NCBI GenBank assembly: GCA_018816335.1
Contig: JAHIVP010000013.1
Span: 19,226-83,225 of the forward strand
Direction: 5' to 3'
Origin: Nanobdellota archaeon
Lineage (GTDB): Archaea; Nanobdellota; Nanobdellia; Pacearchaeales; GW2011-AR1
Length of the DNA stretch: 64,000 nt
Shown here: one piece after another, positions 1 through 64,000 of the stretch
Position numbering within the stretch: position 1 is the first letter of the stretch
How the letters are laid out: each line of letters starts with the position of its first letter
Notes under the pieces: generated by a model
The model's input: only the letters and a program-made list of their open reading frames with translations
What the model was told of the DNA's origin: nothing
The model's database searches: none
Position numbers and translations under genes: made by a program

Positions 1-1728
1 CAACATCTCTGAAAACCATGACGGAATTGTAGGAGCTTTAGAAACATCAGCCCTTACATAAATATTCATCCCCCTTGTATAAAGATACTGATACTTATGC
101 CCTCCTAAAACAAAAACATCTCCTTTCTTCAACCTTCCAACAAATTCCTCATCAACTTTCCCAACAATCACACCATCTCTCTGGGGCACTTTAACATTAA
201 CAAAAGCCTCATCAGGAATTGTCCCAATATTTGTCATATAAATAACCCGCGCCAACATCCCCCTCTTCCCAATCTCTCGAGTTTTTTCATCATACCAAAT
301 CTTTGCATAAACATTCCTTGCTTCAAGAGCATAATCTCCCTTCAAATAAGAAATTACTTCTAAAAAATCCTTTTTAGTCAAATCAGCATAACAATAACTT
401 CTCTTAATTACCTTAAACATCTCATCAACATCCCAAATCTTATAAATAGCCATCCCAAATATATGCTGACTCAAAACATCAAGACAATTCTTAGGTATAT
501 GCACTTTATCCATCTTTTTCTCAATTATAGTCTTCATAATAACACTAGACTCAATCAAATCATCTCTATCTAAAATAACAAATTTTCCTTTAGCAACTTC
601 ATGCAACCTATGTCCCGCCCTCCCAATCCTCTGCAACGCTCTAGCAGTGCCTTTAGGACTTCCCAATAACAAAACAAGATCAATATCTCCTATATCAATT
701 CCAAGTTCTAATGAAGTCGAAGTAACAACAACCTTCAACTTTCCTTCTCTCAATCTCTGCTCCATATCAAACCTATGCTCCTTACTCAAAGAACTATGAT
801 GAGCCCCAATTTCATCAACATAACTCTTAGGAAACATTGTCTTCAAATGATGAATAACCCTCTCAGTCGCAGCTCGCGTATTTGTAAAAATCAAAGTCGT
901 CTTATGTTTCTGAATCTGCTTATCTATCAACTTATATAATTTATCATGCATCTCAAACCCAGTTGTATCAATTAAATCAACAGGAGTAATAACATCAACA
1001 TCAATTTTTTTATGAAACTTAACATCAGCAATTAAACAATCCCTATTTCCAGTCAAAAACATTGCAATCTCTCCCAGCGGAGCAATAGTAGCACTCAACC
1101 CAACTCTAACCATAGGAAACACACTAAGCTCTTGCAACCTCTCCAAACTCAAACTCAAATGAACCCCTCTCTTATTATCCAAAGCATGAATCTCATCAAC
1201 AACACAAAACTCAACACCTTTCATATATTCAATAAATTTAGGAGTATTCAAAACAATGGCCAAACTTTCAGGAGTTGTAATCAAAATATGAGGAGACTTC
1301 TTCAACATCTTTTGCTTTTCATATGCAGTTGTATCCCCTGTCCTAATAGCAACCCTAATTCCCAACTCCTTTCCTAAAATCTTCTCAACCTCTTCTAAAG
1401 GTTTAATTAAATTAACATAAACATCATTCCCAAGAGCCTTTAGTGGCGAGATGTATACAGCATAAACTTTATCTTCTAATTCACCTTTTTCAGCTAGCCC
1501 AACTAAATAATCCAAAATAGAAGTAAATGCACACAATGTCTTTCCAGATCCAGTAGGAGAACTAACTAATATACTTTTTCTATGTTTTATCGGAACAATC
1601 GCATGCTTCTGAGCATCTGTAAACTTCCCCTTAAACTTATCCTTAAAAAACTTAGAAACAACAGGCGTCAAACTACCAAAAACCTCCGTGTCATTACAAA
1701 CTTTTGAATACTCAAATTTTTTTCCCAT
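1..1728 (-). CDS. lhr: Lhr-like large ATP-dependent helicase (superfamily 2); its C-terminal part runs off the window start
   Basis: Not in the ORF track because there is no stop inside the window. Manual minus-strand translation from the ATG at 1726-1728 gives MGKKFEYSKV..., SPTGSGKT (Walker A), VVDEIH, SAT and RIGRAGH motifs. The frame stays open to position 1. Confidence 0.75.
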   Translation of the reverse strand, partial: MGKKFEYSKVCNDTEVFGSLTPVVSKFFKDKFKGKFTDAQKHAIVPIKHRKSILVSSPTGSGKTLCAFTSILDYLVGLAEKGELEDKVYAVYISPLKALGNDVYVNLIKPLEEVEKILGKELGIRVAIRTGDTTAYEKQKMLKKSPHILITTPESLAIVLNTPKFIEYMKGVEFCVVDEIHALDNKRGVHLSLSLERLQELSVFPMVRVGLSATIAPLGEIAMFLTGNRDCLIADVKFHKKIDVDVITPVDLIDTTGFEMHDKLYKLIDKQIQKHKTTLIFTNTRAATERVIHHLKTMFPKSYVDEIGAHHSSLSKEHRFDMEQRLREGKLKVVVTSTSLELGIDIGDIDLVLLLGSPKGTARALQRIGRAGHRLHEVAKGKFVILDRDDLIESSVIMKTIIEKKMDKVHIPKNCLDVLSQHIFGMAIYKIWDVDEMFKVIKRSYCYADLTKKDFLEVISYLKGDYALEARNVYAKIWYDEKTREIGKRGMLARVIYMTNIGTIPDEAFVNVKVPQRDGVIVGKVDEEFVGRLKKGDVFVLGGHKYQYLYTRGMNIYVRADVSKAPTIPSWFSEML

Positions 1729-1851
1729 CTTTAGAACAATGTAACACTATTAGTTAATACTGAACAAGAGTTTATCTAATTCACCATTTAAATATTTATC
1801 TAACTATTAAATAATTAAACTTAAATAACCCCTCCTCTTTTCTTATTCACA

Positions 1852-2118
1852 ATGAAAATTTCACAACAAAAAAGAGATAAAATATCAGAACAAATTTTAT
1901 CACATCTTTATCATAATTTTCCAAAATCTTTTTTCACAGCAGAAATCGCCAGAGAAATCGCCAGAGATGAAGAATTTATAAAAAATTTATTAAACGAACT
2001 TAATTCTAAAGATCTAGTTTTTCCAATAAAAAAGAATAATCAAGGAGTCCAATTTCTCAAAAGAACAAAATGGAGAATATCAAACAAAGCTCAACAAGCT
2101 TACAAAAACTTAAATTAG
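1852..2118 (+). CDS. hypothetical small protein (88 aa), possibly DNA-binding
   Basis: ORF-track ORF; no recognisable motif beyond a basic C-terminus. Confidence 0.35.
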   Translation: MKISQQKRDKISEQILSHLYHNFPKSFFTAEIAREIARDEEFIKNLLNELNSKDLVFPIKKNNQGVQFLKRTKWRISNKAQQAYKNLN

Positions 2119-2235
2119 ATATAATTAATAATCTACATCCCACCAAATAAATATTTATACTGTCTCTCGCTAAATGATATGGGGCCTTTTTGAAGGGGTG
2201 GAAAGAGAGACAATTTAAGATAACTCCACTAAATA

Positions 2236-2247
2236 AATATTTATATA
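2236..2247 (+). promoter_or_regulatory. putative TATA box (AATATTTATATA) about 25 nt upstream of the 2269 ATG
   Basis: AT-rich TATA-like box at the expected archaeal spacing. A second copy of AAATAAATATTTATA lies at about 2145-2160. Confidence 0.3.
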
Positions 2248-2268
2248 ATTCCCCTTCTTTGTCTAGCA

Positions 2269-3045
2269 ATGGATGAGCAAAAACTAAAAGAGGCATTTTC
2301 AAAAATTAAAAAGGAAATAAGTCAGATCAAGGACGACAATATTACTCTCAGAGACTCTTTAATAGAAACATTAAATCACTTATCAAATCTCAATATTTCT
2401 ATAAAAACTTCCTTAGAAGATATAAAAAAACAACAATCAAAACTTTCGACACAAATCAGTAAAATTAAGACAACTTCGACACATAATGCGACACTTCGAC
2501 AGGAAATAGAGGGGTCTAAACCCCAAGATTTAAGGGTTTCCACAGGAAATGAAGGGGTTTCGACAGACAGACAGACAGACACTCCAACAGACAATTCGAC
2601 ACATAAAATACCTATAATTTCTTCCCAACCCCCCCACCTCCAAATAACCCAACAAACCCCCTCTATAATGTTAAATCCAAACGAAAATATAGAGGAAAAA
2701 CCTAAATCATCTTCATTACAAAATGCCTCAGAAATATTAGAAAACCTTGATAACCTAAAAAAAGAAGTTCGTTTAAAGATAAAAAGATTAACTAACCAAG
2801 AAATGCGTGTTTTTTCTTTATTATATCAATTAGATGATCAACAAATAGATGTAGATTATGAAATCCTTTCAAAAAACCTAAACCTCACTCAAAGCTCTAT
2901 CAGAGACTACATACAAAGGATAATCACAAAGGGAATACCTATAAATAAAGAGAAAATTAATAATAAAAAAATAGTTTTACACGTGTCTCCTGCTCTTAGA
3001 AAAATAGCTACTCTTGACACAATCCTCAAATTAAGAGAGATTTAA
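2269..3045 (+). CDS. coiled-coil protein with a C-terminal sigma70-region-4/LuxR-like HTH; paralog of 3381..4055
   Basis: The C-terminal segment LTNQEMRVFSLLYQLDDQQIDVDYEILSKNLNLTQSSIRDYIQRI aligns with the HTH of 3381..4055. The coding DNA carries repeated TTCGACA (Ser-Thr) units. Confidence 0.5.
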   Translation: MDEQKLKEAFSKIKKEISQIKDDNITLRDSLIETLNHLSNLNISIKTSLEDIKKQQSKLSTQISKIKTTSTHNATLRQEIEGSKPQDLRVSTGNEGVSTDRQTDTPTDNSTHKIPIISSQPPHLQITQQTPSIMLNPNENIEEKPKSSSLQNASEILENLDNLKKEVRLKIKRLTNQEMRVFSLLYQLDDQQIDVDYEILSKNLNLTQSSIRDYIQRIITKGIPINKEKINNKKIVLHVSPALRKIATLDTILKLREI

Positions 3046-3380
3046 CTACTTATTCTCTTTACCGAATAAATGGTTACACCTAAAACTAGATAACCATATT
3101 TACCAATAAGTATTTTTTACATTTCTTTAACATAATTTTCTCACATATTTTTGAAATTTTAAGATATTAAGTTCGTTTAAATGGAATTTTTCCATTTCGT
3201 TTAATTCTTCTTTTTCCACATTTTTACCTAACTCTCATTTTTCCACTTTCAAGAGATTATACTTTTCTCACTTTTCCTTATTTAATTTCTTAACAATCTC
3301 AATTTTCACTTTTCCACATCTTTTCCAATCTTTTATACATATACTAACTCTCACTTTTCCGATTTTTAAGGTTATTTTTC

Positions 3381-4055
3381 CTATAAATCCTCTTGTAAAC
3401 CCTCACTTTCTCTGTTTTTAAGGTTTTTACCTGATTTTTCCTCCTCACTTCTTCCAGATCTCACTTTCTCTGTTTTTAACAATTCTTCTTTTATTTCTTC
3501 TGGAATATATACTCTCTTTTTTCCATTTTTTTCCATTACTTCTTCTAACACTCCATCACTTTTTTGTTTTATTGAATTTATCTGTCCTCTTATCGTAGCC
3601 CTGCTTTTTCCAAGCATTGCAGATAAATCTTCATAACTCAATTTTAAATCACTGTTCAACAAAACATATACCAAAGCTCTTTCTGATGATGTTAATAACC
3701 TTAAAACACCTGTTTGAACAGCTGTTTGAACAACCTTATCAACACCTTGAACAAGTGTTTGTTTGTCTTGAACACCTGTTGATGTTTTAAACGCTGTTTG
3801 TTTTTTTCCATTGTTTCCAAACATCAGAAAGTTTTTCAAATTTTCAATCTCTTTTTCCATCGACGATAAACGTAGATCAATCTCAGAAACATTTTTCTTA
3901 GAAGCTTCTTTATGGGTGTTTAAGTGTTTTACCCATTCTGAAAGGCTGTTTATGTCTGATTTTACAGAATCAAAACCTTGCTTTGCATCCTCTCTAGCTC
4001 TCCTTACCTCTCTTTTTCCGAACAATAACCAACTTAACATACCTATTTTAGACAC
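3381..4055 (-). CDS. coiled-coil protein with a sigma70-region-4/LuxR-like HTH; paralog of 2269..3045
   Basis: LTSSERALVYVLLNSDLKLSYEDLSAMLGKSRATIRGQINSI is a LuxR/sigma70_r4-like HTH. There are internal TTGAACA and AACAGCTGTT DNA repeats. Confidence 0.5.
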   Translation of the reverse strand: MSKIGMLSWLLFGKREVRRAREDAKQGFDSVKSDINSLSEWVKHLNTHKEASKKNVSEIDLRLSSMEKEIENLKNFLMFGNNGKKQTAFKTSTGVQDKQTLVQGVDKVVQTAVQTGVLRLLTSSERALVYVLLNSDLKLSYEDLSAMLGKSRATIRGQINSIKQKSDGVLEEVMEKNGKKRVYIPEEIKEELLKTEKVRSGRSEEEKSGKNLKNRESEGLQEDL

Positions 4056-4349
4056 ATCATATATATAAACTTTTTCTTTTCCTATTTTACCGTCGACAAA
4101 ATGATTAAAAAATAATCTAAAAATGAAAAAATTAATCTAAATAAGTAGTAAAAATAACCTCCTAAACAACATAAACTTCGACATAAACACCCATAAACAC
4201 AAATCATCTGTCGTAAAACAGCTGTTTAAAACACCCCTAAACAGACATAAACACCTACAAACACCCTAAACTTCGACATAAACACCTCTTTACCCTCGAC
4301 AAATTTAAATCTTACAAAAAACATATAAACTCTCAAAACTTATTTAGTT

Positions 4350-4622
4350 ATGCCAAAAAAATCAAAATCAAGAAAGAAAAAATTCTCAAGATCCTACAAA
4401 AAAGAATTTAAAAAACAACTCCGTCTTGCAATCGCAGCAGCAATAGGATTCACAATTGCCTTTTCTTGGAGAAATGTCATCTTTGATTCTGTCCATTCTC
4501 TTGTCCAAAATATAGATAAAAAAACCACAGTTTTCCAAACCCAATTCACAGCATCTCTAATCATTACTGTTGTTGGAGTACTTTTCATACTATTATTTTC
4601 AAAATTACTCAAAGAAAAGTAG
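4350..4622 (+). CDS. small membrane protein with a lysine-rich N-terminus
   Basis: MPKKSKSRKKK..., then one or two hydrophobic helices. Confidence 0.4.
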   Translation: MPKKSKSRKKKFSRSYKKEFKKQLRLAIAAAIGFTIAFSWRNVIFDSVHSLVQNIDKKTTVFQTQFTASLIITVVGVLFILLFSKLLKEK

Positions 4623-4709
4623 CTAAAACCTTTTAGCAAAACCCAAAAGTTTTATAATAAAATAAAGTTCGTTTAAAAAAGTGAAAGGAGGCAAAAATAA
4701 AAAAATAAA

Positions 4710-4850
4710 ATGGCAACATTAAAATTAACCATCTCAGGAATTATTACATTGATTGCAGGGCTTCTTATATTATTTAATCCAAAATTAATAAGACTTGTTT
4801 TAGGAATCTATTTAGTTGTTGTAGGAATTCTTCAGATGGTGGATATATAA
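4710..4850 (+). CDS. 46-aa two-helix membrane peptide (DUF3096-like)
   Basis: Manual ORF MATLKLTISGIITLIAGLLILFNPKLIRLVLGIYLVVVGILQMVDI. An AAAGGAGG Shine-Dalgarno sequence sits 15-20 nt upstream. It is absent from the ORF track because of its size. Confidence 0.4.
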   Translation: MATLKLTISGIITLIAGLLILFNPKLIRLVLGIYLVVVGILQMVDI

Positions 4851-5058
4851 AAAATTCACATCTTTTCCTATTTTTCCTTTATTTTTATACTATAAAGTTC
4901 GTTTAAATCCCAAAGCCCCATAAATAATTAAGAAAGTACTTCTTTTAATCTGACGAGGCCGTAGGCCGAGTCGCGCTCGGCATCACTTTTCAAACTTCAA
5001 AATAACTCATCTTTTCCAGTATAATAATCTTTAAAAACTTTGAAAAACATAAAAAAAC

Positions 5059-5400
5059 ATGGGAAAAATGAAAGACTTTCTGGAAAGAAACCAACAAAAA
5101 AGACAAGTAGCTCAAGCTACAGACCAACCAGATCCAGAAAACTTGATGACCTTCGCAGATGTTCTTACAAATGCTGTAGCAGACTATAATTTTGTAAATG
5201 GTAAAGGATGGACTTATAGAATCACAAGAATATATGAGGGTGCTCCTGGAAGATTTGACATGGAATATGAAATTTTAGACTCTGAGGGTAAAGTAGTTGA
5301 CAGAAGCACAGGTTTTGCTGGGACTCGTGCAAGAGACAGAGCAATTTTAAAACTACAATTTCCTTCTCCAGACTCTGATGATGAAGATCACCATCCATAA
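5059..5400 (+). CDS. hypothetical protein (113 aa) with an acidic C-terminus
   Basis: ORF-track ORF; no known motif. Confidence 0.4.
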   Translation: MGKMKDFLERNQQKRQVAQATDQPDPENLMTFADVLTNAVADYNFVNGKGWTYRITRIYEGAPGRFDMEYEILDSEGKVVDRSTGFAGTRARDRAILKLQFPSPDSDDEDHHP

Positions 5401-5555
5401 CATTTACAAAATAGAGAAAAACACCCGCAAAAACCTTTAATCAAAACCAATAAATAACTACATAGAACTTAAACGAACTTCTAACCTCTTAAACACCCCA
5501 AAAGGGCGCTTAATATACGATAAACGAATGTTTGAAATACATGTTTTTAGGCGAT

Positions 5556-5930
5556 TTAAGCAACTTTTCCAGGCCTACCATTAATAGGGCTAGCAATTCT
5601 CAACCAACCCTCTTCTTCAGGACTTGAAGAAATAGGTTTCCAATCAACATCTCCAGTTTTTTGATGTTCGTAAAGAGCACATTCAGAAGCAGAATAAATT
5701 CTCATATCATTTGTTTCAAGATCTATCTCTAAGATCCCAGTCATTAATCCAGGATTTTCCCTTGTTAGTTTTGGTTCTCTAATTTGTCTTCGTTGACTAC
5801 CAAAAAGTTCATGTCTTTCTTGCATACTAAGCCCGCGAGTTCCATAAGAATCACAAATAAAAGCACCAGGACCAAGATTAAACATTTGGGCCATACCTTC
5901 TATCTGTCTTTGAGTTTGTAAACTATACAT
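5556..5930 (-). CDS. hypothetical protein (124 aa)
   Basis: ORF-track ORF; no known motif. Confidence 0.4.
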   Translation of the reverse strand: MYSLQTQRQIEGMAQMFNLGPGAFICDSYGTRGLSMQERHELFGSQRRQIREPKLTRENPGLMTGILEIDLETNDMRIYSASECALYEHQKTGDVDWKPISSSPEEEGWLRIASPINGRPGKVA

Positions 5931-6024
5931 TCTAATTCTAATATTCTAGAATTAATAAACTTTTCTTTAAATCAAACTTTCAAATTTCAGCAGAAACTTC
6001 CTACGCAAAAACCTTTAATCAGAA

Positions 6025-6912
6025 CTATTTCCTAATCTTTCCCCTCCAAAGGGTTCTGGAAAAAACATCTCCAACACTCTCGGTAAGTGGGCTACGCATC
6101 CAGCCTATTGAACTTCCTTGAATCTCATGCTCTCCCCCTCTCTCAGTCTTCCTCTGCCCAACTCTTGTGTCATAGAGGATAGATTCCATTTTCATTTTAG
6201 TAACGAATGATCTGAATCTTCTTCTCGAAAATCTATAAGTTTCTGTTTCATTCTCTCCTTTAGCAGTTTGATATACAACCTCAATTCCAAAACAATTTCC
6301 CACTCCCCCAAGATCTCTCTCAGCCTTTCTCAAATCTGCTCTGAATTCAGGAAGATTATCTTCTGAAAGTCTAAGAGTTCTCATATATGCAACAGGAGGT
6401 TTGGAATAATTATTATCTCTAACATTTGCTTTCACAACTACTTTTACTATTCCATCCGGAATTATTTCTCTAGGTTTGGGTGGATAATTTAGATAGCTAC
6501 TTGTTCTTGTTGGAATTGGTTGTCTACGATTCCATTTTGTTCCTGTTTCTTCCTTTGATTCTTCTGCTTGGTCTTGAGCTTGTTGTCTGGCTTGAGTGTT
6601 TATTCCATCTAACTCTCTCCTCCTTTCTTTCATCATCCTCTCTTGTATTACAGCTCTTCTATCTTCTTCTGTTTTCCTATAGATTCTCACTTCTGGAATC
6701 CTTCTTCGAATTGGTTGTGGAGGGGAGGTTTCTCTTTGGATTGTTCTTGGTTTTTTTTCTGCTCTTTGTCTTTCAGCAGCCTCTTTTCTATGCCAATCTG
6801 GACCTTCTACCACATATCTTCCAAGATAATAAGGAACATAAGTAATAGAAGCAATTACCATAGCAATAGGAACTAAAAACCCCAAAACTCCTCCCAATAA
6901 ATCATCTCCCAT
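6025..6912 (-). CDS. hypothetical membrane-anchored protein (N-terminal TM helix, Arg/Glu-rich linker)
   Basis: N-terminal hydrophobic helix LLGGVLGFLVPIAMVIASITYVPYYL, followed by a charged low-complexity stretch and a globular C-terminal domain. Confidence 0.45.
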   Translation of the reverse strand: MGDDLLGGVLGFLVPIAMVIASITYVPYYLGRYVVEGPDWHRKEAAERQRAEKKPRTIQRETSPPQPIRRRIPEVRIYRKTEEDRRAVIQERMMKERRRELDGINTQARQQAQDQAEESKEETGTKWNRRQPIPTRTSSYLNYPPKPREIIPDGIVKVVVKANVRDNNYSKPPVAYMRTLRLSEDNLPEFRADLRKAERDLGGVGNCFGIEVVYQTAKGENETETYRFSRRRFRSFVTKMKMESILYDTRVGQRKTERGGEHEIQGSSIGWMRSPLTESVGDVFSRTLWRGKIRK

Positions 6913-6929
6913 TTTTATTTAGATCCAAT

Positions 6930-7388
6930 TTATGCAACTGGATCATAACCTCCTTTACTCCAAGGATTACATTTTAACAATCTTCCAGTAGCCAGAATAG
7001 ACCCTCTTGTCGCACCATATTTTATTATTGCCTGCCTTGCATATTCTGAACAACTTGGTTCATATCTGCATATTCTTTCTTGCTCTAACCTTTTTAAGAT
7101 TTCTGGAGAAATGTTTTTTTGATAAATTTTAATCCATTCAATTAAAACTTGTTGTGCTTGCAAATCCCTTCCAGGAATAAATATTCTACTTGTCTTCTTT
7201 TCCTTTGATTCTACTTGTCTTCTTTCTTGCTCTGCTTGTTTATGTTTATATCCATCACTTATGCCACTAATAAAAAATCCCCCTGAGATTAATAAAGCAA
7301 GGCAACATGCAGCACCCCCGCAAGAGCTCTCTCCAAATGCTTTTCCTATAGAAAAAGCAGCTGCAGCTTCTAAACAACCATCACTCAT
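6930..7388 (-). CDS. YidD-like (DUF37, haemolytic-domain) protein with a Cys/Gly-rich N-terminal hydrophobic segment
   Basis: The C-terminus reads LIEWIKIYQKNISPEILKRLEQERICRYEPSCSEYARQAIIKYGATRGSILATGRLLKCNPWSKGGYDPV. This matches the YidD consensus LIRFYQ..ISP....CRF.PTCS.YA..A....G..G..L...RLLRCHP...GGYDPV. Confidence 0.5.
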   Translation of the reverse strand: MSDGCLEAAAAFSIGKAFGESSCGGAACCLALLISGGFFISGISDGYKHKQAEQERRQVESKEKKTSRIFIPGRDLQAQQVLIEWIKIYQKNISPEILKRLEQERICRYEPSCSEYARQAIIKYGATRGSILATGRLLKCNPWSKGGYDPVA

Positions 7389-7641
7389 TTTTCTTTCCTC
7401 ATTTTCTTACATTTACTTAGATATTTAATCTTCTTATATTTTTCTTTTTCCATATTTAAAATTAAATAAAATTAAAAAATTATTGATTTTTAGCTTGTCC
7501 TCCAGTCACATCATTTATAATCTCTAAGAATTTTGTTATCCCTCCAAATTTTGAAACCAGTACTCTGACCTTATCTCCTTCTTGTTTTGTTAATTTTGAA
7601 TTCATCTTAATATTATCAGAACTCTTCTTTCCTAAGTTTAA

Positions 7642-7881
7642 TTAGAGACCAGTCAACTCCCTTAATCTCTCAGGTTTACAAGCTAATCTTTGTTGCTCTC
7701 TTGCAATCTCCTGGCCTGCATTCATTCCTTCAGAATATCCTTGAGAAATTCCAACTCTAATCCCTTCTCTATAGCCTCTTTCTTTTTCAAGTCCCAGCAT
7801 AAAAGGAACTGATAGAACATAAGCCATTACTAAAACCCCAAGAATTCTCTTTCCTATTGGTTCTCCACGTGTTTCTGCCAT
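7642..7881 (-). CDS. hypothetical small membrane protein (79 aa)
   Basis: ORF-track ORF with one hydrophobic helix. Confidence 0.3.
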   Translation of the reverse strand: MAETRGEPIGKRILGVLVMAYVLSVPFMLGLEKERGYREGIRVGISQGYSEGMNAGQEIAREQQRLACKPERLRELTGL

Positions 7882-7940
7882 TTTCTTTCACTCAGAATTA
7901 ATCTGAGGTTTTCACCTCTAAATTTACATAATATTAATAT

Positions 7941-9755
7941 TTAAAAACTTTTCTTTTTCCTAGTATTCCTACTCCCCCGAAACCCCTCTTTCTTTTTCCT
8001 GCCATCAAACTTTCTATCATCATTTCTTTCTCCAAACTTTCTATCATCTCTTCCACCAAATCTTGGCTTATCTCCAAATTTCTTTGTTCCTCCAAAACTT
8101 CTTTTTCCTTCATCTCTATTTCCAAATCTAGGTTTATCTCCAAATTTCTTATCCCCACCAAAACTCTTCCCACCAGAATCCCCATCTCTTCTCTCAAACC
8201 TCCTTCCTCCACCTTCACTTCTTCCATAACTTTTCTTCTCTCCAAATCTAGGCTTATCTCCAAACTTCTTAGGACCACCAAAACTTCTTCTATCTCCATC
8301 TCTTCCACCAAATCTTGGTTTATCTCCAAACTTTTTATCTCCATATCTTTTTGAATCTCCAAAACTCTTTCCACTAGAATCTCCATCTCTTCTCTCAAAC
8401 CTTCTTCCACCACTAAATCTAGGCTTATCTCCAAATTTTTTCTTATTATCAAAATTCCTACTTCCCCCACCCCTATTATCTCTCCCACCACTAAAACTTC
8501 TACTTCCTGATCTAAAATTTCCTCTATCTCCATCACTTCTACCTCTAAATCTATTTTTTCCAAATCCATTTGTATCTATAGGTACTCTCTCTACATAAGG
8601 AGTCTTCAACTTTTCTATCTTAATTTTTTCATCTTTCTCAACTTTTCCAAAATTATCATAATCTCTACTTGCTAAAATACTAATTGCAATCCCGTCTTTC
8701 CCAGCTCTAGCTGTTCTTCCAATTCTATGTATATATTCATCCGCTGTTTTAGGTATATCAAAATTATAAACATGCGAAACACCCTTAATATCCAACCCTC
8801 TAGCAGCAACATCAGTACAAACCATCACATTAACATGCCCTTTATGAAAACCATCTAATACTCTAGTTCTCGAATTCTGACTCAAACCTCCATGAATTGC
8901 TTTAGCTTCAACACCATTTTTCTTTAAATTTTGTTCAACAAAATCAACATTTCGTCTTGTCGCACAAAAAACCATTACAAGTTCAGATTTCTCATTTTTT
9001 AACAAATGCACTAAAAGAGAAAATTTCAATCCATCTTCAACATCATAATAAACCTGTTTTAATTTAGTAGCATCAACCATTGATTCAACAGCTACTTCAA
9101 TAGCATCTTTTGTATGTTTTTTAGCAAGATGGTCTATATCTTGAGAAATTGTAGCAGAAAACAACATTGTTTGTCTCTGTTCTGGAACCTGAGAAATAAT
9201 CTTATTAACATCATCATAAAACCCCATATCAAACATTCTATCAACTTCATCTAAAACAAGAAACTTCACCTTTTCCAATTTTATAGTATTTCTTTGCATA
9301 TGATCTAAGATTCTTCCAGGTGTTCCAACAACAACATCAGCAGTTTTTAATTTAGAAATTTGTGGTTCAATACCAACACCCCCATAAACAGTCGTAATCT
9401 TAAGAGGATTATACTTAGCAAATCTTTCTGTTTCTTGAGCAACTTGTTGTGCTAACTCTCTAGTTGGAGTTAAAATCAAAGCCTGCACACCTTTCCCTCT
9501 CTTTAAATTATCAATAATTGGAGCACTAAATGCTAAAGTTTTCCCACTTCCTGTCGACGATCCACCAATAACATCTTTCCCAGCTAACACTAAAGGAATC
9601 GCTTGTGTTTGAATATCGCTCGGTTCTTCAAACTTCATATCCTCAATAGCTTTCAAAATAGGCTCACTAAGGCCGAGTTTCTTAAACTTGTCCATATTAA
9701 ATTTTTTGAGAAAAAGCAAATTGTTAATTCCTTCTTCTCTACCATACATAATCAT
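7941..9755 (-). CDS. DEAD-box ATP-dependent RNA helicase with a C-terminal RGG/FGDKPRF tandem-repeat tail
   Basis: Motifs GSGKT, PTRELA, TPGR, DEVD, SAT, ARGLD and HRIGRTAR are present. About 150 C-terminal residues consist of KKFGDKPRFGGRDG-type repeats. Confidence 0.85.
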   Translation of the reverse strand: MIMYGREEGINNLLFLKKFNMDKFKKLGLSEPILKAIEDMKFEEPSDIQTQAIPLVLAGKDVIGGSSTGSGKTLAFSAPIIDNLKRGKGVQALILTPTRELAQQVAQETERFAKYNPLKITTVYGGVGIEPQISKLKTADVVVGTPGRILDHMQRNTIKLEKVKFLVLDEVDRMFDMGFYDDVNKIISQVPEQRQTMLFSATISQDIDHLAKKHTKDAIEVAVESMVDATKLKQVYYDVEDGLKFSLLVHLLKNEKSELVMVFCATRRNVDFVEQNLKKNGVEAKAIHGGLSQNSRTRVLDGFHKGHVNVMVCTDVAARGLDIKGVSHVYNFDIPKTADEYIHRIGRTARAGKDGIAISILASRDYDNFGKVEKDEKIKIEKLKTPYVERVPIDTNGFGKNRFRGRSDGDRGNFRSGSRSFSGGRDNRGGGSRNFDNKKKFGDKPRFSGGRRFERRDGDSSGKSFGDSKRYGDKKFGDKPRFGGRDGDRRSFGGPKKFGDKPRFGEKKSYGRSEGGGRRFERRDGDSGGKSFGGDKKFGDKPRFGNRDEGKRSFGGTKKFGDKPRFGGRDDRKFGERNDDRKFDGRKKKEGFRGSRNTRKKKSF

Positions 9756-9805
9756 TATTTCTAACTTATCTGTATTATACTACACTAAGAAATGGGTTTT
9801 TAAAG

Positions 9806-10024
9806 TTATGCAACTTCTCTTTCTTCAGAATTATCCTCTCCAATCAACCACATAATTTGATCATATCCTTGCCACCTTCCCGCAGGAGTAATCAAACAAG
9901 GACTTTCTGTTGGATCTGCTCCCCCCTCTATACTATAAGGAATTTCTTGACGTTCTAATTCTTCCCTAATTCTTTGAGTGTATTCGGTTCCAGTATCGTT
10001 TACATGTAAAATCCATCTTATCAT
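9806..10024 (-). CDS. hypothetical small protein (72 aa), possibly thioredoxin-fold without CxxC
   Basis: ORF-track ORF; weak resemblance only. Confidence 0.3.
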   Translation of the reverse strand: MIRWILHVNDTGTEYTQRIREELERQEIPYSIEGGADPTESPCLITPAGRWQGYDQIMWLIGEDNSEEREVA

Positions 10025-10098
10025 TTTAATTATTAAGAAGTCTCTCTTTTTAAAAATTTATATCTTCCACACCTCATTTTTCTGAACAACCTTCCAAA

Positions 10099-11172
10099 TT
10101 ATACTTTCCACTTCCCTCTCTCTTGAACAACCTTCCCATCCAGAACTATCTTAGCATGTTTCATATCCTTAACAATATCCCAATGAATAGCAGAATCATT
10201 CCCCCCCCCATTTTCTTTGTACGCCATTCCCAATGCTAAATGTATAGTTCCTCCAATTTTCTCATCAAACAATAATTCATTAGTTGGTTTTGTAACTTTA
10301 GGATTCATTCCAATCCCAAGTTCTCCAACATATCTTGCATTTTTATCAGTGTTTAACATTGTAGTCAAAAACTTCAAATTTTTACTAGCCTTTTCTTTCA
10401 CAACTTTTCCACCTTTAAACCTCAAATAAATATCTTTCACTTCTTTTCCATCTCTTATCGACGGCCACTCAAATTTAATATATCCCTTTAAAGAATTTCT
10501 TACAGGAGCCATAAAAATCTCTCCCCCAGGCATATTTTCCTTCCCATCATCCATCACAGCTTTCTTTCCATGAATCTTCATCTTTAAATCAACACCTTTT
10601 CCAATCAAATGAACTTCTTTTCCTTTCTTAAATTTATCAAGAATCTTCTTCATTCTCTTACTCTCTTTTTTCCAATCCTGCAAACAAGCACCATAAAGAA
10701 AATTAGAATAATTTTTCAAGCTCATCCCAGCTTCTTTAGCCAATTTCTTACTTGGAAATCCCATTGAACACCTATAAATTTTAGGTTTTTCATTAACAAC
10801 ATAACTAGAAATAGGATTAGTAATCTTTGTCCTCATTGCAACTTTTTTAGGATCTAATTTTTCCATCTCTTTTCTATCATCTCCAGTTCCAATCCCAATA
10901 TATTTTTGTATCTTCTTAACTACCATATCATGAATCTCAGGAAATTTCCCAATCTGTTCCATAGAAGCATTTTCATAATAAATTGGGGTCAAACCCTCAG
11001 GACTATATTTCAACTGAGGATAAGCCCCCTTTTTCAAAACAGCTTTATACAATGCCTTGACAAACTCTTTAGCATCCTCACTAGCAGAAATCATAACATT
11101 CTCATCCTTCTTTACAAACACACTCCAATCAATAACTAACTTTGCTAACTTCTCAACTCTTTTATCTTTCAT
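10099..11172 (-). CDS. M29-family aminopeptidase (AmpS/PepS-like)
   Basis: ENMPGGE, GTIHLALG and HWD motifs, with a length typical of aminopeptidase T/S. Confidence 0.65.
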   Translation of the reverse strand: MKDKRVEKLAKLVIDWSVFVKKDENVMISASEDAKEFVKALYKAVLKKGAYPQLKYSPEGLTPIYYENASMEQIGKFPEIHDMVVKKIQKYIGIGTGDDRKEMEKLDPKKVAMRTKITNPISSYVVNEKPKIYRCSMGFPSKKLAKEAGMSLKNYSNFLYGACLQDWKKESKRMKKILDKFKKGKEVHLIGKGVDLKMKIHGKKAVMDDGKENMPGGEIFMAPVRNSLKGYIKFEWPSIRDGKEVKDIYLRFKGGKVVKEKASKNLKFLTTMLNTDKNARYVGELGIGMNPKVTKPTNELLFDEKIGGTIHLALGMAYKENGGGNDSAIHWDIVKDMKHAKIVLDGKVVQERGKWKV

Positions 11173-11202
11173 ATATAATTAAAAAATCTAGAATATAAAA
11201 AT

Positions 11203-12954
11203 CTACCTCTTAACAATCATAGCAATCAAAACAACAATAAAAACTAATATAACAAGAAAAACCATTAACCAAACATGCCAGTAATTCAAAACACTATTAC
11301 TATTATCTACATTTTCATCAAGACTATTCAAACTTATAGTATCAACTATTTCTTCTTCAATTAACTCACTATCTTGATTAACAACTGAAACTTTTTTTGA
11401 AAAACTTACAACCTTACCATAATCAACATCAACTATAATCTCATATTCTCCATTCCCAGATCCAGGAGGAATATCAATTAAAACAAATTCATTAAACTTA
11501 TTACTATCAACACTCATTAATCTATCTTCATAAATTCCTAAACCATAACTTACAATTCTAACATCCATTTCTTTTCCATTTAGATTTTTAGCATTAATTA
11601 CAATTTCTACTTGTCCATTTGATAAACTTTCTATTTGAACATTTACACTTTTTTTACTTGAAGAAGAACTATGTGTTTCTGGGTCATCATCTTCATCATC
11701 ACAAGATTCCACTTCAAAATTAAAAACAAATAAATTATTATCTTCATATTCTTCTTCATATATGTTTGCAGGATCAGTTATAATTTTTAATTCATACTCT
11801 CCAGCATCTAGAACACCCAACCCAACTCCCCAATCTTTATCTTCAGAATCAAAAGGTAAAACTGGAATTGCAGAGATAAGTACATCATTAAGATAAATTT
11901 CTACAGGAACAGAATCAGGAATTGCATCTCCATTTATTTTATGTGTATGAAATCTTATCATTGCTTCATCATCATCTAATATAGGAGCATTTGGAATATA
12001 TCCTCCTCCAATATATAAATCAGGAAGTATTACTCCACCAATACAACTCCCATTAGAACATCCACTAACACAATCTTCAACTAATACTAACTCAACATAA
12101 TCAGTACATGCTGCTTCTAATGTTCCAGAATTTCCACATGAAAAATCTTTCCAATTTTGATAAACATCATCATTATAACAAACAGCATCTCCAATAAATC
12201 TATCAACTCCACAATCACTATCAATATTACATCCAAGATTACATTGTTTTATAGCATCAATCTCAAAATCAGGATTTTCTAATCCACTACCACTTATTTT
12301 TGTATATCTAAATCCATCTGAAGAATAATAATCTTTAACTCCATCATGAGCTCTCAAATTATTTATATCATCAACATAAATAGCAGTCTGTTCCAATAAA
12401 TCCCAATTAACATTATCTGAACTTACTTCCACAATGTATTCATCTAATTCTTCAGGTCTATCTGTAAAATCTATTCCAGGAAAAACTCTAAGATAATTTG
12501 TCATTGACCCAAAATCCCACACAACATATGTTGGAGCAGAAATCCATAACCAATACCAATCTAATTCATTCCCATAATCCCAACTTCCATTTGTAGAAAT
12601 CACCCAATCCAAAGGATCATTTGAATAATGCATCCCATAATAAAAATTCCCTAAATTATTAATCTCATCAACATCTCCATAATTTCCTGTACAAGAAGGC
12701 ATATCAGGAAGATACATAGAAGGAAAAACATTAGATTCATCATCATCTGAACTTGAATCACATCCAGGATCTCCATAATAACTTACAGAATTATAATCAG
12801 CAAATCCATCTCCATCATTATCTATTCCATCAGAACATTGTGATGAAGCACTAACAAAAGATAAACTTAACATCATAACTAATATCAATAAACTTGCTAA
12901 TCTTTTTAATCTATTTTGGGCATTCATTTGTGTCATTCGGAAGTTATAACACAT
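11203..12954 (-). CDS. secreted acidic Cys-rich surface protein with a CARDB-like domain and a C-terminal TM anchor
   Basis: Signal peptide LLILVMMLSLSFVSASS. CARDB-like block PDLYIGG...IYLND...GEYELKIITDPANIYEEEYEDNN. C-terminal helix WLMVFLVILVFIVVLIAMIV followed by KR. Confidence 0.55.
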   Translation of the reverse strand: MCYNFRMTQMNAQNRLKRLASLLILVMMLSLSFVSASSQCSDGIDNDGDGFADYNSVSYYGDPGCDSSSDDDESNVFPSMYLPDMPSCTGNYGDVDEINNLGNFYYGMHYSNDPLDWVISTNGSWDYGNELDWYWLWISAPTYVVWDFGSMTNYLRVFPGIDFTDRPEELDEYIVEVSSDNVNWDLLEQTAIYVDDINNLRAHDGVKDYYSSDGFRYTKISGSGLENPDFEIDAIKQCNLGCNIDSDCGVDRFIGDAVCYNDDVYQNWKDFSCGNSGTLEAACTDYVELVLVEDCVSGCSNGSCIGGVILPDLYIGGGYIPNAPILDDDEAMIRFHTHKINGDAIPDSVPVEIYLNDVLISAIPVLPFDSEDKDWGVGLGVLDAGEYELKIITDPANIYEEEYEDNNLFVFNFEVESCDDEDDDPETHSSSSSKKSVNVQIESLSNGQVEIVINAKNLNGKEMDVRIVSYGLGIYEDRLMSVDSNKFNEFVLIDIPPGSGNGEYEIIVDVDYGKVVSFSKKVSVVNQDSELIEEEIVDTISLNSLDENVDNSNSVLNYWHVWLMVFLVILVFIVVLIAMIVKR

Positions 12955-13003
12955 TTATAAATCTTTCCATCCATAGATTTAAATAATAGTTCGTTTAATT
13001 TTT

Positions 13004-13825
13004 ATGATGGAGCAAAAAGAGGCGCTTGAAAAACTCAAAACAGAATTAAAACTCCGAGGGTATTCTCACCTTACTGAAAAAAATTATGTTTTCTTTATTG
13101 AAAAATTTTTAAAACACTCTAACACAAAAATTGATCTCCTTAATGAAGATAATGCAAAATCATATTTAGCGTCGTTATTCGAAGACAAGTCAAGAAACAC
13201 AATTATGTTAGCAGCTTCGGCAATTAAATTCTTTTATAATATCTTAAAGAAAAATCTTTCTGAAATCACCCTTCCAAAAAAAGAAAAAAAGCTACCAATT
13301 GTTTTAAGTAAAAAAGATATAATCTCACTTTTGAATTCTTCCCAAACTAAAAAATCTAAACTTATACTTTCTTTATTATATTCTTCAGGATTAAGAGTAT
13401 CAGAGGTTGTTAATCTAAAAAAACAAGATATTGATTTTAATGATAAAATAGGGTGGGTTAGAAAAGGAAAAGGTTCAAAGGATAGAATATTTAGTATCTC
13501 TGAAACATTATTAAACCAGGTAAAAGAATATTTAACTTCTCATCCAGATAATGAATATGTATTTTCTAAAACAACGCCTCTTACTCCAAGAAATATACAA
13601 AAAATTATAAAACTTACAGCAACTAAAGCTGGAATAGAAAAAAGAGTTACTCCCCATACTTTAAGACATTCTTTTGCAACACATCTTCTTGAAGATGGAA
13701 CAGACATTAGAGTTATTCAAACAATGTTAGGTCACGAAAACTTATCAACAACTCAGATATATACCCACATATCTCAAGAACAAATTAAAAAAGTTGTAAA
13801 TCCTTTTGATAACTTAGAACTATAA
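13004..13825 (+). CDS. xerA: tyrosine site-specific recombinase (XerA/XerC-D family)
   Basis: The catalytic region HTLRHSFATHLLEDGTDIRVIQTMLGHENLSTTQIYTH (R..H...R/H..Y) is present, plus an N-terminal SAM-like domain. Confidence 0.85.
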   Translation: MMEQKEALEKLKTELKLRGYSHLTEKNYVFFIEKFLKHSNTKIDLLNEDNAKSYLASLFEDKSRNTIMLAASAIKFFYNILKKNLSEITLPKKEKKLPIVLSKKDIISLLNSSQTKKSKLILSLLYSSGLRVSEVVNLKKQDIDFNDKIGWVRKGKGSKDRIFSISETLLNQVKEYLTSHPDNEYVFSKTTPLTPRNIQKIIKLTATKAGIEKRVTPHTLRHSFATHLLEDGTDIRVIQTMLGHENLSTTQIYTHISQEQIKKVVNPFDNLEL

Positions 13826-14239
13826 TTATCTATAACTCTTCTGCCTTCTAGTTCTAGCCTTAGAATCACCTGGCTTATTAGGTTCCTTTCTTCTAACATC
13901 TGCAACAATTAAACTTCTATCATATCTTATAAACTCTCTTTTCAATTTTTCAGATTTTGAAACTTTTAAAATTGCCCTTGCTATTGCTTGTCTTGCTGCC
14001 TCTATTTGACTTTCAACGCCTCCACCTTTAACACTAACATCAATATCAAACTTCAAACTTCCTAAAACATTTTTTGATATTCTTAGAGGTTCTTCAATCT
14101 GCAGCTTTCTTAGTTGTTCCATTGTTTGATAATCTTTTTTATTAATTGTTACCTTCCCTGAACCTACTTTTAAAATAGCCCTTGCTATTGCTGTCTTTCT
14201 CTTTCCAGACACAATTGTATTTTTTTCTTTTCCTTTCAT
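13826..14239 (-). CDS. rps9: ribosomal protein uS9
   Basis: ARQAIARAIL and a C-terminal RRQKSYR. Operon position after L13. Confidence 0.85.
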   Translation of the reverse strand: MKGKEKNTIVSGKRKTAIARAILKVGSGKVTINKKDYQTMEQLRKLQIEEPLRISKNVLGSLKFDIDVSVKGGGVESQIEAARQAIARAILKVSKSEKLKREFIRYDRSLIVADVRRKEPNKPGDSKARTRRQKSYR

Positions 14240-14240
14240 A

Positions 14241-14636
14241 TTATTTTAGTAACTTAGATACTTTTTCTAGAGTATTAAAATCTCCTTTATTTCTTGAAGA
14301 TTTGATTTTTTCTACTTCTACATATTTTTCAGGAACATCATTATAACATCTTACTCTCATCAAAGCTTCTACTCCTCTTCTTGAACTTGGTAACATACCT
14401 TTTATTGTTTTCTTTAACATTTTCTCAGGTATCGAAGATAAAATTATCCCTTTTCTCGAACTTCCACCTAGTCTTCTCTTTCTCATATATTCTTCTTTAA
14501 TCTCAACAAAATTTCCACTAATAATTATTTTCTTAGAATTCACAATAACAACATTTTTTCCTTTCATTGCTTCTTTAGCTACAAAACTAGAAATCCTTCC
14601 TAAAATTGCATTTTCTCCATCAATTACTATTTCCAT
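14241..14636 (-). CDS. rpl13: ribosomal protein uL13
   Basis: Archaeal L13 sequence (AILGRISSFVAKEAMKG...). Conserved L18e-L13-S9 order. Confidence 0.85.
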   Translation of the reverse strand: MEIVIDGENAILGRISSFVAKEAMKGKNVVIVNSKKIIISGNFVEIKEEYMRKRRLGGSSRKGIILSSIPEKMLKKTIKGMLPSSRRGVEALMRVRCYNDVPEKYVEVEKIKSSRNKGDFNTLEKVSKLLK

Positions 14637-15010
14637 TATTTGATTATTTTTATTCCCTTTGCTAAAGGATTTACTTTTATTTCTTCTTTAACACTCACAA
14701 TCTCACATTTCTTGTCTTTCAATTTTTTAATTGCTGATTCTGAAAATTTTAAAGCAACAACTCTAATTTTCTTACTTACATCTCCAACACCTAAGACCTT
14801 TCCAGGAACTAATATTGTTTCTCCTTCCTGACTATTTTTATCAATTTCTTCTAGATTAATTTTACTTTGCTTACGTGTCGGAACTGAGATAAGATGTGAA
14901 ATTTTGACCCACTTATCTGCTTTTTTTGCACTTAATATAGTGCCAACTAACTCAACATTTGTTTTTCTTCTCATTTTCCTTTCAATCTTTGTTTTACTTA
15001 TCATATTCAA
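14636..15010 (-). CDS. rpl18e: ribosomal protein eL18 (L18e)
   Basis: Position upstream of L13. Basic protein of 124 aa with a GKVLGVG motif. Confidence 0.7.
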   Translation of the reverse strand: MNMISKTKIERKMRRKTNVELVGTILSAKKADKWVKISHLISVPTRKQSKINLEEIDKNSQEGETILVPGKVLGVGDVSKKIRVVALKFSESAIKKLKDKKCEIVSVKEEIKVNPLAKGIKIIK

Positions 15011-15034
15011 ATTATTCCTCTATCAATCCTTTTG

Positions 15035-15150
15035 CGGGTCACGCATTTACAGCCCCATGCCCTAACATTCTTCTGCCCCGACCGGACTGTGTTGCGGGTC
15101 ACGCATTTACAGCCCCATGCCCTAACATTCTTCTGCCCCGGCGGGCTGTG
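15035..15150 (-). repeat. two tandem GC-rich direct repeats (about 60 nt each) immediately 3' of the tRNA, each ending in CCCGCA
   Basis: In minus sense the unit is CACAG(C/T)CCG..GGGGCAGAAGAATGTTAGGGCATGGGGCTGTAAATGCGTGACCCGCA(A), present twice. GC content is far above the local background. Confidence 0.8.
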
Positions 15151-15152
15151 AA

Positions 15153-15236
15153 TGCGGGAAGAAGGATTCGAACCCTCGTAGGCACTAAGCCAACACGCCC
15201 TTAACGTGTCCCGTTTGACCGCTCCGGCATTCCCGC
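15153..15236 (-). tRNA. class II tRNA (long variable arm), most likely tRNA-Leu; by canonical positions the anticodon reads AAG
   Basis: Manual cloverleaf: a 7-bp acceptor stem GCGGGAA/TTCCCGC plus discriminator A; a canonical T-loop TTCGAAT with a 5-bp stem; a D-loop containing GG; a 5-bp anticodon stem ACACG/CGTGT with loop TTAAGGG; a 15-nt variable arm. Confidence 0.7.
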
Positions 15237-15352
15237 ATTTATGCAGGATGCATTGACACAACCAAAATCTAATTTTTCAGAGTATCAGGTTGGTAAGGGT
15301 GTTCCTTACAGCATTCCCGCTTATTCATTCGAATATTAAGGAACTTAAAAAT

Positions 15353-16057
15353 TTATTTAAGCGCTTTCTTAACTTCATTAAGGTTTTGATTTAGCGTTTT
15401 AATAGATTCTTCAAAAATTGCTGGAGCATCTATTTGACCATAACTTTCAATACTGAAAACTAACCCCTTTCCTTTTTTTATTTCAATAGAATCTTTTCCT
15501 TTCTTTTTACACTCTTCAATACAAGATTCACACATATCACAGTTCTCTAAATTTTTAACAGAAACCTTTCCATCTTTAATATCAAAAACATCAAGAGGAC
15601 AAACACTAGCACAATCTTCACAATTAGGATCCTTTATTTTAATATCAGCAACATTTCTATAAAAAACCAATCCAGGTGAATATTTCACATGCTCTGTTCC
15701 TTTTCCTAACTTCCCTTTAGCAATAAACTCAATTTCTTGTCCATCTTCTAATTTAGTTATAATCATTTTATCATAAACAACTTTAGCATTTCCTTTCATA
15801 TCTCCAGAATAAACTGTCTTTGGACCTTTTTCAACAAGCTTCATTGTAACTTCTTTTGTTTTAACACTATCTTTCTTTAAAGGAATCAATCCAACTCTAT
15901 GAGCAATAATCTCATCATATAAAACAGAATCATTTTTATGAATCTCTAATTCATGAATTGCAAAAACCTCAACCTCATTAGCACTTCTTCTTATAGCATT
16001 TGCTAGTTCTTCTTCCCCTTCAAATGCAAATTCAATTTTTTCTGGTGTATTTTTCAT
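15353..16057 (-). CDS. rpoD: DNA-directed RNA polymerase subunit D (Rpo3) with a 4Fe-4S cysteine cluster
   Basis: Cys cluster CEDCASVCP...CDMCESCIEEC. Conserved position between S11 and L18e. Confidence 0.8.
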   Translation of the reverse strand: MKNTPEKIEFAFEGEEELANAIRRSANEVEVFAIHELEIHKNDSVLYDEIIAHRVGLIPLKKDSVKTKEVTMKLVEKGPKTVYSGDMKGNAKVVYDKMIITKLEDGQEIEFIAKGKLGKGTEHVKYSPGLVFYRNVADIKIKDPNCEDCASVCPLDVFDIKDGKVSVKNLENCDMCESCIEECKKKGKDSIEIKKGKGLVFSIESYGQIDAPAIFEESIKTLNQNLNEVKKALK

Positions 16058-16088
16058 TTTAATTATAGGATAATTTTACTTTAAAAGC

Positions 16089-16472
16089 TTATGGTCTTCT
16101 TCCTCTTCTCCCACCTTTAACCTTTGGCCCTCCCCTTGGAATTTTTGTTGTATCACTTATATTAATTATTTTAAATCCTTCTCTTCCTAATGATTTTACA
16201 ACTGCATGTGCTCCAGGTCCAGGAGCAGGACTTCCAGTCTTTGCTCTAATCCTTACATATAATGATTTTAATCTATATTCTTTTGCCATCTCAGCAACTC
16301 TTTTCCCAACAAACATAGCCACAGTTGGATTTGCCTTTAATCGATTTTGTTTTGTTGACATTCCCCCTGAAACCCTAGCAATTGTATTTCCTGCTAAGTC
16401 AGTGATATGCACAATTGTATTATTAAACGACGTATAAATATGAACTATTCCTGTTTCTTCATCTGCAGCCAT
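16089..16472 (-). CDS. rps11: ribosomal protein uS11
   Basis: The ORF-track ORF extends to 16598 through overlap with S4. The likely true start is the ATG at 16470-16472 (MAADEETGIVHIY...), directly after the S4 stop. Confidence 0.85.
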   Translation of the reverse strand: MAADEETGIVHIYTSFNNTIVHITDLAGNTIARVSGGMSTKQNRLKANPTVAMFVGKRVAEMAKEYRLKSLYVRIRAKTGSPAPGPGAHAVVKSLGREGFKIINISDTTKIPRGGPKVKGGRRGRRP

Positions 16473-16473
16473 T

Positions 16474-17094
16474 TTATTCCTTAACCTCCTCAACTTTAAC
16501 TTCTTCTTTAGGAGCTTCTTTAATTTCTTCAACCACAGCTTTCTCTGAAATTTCCTCAGCTTTATTTTCAACTTTAACTCCTTCAGAATCTTTCTCAACT
16601 GGTTTTTCTTTCTTCTCTAAATCTTTCATTTCAACAGTCTTCATAACCTTATCAACAGTAATCTTGTCTTCCTCATCTTTCTTAACCATATATGAAGGAA
16701 TATTCACAACATTTTCATTAACTTTAATGTGTTTATGAACAATTAATTGTCTTGCTTCTTTAGGAGTGTTTACCACTTTATTTTTTAATATCATAGTTTG
16801 TAATCTTCTTTTCAACCAATCTTCTTTATTTAATGCCAAAACATCTGCAATTTTATCAACACTAAACCCTATTTTATTTAATTTATCTAAGAAAATTTTT
16901 TGTTCTTCAAGCCCAGCAGTAATTAAACTTTTAGCTCGTCTTCTAAAAATTGAAATCTCAAATTCAGCTTTCCAAATCTCTTTCTTATTTTTCAAACCAT
17001 ACTTATCTCGTAAATCATTTTCTTCATCAATTCTTGTTTTGTCAAATAACTTTTTAGGTCTTTTTATCTGAGAATTTTTCTTTCCAAACATCAT
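16474..17094 (-). CDS. rps4: ribosomal protein uS4 with a K/E-rich C-terminal extension
   Basis: S4 domain, followed by a tail of about 50 aa (EKKEKPVEKDSEGVKVENKAEEISEKAVVEEIKEAPKEEVKVEEVKE). Confidence 0.85.
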   Translation of the reverse strand: MMFGKKNSQIKRPKKLFDKTRIDEENDLRDKYGLKNKKEIWKAEFEISIFRRRAKSLITAGLEEQKIFLDKLNKIGFSVDKIADVLALNKEDWLKRRLQTMILKNKVVNTPKEARQLIVHKHIKVNENVVNIPSYMVKKDEEDKITVDKVMKTVEMKDLEKKEKPVEKDSEGVKVENKAEEISEKAVVEEIKEAPKEEVKVEEVKE

Positions 17095-17552
17095 CGTTTC
17101 TTTTTAACCCCCACAGCTCTACCTTTTTTTCTAAAATGGCTTCTAGTTCTTTGGCCTCTTGTTGGTTGCCCTAATGAATGTCTCAATCCCCTATAACTTC
17201 TTATCTTCTTTAATCTCTTAATATCAAATTCTTTTTTCAAATCAAGTTTACTAGTATTCAAATGAACTGAGTCTCCACTTTCTCTATCTTTCTGTCTGTT
17301 TAAAATATATTCTGGAAGCTTAGGACTTTCAACAAATTTTGTTATTTTCTCAATTTCTTCTTTAGTTATCTCAGAAACTTTTTTTGTTTTCTCAATTTTA
17401 AGAACATTACAAATAGCATTTGAAAAACTCCAAGAAACACCTTTAATTCGAGTTAATCCAGTATAGATATTTTTGCTCCCAGGAATATCAGTTGCCATAA
17501 TTCTAACTAGAACTTCTTCTTTCAATCCTTGTTCAGGTTTTTTTCCACTCAT
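17091..17552 (-). CDS. rps13: ribosomal protein uS13
   Basis: IYTGLTRIKGVS...RGLRHSLGQPTRGQRTRS. Confidence 0.85.
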   Translation of the reverse strand: MSGKKPEQGLKEEVLVRIMATDIPGSKNIYTGLTRIKGVSWSFSNAICNVLKIEKTKKVSEITKEEIEKITKFVESPKLPEYILNRQKDRESGDSVHLNTSKLDLKKEFDIKRLKKIRSYRGLRHSLGQPTRGQRTRSHFRKKGRAVGVKKKR

Positions 17553-17560
17553 TGTTTGGG

Positions 17561-18097
17561 CTATTTGACAAATAAATTATGTCTTTGTATTTCTGTTAAT
17601 TCCTCAAAAATCCTTTTCTCCACAGCTTTTTTTGGGTCTGGAAGATTTGGGATTCTTTTTTTAATATCCTCAAAGCTTTTAAATTCTTTGGTTTTCCTTT
17701 CTTTTACAATTTCTTGCATATGTTTTTTTCCAAATCCAGGTAACAATTCTAATTGATGCAATCTTGTGTTTATTGCCTCTGCTTTATTAAAAAATTCAAT
17801 AAATTGATTTTCATCATCTGCTATTAGATTTTCAACATATTCACTTAATTGAAGTTTTGCAGATTCTGTTAACTTCTCTCTTGGTAATCTTCCTAAAATA
17901 TAATAAATCTTGTCTCGTTTTCCTTCACCAATATAAACTTTTTCTTTTGCTTCTAAAGAAACACCTTTTCTAGGAACTAATTGTAACAAAGTCATATTTT
18001 TTATGCCTAGAGCTTGAGCTACTGGAACCATTTTCCCCTCTAACGGATATCCGTAAGGTAGATAATCTAATATAATTGCATTTTCTTCTTTTTCCAT
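17561..18097 (-). CDS. DUF655/COG1491 nucleic-acid-binding protein (OB fold plus HhH)
   Basis: ILDYLPYGYP... and HhH LELLPGFGKKHMQEIV. The ORF-track start at 18106 is a TTG; the ATG at 18097 (MEKEEN...) is the likelier start. Confidence 0.6.
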   Translation of the reverse strand: MEKEENAIILDYLPYGYPLEGKMVPVAQALGIKNMTLLQLVPRKGVSLEAKEKVYIGEGKRDKIYYILGRLPREKLTESAKLQLSEYVENLIADDENQFIEFFNKAEAINTRLHQLELLPGFGKKHMQEIVKERKTKEFKSFEDIKKRIPNLPDPKKAVEKRIFEELTEIQRHNLFVK

Positions 18098-18182
18098 TTT
18101 GTTCAAATTTGTTCATTCTTCCTCTGTGCGTAGGCACAGTCTCTGAATTTGAACAATTGAAAATTTATTATTTTCATTTTTA

Positions 18183-18488
18183 TTACTTAACATATTTTTT
18201 TACTGTATCTAACAACAATTTTATCTCTTCCCCATCTAAATTAACATCTTGCAAAACTTTCATTAAATCAATTTCATCTTCAGGAGCAAAATCAACTATT
18301 TTAACAATATGTTCCTGGTTCAATTTCATCAACTTCAAACCTTCAAGTTCTTCTTTCAACTTAACAGCTTGATCTTCTTTCAATTTTGAAAACTTCTTTA
18401 AATAGTCTATAATCTCTTTATTTTCATCACTTTCTTTGATATACTTTTTAGCTTCTGTTAAATCTAGGGGTTTTGATTCTGTAATCAT
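18183..18488 (-). CDS. rpoF: probable RNA polymerase subunit F (Rpo4), called from conserved L21e-RpoF-DUF655 synteny
   Basis: Acidic helical protein of 101 aa sitting between L21e and DUF655, as in most archaea. No strong motif. Confidence 0.45.
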   Translation of the reverse strand: MITESKPLDLTEAKKYIKESDENKEIIDYLKKFSKLKEDQAVKLKEELEGLKLMKLNQEHIVKIVDFAPEDEIDLMKVLQDVNLDGEEIKLLLDTVKKYVK

Positions 18489-18489
18489 T

Positions 18490-18741
18490 TTATTTTAATT
18501 TCCTCAAGTGAACAGGATGAATAACAAGTTCTTTTTCCATATTAAAATCTTTTAATTTAATAACATAACACTCTCCTTTTTTTCCTTCAACATTACCTGT
18601 TCTCCCATGAAACTTTTTTGGATATTTAGGAATTTCTGCAAGTTCTGAGATTATTGCTACCTTATCTCCTTTATCTAATTTTTTAAAGTATTCACTAAAT
18701 TTAATCTTCCCCCTAGTCCTTATTTCTTTTCGTTTTAACAT
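18490..18741 (-). CDS. rpl21e: ribosomal protein eL21 (L21e)
   Basis: FHGRTGNVEGKKGECYVIKL...VIHPVHLRKL. Confidence 0.75.
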   Translation of the reverse strand: MLKRKEIRTRGKIKFSEYFKKLDKGDKVAIISELAEIPKYPKKFHGRTGNVEGKKGECYVIKLKDFNMEKELVIHPVHLRKLK

Positions 18742-18905
18742 AGATACTCCTAACTAAATATTCTATTCAGTCTTAAAGAAATGTAAAGTTTCCAGTTTTT
18801 AAACCTTCCGATGTTTTTATGATTTCCTCATCGGAATGGCACTAAGATTTTAATCTTTAAACTTTCCTATCTTCCTATATTTTATTATTTAGAAGAATTA
18901 AAATC

Positions 18906-19103
18906 TCAATCTTTCAATTCTTGTGTATCTTTAGAAAATGAAATGCTTCCTTGATTCAAATTTCCTGTTCTTTCAGCTTTTTCCATATTCTCTTTTATTG
19001 CTTCTAACATTTTTCTCCCAAAAACTCCTTCTCCACACCTATCACAAAAATCAATTACACTTTCATCAGCAACATCAACTTTACAATATATACAACTTTT
19101 CAA
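18906..19103 (-). CDS. small zinc-ribbon protein (CxxC...CxxC)
   Basis: CIYCKVDV...CDRCG. Confidence 0.4.
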   Translation of the reverse strand: MKSCIYCKVDVADESVIDFCDRCGEGVFGRKMLEAIKENMEKAERTGNLNQGSISFSKDTQELKD

Positions 19104-19170
19104 TTTTTTCTCTTTTTTATTTAGATGTTAATTTTACAACTATCTTCTTTTTAAATTTTTGTATGATTAA

Positions 19171-20382
19171 TCATTCGTACCTTAATGCATCAACTGGTTT
19201 AAGTTTTGAAGCTTGCATTGCAGGCAATACTCCTGATAAACTTCCAATAAGAAATGAAAAAACTAATGCTCCGATAATTAAATACCATGGAAATGCAGCT
19301 CGTAATAAATCAGTTCCTAACCCTACTGTCGCTAAATACTCTGCTCCTTTTCCTAACCCAATCCCAATTAAAATTCCTATTGCCCCTCCAATCATCCCAA
19401 GCAACCCAGCTTCATATAAAAATAATTTTAAAATATCTGAATTTTTTGCCCCTATAGCTTTCATAGTTCCAATCTCTTTTGTTCTTTCTAATACAGAAGT
19501 ATACATTGTGTTTGCAATACCAACTCCTCCAACTAACAATGAAATTCCTGCAATTCCAATAAGCACTCCCTGAATAACTGCAAATATATCTGTAAATGTT
19601 TCTAATAATTGTTCAGAAGTTGCAACATTAAAAGTTTCTTGATCTTCTTTTTCTCCTCTTGATTTTCTTAATTTTCTTTCAATTGTATCAGCAACATCCA
19701 TAGGATCAAAACCTTTTGAAGTCTTAGCTAATATTTGGCTTTCTTCATCACCCACATTCAATATCTCTTTTAATGTTTCTTTTGGAACATGCATAATCCC
19801 ATCATCAATTGGATTTCCAATTTTTTCCATAATCCCAACAACTTTAAAATCATAATCTTCAATTTCAATTGTATCTCCAATTTCAACTCTTCTTTTCCAA
19901 ATATCTTTATACGCGTGATTGTAACCTACAACTACCTTGAATTTATCTCCATCTTTCAAACTTCTTCCTTCAATAACTTCAAACCCAGGCAAATCTTTTA
20001 GTATTTCTCTGTCTTTTGCACTTAATCCAGAAGCAAATCCAATCCCAATATCTCCTTTAAACTTAGCCTGTCCTTGCTTTACTAAAAACCCTACAGCCCA
20101 TTCAACCCCCCTTACATTTTCAATAATTTTTAAATCAACACTTGTTAGAATTAATGAATCACTTACAGCACTTCCAGGAGGCCCCATTCCTTTTGAACTA
20201 ATAATTATCTTATCACTTCCTAATTGCTCAAATTGTTCTTCTATTGCATTTTGTAAACCCTGCCCTAACGACATTAGGGCCACTACAGCAGCAATTCCTA
20301 TAAAAATACCAATCATAGTTAACCAACTTCTCAATTTCCTTCTTCTTAAGTTATTCAGTGCTAATAGAAAATAGTTTTTCAT
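19171..20382 (-). CDS. ABC transporter permease, MacB/FtsX-like, with a large extracytoplasmic domain
   Basis: N-terminal TM helix, a periplasmic domain of about 220 aa, and C-terminal FtsX-like helices ending in PVDALRYE. Confidence 0.8.
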   Translation of the reverse strand: MKNYFLLALNNLRRRKLRSWLTMIGIFIGIAAVVALMSLGQGLQNAIEEQFEQLGSDKIIISSKGMGPPGSAVSDSLILTSVDLKIIENVRGVEWAVGFLVKQGQAKFKGDIGIGFASGLSAKDREILKDLPGFEVIEGRSLKDGDKFKVVVGYNHAYKDIWKRRVEIGDTIEIEDYDFKVVGIMEKIGNPIDDGIMHVPKETLKEILNVGDEESQILAKTSKGFDPMDVADTIERKLRKSRGEKEDQETFNVATSEQLLETFTDIFAVIQGVLIGIAGISLLVGGVGIANTMYTSVLERTKEIGTMKAIGAKNSDILKLFLYEAGLLGMIGGAIGILIGIGLGKGAEYLATVGLGTDLLRAAFPWYLIIGALVFSFLIGSLSGVLPAMQASKLKPVDALRYE

Positions 20383-20396
20383 CGTAATTGAATTAA

Positions 20397-21251
20397 TTAA
20401 TACTCACTATTCTTTCTTCTCTTCTTAATAGATTTGTATAAAATATATATTAATACCAAGAATACAATTACTCCTACAACCATTAAAGTATTACTTTTTG
20501 ATATCAATCCCAATTCAACAGCTTGGTCTTGTGTGTAAGCTCTAACAACAACATTTTTGTTTTCTGTAATTTCTTTATTTTGTGAATCTCGATATTTAAT
20601 AGTTATAGGAAAATTAATATTTGAAGGTGAATTTTCATTAACAAATATATTAAACTCTGAAGAATCAAAATCATCACTATCAATATTTCCTATGTAAACA
20701 TTATCTAATCCTACTATTTTAATACCTGAACTTGGATTCAGTCGAACACTCAATAGTTTAGCATTTCCCAACCCTGAATTTGTTATTCTTATATTTAAAT
20801 TACTATTTTCTCCTTTAATTAATAAAGTATCCTCAATACTAACTTCAATCTTAGGATCAGCACTTATCATCAAACTTATCAATCCTTCACTTGTTTTTTC
20901 TTCATCATCAATCAGATATATTATCTTTACAGGAATTTTATATATCCCTGAATCAGAATCAGGAAAAGCAATCAAATTAAATTCCATTTCTTCACTATCT
21001 CCTTCATTAATCTCATCAATCAACTGCTCACTTGAACTTTGAAAAGGTGCAAAAGGAACATCTTTCAAATCTAACATCACACTAACATCTTTAGCATCAG
21101 CATTAAGATTATTATCAACTGTTAAAATTACACTAACTTTATCTCCAGGACTTATTTCAGAAGGAGAACTATCCACATCTGTAACACTTAAAGCTACAGC
21201 GAAATTTAATAAAAACATACTCATCACAATTAAACTTATTATTTTTTTCAT
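20397..21251 (-). CDS. secreted beta-rich protein with a C-terminal membrane anchor (COG1361/CARDB-like ABC-associated protein)
   Basis: Signal peptide, acidic Ig-like repeats, and a C-terminal TM helix followed by KKRRK. Confidence 0.5.
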   Translation of the reverse strand: MKKIISLIVMSMFLLNFAVALSVTDVDSSPSEISPGDKVSVILTVDNNLNADAKDVSVMLDLKDVPFAPFQSSSEQLIDEINEGDSEEMEFNLIAFPDSDSGIYKIPVKIIYLIDDEEKTSEGLISLMISADPKIEVSIEDTLLIKGENSNLNIRITNSGLGNAKLLSVRLNPSSGIKIVGLDNVYIGNIDSDDFDSSEFNIFVNENSPSNINFPITIKYRDSQNKEITENKNVVVRAYTQDQAVELGLISKSNTLMVVGVIVFLVLIYILYKSIKKRRKNSEY

Positions 21252-21562
21252 CCTAAAACCTCCAAATCTATTCCACTATCTTGTGGAAAATCTCCTAATC
21301 TAAGTTTTATTCCTGGTTGTAATTGTATTGCTCCTATCCTATCTCCTTCAGGAAGTCTCCAAGTTCCGTTTGTTGATCCTAAATCTTCATAACTCCAAAC
21401 ACCCTCATTACTATAAAATTGTCCATGTCTTCTACTAACATCAAGATGAATCTTAGGGATTGGAATTTCAGGAACATTTTCTCCAATTTTTCTCCCTATA
21501 ATATCTTCATGATGAAGCTCATAATCTACAGGAGCAACTCCACTATGAACCCTAACTATCAT
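21248..21562 (-). CDS. stand-alone FHA-domain protein
   Basis: DVSRRHGQFYSNEGVWSYEDLGSTNGTWRL matches the FHA core (SRRH...DLGSTNGT). There are 4-nt overlaps with both neighbouring genes. Confidence 0.65.
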   Translation of the reverse strand: MIVRVHSGVAPVDYELHHEDIIGRKIGENVPEIPIPKIHLDVSRRHGQFYSNEGVWSYEDLGSTNGTWRLPEGDRIGAIQLQPGIKLRLGDFPQDSGIDLEVLG

Positions 21563-22290
21563 TTTACAATCTCTCCATCTTTCAATTTAATTGTTCTTTG
21601 TGCTAATTTAGCAATCTCTAAATCATGAGTAACCATTATTATAGTCTTTCCTTCTTTGTTTAACTTTATAAACATTTGTATGATTTCTCTCCCTGTTTTA
21701 GAATCAAGGTTTCCAGTAGGTTCATCAGCAAGTATAACCTCAGGATCATTTGCTAATGCTCTTGCAATTGCAACTCTCTGTCTCTCTCCTCCAGACAGTT
21801 CATTAGGTAAATGATCCATACGATGTTTTAATCCAACTTTTGTTAACAACTCTCTTGCTCTTTCTTTTTGTTTAGCATCAGAAACCCCTTGAAAAAACAT
21901 AGGTAACATAACATTTTCTGTTGCTCTTAATGTAGGAATTAAATTAAATGTCTGGAAAACAAAACCAATTCTCCTTCCCCTTATTTGTGCTAACTCAGAC
22001 TCTCCTAAATGTTCAATATTTTTATCTCCAAGAAAAATATCTCCTTCAGTTGCTAAATCCAAAGCACCTACAAGATTCATCATAGTTGATTTCCCACTTC
22101 CAGAAGGACCAACAATTGCTATAAACTCTCCCTTTTTTATTTCTAAATTCACACCACACAAAGCCTCAACTATTGTGTCTCCCATCTTATACCTTTTGCA
22201 TACTTTATCAAGTTTTATTACTTCATTCATTTTATTTCTCCCAGAATAAATCTGAGGCACCAACCTCTTTAATCTTTCAACAATTATCAA
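21559..22290 (-). CDS. ABC transporter ATP-binding protein (MacB/LolD type)
   Basis: [24 protein letters not shown] and [11 protein letters not shown]. The probable true start is the internal M (MNEVIKLD, about 22230). Confidence 0.9.
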
Positions 22291-22313
22291 TATATAAAAT
22301 TATCCCTAAAAGC

Positions 22314-22326
22314 AAAAATTTATATA
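22314..22326 (+). promoter_or_regulatory. putative BRE/TATA (AAAAATTTATATA) for a leaderless rpoN
   Basis: TATA-like box centred about 30 nt upstream of the ATG at 22355. Confidence 0.35.
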
Positions 22327-22354
22327 CCTAAATTAAGCAACATTAATATAGAAA

Positions 22355-22555
22355 ATGATAATTCCAATGAGATGTTTTTCCTGTGGTAAACCAATTTCTC
22401 ACTTATGGGAAGAATACAAGGAAAGAACACAAGAAAAAAAAGAACAACCAAAAAAAGTTCTTGACGAGCTAGGCTTAGATAGACCTTGTTGCAGAGCTGT
22501 TTTTTTAGGACAAGTTGATCTAATTGATCAAGTTAACAAATTCAAGAAGTTTTAA
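22355..22555 (+). CDS. rpoN: DNA-directed RNA polymerase subunit N (Rpo10)
   Basis: MIIPMRCFSCGKPI...LGLDRPCCRAVFLGQVDL, the classic Rpb10 zinc bundle. Confidence 0.8.
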   Translation: MIIPMRCFSCGKPISHLWEEYKERTQEKKEQPKKVLDELGLDRPCCRAVFLGQVDLIDQVNKFKKF

Positions 22556-22820
22556 TTTTATATCTAGAAACATTCCCACATTTCAAACACCTAACAATCT
22601 TAAGACTATTTTTAACTCTCACCTCACAATTAGAACTGTCAAATAAACTATAACAATTCTTACAAAATTTTTTCCTCAACTCTCCCAACTTAATCTTATT
22701 ATGCATCGCTAACCTTTTTATCTTTTGGACATCTTTCTCACTCTTTGCTTTATTAAGTAACTCTATAATCTCTTTTTTTGTTACCTTATCAAATTTCATA
22801 TATATAATTAGAATCAACAA
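22542..22820 (-). CDS. RNase P protein component Rpp21/Rpr2 (zinc ribbon)
   Basis: CKNCYSLFDSSNCEVRV...CLKCGNVSRY is an Rpr2-like two-CxxC arrangement. Confidence 0.55.
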   Translation of the reverse strand: MLILIIYMKFDKVTKKEIIELLNKAKSEKDVQKIKRLAMHNKIKLGELRKKFCKNCYSLFDSSNCEVRVKNSLKIVRCLKCGNVSRYKIKTS

Positions 22821-22829
22821 TATAAAAAA

Positions 22830-23177
22830 TTAATCATAATTTTTTGGTATTTCTCTATAAAAGGGCGTTTCAATCTTAGGATCTCTCACCTCTTTCTTAA
22901 GTATAACAAACTCTCGCTCATTAAAATGTGCCCTTCCATTAGTTCCAAGCTCTATAAATTCCCAAGCTCTTGTACTAATAAAAGCATCTTCATAGCCTTT
23001 TGGAACATAAGCTCCTGTTCCATAAATCTTAGCAACATCACATCTTAATCTATTTGGAGTTGCAACTCCGCCTCTTGCTCTTAAACATTTTACAATATCT
23101 TTTACTAATTGTCCATATCTACTATCGTCAAAAAGAACATCTTCACACCATATTGAAAATTTATCTATCTCTATCAT
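22830..23177 (-). CDS. hypothetical protein
   Basis: ORF-track ORF 22830..23228. The likely start is the internal ATG (MIEIDKFSIW...), which removes the overlap with the next gene. Confidence 0.4.
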   Translation of the reverse strand: MIEIDKFSIWCEDVLFDDSRYGQLVKDIVKCLRARGGVATPNRLRCDVAKIYGTGAYVPKGYEDAFISTRAWEFIELGTNGRAHFNEREFVILKKEVRDPKIETPFYREIPKNYD

Positions 23178-23181
23178 TTTT

Positions 23182-23550
23182 TTATTTATCAGGAGGAGTA
23201 GGTCTAGGAGTTTCATAAGCCATAACAATTTCAGGAGTAAGTTTTTCTTTTAATCTCTTAGCATAATCATTAGCTCTAGACCTCATGAGCTCATCAACTT
23301 CAGCCTCTTGATCAATATCTCTTATTCTCTGTCCTTCAGGGGCAGTTCCTTGAGTTCTTCCTCCAGGATTATTCATAGCCCAATTTTCTTGGATTAGATA
23401 GTGATTATCAATAAATCTAGCATTAATATCCCATATTAGTATCCGTTCGTCAATATCAAAATCAGGTGAAACCTCATACTTCCATCCTTGTTGTTTATCT
23501 CCTACTGTTCCTGTTCTTGTTATGTTAATTAATCTTTTAGCTGTTCCCAT
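23182..23550 (-). CDS. hypothetical protein (122 aa)
   Basis: ORF-track ORF; no motif. Confidence 0.4.
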   Translation of the reverse strand: MGTAKRLINITRTGTVGDKQQGWKYEVSPDFDIDERILIWDINARFIDNHYLIQENWAMNNPGGRTQGTAPEGQRIRDIDQEAEVDELMRSRANDYAKRLKEKLTPEIVMAYETPRPTPPDK

Positions 23551-23600
23551 CTTAATTTATCAGAACTCTTTTTTCTTTTTAGGGTTAATTAAATATTAAC

Positions 23601-23713
23601 AAGACAGCTTATTACTTTCCCATCTTGCGGGACAGTACAGGTAACAACGTGGAAGGCTTAGCTTCTGTGTTCGGAATGAGAACAGGCGTTTCCCAACCAC
23701 TATGGCCGTCTTA
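23601..23713 (-). rRNA. 5S ribosomal RNA
   Basis: Minus sense reads UAAGACGGCCAUAGUGG...CAUUCCGAACACAGAAGCUAAGCC...CCCGCAAGAUGGGAAAGUAAUAAGCUGUCUU. The 5'/3' ends pair as helix I. This is a GC-rich island. Confidence 0.85.
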
Positions 23714-23818
23714 CATTTCTTACATATTTAGGGTTTTTAAGGTTTTTGATTTTAGCAAGTTTTATAAATATTAAATTTATACTAAATTACCTTAGGAAGA
23801 AAGAGTTCTGATATCAAT

Positions 23819-24082
23819 ATGGCAGAAGATCCGAGATATAACCCAAAACAAGTAGCAGAGATTTGTAAATACTATTGATTTTATAGATTTGATTTTCAAA
23901 GAGCACAAAAAGCAATTGAAGAGGAAGATATCACTGGATTTAATGAGGCAATGAGAGAAATTTTAAGATATATAGAGCGGATTCCTTTGAAGGTTAGAGA
24001 AGAGTTAGGAATAGAAAATAAATTGCAAGAATTCAGAAAAAATGATCCTTCCTTACCTAGGGAAATTATCCCAATTAGATAA
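23819..24082 (+). pseudogene. 88-codon reading frame interrupted by one in-frame TGA (codon 20): probable pseudogene, or possible recoding
   Basis: MAEDPRYNPKQVAEICKYY-TGA-FYRFDFQRAQKAIEEEDITGFNEAMREILRYIERIPLKVREELGIENKLQEFRKNDPSLPREIIPIR, all in one frame. Confidence 0.3.
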
Positions 24083-24125
24083 CAATAACAATAAACTTCT
24101 TAAGTATTATATTCTTAGTTCAATT

Positions 24126-24485
24126 ATGTTAAAAAAACAACAAATCAAACACATAATACTAACAGCAATATTAATGACAATAGGTTTAATCATTTTCAAA
24201 CATCTCCCTGAATATGTATATGGAAATAATATTCTTTTCGATGCTTCTCAACATGTTACAATCACAATCTTTGTTCTTTATGTTCTCTATTTTTTCATTG
24301 ACCAAAACAAATCATGGAAAATCCCATACTTTATTTTTTCAGCTGTAGTTATAATTATAATATCAATTCAAAGAATTTACTCAAATCACCATAATGAAAT
24401 AGGGATATTATTAGCACTATTAATTTCAACATCCTCAATTTTAATCTCTCATTATAAATACTTCAAAAATAAGTTAAAATTTTGA
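24126..24485 (+). CDS. hypothetical polytopic membrane protein
   Basis: The ORF-track ORF starts at 24042. The internal ATG at 24126 (MLKKQQIKHIILTAILM...) is more plausible because it avoids overlap with the upstream frame. Three to four hydrophobic helices. Confidence 0.4.
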   Translation: MLKKQQIKHIILTAILMTIGLIIFKHLPEYVYGNNILFDASQHVTITIFVLYVLYFFIDQNKSWKIPYFIFSAVVIIIISIQRIYSNHHNEIGILLALLISTSSILISHYKYFKNKLKF

Positions 24486-24593
24486 CAACAACATTTAAAT
24501 ACCTAAAATTTCTCACCTCTTTAACGGTTGTAGAAAACTGAATAAAGTATTGCTAAGAGTTGTAAGCAAAATGGATAATACATATAAGATAAC

Positions 24594-25547
24594 ATGGGAT
24601 CAAAAAGTGCACCAAGACGAGGTAGTTTACAATTCTACCCAAGAAAAAGATCAAGGAAGTTTCTACCTAGAGTGAACTGGACCCCTCTTTCTTCTACTAA
24701 ACCAATGTTAGGCTTTATAGGATATAAAGTTGCTATGGCCTCGATGTTGGTCAAAGATTCTACTGCTGATTCTCTTACAAAAAATAAAAATATCACAATC
24801 CCTGTTACAATTCTTGAGATACCTCCTATGAAAATTTATTCTGTTCGTTTCTACAAAGACAAATTATTAACTAACGAAATAATTCTAGACAATCCTGACA
24901 AAGAACTAAAAAAACTTATCAAACTCCCTAAAGATTATAAAATAAAATTAGAAGATGTTAAACCAGAAACTTTTGATGATTTAAGAGTTATGGCTTATTC
25001 TCTTGCAAAAAAAACATCACTAAAGAAAAAACCAGACATGACAGAATTCGCTTTATCTGGAGATGTAAATTCAAAATTAGAATTTATAAAAAATAATATT
25101 GGAAAAGAAATTTCTGGCTCTGATATTTTAACTGATTTAAAATTAGTTGATATAAGAGCACTTACAAGAGGAAAAGGATTAGTAGGTCCAGTAAAAAGAT
25201 TTGGAATTGGATTAAAATCTCACAAATCTGAAAAAGGAGTTAGACGTCCTGGAAATGTTGGTCCTTTCCATCCAGCAAGAGTTTCATTTAGGGTTCCAAT
25301 GGCTGGACAGTTAGGAATGTTCACAAGAGCACACTATAATAAAAAAATATTACAACTTGGAAAAATTTCTGAAAAAGATATTAACCCTCAAGAAGGATTT
25401 AGACACTTTGGAAAAATAAAAACAGACTATGTAATACTAGAAGGCTCTGTACAGGGCCCAGTAAAAAGACAAGTTTTACTAACAGCTCCTTTACGTCCAA
25501 CTAAAAAACAAGAAAAGAAAAATTATGAGGTTATAAGATTAGTTTAA
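24594..25547 (+). CDS. rpl3: ribosomal protein uL3
   Basis: MGSKSAPRRGSLQFYPRKR..., an archaeal L3. First gene of the S10-like operon. Confidence 0.9.
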   Translation: MGSKSAPRRGSLQFYPRKRSRKFLPRVNWTPLSSTKPMLGFIGYKVAMASMLVKDSTADSLTKNKNITIPVTILEIPPMKIYSVRFYKDKLLTNEIILDNPDKELKKLIKLPKDYKIKLEDVKPETFDDLRVMAYSLAKKTSLKKKPDMTEFALSGDVNSKLEFIKNNIGKEISGSDILTDLKLVDIRALTRGKGLVGPVKRFGIGLKSHKSEKGVRRPGNVGPFHPARVSFRVPMAGQLGMFTRAHYNKKILQLGKISEKDINPQEGFRHFGKIKTDYVILEGSVQGPVKRQVLLTAPLRPTKKQEKKNYEVIRLV

Positions 25548-25548
25548 A

Positions 25549-26361
25549 ATGACAAAGGCAAAAATACTAACAATCGAAGGAAAACCAGGAAAAGAAATAG
25601 AACTTCCACACTACTTTGGAGAAAAAATTAGAGAAGACATAGTTCAAAAGTTTTTTGAAACTTCAAAAAAACAACATCCTTATGGCCCAAATCCTTTATC
25701 AGGAAAAACTCATGCAGCATCAGGAAAACTAAGCCATCAAAGACACAAATGGAAAACAACTTATGGATTTGGAATTTCAAGAGTTCCAAGAAAAATTTTC
25801 TGGAGAAGAGGAACAAGATTCTACTGGGTTGGTGCTTTCATAGCTTCAGCTAGAGGGGGAAGAGCAGCTCATGCCCCAAAAATAGAACACTTTTTCACAA
25901 AAAAGAAAATCAACAAAAAAGAAATCCTAATTGCATTAAAATCTGCAATCTCAGCAACATCATCTCAAGAGTTAATAACAAAAAGATATTCTTCAATTGA
26001 AGATACAAAAAATATTAACTTTCCATTAATTGTCGAAGATAAAATCCTTAACCTAAAAACAAAAGAGTTCTATTTAGCATTACAAAAAATCCTTGGAGAT
26101 TTAAACAAACTAGCATTACAAAAAAAACAAGTTAGACCAGGAAAAGGAAAACTAAGAGGAAGAAAATACAAACAAAACGCAGGATTACTAATGATTATTG
26201 GAGAAAAAGAAAATTTAAAGATACAAGGAATAACAATAAGAAAAATTTCTGAAATTCAAATTAATGATTTATTTCCTCTAGGAAGATTAACATTATATAC
26301 TGAAAACGCAATCAACGAATTAAACAAGATAAGAGAATCAGATAAGGAAGATAAAAAATGA
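25549..26361 (+). CDS. rpl4: ribosomal protein uL4 (L1e)
   Basis: Sequence and position. Confidence 0.85.
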   Translation: MTKAKILTIEGKPGKEIELPHYFGEKIREDIVQKFFETSKKQHPYGPNPLSGKTHAASGKLSHQRHKWKTTYGFGISRVPRKIFWRRGTRFYWVGAFIASARGGRAAHAPKIEHFFTKKKINKKEILIALKSAISATSSQELITKRYSSIEDTKNINFPLIVEDKILNLKTKEFYLALQKILGDLNKLALQKKQVRPGKGKLRGRKYKQNAGLLMIIGEKENLKIQGITIRKISEIQINDLFPLGRLTLYTENAINELNKIRESDKEDKK

Positions 26362-26603
26362 GCACACTAAAACCTATAACAACAGAAAAAGCAGTAAAAC
26401 TAATAGAAATAGAAAATGTATTGATGTTTGAAGTAGATAGAAGGCTAAATAAATTAGAAATAAAAACACAAGTTGAAGAAGCTTTTAATGTTAAAGTTGA
26501 AACTGTTAGAACAATGATAAGACTAAACGCCAAAATAGCTTATGTAAAACTTAAAAAACAAAATCCAGCAATTGATGTTGCAACTAAACTAGGAATGATG
26601 TAA
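26358..26603 (+). CDS. rpl23: ribosomal protein uL23
   Basis: Sequence and position. Confidence 0.85.
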   Translation: MSTLKPITTEKAVKLIEIENVLMFEVDRRLNKLEIKTQVEEAFNVKVETVRTMIRLNAKIAYVKLKKQNPAIDVATKLGMM

Positions 26604-26604
26604 A

Positions 26605-27318
26605 ATGGGAAAAAGAATTATACAACAAAGACGAGGAAAAGGAGGATTAACTTATAGAGTTAGAGCCAGTGCTTTTCCGTTTAAATTAGGATACCCTCAA
26701 AAAATTGAAGGAGTTTGTAAAGTTGTAAAATTAGTGAACTCTCCAGGACATTCAGCTCCTCTTGCAAAAATCCAAATTAAAGGAATTACATTTTATAATA
26801 TTGCAAATTATGGATTAATTGAAGGACAAGACCTAGACTTAGGAGGAAACGAAATAAAAGATGGAAACATTTTACAATTATCAAATATTCCCCTTGGCTC
26901 AAAAGTATTTAATATAGAATCAACTCCTGGAGACGGTGGGAAATTATTAAGAGTTGGAGGAAGTTCAGCTAGAATTTCTAAAGTTGAAAAAAATGGAATT
27001 GGAGTAATGTTTCCATCAAAAAAAGAAAAAATATTCACCCCAGAATGTAGAGCAACAATAGGAACAGTTGCTGGAAGTGGAAGATTAGACAAACCTCTAT
27101 TCAAAGCAGGAAAAAACTTTCATATCAAGAAAGTCAGAGGAAAATTATACCCAAGAACATCAGCAGTTTGTATGAATGTTAATGACCATCCATTTGGGTC
27201 AGGTAGAGGAAAAAATCTAACTCACGGAACAAAAGGAAAAGTTCCTAAATTAAATGCACCTCCTGGAGCTAAGGTTGGAACACTAAGGCCTAGAAGAACA
27301 GGAAGGAAGAAAAGATGA
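26605..27318 (+). CDS. rpl2: ribosomal protein uL2
   Basis: HPFGSGRGKN (a variant of the HPHGGG motif). TGA stop. Confidence 0.9.
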   Translation: MGKRIIQQRRGKGGLTYRVRASAFPFKLGYPQKIEGVCKVVKLVNSPGHSAPLAKIQIKGITFYNIANYGLIEGQDLDLGGNEIKDGNILQLSNIPLGSKVFNIESTPGDGGKLLRVGGSSARISKVEKNGIGVMFPSKKEKIFTPECRATIGTVAGSGRLDKPLFKAGKNFHIKKVRGKLYPRTSAVCMNVNDHPFGSGRGKNLTHGTKGKVPKLNAPPGAKVGTLRPRRTGRKKR

Positions 27319-27431
27319 TAGCAACAAAACAAAATCACAAATTCAGGGGGAAAGTAAAAGACTTCAAAATATTTAATTTTGAAGTTCCTAAAATTTTTAA
27401 TTTTAGAAAAAACCGAGGAGGTTGTCTTTAA
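27315..27431 (+). repeat. copy 1 of a 117-nt repeated element carrying a 38-codon basic micro-ORF (MIATKQNHKFRGKVKDFKIFNFEVPKIFNFRKNRGGCL), two hairpins and a GGAGG Shine-Dalgarno sequence
   Basis: The ATG overlaps the rpl2 TGA (ATGA) and the TAA abuts the rps19 ATG. It contains a 10-bp perfect inverted repeat (ACTTCAAAAT/ATTTTGAAGT) and an 8-bp one (CTAAAATT/AATTTTAG). It is 95-98% identical to the copies at 29982 and 36158. Confidence 0.8.
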
Positions 27432-27836
27432 ATGGAAGAACAAGAATTTCACAAAAAAGAATTTATATTTAGAGGAAAAACTCTAGAAGAATTACAAAAA
27501 CTTGACACTCGTGAGTTTGCAAAATTCCTTAAATCAACCCAAAGAAGAGCAATATTAAGACAAACAGAGATTATAGAAATGTTTTTACAAAAATGTCAAA
27601 AAAGAATAGAAAAATCAAAAAATATCCTAACTCACAATAGATCAATTGTTATAGTCCCAAAATTAGTAGGATTAACAGTTCAAGTTTATTCAGGAAAACA
27701 ATATGTTCCAGTTAAAATAGAACAAGAAATGTTAGGACATAGATTAGGAGAGTTTGTACCTACAAGAACAAAAGTTCAACACGGAGCACCTGGAATTGGA
27801 GCAACTAAATCATCAGCAGCAATGAGTGTAAAATGA
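27432..27836 (+). CDS. rps19: ribosomal protein uS19
   Basis: Sequence and position. Confidence 0.9.
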   Translation: MEEQEFHKKEFIFRGKTLEELQKLDTREFAKFLKSTQRRAILRQTEIIEMFLQKCQKRIEKSKNILTHNRSIVIVPKLVGLTVQVYSGKQYVPVKIEQEMLGHRLGEFVPTRTKVQHGAPGIGATKSSAAMSVK

Positions 27837-28429
27837 TAGCAGAAGAAGAAAAAAATAAACCACAAGTGGAAGAGAAAAAACCAGAAGTAACAAAACCAGT
27901 TACAACACCAAAATCTGAAGATAAAATAAAAACTGAAGATAAAAAAGAACAACCTGAAGAAAAAGAAACTAAAGATAAAAAGTCAGACAAAAAACCAGAA
28001 AAGAAAATAGAAAAAAAAGACAAAGGAGAAGTTAATGTTCATGCTCAACATATATCAACAAAACATGCAATTGCTATCTGTAAATTTATCTTAAAAAAAC
28101 AACCATTCTTAGCAGTAAACCAATTAGAAGAAGTAGTTAAGATGAAAAGAGCAATTCCAATGAGAGGAGAAATACCTCATAGAAAAGGAATGATGTCAGG
28201 AAGATACCCTATAAACGCAGCAAAGATTTTCATTAAATTAATTAAACAGCTGCAAGCTAATGCTGAAGTTAATGGTTTAGAAGAACCAATAATCATCTCA
28301 AAAGCAATGCCAAATGTTGCAGCTCGTCCAATGAGAAGATTTGGATCTAGAAGATTTAAAAGAACAAATATCCAATTAGTAGCAATAGAAAAGAAACCAT
28401 CTCAAAAAAACAAGGGGGGGAAAAAGTAA
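27833..28429 (+). CDS. rpl22: ribosomal protein uL22 with a K/E-rich N-terminal extension of about 60 aa
   Basis: L22 core (HAQHISTKHAIAICKFI...). The start ATGATAGCAG overlaps the rps19 TGA. Confidence 0.85.
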   Translation: MIAEEEKNKPQVEEKKPEVTKPVTTPKSEDKIKTEDKKEQPEEKETKDKKSDKKPEKKIEKKDKGEVNVHAQHISTKHAIAICKFILKKQPFLAVNQLEEVVKMKRAIPMRGEIPHRKGMMSGRYPINAAKIFIKLIKQLQANAEVNGLEEPIIISKAMPNVAARPMRRFGSRRFKRTNIQLVAIEKKPSQKNKGGKK

Positions 28430-28430
28430 A

Positions 28431-29153
28431 ATGGAAGAAAGAAAATTTGTACAAATGAAAAAAGAAGAACTAGGAGTTAAAGAGTACATCAAATCTAATT
28501 TAGGAAAAGGTAAAATCTCTACAGTTCAAATAGAATATACTCCAATTGGGGAGAAGATTATAGTTTCAACTACAAAACCAGGATTTGTAATTGGAAAAAG
28601 AGGAGAAAAAATAAATGAACTTACAGATATACTTAAAAAAAGATTTAATTTAGAAAATCCTCATATTGAAATCCAAGAAATATTAAACCCGGACTTTGAT
28701 GCACAAAATGTTGCTGATGATTTGGCATTAGCCTTAGAAAGAATGGGAAATCTAAAATTCAAAGTCATCGCTTATAGGGCAATAGATAGAATAATGAAAT
28801 CTGGAGCACTAGGAGTTGAAATAGTAATGTCAGGAAAACTTCCTAGCAAAAGAGCAAAAACTTGGAGATTTGCACAAGGATACCTAAAGAAAACAGGAGA
28901 CACAGCAAAAGTTGTAAACAAAGCTCAGGCTATTTCACAAACACAACCTGGTGTAACAGGAATAAAAGTATCAATTTTACCCCCAGACGCAAAAATAGAA
29001 GATAGAATAATCATAGATGACAAAATAAGAGCAAAAATAAATCAAGATCTCAGTTTACTGCAGGGAGAAAGTCCACAGCAAAGCGAGAAATCGCACAGCA
29101 CTAATAAATCTGAGAAAAAAATTAAAAAAGCAAATGACAATCCTAAAAAATAA
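28431..29153 (+). CDS. rps3: ribosomal protein uS3 (KH domain)
   Basis: KH motif GFVIGKRGEKINEL. Confidence 0.9.
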   Translation: MEERKFVQMKKEELGVKEYIKSNLGKGKISTVQIEYTPIGEKIIVSTTKPGFVIGKRGEKINELTDILKKRFNLENPHIEIQEILNPDFDAQNVADDLALALERMGNLKFKVIAYRAIDRIMKSGALGVEIVMSGKLPSKRAKTWRFAQGYLKKTGDTAKVVNKAQAISQTQPGVTGIKVSILPPDAKIEDRIIIDDKIRAKINQDLSLLQGESPQQSEKSHSTNKSEKKIKKANDNPKK

Positions 29154-29334
29154 AGACGCAAAGAAAATGGAAACTAAAGAAATAGAATCTAAACTTAAAG
29201 AATTAAAAATGGAACTAATAAAGAAAAACGTAGCAGCAAACAAATCTTCAAAGATTAAATCAAAGGAAATTAAAAAAGCAATAGCTAGATTACTAACACA
29301 ACTTAAAATTAAATCAACTAAAGCTAAAAAATAA
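29134..29334 (+). CDS. rpl29: ribosomal protein uL29
   Basis: Sequence and position. Confidence 0.8.
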   Translation: MTILKNKDAKKMETKEIESKLKELKMELIKKNVAANKSSKIKSKEIKKAIARLLTQLKIKSTKAKK

Positions 29335-29335
29335 A

Positions 29336-29635
29336 ATGGATATATGCCCAAAATGTGGTCTTCCACAACACGCTTGTGTATGTGAAGAAATCGCAAAACA
29401 AGAACAGAAAATCAACATAGGGTTGGTTAAAAGAAAATACGGAAAATACTCCACAGTTGTAAGTGGATTTGGAAACGACGTAAACATAAAAGACATTGCG
29501 AAAGAACTAAAAAGCGAACTAGCATGTGGAGGAACAGTTAAAAACAACGCAATTGAACTACAAGGAGACCATAAGAAAGCTGTAACACCAATCTTGATAA
29601 GATTAGGTTTTTCAGAAGATTCAATTACACAATAA
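29336..29635 (+). CDS. translation initiation factor SUI1/aIF1 with an N-terminal zinc ribbon
   Basis: CPKCGLPQHACVC, followed by a SUI1 fold (TVVSGFGNDVNIKDIAKELK...GGTVKNNAIELQGDH). Confidence 0.8.
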   Translation: MDICPKCGLPQHACVCEEIAKQEQKINIGLVKRKYGKYSTVVSGFGNDVNIKDIAKELKSELACGGTVKNNAIELQGDHKKAVTPILIRLGFSEDSITQ

Positions 29636-29637
29636 AA

Positions 29638-29985
29638 ATGGAAAAACAAACAAAAAACAAGAAAAACATAGCTGAACCTAGCTGCGACGATCCACACTGC
29701 CCTTTTCACGGAAAATTATCAGCCCGAGGAAGAACATTCCAAGGAGTTGTTATTAAAAAATTCCCAAAAAGACTAACAATTCAATTTGAAAGAACAATCT
29801 ATTTAAAAAAATATGAAAGATACATGAAAAAAAAATCAAAACTTCATGCAAGAATCTCAAAGTGCATGGAAGACAAGATTGACCTTGGAGACTATATACA
29901 AATCCAAGAATGTAGACCTCTATCAAAGATTATACATTTTGTTGTAATTAAATTAATCAGGAAGAAAGAAGAAAAAGGAAAATGA
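29638..29985 (+). CDS. rps17: ribosomal protein uS17
   Basis: Sequence and position. Confidence 0.85.
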   Translation: MEKQTKNKKNIAEPSCDDPHCPFHGKLSARGRTFQGVVIKKFPKRLTIQFERTIYLKKYERYMKKKSKLHARISKCMEDKIDLGDYIQIQECRPLSKIIHFVVIKLIRKKEEKGK

Positions 29986-30098
29986 TAGCAGCAAAGCATA
30001 ATCACAAATTCAGAGGGAAAGTAAAAGACTTCAAAATATTCAATTTTGAAGTTCCTAAAATTTTTAATTTTAGAAAAAACCGAGGAGGTTATCTTTAA
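29982..30098 (+). repeat. copy 2 of the 117-nt micro-ORF element (MIAAKHNHKFRGKVKDFKIFNFEVPKIFNFRKNRGGYL)
   Basis: Same architecture as copy 1. The ATG overlaps the rps17 TGA and the TAA abuts the rpl14 ATG. Confidence 0.8.
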
Positions 30099-30500
30099 AT
30101 GAAAGGAATATCCGCAAAACCAACAAGAGCATTAAACATTGGTAGTTTAGTAAACGCTGCAGATAATTCAGGAGCAAGAATTGTTAAAATAGTATCTATT
30201 AAACACGGAAAAACAAGAAAAGGAAGACAAGGATATGCAAAACTTGCAGACTGGGTAAAAGTATCAGTAAGAAAAGGAAACCCTAAAATGAAAGGAGAAG
30301 TTTTTGATGCAGTTGTTGTTAGACAAAGAAGAATATGGAGAAGAAACTCAGGTGAAAGAGTAGCATTCACAGACAATGCTGTTGCTTTATTAAAAGATCT
30401 TAAAGGAAATCCAAAAGGCACACAAATCAAAGGCCCAATTGCAAGAGAAGTTCAAGAACGATGGAAGGAGGTAGCTAAAATAGCTAGTATTGTAGTATAA
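30099..30500 (+). CDS. rpl14: ribosomal protein uL14
   Basis: Sequence. Confidence 0.9.
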   Translation: MKGISAKPTRALNIGSLVNAADNSGARIVKIVSIKHGKTRKGRQGYAKLADWVKVSVRKGNPKMKGEVFDAVVVRQRRIWRRNSGERVAFTDNAVALLKDLKGNPKGTQIKGPIAREVQERWKEVAKIASIVV

Positions 30501-30507
30501 ACATAAA

Positions 30508-30936
30508 ATGAAACAAAAATTCTCAACTTCATGGAAATCAAGCAAACAACCTAGAAAGCAAAGAAAATTCAGAGCTAACGCTCCAATCCATATAGCAAGA
30601 AAATTCATGGCAGCAAATTTATCTAAAGACTTAAGAAAAAAACATGAAAGAAGAAGCTTCCCAATAAAAAAAGGAGATACAGTTAAAATTATGAGAGGTA
30701 AGTTCACTAAGAAAACAGGAAAAATCGCCTCTGTTTCAATAAAAAGACAAAGAGTTTCAATTGAAGGAATGCAATCAAAAAAACTAGACGGAACATCTGT
30801 AAATGTCTGGTTCAATCCATCAAATCTTCAAATTACAGATATAAACTTAGATGACAAAAAAAGATTAAATTCAATAAATAAAAAACTAAAATCAGAAAAC
30901 ACTGAGGAAACAAAAAATGCACCTGAAAAGAAATAA
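30508..30936 (+). CDS. rpl24: ribosomal protein uL24 (KOW)
   Basis: KOW motif KKGDTVKIMRGKF. Confidence 0.85.
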   Translation: MKQKFSTSWKSSKQPRKQRKFRANAPIHIARKFMAANLSKDLRKKHERRSFPIKKGDTVKIMRGKFTKKTGKIASVSIKRQRVSIEGMQSKKLDGTSVNVWFNPSNLQITDINLDDKKRLNSINKKLKSENTEETKNAPEKK

Positions 30937-31561
30937 AGTACCAAGAAGATGGGCAATTCCTAGAAAAGGAACAAAATTCGTAGTCCAACCTAATGATAAT
31001 AGAAAGAATGGAATTTCAATACTTATAGTTATGAGAGACATGTTAAAAATCGCAAAAACAAGAAAAGAAGCCAAAGCAATAATCCATAATAAAGATATTT
31101 TAGTAAATAATAAAACAGTTACAGACGAAAAGTTTTCTGTTTCTCTTTTTGATAAAATAAATCTAAAATCTTCAAAAAAATTCTACAATGTTTTATATGG
31201 CAAAAGAAAAATAATATTAAAAGAAATCCCTGAATCTGAAGCCAAATCAAAAATACTCAAAATAGTAAATAAAACAATATTAGGAAAAGATAAATTCCAG
31301 ATAAATTTAAGTGATGGAAGAAATTTCTTAACAAAAGAAAAATATTCTGTTGGAGATTCTATAACTTTTGAGATAAACGAGAATAAGATAGGAAAAACAA
31401 TCCCTATTAAAAAAGGTTCTGAAGTTATTATTATTAGTGGAAAGCACTTAGGAAAAATAGGAAAAATACATGACATGGATGAAGATGGAAAATCAGCAAT
31501 AGTTGAACAAGAAGATTCAAAAATAAATATCAACCTAAAAAATTTAATAGTAACAAAATGA
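30917..31561 (+). CDS. rps4e: ribosomal protein eS4 (S4e)
   Basis: Sequence. Confidence 0.85.
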   Translation: MHLKRNKVPRRWAIPRKGTKFVVQPNDNRKNGISILIVMRDMLKIAKTRKEAKAIIHNKDILVNNKTVTDEKFSVSLFDKINLKSSKKFYNVLYGKRKIILKEIPESEAKSKILKIVNKTILGKDKFQINLSDGRNFLTKEKYSVGDSITFEINENKIGKTIPIKKGSEVIIISGKHLGKIGKIHDMDEDGKSAIVEQEDSKININLKNLIVTK

Positions 31562-32112
31562 TACAACAAGAACAAGTACAAGTAGAGAAACAAGTAGAAA
31601 AGAAAACAATCCCAATAAAGATAGAAAAAATAGTTTTAAACATAGGTGCTGTAGCAGAAGATTTAGAAAAAGGATTTAAATTACTTAAATTAATTTCAGA
31701 AGCAACACCAGTAAAAACAAAATCAACAAAAAGAATTCCTGCTTTTGGTGTTCGTCCTGGTTTAGAAACAGGATGCAAAGTTACATTAAGAAAAAAGAAA
31801 ATTGAAATTCTAAAGAGATTATTTGTTTCAGTTGATAATACTATCAAAGAAAATCAAATACAAGATAACCATTTTTCATTTGGTATTCACGAATATATTG
31901 AAATTCCTGGAATTGAGTATCAAAGAGAAATTGGAATAATGGGATTTGATGTAACTGTTGTATTTTCAAAACCAGGAAAAAGAGTTATGTATAAAAAAAT
32001 GAAAAAAGGAAAATTCCCAAAAAGACAATATGTCACAAAACAAGAAATAATAGATTACTTAAAACAAACTTACAAGCTAAATATCATTCCTTCAAGGAGA
32101 AAGAAAAAATAA
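31558..32112 (+). CDS. rpl5: ribosomal protein uL5
   Basis: Sequence. Confidence 0.85.
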
Positions 32113-32113
32113 A

Positions 32114-32344
32114 ATGACAGCAAGTGATTGGAATAAAATAATGAAGCAATTAACAAAAAAGCCAGCAAAGCAACAGAAATTTCTTAAGCACAATAAACCT
32201 AACGATAGGAAATTTGGAGTTGCTGCAAGAAAATGTGAAAGATGCGGCCGTTTCGGAGCCCACATTAGATCATACGGATTAAATTTATGCCGACACTGTT
32301 TCAGAGAAATAGCAGTAGAACTCGGATTTAATAAATATTCATAA
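32114..32344 (+). CDS. rps14: ribosomal protein uS14 (zinc type)
   Basis: CERCGR...CRHCFRE. Confidence 0.85.
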
Positions 32345-32352
32345 AAAATAAA

Positions 32353-32727
32353 ATGTCACAAGATATAACAGCAGATGCATTAAATCAAATAATGAATGCC
32401 AAAAAAGCAGGCAAAGAATCACTCAACCTAGCTAGACATTCAAAACTTTTAGAAAGCGTTTTGAAAATAGCAAAAGAACATAACTATATTGAAGAATTCA
32501 AAATTGAAGATGAAATTCTAACAATTAAAATAGGAAAATTAAACAAATGTCAAGCAATAAAACCAAGATATTATGTTAAAAAAGAAGGAATCGACAAATA
32601 CATTAGAAGATATCTTCCAGCAAGAGATTTTGGAATAATAATTGTTTCAACAAATAAAGGATTAATGACAAATATTGAATTACACGAAGAAAAAATCGGA
32701 GGAAGCGTAATAGCTTATTTCTATTAA
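32353..32727 (+). CDS. rps8: ribosomal protein uS8
   Basis: Sequence. Confidence 0.85.
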   Translation: MSQDITADALNQIMNAKKAGKESLNLARHSKLLESVLKIAKEHNYIEEFKIEDEILTIKIGKLNKCQAIKPRYYVKKEGIDKYIRRYLPARDFGIIIVSTNKGLMTNIELHEEKIGGSVIAYFY

Positions 32728-32728
32728 A

Positions 32729-33265
32729 ATGAAACGAGACATATTAGAATCAGTTGAAATTCCAGAAGGAATAGAAGTAGAATTAGATAAAAACAAAATT
32801 ACAATCAAAAACAAAGATGTAACTCTAACAAAACAAATTATAAACCTTCCAATTAAAATAAAAGACAATAAGATAATATTTGAAAAAAAGAATGCTAATA
32901 AAAATGATAAAAAAATAATAAAAACTTTTTTAGTTCATATGAAAAATATGATACAAGGTGTTCAAGAAAAATTCACCTATAAACTTCAAATAGCTTCTTC
33001 TCATTTCCCAATTACAGTTGAAAAAAATAATAATCTAATTATAATCAAAAATTTTCTAGGAGAAAGAAAAGATCGTATATCTAAAATACTCGAAGATGTT
33101 GATGTTAAAATTGAAGGTGAGTTCATAACAATAGAATCTAATAATAAAGAATCAGCAGGACAAACTGCAGCTAATCTTGAAACTGCAACTAAAATAAGAA
33201 ACAGAGATAGAAGAAGATTTCAAGACGGAATATATATAACTGATAAAGCAGGCAAGGAGATCTAA
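32729..33265 (+). CDS. rpl6: ribosomal protein uL6
   Basis: Sequence. Confidence 0.85.
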   Translation: MKRDILESVEIPEGIEVELDKNKITIKNKDVTLTKQIINLPIKIKDNKIIFEKKNANKNDKKIIKTFLVHMKNMIQGVQEKFTYKLQIASSHFPITVEKNNNLIIIKNFLGERKDRISKILEDVDVKIEGEFITIESNNKESAGQTAANLETATKIRNRDRRRFQDGIYITDKAGKEI

Positions 33266-33266
33266 A

Positions 33267-33653
33267 ATGAGAAAATACACAAGAAGAAACACAAATGAAT
33301 TATTAAGATTAGGTAAAAAAAATAAAAAACTTAGAAAGTGGAGACGGCCAAGAGGAAGAGATAACAAAATGAGAGAAAGAGTAAAAAACAGACAGAAACG
33401 ACCAGAAATTGGAAGCAGAAAAACAAAAAATGAACAAGGAAAAGTTAGAGGAAAAACTCCAATGTTAATTAAAACAATAAATGATTTAAAAAAAATCAAA
33501 AAGGAAAACATTGCAATTTTAGCAAAAGTAGGATTCAAAACAAAAAACAAAATAGCTCAAGAAGCAAAAAAACTAAACATTCAATTTTCAAATTTTGATG
33601 TATTCAAATTTTTAACTAAACAAGAACCTGAGAAAACAGAAGATAAAAAATGA
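33267..33653 (+). CDS. rpl32e: ribosomal protein eL32 (L32e)
   Basis: Sequence. Confidence 0.8.
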   Translation: MRKYTRRNTNELLRLGKKNKKLRKWRRPRGRDNKMRERVKNRQKRPEIGSRKTKNEQGKVRGKTPMLIKTINDLKKIKKENIAILAKVGFKTKNKIAQEAKKLNIQFSNFDVFKFLTKQEPEKTEDKK

Positions 33654-34045
33654 ATTTAAGAAGAAAAAAAATATTAGCTGCAAAAAAACTAGGAGTTGGA
33701 AAAAACAAAATAAAATTCGATTCTGATAGTTTAAACGAGATTAAAGAAGCAATTACTTCATTAGATATTAAAGATCTTAAAAATAGTAATGCAATAACAA
33801 TCAAAGAAAAAAAAGGCAGAAAAAAAATAACAAAAAGAAAAACAAAAGTAAGACAAGGAAAAATCAAAAAAAATGTTAATACAAGAAAGAGAGACTATGT
33901 AAATTTAACAAGAAAACTAAGAACATTTGCAAAATCTCTAAAAAAACAAGGAAAAGTTACTAGGGATGAATATATAGATATAAGAAAAAAAATCAAATCA
34001 AAATTATATAAAAGTAAGGCTCACCTTAAGGAAAATTTAAAATGA
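33650..34045 (+). CDS. rpl19e: ribosomal protein eL19 (L19e)
   Basis: Sequence. Confidence 0.8.
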   Translation: MNLRRKKILAAKKLGVGKNKIKFDSDSLNEIKEAITSLDIKDLKNSNAITIKEKKGRKKITKRKTKVRQGKIKKNVNTRKRDYVNLTRKLRTFAKSLKKQGKVTRDEYIDIRKKIKSKLYKSKAHLKENLK

Positions 34046-34509
34046 AGATAATACCCAAGCGAAGAAGAAGAGAACAAAAAACTGATTATAAAACTAGATT
34101 GAATCTTTTAAAATCTGGATTAACAAGAATAGTATTTAGAAAATCAAATAAATATATTATTGGTCAAGTAGTTAAAAGCAGTAATGCTCAAGACAAAATA
34201 ATTTTTACATTTAATTCTAAATATCTCTTAAAAAATGGTTGGCCTGAAAATAAAAAAGGCAGCCTAAAATCATTACCTGCTGCTTATCTAACAGGATATT
34301 TCCTAGGAAAAGAATCAAAAGTCCAAGAAAATGTTATATTAGATATTGGAATGATTAGAAACATTCCTAACTCTAAACCTTTTGCTTTTCTAAAAGGATT
34401 AGTTGATGCTGGAGTCAAAATAAACCATAATAAAGAAGCTCTTCCAGATGATAAACTAATAAGAAAAGATAAAGAACTTTCTGAAATAATAGATAAATTA
34501 ATAAAATAA
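34042..34509 (+). CDS. rpl18: ribosomal protein uL18
   Basis: Sequence. Confidence 0.8.
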   Translation: MKIIPKRRRREQKTDYKTRLNLLKSGLTRIVFRKSNKYIIGQVVKSSNAQDKIIFTFNSKYLLKNGWPENKKGSLKSLPAAYLTGYFLGKESKVQENVILDIGMIRNIPNSKPFAFLKGLVDAGVKINHNKEALPDDKLIRKDKELSEIIDKLIK

Positions 34510-34514
34510 CAATA

Positions 34515-35261
34515 ATGGAAAAAAAATCAAATCAACAATATAGGAAAAATTCTAGAGCACCTTTTGATAGAAGAAAACATGGAGAAATGTCTTATGCAGA
34601 AAAGAGAGAAGCTGATAAAGTAGACAAATTATCTAGTTGGGTTCCAAAAACAAAACTAGGAAAACTTGTAAAAGCAAAAAAAATAACAAATATTGATGAA
34701 GTTATAGAAAAATATAAAATTCTTGAATCTGAAATTGTGGATTTATTAATCAAACTAAAAGAAGACATTCTTAATATTGGACAAGCTAAAGGAAAGTTTG
34801 GTGGAGGAAAAAGAAGAATATGGAGACAAACTCAAAAGAAAACAAAAGAAGGAAATGTTGCAACCTTCTCAACTATGGTAGTTGTTGGAGATGAAAACGG
34901 ACATGTTGGATTAGGATATGGAAGAGCTAAAGAAACACTACCTGCTCGAGAAAAATCTTTAAAAAAAGCTAAGTTAAATATAATAAAAATTGAAAGAGGA
35001 TGTGGAAGCTTTGATTGTGCATGCAGTGAATCTCATACTGTTCCATTAAAAGTTGAAGGAAAATGTGGAAGCACAAGAGTTATATTAACTCCAGCCCCAC
35101 AAGGAACAGGACTAGCAATCGGAGATGAACTTAAAAAGATATTAAAATTAGCAGGAATAACAGATGTTTATGGAAAAACTTTTGGACATAAAAGAACAAC
35201 ACTAAATTTAGCTAAGGCTTGTATGATAGCTCTTAAAAAAACAACTCAATTTGAAAAATGA
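34515..35261 (+). CDS. rps5: ribosomal protein uS5
   Basis: Sequence. Confidence 0.85.
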   Translation: MEKKSNQQYRKNSRAPFDRRKHGEMSYAEKREADKVDKLSSWVPKTKLGKLVKAKKITNIDEVIEKYKILESEIVDLLIKLKEDILNIGQAKGKFGGGKRRIWRQTQKKTKEGNVATFSTMVVVGDENGHVGLGYGRAKETLPAREKSLKKAKLNIIKIERGCGSFDCACSESHTVPLKVEGKCGSTRVILTPAPQGTGLAIGDELKKILKLAGITDVYGKTFGHKRTTLNLAKACMIALKKTTQFEK

Positions 35262-35698
35262 ATAAAGAATCATCTAATAATCTAATCGTAGCAATAAGAA
35301 TAAAAGGAATGCTAAAATTAAATACTCAATTTAAAGAAACTTTACATAGATTAAGACTTCGAAGAAAATACGCATGTGTACTTATCAACCCTACTAAAGA
35401 AAGTTTAGGAATGATAAATAAAGTAAAACAAATGATAGCATTTGGAAATATTGATGATAAAACTTTATTAGAACTTATTGAAAAAAGAGGACAACCAATA
35501 GACAAATCAGTAAAAATTGATCCTAAAGCAGCAGCAGAAGCAATAAAAAAAGGAGAAAACTCACAAGATTATAATCTTAAACCATTTTTTAGATTACACC
35601 CCCCACGAAAAGGTATAAAATCTAAAGAACCTTATCCTAAAGGAGTACTAGGAAACCATAAAGAAAAAATAAATGACTTAATCAAGAGGATGTTGTAG
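35258..35698 (+). CDS. rpl30: ribosomal protein uL30
   Basis: Sequence. Confidence 0.8.
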   Translation: MNKESSNNLIVAIRIKGMLKLNTQFKETLHRLRLRRKYACVLINPTKESLGMINKVKQMIAFGNIDDKTLLELIEKRGQPIDKSVKIDPKAAAEAIKKGENSQDYNLKPFFRLHPPRKGIKSKEPYPKGVLGNHKEKINDLIKRML

Positions 35699-35699
35699 A

Positions 35700-36161
35700 A
35701 TGGAAAATAATCAAAAAGAAACACAAAACCCTACAAATATTGAAGATTTAAAAAAAGGAAGATTCATAGTAAATACTTCAGCTATAATTTTTGATACTAA
35801 AACAAAAAAGATTTTAATTGGAAAAAGAAAAGACGACCCATTTATTAAAGATATGACTTGGTGTTTTCCTTGTGGTAGACCAACTAAAAAAGATACTCTT
35901 GAACAAGCATTAAAAAGAGAAGTGAAAATAAAAACCGGATTAGAAATAGAAAGCTTAGGTCCTATATTTGTTAGAATAGTAGAATACAATCCAGAATTTT
36001 TATCAATTTTTTATTTATGTGAAGTTACTGGAGGAGAATTAAAAGCAGGTGAAAAATTAGTAGAAGTAAAATGGGTTAATCCAGAAGACCTTGAAAAAGA
36101 ATTCACAACACCTCTTGATCCTAAATTAAAAGAATACATAATGGGGTTGAAAGCACAATGA
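35700..36161 (+). CDS. NUDIX-fold protein with a degenerate Nudix box, inserted between rpl30 and rpl15
   Basis: GRPTKKDTLEQALKREVKIKTGL partially matches G-x5-E-x7-REUxEExGU, with D in place of the first E and IK in place of EE. Confidence 0.6.
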   Translation: MENNQKETQNPTNIEDLKKGRFIVNTSAIIFDTKTKKILIGKRKDDPFIKDMTWCFPCGRPTKKDTLEQALKREVKIKTGLEIESLGPIFVRIVEYNPEFLSIFYLCEVTGGELKAGEKLVEVKWVNPEDLEKEFTTPLDPKLKEYIMGLKAQ

Positions 36162-36274
36162 TAGCAGCAAAGCACAATCACAAATTCAGAGGGAAAGTAA
36201 AAGACTTCAAAATATTCAATTTTGAAGTTCCTAAAATTTTTAATTTTAGAAAAAACCGAGGAGGTTGTCTTTAA
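36158..36274 (+). repeat. copy 3 of the 117-nt micro-ORF element (MIAAKHNHKFRGKVKDFKIFNFEVPKIFNFRKNRGGCL)
   Basis: The ATG overlaps the Nudix TGA and the TAA abuts the rpl15 ATG. Confidence 0.8.
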
Positions 36275-36742
36275 ATGAAATTAGTAAAAAGAACAAAATT
36301 TTCAAGAATGCGAGCAACAAGATACCACGGACATGCTATGAAGAAACATAAAGGAAAAGGAAATCAAGGTGGAAGAGGAATGGCTGGAACAGGAAAGCGA
36401 GCAGACCAAAAAAAATCTTTAATTATAAACAAATACGGAACAAAATATTTTGGAAAAACAGGAATCACTTCAAAAGGAACACTAAGGAAAAAAAATAATG
36501 TAATGAACCTAGAGGAAATTCAAAAAAAATACCCAAATGAGAAAAACCAAATAAATCTAGAAGGATATAAAATTTTAGGAAAAGGAACTTTAACTTCAAA
36601 ATTAACAATAAAAGCAAAATCAGCATCAAAGTCAGCAATTGAAAAAATACAAAAAGCTGGTGGAAAATTAATACTTCCTGAGGTTAAAGAAAAACCAAAA
36701 GTAGAAGTTAAGAAAGAACCTGAAAATAAAAAAGCAGAATAA
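36275..36742 (+). CDS. rpl15: ribosomal protein uL15
   Basis: Sequence. Confidence 0.85.
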   Translation: MKLVKRTKFSRMRATRYHGHAMKKHKGKGNQGGRGMAGTGKRADQKKSLIINKYGTKYFGKTGITSKGTLRKKNNVMNLEEIQKKYPNEKNQINLEGYKILGKGTLTSKLTIKAKSASKSAIEKIQKAGGKLILPEVKEKPKVEVKKEPENKKAE

Positions 36743-36743
36743 G

Positions 36744-38144
36744 ATGGCCCTTACAAATATATTAAGAAATTTGCCAGAAGTTGAAGGTCCTGTAGAAAAA
36801 AAATTAAGCTTCAATGTTAAATTAAAATGGACCCTTTTAGTAATAGTTACATTCTTCATACTTTCTGAAATTACTCTTTACGGAATGAGCTTCAATGCTT
36901 TAGAACAATTCAAGGCTATTGCAGTTATCCTAGGAACTAATTTTGGTTCAATTATAAGCTTGGGTATTGGTCCAATAGTAATGGCTTCTATTATCTTACA
37001 ATTATTAGTAGGGTCCAAGATTATTGAAATAGATACATCAACAGCAGAAGGAAAAAGATATTTCCAAGGAATACAAAAACTTATGGTATTTTTCTTCATA
37101 ATCTTTGAAGCAGTTATTTACGTAATGATGGGAGGAATCCAAGCAGCTCCAGGATATACACTCCTAGTAATTTTTCAGTTAATATTAGGGGGTCTTGCAA
37201 TTGTATTCATGGATGAATTAGTAACTAAATGGGGATTTGGTTCAGGAGTTTCACTATTTATTGTAGCAGGAGTAGCTAAACAAATATTCATTCAGCTATT
37301 TCAATTCTTAGGTCCTCAAGGAAATTGTCTTCTTGATTTTTCAGGAACAGCATGTACAGGTAAGGTATTGATTTTAATACAATCTATAATCCAGCAAAAT
37401 CCAACACAAGCTCTTCTTGCTTTAGCAGTAATCATAATCACCGCATTAATTTTCTTAGGAGTTGTATGGGCACAATCTCTAAAAGTAGAAATTCCTTTAA
37501 CCTATGATAGATTAAGAGGATATGGAATTAAATGGCCTCTAGCATTTTTCTATGCATCAGTTATCCCAGTTATTTTAACAGCTGCCCTTGTAGCCAACAT
37601 ATCCTTGTTCGGAGGATTAGCAGAAAACTGGGCTGGCCATCCAACATTTTTAGGTGGATTTGATGACAACGGGCAACCAAGATGTGATGATGAATCATGC
37701 GGATTTGCATTCTGGACTTCATCCCGAAATATTGTTGATATGGTAATCAGAGGCTCATATAGAAATATCTATTTATTCCAAGGAATAACCCACATTTTAG
37801 TATATATGATATTCTCCACGATCTTTGCAGTATTTTGGGTCAAGACCTCTGGTATGGACGCATCCGCCCAAGCCCATAACATCATGTCCTCAGGTTTACA
37901 AATCCCAGGATTTAGAAAAGACGAAAGAATCTTAGAATCTGTATTAAATAGATATATTATGCCTCTAACAATAATGGGTGGTGCAGCAATTGGATTATTA
38001 GCAGCAACAGCAGACTTACTTGGAGCAATTGTTTCAGGAACATCAATCTTACTAGCTGTAATGATTATCTACCAGTTCTACCAAAACATTGCTCAACAAC
38101 ACGCAGTAGATATGCACCCAGCAATGAAGAAGTTTATGGGCTGA
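36744..38144 (+). CDS. secY: preprotein translocase SecY
   Basis: Ten TM helices, conserved position after L15. Confidence 0.9.
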   Translation: MALTNILRNLPEVEGPVEKKLSFNVKLKWTLLVIVTFFILSEITLYGMSFNALEQFKAIAVILGTNFGSIISLGIGPIVMASIILQLLVGSKIIEIDTSTAEGKRYFQGIQKLMVFFFIIFEAVIYVMMGGIQAAPGYTLLVIFQLILGGLAIVFMDELVTKWGFGSGVSLFIVAGVAKQIFIQLFQFLGPQGNCLLDFSGTACTGKVLILIQSIIQQNPTQALLALAVIIITALIFLGVVWAQSLKVEIPLTYDRLRGYGIKWPLAFFYASVIPVILTAALVANISLFGGLAENWAGHPTFLGGFDDNGQPRCDDESCGFAFWTSSRNIVDMVIRGSYRNIYLFQGITHILVYMIFSTIFAVFWVKTSGMDASAQAHNIMSSGLQIPGFRKDERILESVLNRYIMPLTIMGGAAIGLLAATADLLGAIVSGTSILLAVMIIYQFYQNIAQQHAVDMHPAMKKFMG

Positions 38145-38198
38145 CATTAGATTTATAAGTCCCTTTTCATATTTACTAAAATAAAGAAGTGAAAGAAA

Positions 38199-38591
38199 AT
38201 GTTTACAGAATTAATTCAAGCTTATCCTAAACCCTCAATTGTAGTAATCTCTATGTTAGCTACCTTATTTATTACAATAATTAATTATTATGTCCAAGAT
38301 AGAGACAAAATGAAAGAATTAAAAGAAGTTCAAAAAGCATGCAGAATAAAACTAAAAGATGCTAAAGGAAACCCAAAACAAATAGCACAAATCAACAAAC
38401 AAATGATGGAGTGTTCAATGGAAATGATGAAACACTCTTTCAAACCAATGCTAATCACATTTATTCCTCTGATTGTGCTTATTGCATTTATTAGATCTTC
38501 TTATGAACCAATCCTAAGTGGATGGCTTTGGTGGTATATTGGAGCTTCAATTGTCTCAAGCATTATCTTTAGAAAGCTTTTTAAGATGTGA
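38199..38591 (+). CDS. DUF106/EMC3-like membrane protein (archaeal Oxa1/YidC-superfamily candidate)
   Basis: Three TM helices with an internal coiled-coil loop. Conserved position downstream of secY. Confidence 0.45.
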   Translation: MFTELIQAYPKPSIVVISMLATLFITIINYYVQDRDKMKELKEVQKACRIKLKDAKGNPKQIAQINKQMMECSMEMMKHSFKPMLITFIPLIVLIAFIRSSYEPILSGWLWWYIGASIVSSIIFRKLFKM

Positions 38592-38606
38592 TTTCTCTAA
38601 GTCGCT

Positions 38607-38999
38607 ATGGAACAACAAGACCTAATAAAACTAAGTATACTAGAACAGCAATCAAATCAAATTGAAGAACAAATCAATGCTGTAAATCAAAATATTGCCC
38701 AGCTTGAAGCCCTTAGTTTATCATTACTAAACTTAGATAGAGACAAGAAAAATGGTTTACTAGCTCCAATGGGAAAAGGTATATTTATTGAGTCAGAAAT
38801 AAAATCAAAAAAACTATTTGTAAACATAGGCTCAAATATTCTTGTTAAAAAAACACCACAAGAATCAATTGAAATAATTGAAAATCAAGTTAAAGAAATG
38901 CATAGAATAAAACATCTACTTTCTGAACAATTAGAAAAATCAGCAAATGAACTACAAATACTAATTGAACAAGCTCAAAAAGAACAAGATAAAAAATAA
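38607..38999 (+). CDS. pfdA: prefoldin alpha subunit
   Basis: Coiled coil, then two beta-hairpins (GLLAPMGKGIFIESEI and KLFVNIGSNILVKKT), then a second coiled coil. Confidence 0.6.
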   Translation: MEQQDLIKLSILEQQSNQIEEQINAVNQNIAQLEALSLSLLNLDRDKKNGLLAPMGKGIFIESEIKSKKLFVNIGSNILVKKTPQESIEIIENQVKEMHRIKHLLSEQLEKSANELQILIEQAQKEQDKK

Positions 39000-39009
39000 T
39001 TATTTAAAA

Positions 39010-39861
39010 TTAATTATGCTGGACTTTCCTCAAAAAATCCCCAAACTTCAAAACTCCTAACTCAGAAACAATTCCTTTAATATATTTCTTCTCAATTTTC
39101 TCAAAAGCAGGATTCTCAATCTTAATTCCCTTCGGCTTATTTTTCCAAACCTCTTTTGCTTTCCTCTCCTCAATCTTAATATTTTTAGAATAATATTTCC
39201 AAGAATCAGCTAAAATATAAATAGGAATATTATCATCTTCTAAAATCTCCCCAATCATATCACTTCCAATCTTATTAATAACTCCATCTTTCAAAATAGC
39301 ATCAGCTCCTAAAAAAACAATATCAGATTTCTCAGCAGCTTTTTTAATCGCAGAATCCACAAACATAGTAACATTAATTCCAGCATTCTTCAAATCTCTA
39401 GCAGTCTTTCTTCCTTGAAACAAAGGCCTAGTCTCAGTATTATAAACTTCAAAACCATCAAAATCATCATGATGTCTTTTGGATTTTGTGGCCCCGGAAA
39501 TCTTTGATTTCCGTGGGTTCCTACCTTTTTTCTTAGCATAAACCAAAGCTTTGATAACAGTTGATGAATGACAATGTGTGTAAACAATCTTCTTCCCTTT
39601 AATTAACTTAAACACCTCTTTATTTATCCTATCTTGTGTTTCCTCAAAATGTTCTAAAATTTTTCCATAATCCATCCCTTTATCTAAAAATTTTATAGAA
39701 TTAAACAACATTGGTTCTGTTGGTCTAGCACCAAACAGCTTTTTCTTAGACATCTTTCCAGGTTTCAAAACATAAGCTTTCAGCCCAGCTTTAGCTATAT
39801 TTGTAGCTCCCTGAATCTTAACCTCTTTTATATCCTGAACAATTTTATCAAACTTATTCAT
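39010..39861 (-). CDS. eIF-2B alpha/beta/delta family protein (aIF-2BI / ribose-1,5-bisphosphate isomerase-like)
   Basis: FLGADAILKDGVINKIGSDMIGEIL matches the family motif GAD.....G.V.NKIG. Confidence 0.6.
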   Translation of the reverse strand: MNKFDKIVQDIKEVKIQGATNIAKAGLKAYVLKPGKMSKKKLFGARPTEPMLFNSIKFLDKGMDYGKILEHFEETQDRINKEVFKLIKGKKIVYTHCHSSTVIKALVYAKKKGRNPRKSKISGATKSKRHHDDFDGFEVYNTETRPLFQGRKTARDLKNAGINVTMFVDSAIKKAAEKSDIVFLGADAILKDGVINKIGSDMIGEILEDDNIPIYILADSWKYYSKNIKIEERKAKEVWKNKPKGIKIENPAFEKIEKKYIKGIVSELGVLKFGDFLRKVQHN

Positions 39862-39931
39862 ATATATTCCAAGAAAATTTTCTATTTAAATTATTCTAAA
39901 AATATAAAAACTCTACTTTGTATTAACTAGT

Positions 39932-40792
39932 ATGTTAGAAATGATTCTCGGCCCAAGAAAAGCAGAACGACATCCATGGGAGATGTTTATAATAGGATTA
40001 CTATACGCTTCTCTATCAGTTCTTCTTGTCTCTTGGATTTTTGGCCAAGACGCAGTTTTATCAAAATATTCAGGAATTTTAATTGTAACATTCACAGTAA
40101 TGTTCTCAATTCCTTTTATGTATTATATAATCAAGTTAGAAGAAGAAAAAGATTTACAAGAAAACATAGGATTCTTATCTTTACTAAAAGAACATAGCAA
40201 AGCACTAAAAGCATTTACTTGGCTTTTCTTAGGATTTGTTGTAGCATTTTCTTTTTGGTATATTGTTCTTCCTTCATCAGATAATTTTAGAGCACAAATA
40301 GAAACTTACTGTTGGATTAACAGACCAGCAAATTTTGAGCAGTGCATCTCAGATTATGGCGTAGAAGTTACTTCAAAAACAACAGGATTTGCAACAAACA
40401 AAGAAAGATTATTTATGATATTCTCAAATAATATTTATGTAATGATATTTACCTTAATATTCTCTTTGATATTTGGGGCCGGTGCTATATTTATTTTAGC
40501 TTGGAACGCCAGTGTCATAGCAGCCGCCATAGGAATATTTTCCAAAGAAAGTCTTGCATATTTACCAGTTGGTTTAGGAAGATACATGATTCACGGCCTT
40601 CCAGAAATATTAGCTTATTTTATTGCAGCACTTGCAGGAGGAATCCTAAGCATAGCAATCATAAGACATGATTTTAAAGGAGATAAATTCTGGAAAATAA
40701 TTCAAGATTCACTTAATCTAGTAATCCTTGCAGTTGTAGTTTTATTCATAGCAGGATTAATTGAAGTCTTCATAACTCCAATTTTATTCTAA
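39932..40792 (+). CDS. SpoIIM/DUF95-family membrane protein
   Basis: YMIHGLPEILAYFIAALAGGIL signature; six TM helices. Confidence 0.55.
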   Translation: MLEMILGPRKAERHPWEMFIIGLLYASLSVLLVSWIFGQDAVLSKYSGILIVTFTVMFSIPFMYYIIKLEEEKDLQENIGFLSLLKEHSKALKAFTWLFLGFVVAFSFWYIVLPSSDNFRAQIETYCWINRPANFEQCISDYGVEVTSKTTGFATNKERLFMIFSNNIYVMIFTLIFSLIFGAGAIFILAWNASVIAAAIGIFSKESLAYLPVGLGRYMIHGLPEILAYFIAALAGGILSIAIIRHDFKGDKFWKIIQDSLNLVILAVVVLFIAGLIEVFITPILF

Positions 40793-40828
40793 GCGAAACT
40801 TTAAATATGCTTTATCTCTCTTTAAGAA

Positions 40829-40963
40829 ATGGCTAAATTTTATTGTAAAAAGTGTAATTATCGTTTTGAAAGCAATTCAGAAAACCTTCCTATGCTTTGC
40901 CCATATTGTGGTGAAAAAGGAGTTATAAAAAAGGAAGAATCAGCTGAACAAATGGTTGAATAA
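40829..40963 (+). CDS. 44-aa zinc-ribbon protein
   Basis: Manual ORF MAKFYCKKCNYRFESNSENLPMLCPYCGEKGVIKKEESAEQMVE with two CxxC pairs. Confidence 0.45.
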   Translation: MAKFYCKKCNYRFESNSENLPMLCPYCGEKGVIKKEESAEQMVE

Positions 40964-40983
40964 TTCCTAAATCTTAAAATCTA

Positions 40984-43860
40984 ATGGATGAAAAAGAGCT
41001 AATTGAACAAAGAAAAGAACAATTTAAAGAGTTTTTAACTAAAAACAAATCAGTTACAATATTCTCAATATTAGCAGCTATAACTCTAATTATTACTTTA
41101 TTTGTAAAATTTAATATTCAGATTCCAATATTATACAAAATAGGAGCACCTTTTGGCCCAATGATATTATTTTTATTAGCAATTGGATTTCTAATTTCTG
41201 CAATTTTAGCATATAAAGATTATTTCAAATTAATGTTTCTTCCAATACTTGCATGGATTGTTTATATTGCTTCATTTATTAGAACAAGAAATCTTCCAGG
41301 TTTAAGAGATGTAGTAACAGGGGGATGGACTCTTGGTCCTGATTTAGATCCTTTCTTATTCTTAAGATGGGCAAAAGATATTGTGAAAAACGGAACATTA
41401 ATGGCATTAGATACAATGAGATATGTCCCAATTGGATTTGAAACAACAGGAGAAATGAAATTATTATCTTATATGATGGCTTGGTTTCATCAAGTAGCCT
41501 CAATATTTAACCCTGAGATGACAGTAACTCATTCAGCTGTTATTTACCCTGTTTTCTTTTTTGCCTTAACAGCAATAGCATTTTTCTTAATGGTAAAAAA
41601 AATATTTGAAACAGGATTCAAAAATCAAAAATATCCTTATATCATTGCTTCAATTGCAACAGCTCTTTTAGTAGTTCTTCCTTCACTTTTAGCAAGAACA
41701 ATTGCAGGAATTCCAGAAAAAGAATCAACCGGATTTTTCTTTTTATTCCTGACATTTTATTTATTTATCTCAGCTTGGAAATCAAAAACCTTCAAAAAAT
41801 CAATTATATACGGAATTTTAGCAGGAGCATCAACAGGATTAATGGCTTTAGTTTGGGGAGGTTCTGTATTTTTATATATGACAATCTCAATTTCAGCATT
41901 ACTATATTTTATTTTCAAAGACATAACAAAAAAACAACTCACTGTATATTTAATTTGGGTGTTAACATTTATGTCTTTTCTCTTAACATTCTCAACAAGA
42001 GTTAGTTTAAAAGATTACATAATCTCAACTTCAACAGGTTTAGCTTTTTTTGTATTGTTTATTTTTCTTATTGATTTCTTTTTGTTTAAATCAAGTCCTA
42101 AATTAAAACAAACATTTAACAAAATTAATCTTCCTAAAAAATTAATCTCAATAATTGTGTCAATAATATTAATCTCAATACTTGCGTTTCTTCTTTTAGG
42201 ACCAACATTTTTTACACACAAGGCAAATGATATAATTGATCAACTAATAACTCCCTTTGGAACAGATAGATTCACTTTAACAGTAGCAGAAAATCGTCAA
42301 CCTTATTTTTCAGGAGAATGGGCAGGAGAATTTGGTCCAATAATAAAAAATATACCTTTAAGCTTCTTATTATTTTTCATAGGAGCAGTAACATTATTTT
42401 ATTATACATTTAAATTTTTAGAAAGTCGTGAACGATTAATTCTCACTGGTTCTTTCACAGTATTTTTATTTGGACTTGTTTTCAGCAGATACTCTTCTAG
42501 TAGCTCACTTAATGGAACAAGCCCAACCAGCTTACTTCTATACTTTGGAGGAATAATTTTACTTTTATTTAGTTTCATTTATATTCTATATATTTATAGA
42601 ACTAATAATAAAACAAATCTATTCAAAAAAGTAAATTTTTCTTATCTACTATTAATCACAATGACAATCCTCGCAATTATTGCAGCAAGAGGAGCAGTTA
42701 GGCTTATTATGATATTAACTCCATTTGCAACAGTAATGATATCTTTCTTAATCATTATTCTTTTCTTAAATTATTCTAAAAGTAAAAATGAATTAAGAAT
42801 TATTTTCTTAATTTTGTTTGTAGCATCTGTTTTCCTAGCAGGATTTATATTTTATAATGATTATCAACAAACAGCAGGTTCTGCAGCAGGATTTGTTCCT
42901 TCAATTTATACTCATCAATGGCAAAAAGCAATGGCTTGGGTTAGAGATAACACCCCTGAAAATTCTGTATTTGCTCACTGGTGGGATTATGGCTACTGGG
43001 TTCAATCAATGGGTGAGCGTGCAACTGTCCTAGACGGAGGAAATGTCCATGTTTACTGGAACCACTTAATGGGAAGACATGTTTTAACAGGACAATCAGA
43101 ACAAGAATCATTTGATTATCTTTATTCACACAATGCAACTCATTTACTAATTGATTCAACAGACCTGGGAAAATATACTGCTTTTTCACTAATCGGCGCA
43201 GATACAAATTTTGATAGATACAGCTTTATGCCTTCAATGGTTTTAGATCACTCAAATGATCAAGAAAAAAGAAACTCAACACTTCATTTTTACCAAGGAG
43301 GATTTTCAAATGACGACGATATTATGGTAAACCAGGATGGAAAAGATGTTTTTATTCCAGCAAAAGCAAGTGGAGTAGCAGGAGTTCTTGTAACAAATGA
43401 TAACGGAGTTTTAAAAAATCCAGAAGCAATAATTATTTTCCAAAATCAACAATTTACTGTCCCAATGAAATATTTATATTATGATGGGCAATTACATGAA
43501 TATGAAGGAATCTCAGCAGGATTATTTGTCTTTCCAAGATTAATTCCAGCAGATACAGGAAGTGTTACAATGGACCCAATCGGTGCAGCAGTTTTCTTAA
43601 ATGGAAGAACAGTAAATTCAAACCTAGCAAGACTTTATTTATTTAATCAATCTGAGAACTACAAATTAGTTCATACAGAACAAGATGTTAGAATGCAGGA
43701 TTTAAAAAATAATGGGATGCAAATTGGAGATTTTGCATATTTCAATGGACTCATAGGTCCAATAAAAATATGGGAAATCAATTATCCTGAGAATGTTCAA
43801 TATGATGACAAATATTTATTATTAGAATACCCTGATGACGCACTAAGAAGTTCTAGTTAA
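40984..43860 (+). CDS. aglB: archaeal oligosaccharyltransferase AglB (STT3)
   Basis: Thirteen TM helices plus the hallmark WWDYGYW motif (SVFAHWWDYGYWVQSMGERATVLDGG). 958 aa. Confidence 0.85.
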   Translation: MDEKELIEQRKEQFKEFLTKNKSVTIFSILAAITLIITLFVKFNIQIPILYKIGAPFGPMILFLLAIGFLISAILAYKDYFKLMFLPILAWIVYIASFIRTRNLPGLRDVVTGGWTLGPDLDPFLFLRWAKDIVKNGTLMALDTMRYVPIGFETTGEMKLLSYMMAWFHQVASIFNPEMTVTHSAVIYPVFFFALTAIAFFLMVKKIFETGFKNQKYPYIIASIATALLVVLPSLLARTIAGIPEKESTGFFFLFLTFYLFISAWKSKTFKKSIIYGILAGASTGLMALVWGGSVFLYMTISISALLYFIFKDITKKQLTVYLIWVLTFMSFLLTFSTRVSLKDYIISTSTGLAFFVLFIFLIDFFLFKSSPKLKQTFNKINLPKKLISIIVSIILISILAFLLLGPTFFTHKANDIIDQLITPFGTDRFTLTVAENRQPYFSGEWAGEFGPIIKNIPLSFLLFFIGAVTLFYYTFKFLESRERLILTGSFTVFLFGLVFSRYSSSSSLNGTSPTSLLLYFGGIILLLFSFIYILYIYRTNNKTNLFKKVNFSYLLLITMTILAIIAARGAVRLIMILTPFATVMISFLIIILFLNYSKSKNELRIIFLILFVASVFLAGFIFYNDYQQTAGSAAGFVPSIYTHQWQKAMAWVRDNTPENSVFAHWWDYGYWVQSMGERATVLDGGNVHVYWNHLMGRHVLTGQSEQESFDYLYSHNATHLLIDSTDLGKYTAFSLIGADTNFDRYSFMPSMVLDHSNDQEKRNSTLHFYQGGFSNDDDIMVNQDGKDVFIPAKASGVAGVLVTNDNGVLKNPEAIIIFQNQQFTVPMKYLYYDGQLHEYEGISAGLFVFPRLIPADTGSVTMDPIGAAVFLNGRTVNSNLARLYLFNQSENYKLVHTEQDVRMQDLKNNGMQIGDFAYFNGLIGPIKIWEINYPENVQYDDKYLLLEYPDDALRSSS

Positions 43861-43892
43861 TTGTTTAACCAATAATTTAAAAATACAAAAGT

Positions 43893-44915
43893 TTGTTAAT
43901 ATTTATGGAATTTATAATATACTTACCGATTTTTGCATCTTTTTTAGTAACTCTATTCATAATTCCTTACTGGATTATCAAAGCAAAAAGTATTAAGTTA
44001 GTTTGGGATGATATGAATAAACCTAAAAAGCAAAAAGTAGCAGGTTCAGGAGGACTAACTGTCATATTTGGATTTACTCTTGCTATATTATTATATATTT
44101 CAATTTTTACTTTTATATGGAAAACAACAGATACTTTAGTAATTATCTTTGCTCTGTTGACTTCAATTTTAATTTTAGGAGGAATAGGAATAGTAGATGA
44201 TTTATTAGGATGGAAAAAAGGAGGACTATCAAAAAAATTCAGATTAATTATATGTGCATTTGCTGCAATCCCTTTAATTGTTGTTAATGCAGGAGAAGCT
44301 TCTGTAAACCTCCCTTTTCTTAACGGAACAAACCTAGGATTATTTTATCCTCTTTTACTTATCCCTGTTGCTATAATCGGAACATCTACAACTTTTAATT
44401 TCTTAGCTGGTTTTAATGGTTTAGAAGCAGGACAAGGAATTATAATTATCTCAGCATTATCCTTTGTTTCTTATATGACAGGAAACACCTGGCTTGCTTT
44501 AATAGGGCTAATGCTTGTTGCATCTTTATTAGCATTTTTGATATATAATAAATATCCAGCAAAAATATTTCCAGGAGATAGTTTAACATATCCAGTTGGA
44601 GGAATGATAGCAATAATGGCAATATTCGGTAACATGGAAAGAATAGCATTATTTTTCTTTATTCCATATATAATCGAAGTTGGATTAAAAGCAAGAGGAA
44701 GATTAAAAAAACAATCATTTGGTAAACCAAAAAAAGATGGAAGCTTAATCTTAAGATATAATAAAATTTATGGATTAGAACATTTTGCTATTTGGATGTT
44801 ATCAAAATTCAAAAAAAACGTTTATGAAAAGGAGGTTGTTTACTTTATCCACGCAATACAAATAGCATTTATAATATTTGGGTTAATAATATTTAGAGAG
44901 AGTATTTTTATATAA
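43893..44915 (+). CDS. GT4-family (MraY/WecA/AglH-like) polyprenyl-phosphate GlcNAc-1-phosphate transferase
   Basis: GIVDDLLGWKKGGLSKKFRL (DDxxG motif). Ten TM helices. Confidence 0.65.
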   Translation: MLIFMEFIIYLPIFASFLVTLFIIPYWIIKAKSIKLVWDDMNKPKKQKVAGSGGLTVIFGFTLAILLYISIFTFIWKTTDTLVIIFALLTSILILGGIGIVDDLLGWKKGGLSKKFRLIICAFAAIPLIVVNAGEASVNLPFLNGTNLGLFYPLLLIPVAIIGTSTTFNFLAGFNGLEAGQGIIIISALSFVSYMTGNTWLALIGLMLVASLLAFLIYNKYPAKIFPGDSLTYPVGGMIAIMAIFGNMERIALFFFIPYIIEVGLKARGRLKKQSFGKPKKDGSLILRYNKIYGLEHFAIWMLSKFKKNVYEKEVVYFIHAIQIAFIIFGLIIFRESIFI

Positions 44916-46153
44916 TGATCAAAAGATTTTTAAAAAACGATTTAATAAAAGGAAGCTTTATACTGTTGATATTATTCAATCTATTTAATCTTCTAAATTT
45001 TATTTTTCACTTTATTTCTGCAAGACTTTTAGGACCAGCAGATTACGGAATTCTAGCAACCCTAATGGCAATGATTTATATTATTAATATTCCAAGTGAA
45101 GCAATACAAACAGTAATATCAAGGTTTACAACAACAGCGTATGTAAAAAAAGATTTTGGAGCTTTAAAATTATTAGTAACAAAGTCCTTAGGAAAATTCT
45201 TAATTTTAGGAGTAATCGGACTTTTTATTTTCTTTATTTTTTCAGGATTACTTTCAGACTTTTTCAAAATTGAAAAAGGCTTAATTTTAATGTTAGGTTT
45301 AGTATTTGCTTTAACACTATTAACTCCTATCCCTAAAGGCCTTTTTCAAGGAATGAAAAAATTTGGATATTTAGGATCAACATTTTTTCTTGAAGGATTA
45401 TTAAAAGTTGGTTTAACAACATTTTTAATTTTAATTGGATGGAAAGTTTATGGGGCTATGGCAGCAATAACAATGGCTTTATTGCTAACTTTTTTACTAA
45501 ATTTAATTCTTCCTCCAACCACAAAAGTTTTCAAAGCAAAAAAATCCAAACTTCAAATAAAAGGAATATATTCTTATTCAATTCCAGTTTTAATTGCTAT
45601 AACTTCAATAACAGTATTTTATACTATTGACATGTTGTTAGCAAAAAGATTCTTTGGAGCAGAGGTTGCAGGATTGTACGGAGCAATAGCAATGGTTTCT
45701 AAGATAGTATTCTTTGTTAGTGTTCCAATTTCTAGAGCATTATTTCCCTTAGCATCAGAAAACACAGACAAAAAGAAATCAAATGGTTCTTTGACAAAAG
45801 TGTCTCTTTTCCTTGTAGGACTACTGAGCTTATTTGTTTTATTAATCTATATAGCATTCCCTGAATTAGTTATAAAAATTTTATATGGTTCTCAATATCT
45901 AGAATTTTCAAAATATCTTATTTATCCAACAATAGCAATGGTAATTTTATCTTTAACAAACATATTAATTTTTGCAAATTTATCTAAAAAGAATAACAAA
46001 CCTATTTTTATGCTCCCTATTTTTGTGATATTACAAATAATACTAATCAGTTTATTCCACCAAACAATTATGCAGTTTATATGGATGCTAATTATTGGTA
46101 ATGCTATAACATTTATATACTTCTTAATTTCTTTATTCAGACATGAAGATTAG
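44915..46153 (+). CDS. Wzx-like oligosaccharide flippase (MOP superfamily)
   Basis: About 12 TM helices with a polysaccharide-biosynthesis-protein architecture. Confidence 0.6.
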   Translation: MIKRFLKNDLIKGSFILLILFNLFNLLNFIFHFISARLLGPADYGILATLMAMIYIINIPSEAIQTVISRFTTTAYVKKDFGALKLLVTKSLGKFLILGVIGLFIFFIFSGLLSDFFKIEKGLILMLGLVFALTLLTPIPKGLFQGMKKFGYLGSTFFLEGLLKVGLTTFLILIGWKVYGAMAAITMALLLTFLLNLILPPTTKVFKAKKSKLQIKGIYSYSIPVLIAITSITVFYTIDMLLAKRFFGAEVAGLYGAIAMVSKIVFFVSVPISRALFPLASENTDKKKSNGSLTKVSLFLVGLLSLFVLLIYIAFPELVIKILYGSQYLEFSKYLIYPTIAMVILSLTNILIFANLSKKNNKPIFMLPIFVILQIILISLFHQTIMQFIWMLIIGNAITFIYFLISLFRHED

Positions 46154-46850
46154 TGTATTAATGCCTATGTTTAATGAACAAGACATAGTAGAAAATACAA
46201 AAGTTGTTGAGGACGAAATAAAAAAAACAGGATTAGACTATGAGATTATTATAGTAGATGATTGTTCAACTAATGACTGTTATTCTAAAGCAAGAAGCAT
46301 ACCTTCTAAAAAAGTTAAGGTCATAACTTACAAACCAAATAATGGGAAAGGATATGCTTTAATGCACGGATTTAAACACTCAACAGGAGATTATGTTATG
46401 TTTATTGACTCTGATTTAGATTTACATCCACGAACAATTCATAATTTTTTAGAATATCTCCCAAAATATGATATTGTTATAGGAAGTAAAAGACACCCAG
46501 AATCTAAAGTCCACTATCCAATAGCAAGAAAAATATTAAGCAGAGCAACACAACTAGCTGTCAAAACCCTCTTCAACCTAAATGTTAAAGACACTCAAGT
46601 AGGCTTAAAATTATTCAAAAGAGAAGTATTAGAAAAAGTTGTCCCAAAAATTTTAGTAAAAAGATGGGCATTTGATCTAGAACTTTTAGTAGTTGCGAAC
46701 AAAGAAAAATACAAAATAATCGAGCGCCCTATTGAACTAAATTTCAAATTTTCTTCAACAATAAAACCTCAGACAATTTTCTACAGCTTTCTAGATATGC
46801 TCGCTATATTTTATAGACTTAAAATATTGAGATATTATGATCAACAATGA
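46143..46850 (+). CDS. GT2 glycosyltransferase (DPM1-like polyprenyl-phosphate sugar synthase)
   Basis: VLMPMFNE...IIIVDDCS...FIDSDLD (DxD). Confidence 0.7.
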   Translation: MKISVLMPMFNEQDIVENTKVVEDEIKKTGLDYEIIIVDDCSTNDCYSKARSIPSKKVKVITYKPNNGKGYALMHGFKHSTGDYVMFIDSDLDLHPRTIHNFLEYLPKYDIVIGSKRHPESKVHYPIARKILSRATQLAVKTLFNLNVKDTQVGLKLFKREVLEKVVPKILVKRWAFDLELLVVANKEKYKIIERPIELNFKFSSTIKPQTIFYSFLDMLAIFYRLKILRYYDQQ

Positions 46851-47821
46851 AATCAAAAATAATTTTTTCAATAATCATTCCTGTAAAAGAAATAAACCAA
46901 CATGTTTTAAACCACATCCCAATATTGTTAGATCTAAATTATCCCAAAGACAAGTATGAGATTTTAGTCTTACCTGATGAAGACAATAAAAAACTAAGAT
47001 TAATGGATGTAAAAATTATTCCTACTGGTTCAGCAGGGCCTGCCAAAAAAAGAGATTTAGGAACAAAACATTCAAAAGGAAAGTATCTAGTTTTTATCGA
47101 CGATGATGCATATCCTAAAAGAGATTACTTAAAAGTTGCAGAGAAGTTACTTGAAAATGAAAAAATAATCTCTGGCCCTAATTTAACTCCTCCTGAAAGT
47201 AATATTTGGCAAAAAGCTTCTGGAGGGGTTTTTTCAAACCTATTTGTAAGCGGGCCAGCAAGAGCAAGATACAGGAAAACTAAAAAAAAATATCTTGATG
47301 ATGCACCATCTTGTAATTTTATAATTGATAAAAATATATTTAATACCATTGGAGGATTTGATTCTGAATATTGGCCTGGTGAAGATTCTAAACTTTGTAA
47401 CGATCTTTTAGAAAAAGGATACACAATATTATATGATCCTGATTTAATAGTTTACCATCATAGAAGACCTTTGTTCAAAGAACATTTAAAACAAGTTTGG
47501 AGTTATTCGGTTCATAGGGGATATTTTGCTAAAAAATTCCCTACAAACTCAAGGAAAATAAAATACTTTCTTCCATCTCTCTTAATTTTTATAGGAGCAA
47601 TTCTTTTACTATTTTCATTCTTCTTTACATTTTTATTTCATTTCCTAATTACCTTGATCTTGATATTTTCTTTAATTACAGTCTTAGACTCAAAAGACCT
47701 TAAAAATATAAGAGTAATTATTTTAACCATAATAGGTTCTTTTTTAACCATAATAATATATGGCATTGGAATTTTAAGAGGATTATTAAAAAAAGACCTT
47801 AGAAGTAAGTATAGAAAATAG
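46847..47821 (+). CDS. GT2 glycosyltransferase with C-terminal TM helices
   Basis: FSIIIPVKE...FIDDDAYP. Confidence 0.65.
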   Translation: MKSKIIFSIIIPVKEINQHVLNHIPILLDLNYPKDKYEILVLPDEDNKKLRLMDVKIIPTGSAGPAKKRDLGTKHSKGKYLVFIDDDAYPKRDYLKVAEKLLENEKIISGPNLTPPESNIWQKASGGVFSNLFVSGPARARYRKTKKKYLDDAPSCNFIIDKNIFNTIGGFDSEYWPGEDSKLCNDLLEKGYTILYDPDLIVYHHRRPLFKEHLKQVWSYSVHRGYFAKKFPTNSRKIKYFLPSLLIFIGAILLLFSFFFTFLFHFLITLILIFSLITVLDSKDLKNIRVIILTIIGSFLTIIIYGIGILRGLLKKDLRSKYRK

Positions 47822-47860
47822 TATAGAAACATTTTTAATAACGACTCTTAACTCTATAAT

Positions 47861-49279
47861 ATGAAAGTTGTATTATTAAGCCCTCCACAAAATGACAAGA
47901 TGTTTCCATCTTTAGGAATTGCATATATTGGAGCAGTTCTTAAAAAATCTGGACATGATATCCTGATTATAGACGGAGCAGGAATTTCTCTTAAAGAAAT
48001 GATTGCCTCTATTAAAGATTATCATCCAGATATCGCAGGAATAACAATGAACACAACAAATAGATTTGATGTTCTAGAGTTAGCTAAACAAATCAAATCA
48101 AATCTAAAAATTCCAATTATTCTTGGAGGGCCACACCCAACTTTACTTCCAGACCAACTTCTAAAGAACTATAAATATATTGATTTTATTGTTAGGAATG
48201 AGGGAGAATACTCAACTTTAGAATTAGTTAATTCTCTAGAAAAAAAGAAAACATTCTCTAACATTAAAGGTATTTCATATAGAGATAACAATAAAGTAAT
48301 ACATAATCCTCCAGCAGAACCAATATTAGACTTAGATAAACTTCCATTTCCAGACTGGAGTTTTTTCAATTTGAAAAAATATTCAAAACAAGTAGAATAT
48401 CCAGAGAAATACAAAAAATATCCTGTGGGAAGTGTTATTAGCTCAAGAGGGTGTCCTTTTAGATGTACTTTTTGTTCTTCAAGCCAATTTTGGGGACATA
48501 AAAATAGATTAAGATCTCCAGAAAATATTATCGGAGAAATAAAAATGTTATATGGTTTAGGAATAAGATTTATTGTTTTTAATGATGATAACTTTTCATC
48601 AAATACAAAAAGAGCAATACAGATATGTAAATTAATGATAAAAGAAGGACTTTCTGAAAAAATGGGTTGGCAATGTAGAGCAGAAGTAAATGTTATGAAT
48701 GAAGAATTAATAAAATGGATGAAAAAAGCTAACTGTAACATGATTGAGTTTGGAATAGAAGATTGCACACAAGAAGGATTAAAATGGTTCAAAAAAAGCC
48801 ATACTCAGCAACAAGTTGACAAAGCATTTGATTTATGTAGAAAATATAAAATAAAAACAAAAAGTTATTTTATTGTTGGAGGAGATCACGAGACAAAAGA
48901 AAACATTAAAAGAAAAAAGAAATATATAGAAAATTTAAATCCTGATATTACTACAGCATCAATTCTTCTAGCATACCCAGGAACAGAAGTTTATGATCTA
49001 GGAAAAAATCAAAAATTATTTGATGAGTCTGTATGGTTAGATAATTGTGTAGGTGAAAAATTCCATAGTCGAGCACCAATATATACAGGCCCACACTTAA
49101 GTTACTCTGAATTAATTTCTGCATCTGCAGATATCAATTATTGGTGGGGAAGAAAAAAAGGACAATATGGGATAAAAGATAATATAAAAATTGCAGTAGA
49201 TATGTTAAAACAAGGAGATATCAATAAATTATTTAGAATGAGTCTTGCAGTTATAAAACAAAAACTTTCTTTCAAATGA
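47861..49279 (+). CDS. B12-binding-domain radical SAM enzyme (class B)
   Basis: N-terminal Rossmann/B12-like domain. CxxxCxxC box RGCPFRCTFCSS. Confidence 0.75.
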   Translation: MKVVLLSPPQNDKMFPSLGIAYIGAVLKKSGHDILIIDGAGISLKEMIASIKDYHPDIAGITMNTTNRFDVLELAKQIKSNLKIPIILGGPHPTLLPDQLLKNYKYIDFIVRNEGEYSTLELVNSLEKKKTFSNIKGISYRDNNKVIHNPPAEPILDLDKLPFPDWSFFNLKKYSKQVEYPEKYKKYPVGSVISSRGCPFRCTFCSSSQFWGHKNRLRSPENIIGEIKMLYGLGIRFIVFNDDNFSSNTKRAIQICKLMIKEGLSEKMGWQCRAEVNVMNEELIKWMKKANCNMIEFGIEDCTQEGLKWFKKSHTQQQVDKAFDLCRKYKIKTKSYFIVGGDHETKENIKRKKKYIENLNPDITTASILLAYPGTEVYDLGKNQKLFDESVWLDNCVGEKFHSRAPIYTGPHLSYSELISASADINYWWGRKKGQYGIKDNIKIAVDMLKQGDINKLFRMSLAVIKQKLSFK

Positions 49280-50211
49280 AACTCTCTATAATCCTCCCCA
49301 CCTACAACAATGAAAAAACAATAGAAGAATGTCTAAATTCTATTTTCTCTCAAAAATTCCCTAAACAAGATTTTGAAGTTTTATTTTTAGACGGAGGTTC
49401 AACAGATAACACATTAAAAATTGCAAAAACATTTCCAGTAAAAATAATAAATAATCCTAAAAGAAATGAAGAAGCAGCAAGAATTTTAGGAATAAAAAAA
49501 TCAAAAGGTGAAATATTAGCTTTTATCGACGCTGATAATATTTTAGTTGGAAATGATTGGTTTAAAAAAATGCTTCAACCTTTCAAAGAAAAAGATATAG
49601 CATTTGCAGACACTTTATATTATTCTTTTAGAAAATCAGATAAACTTGGGGTGAGATATCAAGCTCTAATCGGGGGAGATGACCCAATTGTTTCTTATTT
49701 AGGCTTTTATTCAAGATGGAATTACCATAAAAATAACTGGACAGATTTTCCTTATGAAAACCAAGATAAAGGAGATTATCTAAAAATCTCACTTTCAAAC
49801 AAAGAAAAAGTTCCAGCAATGGGTTCTAATGGTTTTTTAGTAAGAACATCAATAGCAAAAAAATTTATAAAAGACACATTCATACACTCAGACTTTGTCT
49901 ATGATTTAATAAACAACAACCACAATTGTTTTGCTAAAGTTAAAACAGGAATTATTCACAATCAACCCAAATTCTTCTCAAACAAAATTAGAAGAATGCA
50001 AAGAAGACAAACAAAAGAAATTAAAATAAAATATAATTACAATATCAAAAAATCAAAAACTCTCTTAACAGCTATATACATATTACTAATTATTCCTTTA
50101 ATTATTGATACAATTGTTGGTTATATAAGAAAAAAAGATTCTGCATGGCTCTTCCACACTCCAGCAACATTAATATTATTTTTTATGTATCTTTATTATA
50201 GTGTTAGATAA
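49276..50211 (+). CDS. GT2 glycosyltransferase
   Basis: LSIILPTYNNEKTIEECL...FIDADN. Confidence 0.7.
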   Translation: MKLSIILPTYNNEKTIEECLNSIFSQKFPKQDFEVLFLDGGSTDNTLKIAKTFPVKIINNPKRNEEAARILGIKKSKGEILAFIDADNILVGNDWFKKMLQPFKEKDIAFADTLYYSFRKSDKLGVRYQALIGGDDPIVSYLGFYSRWNYHKNNWTDFPYENQDKGDYLKISLSNKEKVPAMGSNGFLVRTSIAKKFIKDTFIHSDFVYDLINNNHNCFAKVKTGIIHNQPKFFSNKIRRMQRRQTKEIKIKYNYNIKKSKTLLTAIYILLIIPLIIDTIVGYIRKKDSAWLFHTPATLILFFMYLYYSVR

Positions 50212-50737
50212 CTTTCAACTTCAACTCAATCTCTCCAACAGGAAAAATCCAACAAAGAAATCTCTCATACATCATCTTAGGGATAATATTATAAAACCAA
50301 CTACAAGTTGTATTAGCAATTGCATGCTCAACACTCAAAAAATTATATCTCCTCTTAACTATCTTCAAATTAAGTTTTTCTCCCATATATCCATTAATTA
50401 AATGCTCAAATGTAAACCATCCAAAAAATCTCTTATGAGTAGGATCATTATAACCAATACCATTTGAAAAATGAGGAACTCTTATATGAATAATCCCTCC
50501 CTTCTTTGTAACTCTAACTAACTCTTTCAATGTCTTCATCAAATCTTCAACATGTTCAAGAATATGTGAACAATAAACTAAATCAAATTCTTCTTTCTTA
50601 AAAGGATAAGGAAATTTATCTAAATTATGTTTAACATCAACCTTATAATCAGAATTAAAATCTAAATTAACCCAATCCACACTCTCACTTGATTTCTTAT
50701 AATCTTTACCACTACCAATATTTAAGAATTTTTTCAT
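50204..50737 (-). CDS. class I SAM-dependent methyltransferase (Methyltransf_11-like)
   Basis: LNIGSGKD glycine-rich SAM motif and CSHILEHVED. Confidence 0.65.
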   Translation of the reverse strand: MKKFLNIGSGKDYKKSSESVDWVNLDFNSDYKVDVKHNLDKFPYPFKKEEFDLVYCSHILEHVEDLMKTLKELVRVTKKGGIIHIRVPHFSNGIGYNDPTHKRFFGWFTFEHLINGYMGEKLNLKIVKRRYNFLSVEHAIANTTCSWFYNIIPKMMYERFLCWIFPVGEIELKLKVI

Positions 50738-50739
50738 TA

Positions 50740-52587
50740 TTACTCAGGAAATTTATATATTATTAATAACGGACTTCCAACCTGTCCATACATTGCAGCT
50801 TGTTCAGGAGTTACAGCCCAAACCTGAACAACAGTTAGATTATGTTTCTCAGGATAACTATAAGCCCACACAGGAGTAAAATGAGGTTCAAATACAGATA
50901 AAATCATATATTGTGGTTTCAATCCTTCAACTTTTTTCTCAAACAAATCAGTCATCCCTGAAATACAACTATCATTATAAATAAAACCTGTATCTCTATC
51001 AGTACAGATAGTCAAAAATGGATCCTTCACAAAATAATCATAACTCTGTCTCTCTGAATAATACTGGTTCTGCACTATAGAAGCAGTCATAATTTTATCA
51101 TCAGGATTAGAATTCATCTTCAACCACTCCCCTCCAAGCTTAATCTCATTATAAGTTAACTTTTTCATTTCTGTTAGTTGTATACTATGATTATAATTCT
51201 CATAAACTCCTCCAAAAATCAAAACTAACAAAACTCCAATTGCAATTATCTCACTATATTTTTTTAATATATCATATAACCCAATAACTCCTTTAGCAGC
51301 AATATAAAAAAGAGGAGGCATTAACATCAACAACCATCTATCATTAGCTGCTCTGAATATCACAACATAAAAAATCAAGTGAACTAAAAGAAGCAACACA
51401 ACAAAAAAGTCAGCATTCAATCTTTTACTTTTTTGTTTCCATAAAACATCTAATCCTAAAACCAATGGAATTAAAGTTATCAATCCTAAAACCAAAGCAA
51501 TCAACCAATAATTATGTAAAAAACTCGTCAACATCGGAACAATATACCAAGCAATAGGTTGATGAACAGAATAAGCTTCCTCTCCAAAATAAAACCTAAT
51601 AAACTCAAACCTTGAAGAAATCATAAATATCAAATAAGGAATAATAGAGATAATAAAAACTACAACCCCTTTCCAAATTGTTTTATCTTTAAACAAAGCC
51701 AACTTTCTTGTAAACAACAAATAAATAGCTATTGTTATCAAAACCAAAGCCAAAGCAAATCTTGCTGAAAAAGCCAATACTCCAAAAACTATAGATAAGT
51801 ATAATCCATAGTTTTTATTTTTTTTAATATAATAACTCCAAAAAAACAACAAAGACAACATCCCAAAAAACACAGACGGAATATCAGTCAAAAGTCTAAA
51901 AGAATAAAAAAACCAAACCCAATAAAAAGACATCATAATAGAAGCTATTAATCCAACTCTTTTATCATACAAATTTCTTCCTAAAGCATAAACCAAATAA
52001 GTTGTAACAATTCCAGGAATTAGTAATGTAAAAAATCTAATTGTAAGTTCTCCAAATCCAAATTTGAAAAAACCAGCCCATATAATTGGCATTAACAAAG
52101 GTCTCATCCCAGTAAAATGACCCCACCACTCAGGAGTTGCCTGCCCAATTGCCCAAACTTTGGAAATTGCTAAATAATCCCCTTCATCCCACCATATTGG
52201 CTGCACCCCCAACCTAAAAAAATAATAAACTCTGATTATAATCACAAAAGCCATCAACAAAATCAATATCAAACTATACTTATTTTTCAAAAGAGCTTTA
52301 ATTCTATCCTCAATCTTCACCTCTCCTCTTTTATCACCTACAAAATCCTCAGGTTGATCGCGCGTAGGCGCGTCTTGGGATTCATGGCTTCTCTTTAGAG
52401 TAGACATGCTCGGGGACTTTGTCTCCGTTGTTTTGGCGCCGGAAACCTCTGGTTTACGAGCGTTTATTATCTCTTCTGTTTCAGAACTTTCTTTCTTTTC
52501 ATTAACTACTTCTTCTTTTGTTTCAGTTCTTTCATTATTAATTGATTCTTCTACTACTTTTTCAGAATCAGAACCCTCATTTTCCAT
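50740..52587 (-). CDS. GT-C fold glycosyltransferase (ArnT/PMT-like) with an acidic low-complexity N-terminal tail of about 95 aa
   Basis: Polytopic membrane protein. WWDEGDY loop motif after the first TM helix. Confidence 0.5.
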   Translation of the reverse strand: MENEGSDSEKVVEESINNERTETKEEVVNEKKESSETEEIINARKPEVSGAKTTETKSPSMSTLKRSHESQDAPTRDQPEDFVGDKRGEVKIEDRIKALLKNKYSLILILLMAFVIIIRVYYFFRLGVQPIWWDEGDYLAISKVWAIGQATPEWWGHFTGMRPLLMPIIWAGFFKFGFGELTIRFFTLLIPGIVTTYLVYALGRNLYDKRVGLIASIMMSFYWVWFFYSFRLLTDIPSVFFGMLSLLFFWSYYIKKNKNYGLYLSIVFGVLAFSARFALALVLITIAIYLLFTRKLALFKDKTIWKGVVVFIISIIPYLIFMISSRFEFIRFYFGEEAYSVHQPIAWYIVPMLTSFLHNYWLIALVLGLITLIPLVLGLDVLWKQKSKRLNADFFVVLLLLVHLIFYVVIFRAANDRWLLMLMPPLFYIAAKGVIGLYDILKKYSEIIAIGVLLVLIFGGVYENYNHSIQLTEMKKLTYNEIKLGGEWLKMNSNPDDKIMTASIVQNQYYSERQSYDYFVKDPFLTICTDRDTGFIYNDSCISGMTDLFEKKVEGLKPQYMILSVFEPHFTPVWAYSYPEKHNLTVVQVWAVTPEQAAMYGQVGSPLLIIYKFPE

Positions 52588-52626
52588 AATAAATAATTAT
52601 TTAAACTATATATAAACATATTCATT

Positions 52627-54129
52627 ATGACACAAAAACCAAAAATTTTATTAATAAATCCACCATTATCAGGAAGTTTAACCTCTGGAATCTTCACAGT
52701 AAAAGTTCCACTAGGTTTAGCTTACATTGCTTCTTATTTAGAAAAACACAACTTCAAACCAGAAATATTAGATTGTATGGCTTATTATGAAAACATAAAA
52801 AAATTATCAAAAAACAATTACAGAATCGGACTTTCTGAAAAAGAGATAATAAAAAAATTAAAACAATTTAATCCAGATATTGTAGGAGTTTCAGGATCAT
52901 ACACAATCCATGAAAAAGACTCATTTGCAATTGCAGACCTAGTTAAAAAACACACAAAAGCTTTAGTAGTTTTTGGAGGAGCACACACTTCAGCAATTCC
53001 ACACTCAGTTCTAAAAAACAAAAATGTAGATATAGCAGTAATTGGAGAAGGAGAATTAACATTCTTAGATATAGTAAAAAATCACAAAACCAAAAAATTA
53101 TACAATCTCAAAGGAATTGCTTTTAGAAAACAAAAATCCATCAAAATAAATCCAATAAAAGAATATATTGAAAATCTTGATGACCTTCCATTTCCAGCAC
53201 ATCATTTGCTTCCAATGGAAAAATACCTCAAACATCCTCAAAACTCTTTTGCAAATATGAGGGGTCCTACTACAGAAATAATAACATCTAGGGGATGTCC
53301 ATATAATTGCATATTTTGTTCAATTCACACTGTCTGGGGAAAAAAATGGAGAGCTCGTTCAGCTAAAAATGTTGTAGACGAATTAGAACACCTTCACAAA
53401 AAATACAAAATAAAAGAATTTAGATTTTTTGATGATAATCTTACTTGGAAAAAAGATAGAATAATGGAGATTTGTAATGAGATAATTCAAAGAAAACTAA
53501 AAATAAAATGGGACACTCCAAACGGAGTTGCAATTGCAACACTAGATGAGGAAGTTCTCAAAAAAATGAAACAAGCTGGATATTACAAAATTGTTATGGG
53601 AATAGAATCAGGCTCAGAACAAACACTAAGATTCATGAGAAAACCAGTCATGCTAAAAAAAGCTAGAGAAATAATAAAAATATGTAACAAACTTGGAATC
53701 TGGACATGGTCAACCTTTGTTATAGGATTCCCTGATGAATCTATAAAAGAAATTCAAAAAACAATTGATTTCTCAAAAAACTCAGGATTAAATTTTGCAA
53801 CTTTTTATATTGCCCAACCTTATGAAGGAACAGATATGTATGATGTTTACAAGAAAAAAGGATTACTAAAAGACGGACTATCAAACCAAAGTTCAGTAAC
53901 AAACTCAAAATATGACACAAACCATTTTACTGCAGAACAATTAGCAAAAATACAAAAAAATGCATATTCAGGATTCATTAAACATCGTATGATTTCTTAT
54001 CTAAATCCAATAAAACTCTATAAAGAATTTCTAAACAGAATCAAATCTTTCGAAGATTTATATTATGTTTTAAGAATGTTTAAGAATTTAGTTGGGAAGG
54101 AGTACTCTCCTATTTATCAAAAAGACTAA
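52627..54129 (+). CDS. B12-binding-domain radical SAM enzyme
   Basis: TSRGCPYNCIFCS box. Paralog of 47861, 60136 and 63199. Confidence 0.75.
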   Translation: MTQKPKILLINPPLSGSLTSGIFTVKVPLGLAYIASYLEKHNFKPEILDCMAYYENIKKLSKNNYRIGLSEKEIIKKLKQFNPDIVGVSGSYTIHEKDSFAIADLVKKHTKALVVFGGAHTSAIPHSVLKNKNVDIAVIGEGELTFLDIVKNHKTKKLYNLKGIAFRKQKSIKINPIKEYIENLDDLPFPAHHLLPMEKYLKHPQNSFANMRGPTTEIITSRGCPYNCIFCSIHTVWGKKWRARSAKNVVDELEHLHKKYKIKEFRFFDDNLTWKKDRIMEICNEIIQRKLKIKWDTPNGVAIATLDEEVLKKMKQAGYYKIVMGIESGSEQTLRFMRKPVMLKKAREIIKICNKLGIWTWSTFVIGFPDESIKEIQKTIDFSKNSGLNFATFYIAQPYEGTDMYDVYKKKGLLKDGLSNQSSVTNSKYDTNHFTAEQLAKIQKNAYSGFIKHRMISYLNPIKLYKEFLNRIKSFEDLYYVLRMFKNLVGKEYSPIYQKD

Positions 54130-55020
54130 TCACTTAGTACTCTCAATCCTAGTCCATATATCTTCAAACTTCCAAGTATTCTTATTAATATCCTTAAATA
54201 TCCTATACCATAAATAAATCCTAGCAAACACAAGCCCAATTGTCCAAAAAATCTCTTTCAAACTCCTAGGAAATCTCAAAACAAAAAATATTCCTTTAGA
54301 TTCCTTGCTCACAGACCTATCAACTTCTTGCTTAAAAATATACTTTATCTGATTATATCCTCCAGCACTTCTTCTCTTCTGAGAAATCCAATCTTTGAAA
54401 ATAGTAGGATACTTCACATTAACAATTGCTTCAGGCTCATAAATTACTTTATACTTTTTATTATAAATCATATAAGAAATCAAAGCATCATCTGACAATG
54501 TATCTTTAGGAATTTCTTTCACAACTCCAGCTCTTATTGAATATAAATATCCAGAACAAGCCATAACCCCTTTCTCATGATTCAGCCTCTGTTTATGAAC
54601 AGCACTAGTCAACAAATGAGCCCAATACCCAAACTTATTATTCCTTGAATTAGTAGGAATCGGATGCCCACAAACAGCTCCAACTTTTTTATCTTCAAAT
54701 CTCTTCAAAAATAAATTAACACAACCATCATTAACAAAAACATCTCCATCACTTAATATCAAAATCTCTCCTTTAACTTCCTTAAAAATCATATTCAAAG
54801 CAATCGGTTTTCCTTTTCCAGGATCTTTAAAATACTTAATCTGTTTATATTTTTTCTGATACTTCCTAATCACTTCTCTAGTTTCTTCATCAGGACAAGC
54901 AGCAATCAATTCATAAGGAACTTTAATATCTTGCTTAACAAAACTCTCAATTGCCTTTCCAATTGTCTTTGGTTCTTTCCATGCAGTTATTATAATGCTC
55001 AACTTTAATTTAGCCATCAA
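54130..55020 (-). CDS. GT2 glycosyltransferase
   Basis: LSIIITAWKE...LSDGDVF. Confidence 0.65.
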   Translation of the reverse strand: MMAKLKLSIIITAWKEPKTIGKAIESFVKQDIKVPYELIAACPDEETREVIRKYQKKYKQIKYFKDPGKGKPIALNMIFKEVKGEILILSDGDVFVNDGCVNLFLKRFEDKKVGAVCGHPIPTNSRNNKFGYWAHLLTSAVHKQRLNHEKGVMACSGYLYSIRAGVVKEIPKDTLSDDALISYMIYNKKYKVIYEPEAIVNVKYPTIFKDWISQKRRSAGGYNQIKYIFKQEVDRSVSKESKGIFFVLRFPRSLKEIFWTIGLVFARIYLWYRIFKDINKNTWKFEDIWTRIESTK

Positions 55021-56122
55021 TAATCTTCTCCAAATCTTTAATTAAAATACTCCACTTAAATCTCTCAGCAAATTTTCTTGTATCTTTCTGAATTTTCTCA
55101 ATTATTTTAATATTATTCTTATCTAAAACATATTCAAGTTTTGATTTTAAATCTTTATAATCATCTAACTCAAACAAAAAACCATTCTTACCATTTTTTA
55201 TTATATCAACTGCTCCTTTTGTTTTACTAGCAATTACAATCTTTCCTAAAGCCATTGTTTCAATCAAAGCTTGAGGCATAGCCTCTCTTTTGCTAGGCAA
55301 AACAAAAACATCTGCTTCCTGAATCTTTTTAATTTTCTTTTTCAAATCATACACAGGATCATTAAAATTTATATTTTTAGCATCTAATTTTTTTACTAAT
55401 TCTTTTAATTCTTCTAAATAATCTTCTTCTGCAGGACCTACAATATCTAAATTTATATCTTTGATTTCAGAAATAGCTTTAATTAAAACTTCTAGATTTT
55501 TTATTGGAGCTATTCTTCCTAAAAATAAAACTTTTTTTCCTCTAAACTTTTTCACTTGTTCCTTGAAAAACTCATCAGGAATTCCATTTGGAATATAAAC
55601 AATTTTTTCTTCAGGACATCTGAGTTCTAACAAATAAGGTTTTTCCCAATAAGTGATAGCAATAACTTTATCATATTTACTAAAATTTTTCTTAAACATC
55701 AAATCATATAACTTAACTCCTAACTCTAACTTTTTACTTCTCAACCCTTTTTCCACAAATGGAGCATGAGTAACTAAATAACACTTAGCTCCGTGTTTCT
55801 TAGCCAAATCTAATCCTTGATTTGTATGAGGATGCCTATAAACATGAACAATAACAATATCTGGCTTTAACTCTGCAAACTCTTTTTTAAAATTCCAAAA
55901 ATGTGCATTCTCTCCAACAGACAATTTAACAGGAAATCTTCTAATCTTCACCCCTTCCCACTCATCTTTATCAGGAACCTTTTTATTACTCCCTTTTTCA
56001 ATATCTGAAGAAAACACATAAACTTCATGCCCTGCTTTTTTTAACAATCTAGCCTCAGAAAAAACCCTTGTCCAAACTCCACAAACTCCTGCAGAATACG
56101 GACATATCTCTAAAATCTTCAT
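55010..56122 (-). CDS. GT4 (glycosyltransferase group 1) enzyme
   Basis: C-terminal EAMPQALIETMALGKIVIASK (E-x7-E). Confidence 0.75.
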   Translation of the reverse strand: MKILEICPYSAGVCGVWTRVFSEARLLKKAGHEVYVFSSDIEKGSNKKVPDKDEWEGVKIRRFPVKLSVGENAHFWNFKKEFAELKPDIVIVHVYRHPHTNQGLDLAKKHGAKCYLVTHAPFVEKGLRSKKLELGVKLYDLMFKKNFSKYDKVIAITYWEKPYLLELRCPEEKIVYIPNGIPDEFFKEQVKKFRGKKVLFLGRIAPIKNLEVLIKAISEIKDINLDIVGPAEEDYLEELKELVKKLDAKNINFNDPVYDLKKKIKKIQEADVFVLPSKREAMPQALIETMALGKIVIASKTKGAVDIIKNGKNGFLFELDDYKDLKSKLEYVLDKNNIKIIEKIQKDTRKFAERFKWSILIKDLEKIIDG

Positions 56123-56171
56123 TTTATTCCAGTATCATTAATTTTATAAAACCCCTCCTGTTTTAAAGCTT

Positions 56172-57200
56172 ATGAATTTAAAATACCTCTTTAAAGAGTA
56201 TAAATACTACAAAAAATTAGGAGGGCTAAAAAATATATTTGTTAAATTTATATTTTCAAAAACTCCCTTAAAAAAAGTTGTCAATTCTTCTTTTTATAAT
56301 AAATATTATTCTAATATGATTAACAAAAAATCCAAGAAATCTAATACAAAATTCCTCCAAATTGAAAACACAAATCTTTGTAATGCAACCTGTGTTATGT
56401 GTCCTCATGTATCAATGAAAAGAAAAAAAACAACCATGTCTTTTGAAGACTTTAAAAAAATCACAAAAAATGTTATAGATCATGAAAAGATAAAAGTTGT
56501 GATAATAACTGGATTTGGTGAACCTTTCTTAGATAAAACAATAGTTGATAAAATAAAATGGTTAAATCAAAACTACCCAGATATTAAAATAGATATCTAT
56601 ACAAATGTCTCAATGTTAACTCCAAAAATAACAGACAAATTACTAGAACTGAAAATCCACAAAATAAATTTTTCAGTAAATGGAACAGAAAAGGTTTACA
56701 ATAAAATAATGGGTTTAGATTACGAAAAAACAAAAGAACATATAAATTATTTTTATGAACAAAAGAAAAAACTAAACAAAAAGTTCCCTCTAACAAACAT
56801 CTCTTTAATGATTATAAAAGACAACGAAGCAGAAATAAAAAAATTCATTAATTTTTGGAATAACAAATCAGATTCTATTATGGTTTATATTCCATCTGAT
56901 TGGGCAGGCAAAAAAAAGATTGATTATGTATCTGAAATTCCATTTAAGAAAAAAAGATGGCCATGTCCAGCTTTATGGCAATTTATAACCGTAGATGTGG
57001 AAGGAAATCTAATTATGTGTTGCAGAGATTATGAATCTATTATAAAATTTGGAAACCTTCTTAAAAATAATATTAAAGAAATTAAAAATTCAAATAAATT
57101 TAAAGACTTACAACAAAAACATCTTGACTTTAATTTTTCAACACCTGTATGTTCAACATGTGACAATGCTTATGATTCAAGTCTAAACTGGTTTAATTAA
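56172..57200 (+). CDS. radical SAM enzyme with a Cys-rich SPASM/twitch-like C-terminal domain
   Basis: CNATCVMCPH box. C-terminus CPALW...MCCRDY...CSTCDNAY. Confidence 0.7.
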   Translation: MNLKYLFKEYKYYKKLGGLKNIFVKFIFSKTPLKKVVNSSFYNKYYSNMINKKSKKSNTKFLQIENTNLCNATCVMCPHVSMKRKKTTMSFEDFKKITKNVIDHEKIKVVIITGFGEPFLDKTIVDKIKWLNQNYPDIKIDIYTNVSMLTPKITDKLLELKIHKINFSVNGTEKVYNKIMGLDYEKTKEHINYFYEQKKKLNKKFPLTNISLMIIKDNEAEIKKFINFWNNKSDSIMVYIPSDWAGKKKIDYVSEIPFKKKRWPCPALWQFITVDVEGNLIMCCRDYESIIKFGNLLKNNIKEIKNSNKFKDLQQKHLDFNFSTPVCSTCDNAYDSSLNWFN

Positions 57201-57344
57201 AATGAATAAAAAACTCCTAAACATATTATTTCTCATCTGGATTATCATAGTTTTCTTTTTCTTCTACAAACAAGAATTAATTCACAATATTGACCATCTT
57301 CCAACTTTTATAAAAAACATAATAAATAATCTTCCTTTTTTCAA

Positions 57345-59168
57345 ATGATAATTGAAATATTAATTACAATTTTAGTATTCTTTATAGCATTAATTTCAGG
57401 AAACAAAATATTTAGGCTATTCAAACTTCAGGTTTCCTTCAACGAAGAACTAATTTATTCATTAGCTCTTGGGTTTGCTTTTCTAAGCTATTTAATATTA
57501 TTTTTTGGATTATTAGGATTAATCTACAAATCAGTTTTCATTATCATATTCTTTACCTTATTTATCATCTCTATCCCTGAACTAAAAAATCTCAAGAGAA
57601 AATTCAAACTTGACATTAATTTTTCTTACTTATGTATCCCAATAATAATATTTTTACTATTAATTTTAATTGGCTCTTTATCACCTCCAACAGGATGGGA
57701 CACTCAAAAATATCATCTTTCAGCTCAAGAAGCTTATGTTAATCAAAACAAAATATCCTATGTTCCAATACTCCATTCAGACCTACCGTCTCTAGCTAAC
57801 ATGTTTATATTATTAGGAGTATTATTAAAAAATGATATCCTTGCTAAATTAATATTTTATTCAGTATTTCTTGTTTTAGTATTTTCCGTTTACATATTTA
57901 CAAAAAAACATTTTTCAGAAAAAATAGCATCTCTTGCTACTATAATATTCCTCACATTCCCAATGATAATTTATTATGCAGGAACAGTTCACACAGATAT
58001 GTTTTTATCTCTTTTTACTTTTTTATCTATTATAACATTTTTTTACTGGGCTCACCCAGAAACCCTCAAACAAGATAATAAATATTTAATTCTTTCAGCT
58101 ATATTTGCAGGTTTAGCATTTTCAACAAAAATAACAGCAATACTCACTTTGTTAGCTTTTGCAATAATTTTCTTAATTCATTTAATTTTCAAACCCAACA
58201 AAATTAAAACTATAAAATTCACACTTATCTTTTTCTTAATTGTAGCTTTAATTGTTTCTCCTTGGTTTATTAAATCATATATCTTTACAGGAAATCCTAT
58301 CTACCCTATTGCTTACAATATTTTTGGAGGACCTCAAAATCTAACTTATGCAACAGAATTTACAAACACTCAGTTAGCAACAGGAGGATATGGCACAAAC
58401 CTATTAACATACATTTTATCTCCATGGCACATAAATTCAAATGGTTATAGATTTCTTAGTTCATTTTCTTTAATCCCTTTACTCTTAGCATTTCTACCTC
58501 TTCTCTTTTTCATCAGAAACAAAAATTCAATAATAAAATTCTTACTAATCTTCTCATTCATTTATTTCACAATCTGGTTTTTTCTTCATCCTTTTCTAAT
58601 GAAGCTCATTCCAATTATTGCTCCTTTATCAATAATCTTAGCATACACAATAATCTCTGTTTTTGAAAGAAAAACAATTTCAAAATTCTTCACAATCTTC
58701 ATAATTTTTACAATCTTATTCTCTTTTTTAATGGCAGGTTTAATTTACAAACCACAAATAAAAGTTGCTCTTGGTTTACAATCAAAACAAAATTATTTAT
58801 CAAATAATGTTGATGTCTATAACACTTTCAATTATGCAAACAACAATCTCAATCCAAATTCAAAAATATTGTTAATCGGTGAAGAGAGAAACTATTATCT
58901 TGACATTCCATTTCAAGATGGAGACCCAACAAGACAAGGATTAATTGATTATAGATCTACAGATCAACTCAACCTTAAAATTTTCATAAACAAAGAACAA
59001 ATAACTCACTTAATTGTAAATAAAAACTTTTTTTCAAACATCTCAGATGATAAAATTGGTTTATATGGGTATACAGAATATTCTTATGATTTAATTACAA
59101 CATATATAGAAGAGAATACCAAAGAAGTTTATGAATCAAATAATATTTTTCTTTATGAATTAAATTAA
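57345..59168 (+). CDS. polytopic membrane protein, putative GT-C glycosyltransferase
   Basis: More than twelve TM helices with an architecture parallel to 50740..52587. No definitive motif. Confidence 0.4.
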   Translation: MIIEILITILVFFIALISGNKIFRLFKLQVSFNEELIYSLALGFAFLSYLILFFGLLGLIYKSVFIIIFFTLFIISIPELKNLKRKFKLDINFSYLCIPIIIFLLLILIGSLSPPTGWDTQKYHLSAQEAYVNQNKISYVPILHSDLPSLANMFILLGVLLKNDILAKLIFYSVFLVLVFSVYIFTKKHFSEKIASLATIIFLTFPMIIYYAGTVHTDMFLSLFTFLSIITFFYWAHPETLKQDNKYLILSAIFAGLAFSTKITAILTLLAFAIIFLIHLIFKPNKIKTIKFTLIFFLIVALIVSPWFIKSYIFTGNPIYPIAYNIFGGPQNLTYATEFTNTQLATGGYGTNLLTYILSPWHINSNGYRFLSSFSLIPLLLAFLPLLFFIRNKNSIIKFLLIFSFIYFTIWFFLHPFLMKLIPIIAPLSIILAYTIISVFERKTISKFFTIFIIFTILFSFLMAGLIYKPQIKVALGLQSKQNYLSNNVDVYNTFNYANNNLNPNSKILLIGEERNYYLDIPFQDGDPTRQGLIDYRSTDQLNLKIFINKEQITHLIVNKNFFSNISDDKIGLYGYTEYSYDLITTYIEENTKEVYESNNIFLYELN

Positions 59169-60146
59169 TCACTCAAACCTTGGAGTTATATACTCACTAG
59201 AATATTCATTACAATTCCTACAAATCAACGGAAATATCTTCTTATTATGCATCTCTCTCCATCTTTTGCTCATCCTACTATTCCAAATTTTTTTCAGGGA
59301 AGTTTTATTTGCATCTCCTAAAACCATCTTTCCCTCATAATCAACACAACACGGAACAACTTTTCCATCCCATAGGACAATTATATTTCCTCTCCACAAT
59401 TCTTTACATCTACTATTTCTCTTTCTAGGTGTAAATGAAATATTCGGCTGTATCTGAATTCTATCAACAACATCTTTCCACTTTTTATAAAACTGAGGAA
59501 CATGCTTTTCTGTCTCAGGCATTATAACCATATTAATATCAATCTTTGTTTTAATCTTCAATTCATTTCTTAGCTCAATTAATCTCATAATTCTCTTTTC
59601 AATTATTTTATAATCAAAACCTCTAATCTTTGTATATGAATCTTCAAAACCATCTAAAGATATTGTTATCCTTTCAATCTTCGCATTCAAGAGTTTCTTC
59701 ATCTTTTTATCATTAGTTAATAAAACAGCATTTGTAGTAAGAAAAGTTCTAATTCCTTTTTTATTAGCATAATCCAACATATCATATATTTTTGGATGTA
59801 ACAACGGCTCTCCCCAATTAAACATCAAAGCAAACTCCATCTTAGGATTCTCATCAACAATCTTCTTAAATAACTCATATTTCATAAAACCCTTCTTCCT
59901 CTTCATCCCATTATTTACAGGACACATTTTACAACTCAGATTACAATTATTTGTAACCTCAAACTGAACACTTGTAACTTTTGGAGAATAAGTTGAATTA
60001 CACATATAAAAAAATTGATTCAGGCCAACATCATAAATACTTTTAAAAGTTGGATATCGTGTTTTAATAAACTCTTTCTGCTCTGGCTTTTTCAAATACT
60101 TATTTGCTGCAAAATCATATATCCATTCTTTAATTTTATTTGACAT
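59169..60146 (-). CDS. radical SAM enzyme with a SPASM/twitch-like C-terminus
   Basis: CNLSCKMCPV box. C-terminus CKELW...PCCVDY...CRNCN. Confidence 0.7.
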   Translation of the reverse strand: MSNKIKEWIYDFAANKYLKKPEQKEFIKTRYPTFKSIYDVGLNQFFYMCNSTYSPKVTSVQFEVTNNCNLSCKMCPVNNGMKRKKGFMKYELFKKIVDENPKMEFALMFNWGEPLLHPKIYDMLDYANKKGIRTFLTTNAVLLTNDKKMKKLLNAKIERITISLDGFEDSYTKIRGFDYKIIEKRIMRLIELRNELKIKTKIDINMVIMPETEKHVPQFYKKWKDVVDRIQIQPNISFTPRKRNSRCKELWRGNIIVLWDGKVVPCCVDYEGKMVLGDANKTSLKKIWNSRMSKRWREMHNKKIFPLICRNCNEYSSEYITPRFE

Positions 60147-61596
60147 TTTTTTTATTTGATTTTAATTCCCTATCCATTGTTATCCCAAAAAATCTTTTTA
60201 TATAATGTTTTGGATTATCACGAATTTTTTCAATTATTTTTTTCAGAAAAAACATTTTCCCTTGCGCAAGTATAGATTTTATTATTATTTTATTCGACAT
60301 TTTTACTAACCATTTCTCAGAATGTTCTGCTGTAAAAAAAGGACAAGGATTATCACTTAACCAATAATCATCATCTATTACTCCTTTTTCAACAGCAAAT
60401 TTATAAACTTCTGTTCCAGGAAAAACCCATAAAGGAGCAGCATAAAAAAATTTCATTTTTCTTATTTTTTGTAATTGCCTTATAAAATCAATGGTTTCAT
60501 TAACTGTCTCTTCTGTTTCTCCAGGAAAACCCACAATTATAAATTTTTCAATTTGTATCTTTTTAAATTCTTTAAATATCTTGAAAGTTTCAATACAATC
60601 TTCTTTTGTTATGCTTTTATGAATAGATTTTAATAGTTTTTTACTGCCAGTTTCTATCCCAAAATAAATTTCACTAAATCCTACTTTTTCCATCCAATAA
60701 ACCATTTCTCTTGAAATAGGTTTTATTCTTCCTTGGCCAAAAAAATTTAATTTAATTCCTCTTTTGATTATTTCTTTACATATATTTATCACTCTTTGGT
60801 TATCTAATGTGAAATTGTCATCTAAAAATTGAATATGAGTTACCCAAGGATATTTTTTTGATATATATTCTATTTCATCTACTACTTTTTTATAATTTCT
60901 AGGTCTCCAACGTCTTCTACTAACAATATTCAAACAACAAAAAGAACATCTGTTTGGGCATCCTCTTGATGTGAGAATTTGAACTTTTTTAATAGCTGGT
61001 TTCATAAAAACATCATAACTTGGATAAGGATATTTATCTATGTCTTGAACTAACTCTCTTTGTTTAGTAAGAATAACTTCATTCTTTTTATCTCTATAAG
61101 CAATTCCTTTTATCTCTTTAAGGGATTTTTTATTTATCAACGCATCAAGAAGTTCGATTATACTTTCTTCAGATTCTCCAATACAAATTGCATCAATTGG
61201 AAAATTCTCTAATAACTGTTTATACATCACACTTGAATGTATTCCTCCAAGAAGAATTTTAATATTTTTATCTAAACTTTTTATAAGTTTTATTGCCTTA
61301 TAAGTTGAAATTCTTGTCATAGTCATTACTGTAATCCCCACAAAATCAGGCTTAAATCTTTCAATTTCTTTTTTAATTTCTTTTAAACAATTTTCTTCTT
61401 TCCAAGTTGTATAATCTTTTGTAATTACCCCATAATTCTCTTTTTTTAGTATAGCATCTAAATAAAGAAGCCCCATTGGAAATTGTTCTTCATTAGATTC
61501 GTTTGATAAACTCCGTGTTTTATTTTGTTCTTCAACAGAAGTCTCAAATAAAAAAATCTTTGCTTTTTTGTTAGATGTATCTATTTTCATTTTCAT
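60136..61596 (-). CDS. B12-binding-domain radical SAM enzyme
   Basis: TSRGCPNRCSFCC box. Confidence 0.75.
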   Translation of the reverse strand: MKMKIDTSNKKAKIFLFETSVEEQNKTRSLSNESNEEQFPMGLLYLDAILKKENYGVITKDYTTWKEENCLKEIKKEIERFKPDFVGITVMTMTRISTYKAIKLIKSLDKNIKILLGGIHSSVMYKQLLENFPIDAICIGESEESIIELLDALINKKSLKEIKGIAYRDKKNEVILTKQRELVQDIDKYPYPSYDVFMKPAIKKVQILTSRGCPNRCSFCCLNIVSRRRWRPRNYKKVVDEIEYISKKYPWVTHIQFLDDNFTLDNQRVINICKEIIKRGIKLNFFGQGRIKPISREMVYWMEKVGFSEIYFGIETGSKKLLKSIHKSITKEDCIETFKIFKEFKKIQIEKFIIVGFPGETEETVNETIDFIRQLQKIRKMKFFYAAPLWVFPGTEVYKFAVEKGVIDDDYWLSDNPCPFFTAEHSEKWLVKMSNKIIIKSILAQGKMFFLKKIIEKIRDNPKHYIKRFFGITMDRELKSNKKNVK

Positions 61597-61626
61597 AATG
61601 TTAAATAAATTAAGGCTTTATAAGTT

Positions 61627-63198
61627 TTATTTCACTCTACTTTTTAATTTTCTACCTAAAGATCTGATGATTTCTAAATCTCTTTTGTCAAATCCTTTGA
61701 ATATAAATATCAAAATGATATACAATAAAATAAAAAAGATAAATAGACTTATTATTGAAAGAATATTTACAATGATAAATTGTTTAAAATATAAAACAAG
61801 AGCTATTGGAATTAAAGAACATAATAAAATTGTTATCATCTTTCTTTTTAGAGGAACTATTGAAAGATAATACATTACTTGAAATAATAAAAGTAAATTA
61901 AAAACTATTATTGATATTGATGTTGCTATTGCAGCCCCAGTGATACCTAAACTATTATCTAAAAAAAAGATTGTTGGTAGAGGGATAAGAATAATATTTA
62001 ATATAATATTTAATATTGCCGCAAATACTATATCAAACAAAATTAATTTTGATTTTCCAATCATGAGTATTAAAGCATTCGCTACACTAAATACAGAAGT
62101 AAAAATAAATCCTATTGCAAGTATTCTAAGCGCTGGAGCAGCAACAAGGTACATATCCCCAAAAAGAAAATTAATAGCTACCTCAGGAAAAATAAAAATT
62201 AATATAAATATAGGTAAATTAATTGTAAATATCCATTTTACAACTTGTTTACTTAAATCTCTCACCATTTTAATATCTTTCTCACCATATTTTCTATTAA
62301 TTATTGGTGAAAAAAGTTGAAGAAACAAAGCATGAACAATTGTTAATAACGAAGCAATTGGAACTGCAGCATTATAAAATCCTACCTCTCTTGCTGTTTT
62401 AAAATATGCTATTAAAAAAGAATCTACTCCATAAAAAACAAATGCAAGTATCCCAAAAAATAATAATGGTAAAGAGTAATCTAATAATTTTTTATTTAAA
62501 CTCTTTTTCTCTTCTTTTGGCAATTTTGATTTTCCTAAAATTTCAGGAAGTTTATATTTACAAAAAAGATATGACAACAAAAAAGTCGTAAAAATACCTA
62601 AAAAATAAGCTAAAGCAATTCCTTTAATTTGTAAACCTAATGAGATAAAAAGAATCAAAAACAAGAGTTTTACTGTATTCTCAGCAAAATTTAGAATACC
62701 TATATACTCTTTTATTTTTTCATGAGCTTTTATAGTTGCCAAAAATGTATTCCCAAAAATTGATAAAGGAAGAACAAAACTAAAAACTCTTAAAAACAAA
62801 ACTAATTTTGGTTCATGAAAAATATTTATTGAAATGAACTCTGAGAATGAAAACAAAAATACAGCAAAGAAAATACTTGAAAATAAAAATAATGTTGTTG
62901 TAAATTTAAATACCTGTTTTATTTTTTCTTTGTTTTTTTCTCCTCTGTAAATTGGTATAAATCTTAAAATACCTTCAATTAAACCTAGAGTAGAAAAGGC
63001 AATAAACCATTGGAGAATCATTATTCCTAATAAAAAAACCCCATAAATTTCAGGCCCATAATATCTTGCTATTATAATCCTAAACGCATAAGTAACTACT
63101 TTTGAGAAAATCAATCCAAAAAGAACAATCATAGAAGTTTTTGCTAAAAGCCTTAGGATAATATTAAACTCTTTTTCTTCTTTTATTTTTTCATTCAT
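61627..63198 (-). CDS. Wzx-like flippase (MOP superfamily)
   Basis: Fourteen TM helices. Confidence 0.6.
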   Translation of the reverse strand: MNEKIKEEKEFNIILRLLAKTSMIVLFGLIFSKVVTYAFRIIIARYYGPEIYGVFLLGIMILQWFIAFSTLGLIEGILRFIPIYRGEKNKEKIKQVFKFTTTLFLFSSIFFAVFLFSFSEFISINIFHEPKLVLFLRVFSFVLPLSIFGNTFLATIKAHEKIKEYIGILNFAENTVKLLFLILFISLGLQIKGIALAYFLGIFTTFLLSYLFCKYKLPEILGKSKLPKEEKKSLNKKLLDYSLPLLFFGILAFVFYGVDSFLIAYFKTAREVGFYNAAVPIASLLTIVHALFLQLFSPIINRKYGEKDIKMVRDLSKQVVKWIFTINLPIFILIFIFPEVAINFLFGDMYLVAAPALRILAIGFIFTSVFSVANALILMIGKSKLILFDIVFAAILNIILNIILIPLPTIFFLDNSLGITGAAIATSISIIVFNLLLLFQVMYYLSIVPLKRKMITILLCSLIPIALVLYFKQFIIVNILSIISLFIFFILLYIILIFIFKGFDKRDLEIIRSLGRKLKSRVK

Positions 63199-64000
63199 CT
63201 ATTTGGATACAAACAAAGAGTACCAAACTCTCTTAGCTATAAATTTAATTTGCTCAAATGAATTTATATCTTTCAACATCCCCCACAAAATCTTTGGCCT
63301 CAAATAAAAACCCAAAAAAGCTTTTCTCTGAAGTTTCTTCATTTCTTTCGCAGTCAATCCCTCAGGAACATACCCAACTTTATAAAAAATAAAATTATCA
63401 TAATCAAGCTCTTCTAATTTTCCTTCCTCAATCAACTTATTTGTTATCTCTGTATTTGGATATGTTTTAAACATACTAAACTGCGCTTTTTTCAAAGGAA
63501 TTTTCTTAGAAAATTTGATTGTTTTCAATATATCTTCTCTTGTCTCAGTTGGATATCCAATAATAAAAAATCCATTTGCATTCAAACCACACTCTTTAAT
63601 TAACTTAGTCTTCTCTTCAATAATCTTTGTTGTCAAACTTTTCTTCATATCTTTCAAAATCTTATCACTTCCAGATTCAATCCCAACATTAAAATCTTGT
63701 AAACCTGCTTTTTTCATCTTCAACAAAATTTCTTTATCTAATGTATCTAATCTTATACCATTCGGAAACGTAAACTTAATATTCATTTTTTGTTTAATCA
63801 ATTCATCACAAAACTCATGAACCCTTGCTTTATTTGTAGTAAAAGCATCATCAATTATGTGAATTTCATCTACTCCAAACTCATCTTTTAACAATTTCAT
63901 CTCATCAATTACATGTTTAACACTTCTATATCTAATTCTTCTTCCACTCATAATATGAACAGTACAATATGTACACTGAAACGGACAACCTCTTGAAGTT
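63199..64000 (-). CDS. B12-binding-domain radical SAM enzyme, N-terminal part beyond the window end
   Basis: The ORF-track start at 63951 is internal. The frame continues upstream to the window edge, encoding TSRGCPFQCTYCTVHIM(SGRR...). Confidence 0.7.
   Translation of the reverse strand, partial: TSRGCPFQCTYCTVHIMSGRRIRYRSVKHVIDEMKLLKDEFGVDEIHIIDDAFTTNKARVHEFCDELIKQKMNIKFTFPNGIRLDTLDKEILLKMKKAGLQDFNVGIESGSDKILKDMKKSLTTKIIEEKTKLIKECGLNANGFFIIGYPTETREDILKTIKFSKKIPLKKAQFSMFKTYPNTEITNKLIEEGKLEELDYDNFIFYKVGYVPEGLTAKEMKKLQRKAFLGFYLRPKILWGMLKDINSFEQIKFIAKRVWYSLFVSK

Follow-up and report, generated by a model that had tools for sequence, protein, structure and literature searches.

The tRNA-Leu gene and its surroundings

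The window analyzed here is a 64-kb stretch of DNA from a Nanoarchaeota/Pacearchaeota-type MAG, a DPANN archaeon with a G+C content of 30%, and the related loci and lineages with which it was compared are designated by L-numbers (L001, L004, and so on). A tRNA-Leu gene lies between rpoD and rpl18e in the window, its position is conserved within the archaeal rpoD/rpl18e-rpl13-rps9 cluster, and a tRNA-Leu is found at the syntenic site between rpoD and rpl18e in about 60 related loci. ARAGORN places tRNA-Leu(aag) at 15152-15237 on the minus strand, and the Rfam family RF00005 matches 15153-15236 with a score of 46.8 bits (gathering threshold, 29), both of which bear out the class II tRNA of the original prediction. 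The assignment to class II tRNA-Leu is based on an above-threshold cloverleaf CM score, an extended variable arm and an anticodon loop of 7 nt (UUAAGGG, with the closing helix ACACG/CGUGU). At both ends, this intact and syntenic gene bears short segments that recreate its own terminus (Table 1).

Table 1 Features at and around the tRNA-Leu(AAG) gene in the 64-kb window
Feature	Position	Strand	Basis
tRNA-Leu, anticodon AAG (A34), class II, no intron, no encoded CCA	15153..15236	minus	ARAGORN, Rfam
Unit A (60 nt): UUCACAGCCC, 27-nt loop, GGGCUGUAAA, UGCG, UGA, CCCGCA	15093..15152	minus	Repeat search, MFE fold
Unit B (60 nt), CCCGCA at end, first 12 nt diverged from unit A	15033..15092	minus	Repeat search, ungapped comparison
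Long hairpin: tRNA 3' end and unit A start (UCCCGCAUUCACAGCCC) pair with GGGCUGUAAAUGCGUGA	15099..15159	minus	Inverted repeat, MFE fold
Spacer from last CCCGCA to rpl18e ATG (15004)	15005..15032	minus	Sequence reading, CM search
Exact copy of tRNA positions 1-10 (GCGGGAAUGC); 11/12 when extended to 15309	15311..15320	minus	Sequence match, mismatch expectation
74-nt inserted segment between 5'-end copy and tRNA, ending in CCUGCAUAAAU	15237..15310	minus	Comparison with L001 and L004
Hairpin GTAAGG-AACAC-CCTTAC (GUAAGG/CCUUAC) inside the 74-nt segment	15293-15309	minus	Sequence, fold
A/T-rich TATA-like box (AUUUUUAAG), overlapping the rpoD end	15344..15352	minus	Read from sequence

Two tandem units follow the tRNA 3' end

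Unit A begins directly after the discriminator A73 of the tRNA and is followed in tandem by unit B, with a period of 60 nt. The repeat search returns 54 nt at 96% identity, and in an ungapped comparison the two units agree at 51 of 60 positions, the final 48 nt being identical. CCCGCA terminates the tRNA, unit A and unit B alike (three occurrences), and a 31-nt core of the unit occurs twice in the window and in none of 100 shuffles; the 60-nt period, the repeat search and the shuffles all agree with the two tandem units ending in CCCGCA that had been predicted. The units are G+C-rich compared with the genome as a whole. In each, the order is the preceding CCCGCA with the first trailer bases (UUCACAG..), a loop, an inverted copy (..CUGUAAAUGCGUGA) and CCCGCA again, and with this forward-inverted-forward layout the unit folds back on the preceding CCCGCA and presents a new CCCGCA behind it. 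The 7-bp stem ACAG[C/U]CC/GGGCUGU with its 27-nt loop, which had been proposed from inspection, is present in the minimum-free-energy fold, with the C-to-U difference between the units giving a G-U pair, but the helix is actually longer than proposed and reaches into the tRNA end, since the arms of the long hairpin (15143-15159 and 15099-15115; 17 nt, 88% complementary) take in the last 7 nt of the tRNA. In the fold, UGCG is able to pair with either the upstream or the downstream CGCA. The fold z-scores are modest: -0.8 and -0.2 for the two units by themselves, and -2.1 when the tRNA end is part of the fold.

The two-unit assemblies are both short-read assemblies (k=141) from a single sample, and other assemblies break inside the array (L087 starts within it and L005 ends within it), so the copy number is at least two and not certainly two. 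These contig breaks are what might point to an artefact of short-read assembly, and the unit length of about 60 nt is within the archaeal sRNA range, as would befit autonomous sRNA genes, for example C/D-box-like ones, yet we consider either explanation highly improbable. A two-unit array with a different sequence is present in the independent genome L004, and unit A is found in a JGI assembly from another sample (L005/L104). As for sRNA genes, Rfam gives no match to the units, which lack a promoter of their own and, on inspection of the sequence, show neither C/D nor H/ACA boxes.

A terminus copy and an inserted segment on the 5' side

On the other side of the gene, GCGGGAATGCTG at 15309-15320 on the minus strand matches the tRNA 5' terminus at 11 of 12 positions, as predicted, and the first 10 nt are exact. 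The copy lies 84 nt upstream of the tRNA on the same strand; GCGGGAAUGC occurs twice, in the upstream copy and at the tRNA start, and matches to the tRNA 5' terminus with up to two mismatches are expected 0.17 times per window. The ancestral junction, in which AUAA directly precedes GCGGGAAUGC as it does at the start of the L004 tRNA, is kept in the window at the upstream copy. The 74-nt segment that follows is specific to the window and absent from L001 and L004; it contains the GTAAGG-AACAC-CCTTAC hairpin of the original prediction, and the interval 15237-15325 folds with a z-score of -4.0.

A family of units in related genomes

The units form a small, previously undescribed hairpin family, convincing copies of which lie solely at the 3' end of tRNA-Leu(AAG). 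In about 10 lineages the common architecture is CCCGCA, a hairpin closed by CGCA/UGCG, a linker and CCCGCA, and the carriers are the window (two units), L004 (two), L022, L091, L008, L088/89/90, L096, L100 (two) and L092 (decayed), with tandem arrays present in three lineages. A pattern scan for CGCA, then a hairpin of 7 bp or longer, TGCG, a gap of no more than 15 nt and CGCA returns 20 matches compared with 0-2 in shuffles, and the convincing ones are all at the tRNA-Leu end. A dispersed REP/MITE-like repeat family, with many sites independent of tRNA genes, was rejected, as the window holds two copies, both at the tRNA, the 64-kb window and about 0.5 Mb of related loci contain no more of them, and exact-match scans of JGI metagenome and GTDB genome contigs gave no further unit locus.

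The sister species L004 has the same two-unit array, all four units of the two genomes being exactly 60 nt long. The unit ends are identical at 38 of 39 positions (18/19 in the first 19 nt and 20/20 in the last 20 nt), with a diverged center, and for comparison, third codon positions are 56-62% identical between the two genomes and the tRNA is identical at 76 of 84 positions. The units within each genome are nearly the same (48/48 nt in the window and 46/47 in L004) while the center differs between the species, which argues for tandem duplication or gene conversion and not for separate integrations. The L004 unit B hairpin is degenerate, and the distal copy is decayed in L092, L100b and L004-B.

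Across lineages, the stem sequences vary (UUCACAG, UUCAUUU, UUCAAUU, UUUC, UUUU, UAU) yet stay paired, and the direct repeat often extends degenerately beyond CCCGCA into the trailer, as with UAUUAGCA/UAUAAUCA in L096 and UAUUU/UAUUU in L100. Stems that are lineage-specific but paired, together with repeats that run into the trailer, are what is expected of a forward-inverted-forward duplication of a lineage's own trailer. In the short units, the linkers have a weak consensus in common, CUCRRGUUUA / YYRAGUCAAU, which hints at common descent rather than independent events. Comparison of the orthologous loci, which had been recommended as a check, gives differences of presence and absence with clean empty sites in L026 as opposed to L022, in L013 as opposed to L088 and L096, and in L001 as opposed to the window and L004, the phylogeny behind these lineage comparisons being a noisy NJ tree of short proteins. 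In addition, related lineages repeatedly carry short inserts whose boundaries are copies of 6-23 nt of the tRNA-Leu 3' end or of 9-14 nt of its 5' end.

Sequence searches and rejected identities

Infernal/Rfam analysis of the region had been recommended along with the prediction, and a search with Rfam 15 at gathering and permissive thresholds matches the tRNA as the sole family, all other matches having E values of at least 0.05 and lying far below gathering; the related units of L100, L008 and L022 also have no Rfam match. For the conserved 3' block CTGTAAATGCGTGAYCCGCA, exact scanning gave no match in GTDB genomes, IMG/VR or JGI metagenome contigs, the sole match of the 5' block in JGI is the known L004-type contig (L005/L104), and blastn of the whole region against phage and plasmid collections gave no match. 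The motif of the longer units of relatives (110-135 nt) matched two viral contigs, and these are chance matches inside coding sequence.

Several identities were considered and rejected. The interiors of the 74-nt insert and of unit A are no better than shuffles as decayed tRNA-Leu copies (378/500, 318/500 and 193/500 shuffles reach the observed score). A BHB tRNA intron in the strict form, reasoned from the sequence, would have two 3-nt bulges with a 4-bp helix between them and an excision that leaves the mature tRNA; excision inside the direct repeats would need a self-complementary 4-mer, which GCGG ... AUGC and CCCG are not, and positions that reach into the flanks fail too. The units do not constitute a CRISPR array, as both units of a genome have the same variable center and there is no Rfam CRISPR match of note. 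A C/D-box sRNA was also rejected, since neither C (RUGAUGA) nor D (CUGA) boxes are read in either frame of the unit and there is no Rfam snoRNA match of note. Similarity of the unit linkers to the tRNA D-loop or T-loop, K-turn and H/ACA readings of the hairpin, and pairing of the variable center with either the tRNA or the ribosome-binding site of rpl18e are all at noise level.

Transcription context

The TATA-like box AUUUUUAAG is located about 24 nt upstream of the 5'-end copy, a spacing that agrees with the distance from TTTATAAA to the start in the rpl18e leader promoters of relatives, and it is the putative promoter, from which transcription would start at or near 15320. The original prediction placed the array in the promoter region of rpl18e, and this is unsupported, as the spacer between the last CCCGCA and rpl18e has no TTTATAAA-type promoter consensus like that of relatives, no T5 run and no match to the rpl18e leader motif of the clade (CCUGCGAGUUAAUCGCGUUAGCGGGA). 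The latter motif was defined in this analysis, and the CM built from 37 instances of it (R1, with a covarying helix P1) found no match in the spacer with default filters, its best score with filters off being 2.7 bits over the units, so that the units are not a variant of that leader. Because the spacer lacks promoter consensus, leader motif and T5 run, we infer that the units are co-transcribed with tRNA-Leu and rpl18e. Transcription would proceed from the tRNA promoter within a pre-tRNA-Leu/rpl18e-rpl13-rps9 co-transcript, and an RNase Z cut after A73 would turn the units into a structured leader at the 5' end of the rpl18e mRNA.

This arrangement is similar to tRNA-mRNA co-transcripts that are cut by RNase P and RNase Z (tRNA punctuation) in that the units are flanked by a tRNA and an mRNA and no promoter intervenes, and in unit-less relatives, the rpl18e ATG is 7-11 nt past A73. 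The units also resemble acceptor-stem mimics used as processing signals, as each ends in an acceptor-like GCG..CGC-A, but they differ from tRNA-like processing signals in having no T-arm-like element or cloverleaf and a mimic helix of just 3-4 bp. A further explanation is a purely functional one, a cis-RNA module of the pre-tRNA-Leu trailer and rpl18e leader in which the copies of the tRNA ends would be functional mimicry and not footprints, and we find it improbable. In this reading, the hairpin would either stack on the acceptor 3' end or compete for it, and the terminal GCG...CGC-A would mimic the top of the acceptor stem. Such a module would direct or modulate RNase Z/P-type processing ('punctuation'), transcript termination, or the protection that the rpl18e mRNA receives at its 5' end. 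Consistent with a functional module, the unit ends of the window and L004 are more conserved than the tRNA, the unit length is constant in all four units, the hairpin is kept with compensatory differences in about 10 lineages, the units occur strictly at the tRNA 3' end and are G+C-rich in a genome of 30% G+C, and UGCG pairs with the upstream or downstream CGCA. Against it, the unit is dispensable, being missing from the closest relatives L001, L013 and L026, the hairpin or distal copy has degenerated where noted above, and the z-scores of single-unit folds are unremarkable. In the case of the four 60-nt units, the RNAalifold consensus is weak (-7.2 kcal/mol) and different. Moreover, L008, L100, L022 and L091 have a separate rpl18e promoter after the unit, so that an rpl18e-leader role is not general, and the other terminus-bounded inserts at the same gene are left unexplained by it.

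The small-RNA idea of the original prediction retains the conserved ends, which in the sister species are above the level of third codon positions, and the hairpin kept with differing sequences, but not a gene with its own promoter or a T-run terminator. Because their ends look constrained, the units likely have a role in processing or stability, and the conserved ends and the persistent hairpin together suggest that at least some units have gained a role in processing or stabilizing the tRNA/ribosomal-protein co-transcript. Such a role would make the units a testable case of tRNA-punctuated mRNA maturation in archaea.

Origin of the units

The tyrosine recombinase gene that had been placed 1.3 kb from the array is indeed near, at about 1.2 kb, but it is not the integrase of a mobile element: it is a XerA equivalog (NF040815, 263 bits against a cut-off of 220), a housekeeping gene that is syntenic in at least nine lineages and stands beside rps9 also in unit-less ones. 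This bears on the proposal that the units are att relics, that is, remnants of elements integrated in the tRNA-Leu 3' end, with the 74-nt segment as a 5'-end integrant, the CCCGCA copies as displaced attR cores, and serial integration or accretion as the process, which we judge unlikely. Partial tRNA copies beside intact tRNA genes are a classic archaeal integration footprint (PMC9897764), and an intact tRNA with partial copies alongside resembles that footprint here: the direct repeats are terminal tRNA segments, the one shared by the units ending exactly at the tRNA gene end, relatives have clean empty sites, and arrays are possible by accretion. Inserts at the same tRNA carry copies of 13-23 nt that span the T-loop through the 3' end, as an att identity block typically does, in L008, L100 (two), L097/98, L043, L060, L063 and L044, and L097 and L098, which have an identical L18e protein, differ in the insert region. 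In the window, however, the repeats are just 6 nt in the units and 10 nt at the 5' end, and 54 nt and 74 nt lie between them, compared with about 14-45 nt or more and with kilobases for the attL/attR duplications at tRNA-gene att sites of tyrosine integrases (Reiter 1989 and Williams 2002, as cited in PMC9897764), and the documented integrations are 9-23 kb with repeats of about 44 bp, a different scale from 60-nt units (PMC9897764). No integrase, element genes or cargo are near, viral contigs lack exact copies of the unit motif, and blastn of the region against phage and plasmid collections is negative. Unlike att duplications, the units have a hairpin of which the tRNA end is a part; near-identity of the two units misfits independent events, and relics would be expected to decay, yet the unit ends are conserved between species. 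What stands of the predicted att relics is insertion or duplication footprints at the tRNA, as seen in the recurrent terminus-bounded inserts and the clean empty sites, and what does not stand, given XerA, the lack of element genes, the 6-nt identity and the 48-nt identity between units, is their origin by serial integrations.

We tentatively favor the possibility that the units are local duplications templated on the tRNA terminus in a forward-inverted-forward manner, which were then tandem-duplicated and whose ends are now constrained. A local duplication or insertion templated on the tRNA end, by template switching, fold-back synthesis or recombination at the tRNA boundary, would have come first, followed by tandem duplication and homogenization through slippage or gene conversion, and the units would readily be lost through deletion between the direct repeats. 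The units are similar to fold-back or template-switch (quasi-palindrome) duplications in that a forward-inverted-forward event gives a hairpin and a direct repeat at once and in that the unit arms match the trailer of their own lineage. In contrast to such duplications, which are normally sporadic mutations, the units recur, or persist, at one gene boundary across the clade, and their loop and linker are not locally templated. Local copying does not explain the 27-nt G+C-rich loop or the 74-nt upstream segment, so some foreign or filler DNA would have been captured, and that the units turn up at a single site across many lineages suggests the action of a site-specific agent. Since a neutral footprint does not predict strong conservation of the ends, the duplication model needs a secondary constraint on top. 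If it is correct, the tRNA gene boundaries of streamlined DPANN genomes gather miniature terminus-regenerating duplications without a visible mobile element, and terminus copies of this kind would otherwise be misread as integration scars or tRNA fragments.

The short imperfect palindromes with conserved feet and a variable center, located downstream of a gene and sometimes in tandem, are also reminiscent of REP/BIME hairpin repeats and of integron attC sites. By analogy with IS200/IS605, REP and attC, the unit could be a hairpin-guided, single-strand mini-insertion element that inserts 3' of CGCA with the internal UGCG as the guide to both the target and the unit's own end, each insertion creating a new target and hence arrays, although this is very unlikely. 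A ..CGCA always stands directly before the unit and another at its end, both of them complementary to UGCG, the ends are conserved around a variable center, and three lineages have tandem arrays. On the other hand, there are one or two copies per genome region, always at one tRNA and not dispersed as REP/BIME and attC are, the other CCCGCA/CGCA sites in the window are all without a unit, no transposase candidate was found, a RAYT or IntI partner is absent, the neighboring recombinase scoring as the XerA equivalog, and there are no cassettes; a single-locus element would also offer no target for selection on mobility.

It is also unlikely that the unit represents a new class of tRNA-end-specific element, either a cis-RNA 'acceptor-end mimic' that would punctuate or regulate the processing of a leaderless pre-tRNA-Leu/ribosomal-protein co-transcript or a hairpin-guided insertion element whose target is the tRNA-Leu(AAG) 3' boundary. 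Both versions would account for the higher conservation of the unit ends relative to the tRNA and for the confinement of convincing copies of the architecture to a single tRNA in at least 10 DPANN lineages.

The anticodon of the tRNA-Leu

The reading of the anticodon as AAG, with A34, is correct and extends to about 37 lineages. To our knowledge, the textbook view is that archaea are without A34 tRNA genes. The A34 tRNA-Leu poses the question of whether inosine-34 is made or decoding proceeds with unmodified A34, and it is the rule at the rpoD-rpl18e locus in these approximately 37 lineages of the clade, which contradicts the textbook absence of such genes.

Organization of the tRNA-Leu locus

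The tRNA-Leu gene and, after it, the tandem units of about 60 nt ending in CCCGCA that formed the core of the original prediction were recovered by ARAGORN, Rfam and repeat comparison, and the array represents a genuine variant of tRNA-terminus duplication that is lineage-restricted and had not been described before. The source of the window is a MAG carrying the label Nanoarchaeota (ENA ERZ27247128, contig k141_943310, 162 kb; G+C ~30%), and its minus-strand gene order is rps13-rps4-rps11-rpoD-tRNA-Leu-rpl18e-rpl13-rps9, with tRNA-Leu(AAG) the sole tRNA in the window by both ARAGORN and Rfam. Placement of tRNA-Leu directly 3' of rpoD is the rule among 80 GTDB genomes of Pace/Woesearchaeota-type DPANN and further metagenome contigs; related rpoD/tRNA-Leu/rpl18e loci are designated L001-L100 and the window locus WIN.

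Features of the window locus (window coordinates)
Feature	Position	Strand	Remarks
tRNA-Leu(AAG)	15153-15236	minus	ARAGORN and Rfam, 46.8 bits vs gathering score 29
Unit A	15152 to 15093	minus	60 nt, starts directly after discriminator A73
Unit B	15092 to 15033	minus	60 nt, directly after unit A
Upstream copy of tRNA start	15320 to 15311	minus	exact copy of GCGGGAAUGC
A/T box	15344-15352	minus	~24 nt upstream of 5'-end copy
Tyrosine recombinase	13004-13825		archaeal XerA equivalog, NF040815, 263 bits vs cut-off 220

Units A and B are identical over their final 48 nt and differ in their first 12 nt, both end in the CCCGCA that also ends the tRNA, and their 31-nt core occurs twice in the window compared with 0 in 100 shuffles. 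Their copy number in the window is at least two, and short-read assemblies break inside the array; no additional copy lies within the 64 kb. The 7-bp stem predicted for each unit is present, though as one segment of a longer helix that includes, at its base, the final 7 nt of the tRNA, with UCCCGCAUUCACAGCCC facing GGGCUGUAAAUGCGUGA at the tRNA end/unit A and 15/17 positions paired. The folding signal is modest, with z = -2.1 when the tRNA end is included and -0.8 and -0.2 for the units by themselves. On the other side of the gene, the copy of the tRNA start extends to 15309 at 11/12 and is followed by the GUAAGG-AACAC-CCUUAC hairpin, as had been described; the 89 nt preceding the tRNA have a fold z of -4.0.

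The array had been noted to lie near a tyrosine recombinase gene; this gene does not speak for a mobile element, because XerA adjoins rps9 in at least nine lineages, unit-less ones among them. A 583-aa ORF at 11203-12954 (-) without a Pfam match combines a signal-like segment at the N terminus with Cys-rich and acidic stretches and a C-terminal hydrophobic anchor. Farther along, the GC skew flips sign at ~24-25 kb (region ~23000-26000), where the cumulative skew flattens at about -9; the change adjoins a 5S rRNA gene at 23599-23713 (-), coincides with a switch of the dominant coding strand, and could be a replication landmark or merely that switch in gene orientation.

Transcription of the array

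The array had been placed in the promoter region of rpl18e, an assignment that was not supported. In ~37 relatives rpl18e is driven by a TTTATAAA box of its own, with a conserved leader after it, whereas the window stretch from the tRNA to the rpl18e ATG (15004) contains no TTTATAAA box, no clade leader and no T5 run; in unit-less relatives of the window's sub-clade the ATG lies merely 7-11 nt past A73. We infer that rpl18e would be co-transcribed with tRNA-Leu, with the units inside the transcript. The spacing from the A/T box to the 5'-end copy agrees with the box-to-start spacing of clade promoters, so transcription probably starts at or near 15320.

A TATA-like box lies ~23-26 nt upstream of tRNA +1 in several lineages (window 15320-15352 (-), L001 3715-3746, L004 1225-1260, and upstream of 3403 in L022), which suggests that pre-tRNA-Leu transcription is essentially leaderless in such lineages; leaderless pre-tRNA transcription has been described for Nanoarchaeum equitans. 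If so, the window's 84-nt insertion would give a long leader requiring 5' processing.

The conserved leader of the rpl18e-rpl13-rps9 operon, which is not in the window, begins ~23 nt past the TTTATAAA box and has the sequence ACCUGCGAGUUAAUCGCGUUAGCGGGA (L057 3384-3436, L066 3351-3403, L071 3373-3425 and ~34 others). Its 5-bp helix CCUGC/GCRGG covaries (one pair is CG in 27 and UA in 8), and, as read from the sequences, its 3' strand seems to have an alternative pairing partner in a downstream UCUCG/UCUGC. The leader has no Rfam family and is probably a ribosomal-protein autoregulatory leader. The units are not copies of it, as a covariance model of 37 instances scored only 2.7 bits over them.

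Distribution and conservation of the units

Comparison of orthologous loci showed tRNA-Leu(AAG) with two 60-nt units behind it, as in the window, in a sister species (L004/L005; RpoD identity 73%) recovered from the window's sample and from another sample, and no unit in a third, equidistant species (L001/L003), where rpl18e begins 8 nt after the tRNA. That the units are an autonomous sRNA or an assembly artefact is most improbable. Shorter units sharing one architecture with these, one or two at a locus, are found in L022, L091, L008, L088-90, L096 and L100; L092 has a decayed form. The architecture is CCCGCA, then 5' arm, loop, 3' arm, UGCG, a 3-14-nt linker and CCCGCA; the helix invariably begins at the tRNA CGCA and is closed by UGCG (UACG in two cases), and stem positions beyond these vary among lineages yet stay paired. 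A pattern scan of the window and ~0.5 Mb of related loci gave 20 hits, compared with 0-2 in shuffles, and the convincing ones all adjoin either a tRNA-Leu 3' end or the end of the unit before them. In a rough NJ tree the carriers fall at scattered positions, and close relatives provide clean empty sites (L026 vs L022; L013 vs L088 and L096; L001 vs WIN and L004).

In the WIN-L004 comparison, identity is 56-62% at third codon positions and 76/84 for the tRNA, while unit A matches at 18/19 of its first 19 nt and 20/20 of its last 20 nt; its 21-nt centre matches at 7/21 ungapped, or ~65% by eye with two compensating indels. Length is exactly 60 nt in 4/4 units. With this excess over third-codon-position identity, the ends appear to be constrained well above that level, which would not be expected of a plain decaying scar. 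Within each genome A and B are identical over 47-48 nt, with one mismatch in L004, although the genomes differ from one another in that stretch, a pattern that points to recent duplication or gene conversion. The conserved 5' block is kept in unit A only.

Neither the window units nor the related units of L100, L008 and L022 matched an Rfam family, no C/D boxes were seen in the unit sequence, blastn with the tRNA/unit region found nothing in phage or plasmid collections, and the exact 3'-block motif did not occur in viral contigs. A CRISPR array was ruled out by the identical 'spacers', and strict BHB introns by sequence reasoning, since excision inside direct repeats needs a self-complementary central 4-mer, which is absent.

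Other inserts bounded by tRNA termini

Inserts of 110-135 nt that end in 21-23-nt T-loop-to-3'-end copies follow tRNA-Leu in L008, L100 (twice) and L097/98, with a shorter one in L044; inserts in L043, L060 and L063 have 13-19-nt copies at their boundaries, and on the 5' side L033, L081 and L067, like the window, carry tRNA-start copies of 9-14 nt, 51-87 nt upstream. L097 and L098 encode an identical L18e protein, yet their insert regions differ. The tRNA-Leu gene boundaries are thus a hot spot for small terminus-regenerating insertions. The interiors of the window's 74-nt insert and of unit A resemble tRNA-Leu no more than shuffles do, which rules out decayed tRNA-Leu copies.

The 110-135-nt family (L100 587-845; L008 5424-5558; L098 ~880-1010, tRNA reversed; L044 3957-4023) shares GGAUUCGAACUGAGGAGUGAAUU and an AGAACC..GGUUCU hairpin, is tandem in L100, and matched neither Rfam nor viral sequences; the tRNA of L097/L098 itself has an inverted orientation with respect to the operon. 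Separately, the closely related genomes of L022 (3537-3730) and L026 (3455-3610) have short repeats C(A/G)CAGCAAGAG(C/A)A.. between tRNA-Leu and the rpl18e promoter.

Origin of the units

We infer both mechanism and function of the units. The best-supported reading, held tentatively, is that they are forward-inverted-forward duplications of the tRNA end and its trailer, in which hairpin and direct repeat would be made together; unit arms track their own lineage's trailer, and the direct repeat often reaches, degenerately, the first trailer bases. The origin would be local, by template switching or recombination at the gene boundary, followed by tandem duplication and homogenization through slippage or conversion, and units could be lost by deletion between direct repeats. 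This leaves unexplained the G+C-rich 27-nt loop, the 74-nt upstream segment (15237-15310) and the recurrence at one gene.

The longer T-loop-type tRNA copies in relatives would fit the earlier suggestion of integrase att relics, which we consider unlikely given the size of the units, an identity of 6 nt, the lack of any element and the conservation; archaeal integration cases on record have ~44 bp repeats around 9-23 kb (PMC9897764). Conservation and hairpin retention would also suit a purely functional cis-RNA module, a doubtful reading in that units are dispensable and some copies decayed. A hairpin-guided mini-insertion element is very improbable. Under the duplication reading, the window units would travel in the pre-tRNA-Leu/rpl18e transcript, and the conservation of their ends suggests that they have secondarily taken on a role in processing or stability.

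The A34 anticodon

The AAG anticodon, flagged earlier as unusual, is confirmed: the anticodon loop is UUAAGGG, closed by a 5-bp stem, and ARAGORN calls AAG for the syntenic gene in 27 loci (several being repeat assemblies of the same genomes). By inspection, ten further intron-containing genes show CUAAGG or UUAAGG, and the anticodon is CAA in 29 loci. A34 is thus not a quirk of the window, and for the specialist it is probably the most surprising item. Archaea have been stated to have no A34 tRNA genes (PMC11066159, PMC8879553). Among CUN codons in the window's long ORFs CUU is the commonest (246, vs 164 CUA, 55 CUC and 24 CUG). The window gene has no intron; on inspection, many relatives have one or two, at ~30/31 (anticodon stem) and 37/38 (L088 1342-1452, L092 812-925, L008 5299-5423, L100 463-589; also L014, L017, L030, L080, L086 and L059), and both ARAGORN and Rfam overlook these genes.

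Follow-up and report, generated by a model that had tools for sequence, protein, structure and literature searches.

A putative lineage-restricted repeat in the stop/start junctions of a DPANN ribosomal-protein super-operon

Three near-identical copies of a 117-nt element, for which we use the working name W, sit in the ribosomal-protein super-operon of a DPANN archaeon. Judged from sequence, the reading that we favour, with a probability of roughly 55%, is that W is a lineage-restricted, non-autonomous repeat recently copied into the stop/start junctions of this operon. A preliminary description had offered three readings, namely a translationally coupled micro-protein, a regulatory RNA module and a small selfish element donating a Shine-Dalgarno (SD) motif and start context. 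Its observation is confirmed and its interpretation partly supported: the selfish element fares best of the three, given empty orthologous junctions, a different occupied junction in one relative and one copy outside the operon.

Distribution of the element

The window, that is, the whole 64-kb stretch of DNA analysed, belongs to a metagenome-assembled genome (MAG) labelled 'Nanoarchaeota archaeon' (DPANN; window SecY, MBU0957459.1) and contains the following copies.

27315..27431, + strand: W copy A, between L2 (26605-27318) and S19 (27432-27836); start ATG overlapping the L2 TGA, stop TAA abutting the S19 ATG
29982..30098, + strand: W copy B, between S17 (29638-29985) and L14 (30099-30500)
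36158..36274, + strand: W copy C, between the Nudix guest gene (35700-36161) and L15 (36275-36742)

As first reported, the three 117-nt copies are 95-98% identical (A and B differ at 6 positions, 94.9%; A and C at 5, 95.7%; B and C at 2, 98.3%), and in each the ATG overlaps the upstream TGA while the TAA abuts the next ATG. Identity starts exactly at ATGA and stops at TAA plus the next ATG, with unrelated sequence on either side, and the flanking genes (L2, S19, S17, L14, NUDIX and L15) are confirmed by Pfam. The upstream context described as common to the three start codons holds for the overlap with TGA, but the base preceding copy A is G rather than A (GATGATAGCA). The L22 gene, as also described, starts with ATGATAGCAG overlapping the S19 TGA. 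A 47-nt core pattern matches three times in the window against 0.00 expected, and no copies beyond A, B and C were found in the 64 kb.

All three sites are empty in relatives. The L2|S19 and S17|L14 junctions are tight (TAATG, ATGA) in the relatives L018, L021 and L025, the Nudix|L15 junction is tight (...GCAGAATAAAATGAAACTAG) in L020, which has the Nudix gene too, and no relative examined has W at an orthologous junction. Because these junctions are tight and empty at all three sites, the window copies are recent gains, and W has recently dispersed.

Copies were also found beyond the window. One lies on contig L011 (714-808, 115 bits) in a non-ribosomal, divergent promoter region, with endonuclease V on one side and a gene for a small membrane protein on the other. 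This contig very likely comes from the same genome, as its endonuclease V (MBU0958085.1) and the window SecY are both labelled 'MAG: Nanoarchaeota archaeon', which brings the copies known in this genome to four, from 64 kb plus 1.2 kb of sequence read. The L011 copy is missing the initial 22 nt and the ATG, bears 20-nt direct repeats on both flanks, and is decaying in place, with a mismatch in hairpin 1 and a mutated SD; in the relative L023 the matching position holds a 73-nt spacer. A diverged homologue occupies the S14|S8 junction of L015 (nhmmer E = 2e-5; covariance model 52 bits, E = 2e-8), whose SecY is 80% identical to that of the window; the window, L016 and L021 have no insert at this junction. 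The preliminary description had pointed to copies without stop/start abutment and to occurrence in related genomes as informative: the L011 copy is of the former kind, and the L015 homologue places the element outside this genome.

Structure and conservation

W divides into a 5' adaptor and a conserved core with three helices, listed here for copy A with the positions in copies B and C in brackets.

27315..27336 (29982-30003, 36158-36179), + strand: 22-nt 5' adaptor ATGATAGCARCAAARCAnAATC, with a start codon and replacement TGA-TAG stops for the upstream gene
27337..27431 (30004-30098, 36180-36274), + strand: 95-nt conserved core ACAAATTCAG...GGAGGTTGTCTTTAA, common to the non-operon and other-species copies
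27361..27385 (30028-30052, 36204-36228), + strand: hairpin 1, ACTTCAAAAT-ATTYA-ATTTTGAAGT, 10 bp
27388..27406 (30055-30073, 36231-36249), + strand: hairpin 2, CTAAAATT-TTT-AATTTTAG, 8 bp
27411..27423 (30078-30090, 36254-36266), + strand: hairpin 3, AACC-GAGGA-GGTT, a third short helix (AACC/GGTT)
27424..27431 (30091-30098, 36267-36274), + strand: 3' tail GTCTTTAA (RTCTTTAA), whose last bases are the micro-ORF stop adjoining the next ATG

The adaptor (ATGATAGCA...) is common to the three window copies only; neither the L011 nor the L015 copy has it. A covariance model of the core (R1) scores 115-124 bits for same-genome copies and 52 bits for L015. The two perfect hairpins described previously, of 10 and 8 bp, are present and appear in centroid folds; the AACC/GGTT helix around the SD adds a third. 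An SD-like GAGGAGGT (27415-27422) lies in and beside the hairpin 3 loop, with GAGGAGG 10 nt upstream of the downstream ATG. The hairpin 3 stem is invariant in 5/5 copies, its loop reading GATTA in L011 and GGA in L015.

The L015 homologue keeps all three hairpins and the 3' tail GGAGGTTGTCTTTAA, with two compensated pairs in hairpin 1 and two in hairpin 2 (C:G to A:U, U:A to G:C). The folding energy of the element as a whole is unremarkable (z = -1.1 to -1.7), and perfect 10-bp AT-rich hairpins occur 0-5 times per shuffled window; since such hairpins are not rare in shuffles, it is conservation rather than stability that backs those of W. In an alignment fitted to the model and resting on one divergent sequence (L015), 97% of cells are paired and four pairs have changed on both sides, a result reached in 0/500 shuffles. 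This pattern, compatible with action in RNA or in DNA, suggests selection on the hairpins, whether as structures recognised by a copying mechanism or as a signal for mRNA stability or processing.

The latter possibility leads to the strongest of the alternatives, although we consider it unlikely: that W is a host-beneficial cis-acting RNA or transcription module, whose hairpins segment the long ribosomal-protein transcript as a 3' stabiliser, endonuclease site, partial terminator or internal promoter, with a functional S10/spc-like placement and a secondary ORF. Such a role would fit the compensatory hairpin changes between species and the orientation of the operon copies, all of which, including that of L015, follow operon transcription; REP, ERIC and Correia elements are likewise known to change the stability and processing of mRNA and the activity of promoters (PMC10969869). 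The loop and 3' arm of hairpin 2 read as a T/A tract that resembles a TATA box and begins at -38 relative to the downstream ATG, with a TATA-like loop in both species (TTTTTAAT here, TTTATAAAA in L015), and a different family of inserts, K (below), carries TTTAAATT at -25 from the next ATG, near the -29 to -26 promoter position of this genome. However, the tract of W, at -38/-39, is 9-10 nt too far upstream for the leaderless geometry found here, and a transcript from it would be without the SD. The three insertion sites share no common downstream gene, relatives do without any insert, and one copy is decaying in a divergent promoter region. W matches no Rfam family even at E = 10, and its fold z-scores are unremarkable.

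Mode of spread

A search of the 64-kb window turned up no transposase (Y1 included) and no other mobilising gene, and W has no terminal inverted repeats. Flanking duplications are inconsistent, with 3-5 nt containing ATG in the operon versus 20 nt in L011, and those in the operon could simply be recurring start-codon context. Spread could have proceeded by ectopic recombination or gene conversion instead of transposition.

A stricter version of this, in which W is not mobile at all and a single functionless chance insertion or filler reached two further junctions of the operon through local ectopic recombination or gene conversion, seems to us distinctly improbable. It would account for three copies within 9 kb on one strand, for an adaptor that copies elsewhere lack, for short ATG(A) microhomology at both ends and for the missing terminal repeats and transposase. 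Against it stand the copy on another contig of the same genome, with its 20-nt flanking direct repeats, and the diverged homologue at another junction in a different species. That homologue keeps its hairpins by compensatory change, which requires that the element either persisted under constraint or moved repeatedly while the species diverged.

The micro-ORF and its peptide

Each window copy encodes the 38-codon ORF previously described, and translation returns the same 38-aa peptides. The ORF of every operon copy begins no more than 3 nt from the upstream stop and ends no more than 2 nt from the downstream ATG; by a post hoc estimate, such a frame stays open in only 9-14% of shuffles, a figure that does not yet include the 1-in-3 frame requirement. 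The window copies resemble one another too closely for their open frames to demonstrate selection, and cross-species support consists of one diverged W copy and one other family. In the former, from L015, the ORF is still stop-to-start, with its phase shifted in the 5' third and from the loop of hairpin 2 to that of hairpin 3, and only 9/25 C-terminal residues match. Frame loss with persisting hairpins, which the preliminary description took as a sign of RNA-only function, is thus seen in L015 for part of the frame.

The peptide itself is not conserved. Searches of 5.8e9 clustered proteins (word-indexed) and 1.84e9 representatives (full HMMER) returned the element's own copies and no other homologues, and Pfam gave no match. 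That W is a genuine micro-protein gene in three copies, with a basic product that is, for example, ribosome-associated and stoichiometric with ribosomal proteins, is therefore very doubtful. The ORF is intact with coupled start and stop in 3/3 window copies, gene callers annotated two of the copies, and the ORF is open in L015 with an identical C-terminal GGCL; three of the six nucleotide differences are indeed synonymous, as had been remarked, but these are too few to be informative. Yet over much of the L015 copy the frame is shifted relative to the homologous nucleotides, and the match is limited to the tail, which the GGAGGTTGTCTTTAA nucleotides dictate. The L011 copy lacks an ATG, an in-frame stop lies immediately upstream of it, and all its changes are non-synonymous. 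Relatives do not have the element at all. What survives of the proposed coupled micro-protein is its coupling geometry, which recurs in independent inserts. The peptide is most likely a by-product of a micro-ORF that hands the ribosome to the next gene.

We regard an assembly or chimera artefact as a negligible source of the repeats: assemblers can collapse or duplicate them, and Logan contig L001 breaks inside copy B, but the copies differ mutually at 2-6 positions and have unique flanks, the L2|S19 copy and junction are exactly reproduced in an independent JGI assembly contig (L009), and the surrounding genes are intact and in canonical order.

Translational coupling across the insert

The host genome is SD-poor, with a mostly leaderless gene organisation. 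An SD core of at least 5 nt precedes only 6/71 genes, and 3 of those 6 are supplied by W. The TATA box of first genes lies at -29 to -26 from the ATG, implying leaderless mRNAs. Operon junctions are mostly TAAAATG or ATGA, and since operon genes are almost all SD-less and joined by ATGA, TAATG or TAAAATG, they probably rely on termination-reinitiation coupling. Such coupling weakens in Haloferax and E. coli as the spacing grows and is mostly gone beyond 30 nt, and archaeal polarity probably acts via FttA (PMC12548453).

A bare 113-nt spacer would disrupt coupling and expose untranslated RNA to polarity. We propose that W avoids this through its own sequence. Its first bases would give the upstream gene a stop back (T+GA, then TAG) and at the same time create an overlapping ATG; the 38-codon frame, open through three hairpins, would let ribosomes continue and melt them; and the frame would close with a TAA that adjoins the next ATG, itself preceded by a strong SD at a distance of 10 nt. 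The micro-ORF and SD together may thereby preserve translational coupling across the insert, although the strong SD alone could suffice for initiation, making the ORF unnecessary.

A similar architecture is found in another relative, L018, where K, a different two-copy family, occupies S5|L30 and L30|L15 and, as in W, is bridged by ORFs from stop to start. Between the two K copies a 3-nt indel leaves the frame intact, and both retain a hairpin of different sequence. Nearly every spacer of at least 19 nt in the L018 operon has a stop-to-start bridging ORF.

Comparison with known systems

REP/BIME and ERIC repeats of bacteria are short (35-130 nt), hairpin-forming, multi-copy and non-coding in function, and lie within operons, in the gaps of co-transcribed genes near stop codons, without transposase genes. 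W resembles them in being a short, hairpin-forming, multi-copy, transposase-less sequence between presumably co-transcribed genes near stop codons. It differs in being archaeal (DPANN), in its very low copy number (4 known so far), in being wedged between stop and start to the single nucleotide with a start-to-stop frame and its own SD, and in having no sequence similarity to them or Rfam match. The bacterial repeats affect mRNA stability, processing and upstream-gene translation (PMC10969869).

[quoted passage not shown] Censuses based on terminal inverted repeats, such as PMC11602168, would miss W. Like Correia and the archaeal SM and Halobacterium MITEs, W is small, non-autonomous and missing from the orthologous sites of relatives; unlike them, it has neither terminal inverted repeats nor a fixed-length target-site duplication, its inverted repeats being internal hairpins rather than termini.

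Two sub-terminal related hairpins (xAAAAT...ATTTTx), a single orientation and the absence of terminal inverted repeats bring W close to IS200/IS605-derived palindrome-associated elements (PATEs) and REPtron-type elements. These are small, with sub-terminal hairpins, no terminal inverted repeats and no obligatory target-site duplication. In contrast to these, W has no evident conserved target tetranucleotide on its left flank and no Y1 transposase nearby in the 64 kb, and the 20-nt flanking duplication of the L011 copy is not expected for peel-and-paste transposition.

Rickettsia palindromic elements are selfish sequences of about 100-150 nt, tolerated in essential regions as translation-compatible, whose peptides have no independent function (PMC10969869). 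W would likewise be a selfish palindromic repeat surviving in an essential region through translation compatibility, but the Rickettsia elements lie in-frame within host ORFs and become part of the host protein, whereas W forms a separate cistron between host ORFs, coupled at both ends.

The host operon has the ATGA and TAATG junction types of archaeal termination-reinitiation coupling throughout. For Haloferax (Huber et al. 2019 and 2023, as cited in PMC12548453), the end geometry of the W micro-ORF (-4 and 0 nt) falls within the range found to sustain coupling. In the archaeal cases covered there, coupling joins two bona fide genes; the coupled middle cistron of W appears instead to be a repeat-borne ORF that fills the spacer.

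Three copies of a repeat in the ribosomal-protein super-operon

The 117-nt repeat W occupies three junctions of the super-operon, with flanking genes assigned by Pfam.

Copies of W in the window
27315-27431, + strand: copy A, L2/S19 junction
29982-30098, + strand: copy B, S17/L14 junction
36158-36274, + strand: copy C, NUDIX/L15 junction

The preliminary description placed three copies at these positions, and they are indeed present, with pairwise identities of 94.9-98.3%. It also described them as wedged between stop and start codons, which the alignment bears out: the copies are identical in extent from the ATGA precisely to the TAA and the ATG of the next gene, and their flanks are unrelated. 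As further claimed, the 38-aa peptide is encoded in all three copies and a perfect 10-bp and a perfect 8-bp hairpin are found in each. Each copy also has a third helix of 4 bp (AACC/GGTT), with GAGGA in its loop. A 47-nt core pattern has three matches in the window against 0.00 expected, and no further copies were found there by repeat search, nhmmer or covariance model. Folding energy of the whole repeat is ordinary (z = -1.1 to -1.7) and perfect 10-bp AT-rich hairpins occur 0-5 times per shuffled window; both measures are uninformative and were set aside as evidence for W. An assembly artefact is ruled out because no two copies are the same and the L2/S19 copy recurs unchanged in L009, an independent JGI contig. 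A Logan contig ends inside copy B.

Two other sets of repeats in the window look like low-complexity extensions of proteins: direct repeats of 80-102 nt internal to a DEAD-box helicase gene (ORF 7941-9755), near its C-terminal end at 8056-8543 (- strand), and Lys/Glu-rich repeats in the N-terminal extension of L22 (27842-28000).

The same junctions are empty in related contigs.

Junctions without an insert in relatives
L2/S19: TAATG or ATGA in L018, L021, L025 and L026
S17/L14: ATGA in L018, L021 and L025
L30/L15: genes adjacent in L016/L017
Nudix/L15: ...TTGAAAGCAGAATAAAATGAAACTAG in L020

The filled Nudix/L15 site in the window reads ...TTGAAAGCACAATGA[TAGCA...CTTTAA]ATGAAATTAG. Since L020 (SecY 81% identical) has the same Nudix guest gene as the window, its Nudix/L15 junction represents a clean empty site for copy C. 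Judged from these junctions, the three window copies are recent gains.

Copies outside the window

To look for W in public DNA collections, a pattern allowing codon wobble was drawn from its hairpin region. With this one pattern the metagenome contigs yielded two real matches (L009 and L011) and five chance matches, and the genome contigs only chance matches (Salinicoccus, Methanobacterium and, on inspection, an unrelated archaeon MAG); the viral contigs gave no match with two patterns.

The copy on metagenome contig L011 (714-808; 115 bits with the covariance model) sits between divergently transcribed genes for endonuclease V and a 62-aa membrane-protein ORF. It has neither the first 22 nt nor any ATG, its Shine-Dalgarno (SD) motif is mutated to CCGATTAGGT, and hairpin 1 has one mismatch. 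Direct repeats of 20 nt (ATTTAAATTTTCTTAAAAGA) flank it at L011 687-706 and 808-827; in a relative, this position holds no more than a 73-nt spacer. In the divergent promoter of endonuclease V, the TATA-like box (TTTAAAT) overlaps the 20-nt repeat, so the insertion duplicated a promoter element. L011 is almost certainly from the same MAG as the window, because its endonuclease V (MBU0958085.1, 'MAG: Nanoarchaeota archaeon', 37-kb contig) lies 626 accession numbers from the window SecY, MBU0957459.1 (100% identity; 'MAG: Nanoarchaeota archaeon', 162-kb contig). This places four W copies in one MAG, three in the window and one in L011, with 64 kb plus 1.2 kb of genome read. Relatives whose SecY is 70-73% identical carry the annotation Pacearchaeota.

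A diverged W was also detected at the S14/S8 junction of a relative, L015 (SecY 80% identical; nhmmer E = 2e-5; covariance model 52 bits, E = 2e-8), where the window, L016 and L021 have no insert. Comparison of the copies defines a conserved core of ~95 nt (AAATTCAGRGG...GGAGGTTGTCTTTAA), while the 22-nt 5' adaptor (ATGATAGCA...) was found in the three window copies only. These sequence comparisons indicate that W is dispersed and older than the host genome.

The 9-mer ATGATAGCA that opens W also opens L22 in the window, the 62-aa ORF of L011 (53 nt downstream of the W copy) and L30 in L018, a relative with SecY 73% identical. There are six occurrences in the window against 0.58 expected, three of them W itself.

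Sites of the 9-mer besides W
Window: 27833, 35432, 44604
L011: 861
L018: 8533

Normal L30 coding accounts for the L018 occurrence; the shared 9-mer may be coincidental or may hint at where the adaptor came from.

Hairpins are conserved and the peptide is not

In a model-guided alignment of five distinct copies, 97% of helix cells are paired and four pairs, two each in hairpins 1 and 2, have changed on both sides. None of 500 shuffles and no slid control attains either value, for an alignment that is fitted to the model and contains a single divergent sequence. The stem of helix 3 is invariant and its loop variable (GAGGA, GATTA or GGA).

The encoded peptide has no homologues other than W's own copies among 5.8e9 proteins and 1.84e9 representatives and no Pfam match, and neither the copy-C peptide nor P0001 has an exact counterpart among the located genes on record. 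The ORF of the L015 copy spans from 2 nt past the S14 stop to 2 nt short of the S8 ATG, and is read in a different phase from the window ORF in two stretches, the 5' third and the segment separating the loops of hairpins 2 and 3. Identity at 9 of the 25 C-terminal residues is largely forced by the conserved W tail. The frame is open in just 9-14% of dinucleotide shuffles, before the 1-in-3 frame requirement. A conserved micro-protein family is unlikely, given the lack of homologues, a frame and residues that are not kept in L015 and the missing start codon in L011; the best-supported reading is that the peptide is a by-product.

Rfam 15 gave no match over the window at the gathering threshold and none overlapping W at E up to 10. 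C/D-box or H/ACA sRNAs, K-turns, BHB introns and integron attC sites were all rejected on inspection and on the absence of Rfam matches: C/D and ACA boxes in register are lacking, and W forms three short perfect hairpins, not a single long imperfect one. A ribosomal-protein autoregulatory mimic was rejected because every copy precedes a different gene (S19, L14, L15, S8 and a membrane protein).

Translation context of the insertions

An SD core of at least 5 nt precedes just 6 of the 71 predicted genes in the window, and three of those six are supplied by W. TATA-like boxes (TTTAWAWA) begin at -29 to -26 from the ATG in most first genes.

Examples of TATA-like boxes in the window
Upstream of 13004, 39010, 39932, 50740, 55010 and 56172

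Together, the box positions and the few SD cores imply that the mRNAs of this DPANN archaeon are for the most part leaderless and that initiation does not depend on SDs. Operon junctions are almost all TAAAATG, TAATG or ATGA. Given few SDs, leaderless first genes and such tight junctions, the internal cistrons most plausibly depend on termination-reinitiation, a process that in Haloferax and E. coli weakens with spacing and is largely lost beyond ~30 nt; FttA-dependent polarity probably acts on untranslated archaeal RNA (PMC12548453).

Genes upstream of W stop at a TGA (then TAG) in its first bases, and downstream genes begin after its TAA. These bases give the upstream gene a stop again (T+GA, then TAG) together with an overlapping start, the frame stays open through the hairpins to a TAA directly before the next ATG, and W supplies an SD 10 nt upstream of that ATG. 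On the best-supported reading, this arrangement would preserve translational coupling across 113 extra nt. A minor rival is that W contains an internal leaderless promoter; W does have a TATA-like tract, but it lies 9-10 nt too far upstream relative to the genome's own TATA positions.

Other inserts at operon junctions of relatives

L018 lacks W and contains instead a two-copy family of unrelated sequence, K.

Copies of K in L018 (~110 nt each; S5/L30 and L30/L15 junctions)
8424-8532
8960-9073
8395-8427, partial

Both copies open with ATGAAATC, and despite a 3-nt indel between them a frame of 35-36 codons is maintained. The fold of each comprises three helices (z = -2.7 to -3.0), and one hairpin pairs in both copies despite differing sequence (ACAGAAAT/ATTTCTGT vs CCAAAAATC/GATTTTTGG). 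AGGA lies in the loop of the last hairpin, after which comes TTTAAAATG (TTTAA(A)AATG). No homology between W and K is detectable by nhmmer or covariance model, and K has no Rfam match; beyond their architecture, the two have in common only a resemblance between one hairpin of the L015 copy of W and one of K1 (CAAAAATC...GATTTTTG).

Mini-ORFs that start at the upstream stop also occur in four operon spacers of L018 (22-51 nt) and one of L026; four of the five reach the downstream start, and the L026 one overruns it by 10 nt.

Mini-ORF spacers
L018: 3533-3583, 6317-6346, 7675-7700
L026: 4851-4883
L025: 7476-7542

More broadly, almost all short operon spacers of relatives (19-56 nt) hold mini-ORFs of 7-21 codons that start at or overlapping the upstream stop, most ending at or overlapping the downstream ATG. 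A frequent feature of these spacers is an AAAAATC...GATTTTT hairpin whose loop contains AAGGAG.

Guest genes likewise lie at operon junctions, with a Nudix gene at S17/L14 and an HD-domain gene at S19/L22 in L026, RNase T at L4/L23 in L025 and orphan ORFs in L015. Across the clade, members differ in which stop/start junctions of the super-operon are occupied by such non-ribosomal genes, which also include NmeDI-like and ParE genes; two Nudix guests at different junctions share only 29% identity.

Guest genes
Window: 35700-36161
L020: 1573-2034
L026: 809-1396, 3577-3954
L025: 12-593
L015: 45-233, 5620-5880
L019: 411-2339

Interpretation

DPANN genomes are tiny and streamlined, and few known loci are as constrained as their ribosomal-protein super-operon. 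In this clade, small repeats and guest genes have entered it time and again, in every case precisely at a stop/start boundary. W is best read as a non-autonomous repeat, restricted to its lineage, which the operon tolerates and which may even be adapted to that setting; its hairpins may be structures recognised during copying, or else a signal in the mRNA.

A broader and tentative proposal, to which we assign a probability of roughly 0.3, is that W, the K family and the mini-spacers of relatives form an undescribed class of archaeal selfish or domesticated inserts for the start/stop junctions of coupled operons. Such inserts would be specialised for translationally coupled operons of SD-poor, leaderless DPANN genomes, each carrying a 'translational adaptor' that comprises a replacement stop, an overlapping start, a frame open through the hairpins, an SD placed in one of the hairpin loops and a stop directly adjoining the start that follows. 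By means of this adaptor they would colonise the cell's most essential operon without harm, and they may be the entry route of guest genes (Nudix, HD and RNase T) into operons.

Selfish DNA may persist in an essential operon by bringing a ready-made translational bridge. If this idea is right, these insertions constitute a natural experiment on internal-cistron translation in archaea largely without SDs and leaders, and test whether termination-reinitiation is obligatory and over what distance. In practical terms, W breaks short-read assemblies within a phylogenetic-marker operon and generates spurious 'hypothetical protein' calls.

Mobility and comparison with known systems

No terminal inverted repeats (TIRs) of at least 8 nt and at least 80% identity were found between the first and last 30 nt of either the 117-nt unit or the 95-nt core. 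Filled and empty operon sites are compatible with a 3-5-nt repeat containing the ATG, which any start codon would give equally. The flanking repeat at L011 is 20 nt, and no single length fits all copies. Left flanks (..AAAAGAT, ..GGAAAAT and ..GCACAAT in the window; ..TAAAAGAT in L011) have only RAT in common. No transposase domain was found in the 20 non-ribosomal ORFs scanned in the window, nor a Y1 HUH transposase (TnpA/RAYT); the only recombinase seen there is an Xer-like tyrosine recombinase (13004-13825).

As a separate observation, two tandem units of 54 nt, 96% identical, sit directly downstream of a tRNA-Leu and 1.2 kb from this Xer/phage-integrase-type gene. They are GC-rich where the surrounding DNA has 30% GC, and may represent small RNA genes or the remnants of attachment sites.

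Tandem units and neighbouring tRNA
15032-15145, - strand: two 54-nt units
15152-15237: tRNA-Leu(AAG)

W resembles MITEs in its small size, multiple copies, lack of a transposase and presence/absence between relatives, but fails the defining TIR test. TIR-based MITE finders will miss W-type elements, as would TIR-based censuses that include DPANN genomes miss W itself (PMC11602168). Sub-terminal hairpins without TIRs are a feature that W shares with IS200/IS605-derived PATE and REP-like elements, hairpins 1 and 2 sitting ~24 nt from either end of the 95-nt core; the 20-nt duplication at L011 argues against PATE-type insertion without target-site duplication. In its behaviour, W is similar to intergenic repeats of the REP/ERIC/MITE type (PMC10969869). 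It is also like the Rickettsia palindromic elements in surviving through compatibility with translation (PMC10969869), although those elements are fused in-frame to host ORFs and W stands as a separate unit between them.

Follow-up and report, generated by a model that had tools for sequence, protein, structure and literature searches.

The Agl pathway of Haloferax volcanii comprises AglB together with AglJ, AglG, AglI and AglE, AglD, AglR, AglS and AglP. The locus described here resembles it in being an AglB-anchored cluster with dolichyl-phosphate carriers, GT2 and GT4 glycosyltransferases, a Wzx-like flippase and a SAM-dependent methyltransferase, and in pairing a dolichyl-phosphate (Dol-P) sugar synthase with a Dol-P-sugar transferase that faces outward and attaches the final sugar. 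It differs in that one third of its genes encode radical SAM (rSAM) enzymes; we know of no rSAM enzyme in any characterised agl pathway. The initial annotation of this DNA had called the suggested modification new to characterised agl loci, and this agrees with our searches: no paper joining radical SAM with AglB or agl pathways was found in the literature searched, nor was the arrangement found annotated in the agl pathways of Haloferax, Methanococcus or Sulfolobus, and the database names are the generic “hypothetical protein” or “radical SAM protein”.

Further parallels exist in bacterial surface and lipid modification. As in the Arn (ArnC-ArnD-ArnE/F-ArnT) and Gtr/CsbB-YfhO systems, there is a GT2 polyprenyl-phosphate sugar synthase type, here GT2a with matches to ArnC and GtrB, and tailoring may take place at the lipid-linked monosaccharide stage, followed by a flippase and then an extracellular GT-C transferase. 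The tailoring enzyme of Arn is, however, a deformylase, and to our knowledge no rSAM belongs to either system. Aminoglycoside tailoring relies on the class-B C-methylases GenK, GenD1 and Fms7, the diol dehydratase AprD4 and the twitch dehydrogenase BtrN, which, like DesII and BlsE, are class-B or twitch enzymes acting on unactivated sugar or cyclitol carbons. Of the solved proteins, AprD4, BtrN, DesII and BlsE rank among the nearest to the rSAMs of the locus by sequence or fold, but the aminoglycoside enzymes serve soluble secondary metabolites of actinomycetes, whereas here the enzymes stand in the primary assembly of a cell-surface glycan, alongside lipid carriers, flippases and an oligosaccharyltransferase. 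HpnJ, involved in hopanoid cyclitol-ether formation, is thought to rearrange a lipid-attached sugar; no hopanoid or bacteriochlorophyll genes lie near the locus. In fosfomycin biosynthesis, finally, the cytidylyltransferase-PEP mutase Fom1 works with Fom3, the class-B rSAM that methylates the CMP-activated phosphonate.

We analysed a stretch of 64,000 nt (the window), its parent contig (L001) and an independent Logan assembly (L002). The host, a tiny uncultured archaeon, is labelled Nanoarchaeota and has relatives labelled Pacearchaeota; the NCBI entry KKF56_01500 [Nanoarchaeota archaeon] has the same protein sequence as its AglB. L001 matches the window with 100% identity across 13,865 bp and carries about 7.6 kb more of the cluster past the window end, while L002 is identical to the window across 9,538 bp. 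From AglB onward, window and L001 continuation together encode the following genes.

40984..43860, + strand: AglB/STT3 oligosaccharyltransferase (958 aa, WWDYGYW; Pfam STT3, 56 bits, and STT3-PglB_core)
43893..44915, + strand: GPT, polyprenyl-phosphate HexNAc-1-P transferase of the MraY/WecA family (Pfam Glycos_transf_4, 113.6 bits)
44915..46153, + strand: Wzx-like flippase 1 (Pfam Polysacc_synt, Polysacc_synt_3; syntenic in L169 and L170)
46143..46850, + strand: GT2a, Dol-P-sugar synthase type (Pfam Glycos_transf_2)
46847..47821, + strand: GT2b, membrane-anchored GT2 (Pfam GT2 families; syntenic in L169 and L170)
47861..49279, + strand: B12_A, class-B rSAM, CPFRCTFC (PF02310, 71.6 bits; PF04055, 89.5 bits)
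49276..50211, + strand: GT2c (Pfam Glycos_transf_2, 103.7 bits; 4-nt overlap with the B12_A stop codon)
50204..50737, − strand: SAM-dependent methyltransferase, 177 aa (Pfam Methyltransf_11 and related families)
50740..52587, − strand: GT-C 1, PMT_2 family, 615 aa (Pfam PMT_2, 59 bits)
52627..54129, + strand: B12_B, class-B rSAM, CPYNCIFC (Pfam PF02310 and PF04055)
54130..55020, − strand: GT2d (Pfam Glyco_tranf_2_3, GT2; ortholog in L003)
55010..56122, − strand: GT4-family glycosyltransferase (Pfam Glycos_transf_1, Glyco_transf_4; orthologs in L003, L166 and L167)
56172..57200, + strand: twitch-like rSAM 1, CNATCVMC (Pfam Radical_SAM and SPASM, PF13186)
57202..57348, + strand: conserved hydrophobic single-TM ORF, 48 aa, preceding GT-C 2
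57345..59168, + strand: GT-C 2 (PMT_2/PMT, DUF8201), 607 aa (Pfam PMT_2 and PMT)
59169..60146, − strand: twitch-like rSAM 2, CNLSCKMC (Pfam Radical_SAM and SPASM, PF13186)
60136..61596, − strand: B12_C, class-B rSAM, CPNRCSFC (Pfam PF02310 and PF04055 above cutoffs)
61627..63198, − strand: Wzx-like/MOP flippase 2 (Pfam Polysacc_synt, MatE)
63199..64000, − strand: B12_D, class-B rSAM, CPFQCTYC (C-terminal 267 codons with rSAM core; the window end cuts the gene; motif from the in-frame read-through)
L001 beyond the window: remainder of B12_D; a fifth B12-type rSAM (B12_E, 474 aa); GT9; GT2; methyltransferase; a third small rSAM (286 aa); HD protein; polysaccharide deacetylase; CDP-alcohol phosphatidyltransferase-like protein

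The STT3 domain with its WWDYG motif and the adjoining GPT, flippase and glycosyltransferases mark this as an archaeal AglB locus. Pfam searches recovered every assembly gene of the initial annotation at its position (AglB, GPT, two Wzx, four GT2, one GT4, two GT-C and the methyltransferase), and its count of six rSAMs in an AglB glycan cluster proved to be an understatement: with the L001 continuation, eight of 24 consecutive genes encode rSAMs, five B12-type and three small. The residues 1–214 of GT2a find the Dol-P-Man synthase of P. furiosus (5mlz, E 1.6e-20) as top PDB match, ahead of ArnC and GtrB, a likeness that would fit a lipid-linked monosaccharide branch supplying the GT-C enzymes. 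No NDP-sugar dehydratase, epimerase or aminotransferase gene was found within the window cluster. The CDP-alcohol phosphatidyltransferase-like and HD-domain genes lie at the far cluster end.

The packing is operon-like. rSAM and glycan genes form tight, co-directional and often overlapping strings with intergenic gaps of at most about 150 bp; in two same-strand runs, GT2b-B12_A-GT2c and B12_D-Wzx2-B12_C-twitch-like rSAM 2, each gene abuts or overlaps the next. Overlapping start and stop codons link rSAM with glycosyltransferase genes.

All five B12-type proteins contain the CxxxCxxC motif (CPHKCTFC in B12_E) and match Pfam Radical_SAM with 63–95 bits (cutoff 29.5). The B12-binding family PF02310 scores 45–72 bits for B12_A, B12_B, B12_C and B12_E (cutoff 32.1); for B12_D, the match was precomputed on L001, where the full-length protein has 494 aa and where alone the B12-binding domain is found, with orthologs in L003 and L005. 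The HMM check proposed with the initial annotation thus gave PF04055 and PF02310 matches above the cutoffs for the complete B12-type genes. Its four paralogous B12-binding proteins correspond to three complete genes and one cut by the window end, to which L001 adds the fifth. Pairwise identities among the five amount to 29–33%, so the paralogy is old. No rSAM of the locus reaches a curated NCBIfam cutoff; for the named class-B equivalogs, the best scores are 184–275 bits against cutoffs of 481–578. The best matches of B12_A, B12_C, B12_D and B12_E are HpnJ and BchE-like class-B rSAMs (130–275 bits, same cutoffs), with BchE leading for B12_A at 220 bits where 481 would be required, and because of these scores the B12-type proteins are not members of HpnJ or BchE. 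Membership in the HpnR, Sden_1168/PhpK, ladderane rSAM, MgmA, AprD4 and BzaD equivalogs was likewise rejected, all scores being below the cutoffs.

B12_C was the one of the five B12-type proteins that was modelled (AF2, pLDDT 89.5). Its predicted overall fold resembles OxsB, TsrM, TokK and MgmA, and the top Foldseek matches were OxsB, TsrM, MgmA, CysS, AprD4 and TokK (E 1e-18 to 5e-23, TMq 0.62–0.70). The nearest solved class-B relatives thus include OxsB and AprD4, which likewise act on sugars, at a sequence identity of 14–20% to solved relatives of the AprD4, BtrN, DesII and BlsE type. The B12-type proteins may use cobalamin; AprD4 and ArsL share the sequence space of the class-B rSAMs yet do not bind it, and no sequence signature tells cobalamin binders from such homologs (PMC12931638). 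Methylases and other class-B chemistries are equally inseparable by sequence, and carbohydrate C-methylation is among the functions listed for the class (PMC12931638).

The two small rSAMs of the window match SPASM (PF13186) with 41.6 and 54 bits (cutoff 21.5), in line with the Cys-rich SPASM/twitch C-termini noticed initially, and these domains appear truncated and twitch-like. The C-terminal pattern of the small rSAMs is C-x12/13-G-x4-CC...CxxC, with x12 in twitch-like rSAM 1, which has orthologs in L003, L010 and L167. Among 20 family members of twitch-like rSAM 2, C68/C72/C75 and C247/C266/C309/C312 are invariant and C267 is nearly so. The seven-Cys motif of a SPASM domain with two auxiliary [4Fe-4S] clusters was rejected in this alignment. 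With only four invariant auxiliary cysteines, these “SPASM” proteins are therefore best described as twitch-like, which would fit a single auxiliary cluster; the twitch domain of BtrN binds a single auxiliary cluster. BtrN was also the top PDB sequence match of the twitch enzyme (E 3e-12, N-terminal half only) and the top Foldseek match of the AF2 model of twitch-like rSAM 2 (pLDDT 92.5; E 1e-11, TMq 0.53). DesII, SuiB and BlsE came next, with peptide-modifying enzymes close behind. The fold matches are modest (TM 0.5–0.7) and include peptide-modifying SPASM enzymes; the nearest solved relatives of the twitch enzyme comprise the sugar-modifying BtrN, DesII and BlsE alongside peptide maturases such as SuiB.

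L169 and L170 share with the window the order AglB-GPT-Wzx1-GT2a-GT2b-[class-B rSAM]-GT2; their GPT orthologs lie directly 3′ of AglB, and their AglB proteins are 48–49% identical to that of the window. As these two have 78% mutual AglB identity, the AglB linkage was compared with one other lineage, represented by two contigs, one of which encodes ten rSAMs. B12_A occupies the conserved rSAM slot after GT2b, but the rSAMs in this slot are non-orthologous between the lineages (28% identity). L003, on the same contig as L169, keeps the order GT9-B12_E-B12_C-Wzx2-B12_D-twitch2-GT-C2-small ORF-twitch1-GT4-GT2d-GT-C1, including a GT-C 2 ortholog (763 bits) and, at the matching position, a 51-aa homolog of the single-TM ORF; GT-C 1 has orthologs on the L003/L169 contig and in L166. 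B12_C orthologs stand within glycan loci in seven of the seven long loci from relatives (L003, L004, L005, L166, L167, L168 and L009 from Falkowbacteria), a context survey biased by the choice of these loci via B12_C. Their neighbours encode Wzx, GT2, GT4, GT9, GT11, PMT_2, epimerase/dehydratase, DegT, GFO_IDH, acetyl- and carbamoyltransferases and methyltransferases, and in L001, L003, L004, L005, L010, L166 and L167 no more than about 3 kb separates the B12_C ortholog from one of Wzx2. In an Omnitrophota locus, the twitch-like rSAM 2 family has two B12 rSAMs, methyltransferases, GT2, YfhO, PMT_2 and DUF2079 as neighbours; in an Aminicenantes locus, its neighbour is GT9. Domain fusions in the relatives (NTP_transferase::B12-rSAM and, in P0116, B12-rSAM::Methyltransf_21) point to nucleotide-activated or sugar substrates. 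Altogether, 42 class-B rSAMs from 14 such loci fell into 25 groups at ≥40% identity.

The synteny comparison suggested with the initial annotation thus found the rSAM-glycan linkage kept in divergent relatives, and this linkage is not due to chance. The tight strings, the conserved class-B slot and the B12_C contexts make the rSAM genes functionally part of the glycan locus, as had been proposed, and the initial interpretation is supported in part; heavily modified sugars, a cobalamin need and service of the whole set to AglB are hypotheses. Because the B12_C-Wzx2 and PMT_2-GT2-MTase modules also occur in bacteria that lack AglB, part of the locus may feed the GT-C enzymes or another glycoconjugate instead of the N-glycan. 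The PMT_2-GT2-MTase set, to which the methyltransferase at 50204..50737 belongs, recurs across archaeal and bacterial loci.

On this evidence, it is reasonably likely that the roughly 30 kb from AglB onward form a surface-glycan biosynthesis locus with the rSAMs as sugar-tailoring enzymes. Other explanations were weighed against it. That the co-location is a coincidence or an assembly or binning artefact might be suspected from a metagenome-assembled contig with slightly lower GC in its 56–64 kb part (25–28% against a window mean of about 30%), but two independent assemblies are identical over 9.5–13.9 kb, divergent genomes keep the synteny and rSAM and GT start and stop codons overlap, and this explanation is effectively refuted. 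An unlikely alternative, the most probable of those considered, has the rSAMs building a nucleotide-activated substituent other than a sugar (for instance a methylated phosphonate, an aminoalkyl group or a phospho-alcohol) that is then attached to the glycan, in place of modifying its sugars. L003 encodes a true PEP mutase (TIGR02320, 346 bits against a cutoff of 319.55) fused to a nucleotidyltransferase, adjoined by an NTP_transferase::class-B rSAM fusion, a layout that we take to resemble Fom1/Fom3. This layout is absent from the window, and in L003 it is embedded in a glycan locus, not an antibiotic cluster. Within the window, the rSAM half of that fusion is most similar to B12_B (37% identity), whose best NCBIfam match is the Sden_1168 P-methyltransferase family, at 264 bits far under the cutoff of 575. 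The CDP-alcohol phosphatidyltransferase-like and HD-domain genes would also suit such a substituent, but tblastn with the L003 PEP mutase detected none in the window or L001, and the scheme covers at most one or two of the eight rSAMs.

We give a somewhat smaller chance to modification of the lipid part, i.e. of the dolichol carrier or membrane lipids, by methylation, by cyclisation or by HpnJ/calditol-type conversion of a lipid-bound sugar to a carbocycle that stays as glycolipid head group. The Dol-P-sugar synthase-like GT2a and the GT-C enzymes are compatible with it, as are the sub-threshold NCBIfam matches to HpnJ (B12_E, 275 bits), HpnR and a ladderane-lipid rSAM and a partial match of the twitch enzyme to GDGT-MAS in the PDB. 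All these scores are far under their cutoffs, however (for Tes, NF045702, 49.9 bits against 450 with twitch-like rSAM 2), and at the family level, with Tes and GDGT-MAS standing for the GDGT enzymes, no rSAM groups with the GDGT or lipid enzymes that would have set these genes apart from glycan assembly. Bacteria whose lipids are unrelated carry these rSAM families in glycan operons too, the locus has no isoprenoid or lipid biosynthesis genes, and the head-group version overlaps with sugar tailoring and does not replace it. Peptide or protein maturases, RiPP-like or acting on glycoprotein targets, placed here by happenstance appear very improbable. RiPPs are typically tailored by class-B and SPASM rSAMs, ApyD and RiPP C-methyltransferases gave weak NCBIfam matches and the fold matches include SuiB, CteB, anSME and SkfB; yet the locus lacks genes for a protease, leader recognition (RRE) or an ABC exporter, it has no precursor-like ORF, the sole small conserved one being the 48-aa single-TM protein and the remaining intergenic gaps leaving too little room for another, and the twitch enzymes, like BtrN, would have a single auxiliary cluster, as opposed to two in most peptide-modifying SPASM enzymes.

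If the rSAMs tailor sugars, GPT would prime dolichyl phosphate on the cytoplasmic face, where the GT2 and GT4 enzymes and GT9 would extend the glycan, while the Dol-P-Man-synthase-like GT2a would provide Dol-P-monosaccharide donors. The five divergent class-B rSAMs, together with the SAM methyltransferases and two or three rSAMs of the twitch type, would act in the cytoplasm on nucleotide- or dolichol-linked intermediates and alter unactivated carbons of their sugars, the class-B enzymes most likely by C-methylation or rearrangement/deoxygenation and the twitch enzymes by oxidation, epimerisation or deamination-type steps, and heavily modified sugars might result. The two Wzx flippases would export the lipid-linked products, AglB would transfer the oligosaccharide onto Asn, and on the outside of the cell the pair of PMT_2-type GT-C enzymes would attach sugars from Dol-P donors. 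The arrangement conserved in the relatives points to a surface-sugar chemistry without description in the literature searched. Since the rSAM set varies from genome to genome, it may serve as a variable toolkit for diversifying the cell surface.

The window has a low GC content of about 30% and belongs to an archaeal contig, in which SecY closes a ribosomal-protein operon and is followed by genes for EMC3/YidC-like, prefoldin, IF-2B and SpoIIM-like proteins and then by AglB. The features needed here are listed by position.

Selected features of the window
13004-13825, plus strand: tyrosine recombinase (XerA/integrase family), near tRNA-Leu(AAG)
15152-15237, minus strand: tRNA-Leu(AAG)
23599-23713, minus strand: stand-alone 5S rRNA gene
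36744-38144: SecY, closing the ribosomal-protein operon
40984-43860: AglB, with the motif WWDYGYW
57202-57348, plus strand: conserved 48-aa ORF with a single transmembrane segment, overlapping by 4 nt the start of a GT-C gene at 57345

Pfam searches recovered the glycan genes that the initial annotation had named, all of them downstream of AglB: a GPT (Glycos_transf_4), two Wzx/MOP flippases, four GT2 and one GT4 enzyme, two PMT_2-type GT-C enzymes and a small SAM methyltransferase. They also found B12-binding and Radical_SAM domains in the proteins encoded at 47861, 52627 and 60136 (B12_A to B12_C), as well as Radical_SAM and SPASM domains in those at 56172 and 59169 (twitch1 and twitch2). 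A fourth B12-type radical SAM enzyme at 63199 (B12_D) is cut by the window end, and its in-frame read-through contains the motif CPFQCTYC. A PDB sequence search with the first GT-C enzyme gave no match, and no Pfam match was obtained for the upstream ORFs 2269-3045, 3381-4055, 6025-6912 and 11203-12954. The database gene for B12_C (P0001) begins two codons downstream of the start of the 486-aa ORF. NCBI assigns the AglB of the window to a Nanoarchaeota archaeon MAG, and close relatives carry the labels Pacearchaeota or Nanoarchaeota.

The window corresponds to ENA contig ERZ27247128 k141_943310 (162 kb), whose locus is identical over 13,865 bp, and a second, independent Logan assembly matches it identically over 9,538 bp. 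On the parent contig, the cluster continues past the window end with the remainder of B12_D (494 aa in full), a fifth B12-type enzyme of 474 aa (B12_E), a GT9, a GT2, a second methyltransferase, a third small radical SAM enzyme (286 aa), an HD protein, a polysaccharide deacetylase and a protein resembling CDP-alcohol phosphatidyltransferases. Counted from AglB, radical SAM enzymes make up 8 of 24 consecutive genes. Genes for NDP-sugar dehydratases, epimerases or aminotransferases are absent from the window cluster, and therefore the radical SAM enzymes and methyltransferases are its sole visible tailoring functions. In the variable, radical SAM-rich part (56000-64000), the GC content falls to 25-28%, compared to about 30% in the remaining window; such a drop is common in variable surface-glycan loci. 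The 48-aa ORF has a homolog of 51 aa at the same position in a related locus (L003, 17835-17990) and may supply the GT-C enzyme with a small subunit.

The association between radical SAM and glycan genes is beyond chance because of the gene packing, the synteny in another lineage and the context of B12_C orthologs. GT2b, B12_A and GT2c lie on the same strand, with GT2c overlapping B12_A by 4 nt, and B12_D, Wzx2, B12_C and twitch2 are tightly packed in a row on the minus strand. The AglB linkage was compared with one other lineage, represented by loci L169 and L170, whose AglB proteins are 48-49% identical to that of the window and 78% to one another. Both loci keep the whole upstream order (ribosomal operon, SecY, EMC3, prefoldin, IF-2B, SpoIIM, AglB) and, after AglB, the order GPT, Wzx1, GT2a, GT2b, a class-B-type radical SAM enzyme and GT2. 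That enzyme (16768-18219 in L169, 17051-18508 in L170) belongs to a different subfamily, being 28% identical to B12_A and carrying a Cx4Cx2C motif (RDCWWGKCxFCSWP) that departs from the canonical one. On this basis we rejected the idea of one orthologous radical SAM gene following GT2b. The enzyme matches the B12 domain only weakly, and between L169 and L170 it is 82% identical, slightly above the neighbouring AglB. The slot after GT2b is conserved and its radical SAM occupant changes. L169 and L003 belong to one contig and meet inside the GT-C1 gene; it continues with GT-C1, GT2d, GT4, twitch1, the small ORF, GT-C2, twitch2, B12_D, Wzx2, B12_C, B12_E and GT9. This contig also has three more class-B enzymes, reaching a total of eight class-B-type and two twitch-type radical SAM enzymes.

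In a small context survey seeded from B12_C, all orthologs of this protein examined on long contigs lay amid glycan genes (L003, L004, L005, L166, L167 and L168), their neighbours being Wzx, GT2/4/9/11, PMT_2, NDP-sugar epimerase/dehydratase, DegT aminotransferase, GFO_IDH oxidoreductase, acetyl- and carbamoyltransferases and methyltransferases. In seven loci, the orthologs of Wzx2 and B12_C were no more than about 3 kb apart, and a PMT_2-GT2-methyltransferase set recurred in archaeal and bacterial loci. A bacterial counterpart of the archaeal locus is a single co-directional operon in Candidatus Falkowbacteria, a member of the CPR (L009, 2205-16636), in which three class-B enzymes alternate with glycan genes in the order Wzx, methyltransferase, B12 radical SAM enzyme, DegT, epimerase, GNAT, GT, B12_C homolog, carbamoyltransferase, GT11, B12 radical SAM enzyme and GT2. 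In an Omnitrophota locus (L171), the twitch family occurs beside two B12 radical SAM enzymes, methyltransferases, GT2, YfhO, PMT_2 and DUF2079, and an Aminicenantes locus (L172) has a twitch-family member beside GT9. A few kb from this twitch-family member (7234-11644) lie genes for a TonB-dependent receptor and an ABC uptake system of the BtuF/FecCD type, which could import cobalamin or siderophores. We did not accept locus L004 (JGI Ga0209202_1000025) as support for sharing with the CPR: NCBI labels its protein P0029 'Candidatus Paceibacterota bacterium', yet the locus is collinear with L167, a locus on an AglB-bearing archaeal contig, with proteins 30-76% identical. The explanation is a wrong taxonomic label (Paceibacterota versus Pacearchaeota) or else a transfer between domains. 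Because of this conflict, sharing across domains rests on L009 and L171.

Contig scans with the B12_C alignment, a rough survey of radical SAM arrays and not a synteny statistic, yielded among the matches listed mostly generic class-B enzymes (about 30% identity) and a handful of orthologs. Uncultivated anaerobes commonly have 4-8 class-B paralogs arrayed within about 20 kb, and GT genes lie close to some of these arrays but not to others; such arrays occurred in Bathyarchaeia (L011, L016, L018, L019, L020), Omnitrophota (L021, L040), an Asgard archaeon (L036) and Kuenenia (L038), the last presumed to be the ladderane cluster.

The B12-type enzymes had been described as four paralogs; the paralogy holds, but there are five on the parent contig and their pairwise identity is only 29-33%, with CxxxCxxC present in all five; they are old paralogs and not the product of recent amplification. 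None of the five reached any curated NCBIfam equivalog cutoff: the best scores, for BchE, HpnJ or the Sden_1168 P-methyltransferase family, were 184-275 bits, whereas the cutoffs lie at 481-578. The AlphaFold model of B12_C (pLDDT 89.5) matches the fold of the class-B enzymes OxsB, TsrM, MgmA, CysS, AprD4 and TokK, in agreement with PDB sequence searches. Hence, class-B membership of B12_A to B12_E is established. C-methyltransferases form the majority of characterised class-B enzymes and carbohydrates are among their substrates, but non-methylating members are indistinguishable by sequence, and AprD4 and ArsL homologs share the class-B network yet bind no cobalamin (PMC12931638, 2026 review). 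The chemistry and cobalamin use of the locus enzymes are thus putative, and a Pfam B12 domain by itself does not imply cobalamin dependence. No cobalamin uptake or salvage genes were found among the 10 upstream ORFs scanned (window 1-24 kb). The 42 class-B enzymes from 14 loci fell into 25 groups at at least 40% identity, and B12_A and B12_B had no ortholog at this threshold among the other 13 loci sampled. Diversification of surface antigens would be expected to produce such a variable repertoire. Two B12_C homologs are fusion proteins, P0116 with an FkbM-type methyltransferase domain (PF05050) and P0117 with an ArsA-type ATPase domain (PF02374).

Twitch1 and twitch2 share 31% identity. Of the C-terminal cysteines, only four are invariant among 20 members of the family, besides three in the radical SAM motif. 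The C-terminal pattern is C-x12/13-G-x4-CC...CxxC. It fits one auxiliary cluster, as in a twitch domain, and not a full SPASM domain; the C-termini, assigned as SPASM/twitch in the initial annotation, do have the SPASM Pfam match. For the twitch2 model (pLDDT 92.5), BtrN is the closest fold and also the top PDB sequence match, followed in fold similarity by DesII, SuiB and BlsE. Among the four distinct folds that come nearest, three belong to sugar- or cyclitol-modifying enzymes; the scores are modest, however, and peptide maturases are close behind.

GT2a is closest to the Dol-P-Man synthase of P. furiosus, near full length, followed by ArnC and GtrB. Based on this resemblance, the locus may be divided into a branch for Dol-PP-oligosaccharides, served by GPT, GTs, Wzx and AglB, and one for Dol-P-monosaccharides, served by GT2a, a flippase and the PMT_2-type GT-C enzymes. 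Haloferax (AglD/AglR/AglS) and the Arn and Gtr systems follow this logic. Since the radical SAM enzymes of the locus lack signal peptides and membrane segments and require reduced Fe-S clusters, they would act in the cytoplasm before flipping, on nucleotide-activated or lipid-linked intermediates. The class-B enzymes might functionalise unactivated sugar carbons, either by C-methylation, for which precedents are commonest, or by deoxygenating the sugar or rearranging its ring, and the twitch enzymes might oxidise, epimerise or deaminate sugar carbons. In a relative, an NTP_transferase is fused to a class-B enzyme; this fusion and that with the FkbM-type methyltransferase fit sugar or nucleotide-activated substrates. 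Given this context, the radical SAM enzymes are probably tailoring enzymes of the glycan pathway, while any one specific reaction is far less likely to be the right one.

Other roles were considered. Co-location by chance or through misassembly is excluded by the two identical assemblies and by the synteny kept in related loci. Synthesis of a non-sugar substituent is rejected for the window, as PEP mutase is absent from it and from the parent-contig locus, but is retained for L003: there, at 1-3573, a true PEP mutase, scoring above the NCBIfam cutoff, is fused to a nucleotidyltransferase and adjoins a nucleotidyltransferase-class-B fusion in a Fom1/Fom3-like layout, suggesting that this organism decorates its glycan with (methylated) phosphonate. 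Within the window, B12_B is closest to this fusion enzyme. Lipid modification is supported solely by sub-threshold matches to HpnJ, HpnR, ladderane and GDGT-MAS families, and the occurrence of the same radical SAM families in bacterial glycan operons speaks against it. A function as RiPP or protein maturases was rejected, as no precursor ORF is present and the sole small conserved ORF encodes the 48-aa membrane protein.

Tailoring of the glycan by these enzymes remains our preferred reading. The scaffold is that of an ordinary AglB-type glycan locus, but its radical SAM content is not ordinary. We know of no radical SAM enzyme in a characterised agl pathway, and the literature searched contained no paper tying such enzymes to agl pathways or to DPANN or CPR glycan loci; database names are 'hypothetical' or a generic 'radical SAM protein'. 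In function, the locus enzymes come closest to HpnJ and to the enzymes of aminoglycoside tailoring, GenK/GenD1, AprD4 and BtrN, all of which operate in a different biological setting; the solved analogues AprD4 and BtrN have less than 20% identity to the locus enzymes, and the scores for HpnJ lie far under the cutoff of that family. That the locus encodes glycan chemistry unseen before is a tentative suggestion, but one with a real chance of being right. Similarly speculative is the wider possibility that a large and rapidly diversifying class-B and twitch toolkit is common to DPANN archaea, CPR bacteria and Omnitrophota and rewrites sugars during their assembly on polyprenyl carriers, or once it is complete, by C-methylation, deoxygenation, epimerisation or carbocycle formation, giving unseen surface glycans and leaving these genome-reduced symbionts dependent on scavenged cobalamin for their coat.

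Archaea and bacteria normally vary their surface glycans by means of nucleotide-sugar enzymes and glycosyltransferases. Here, radical SAM enzymes constitute a third of the locus genes, are kept beside AglB in a DPANN lineage and are echoed in CPR and Omnitrophota bacteria, which would bring radical C-H chemistry into primary glycan biosynthesis. For enzymologists, the 25 groups from 14 loci point to dozens of uncharacterised class-B subfamilies with a likely substrate class defined. For research on symbiosis, the locus raises two hypotheses, namely that the surface coat involved in host attachment is chemically unusual and that it may depend on host-derived cobalamin.
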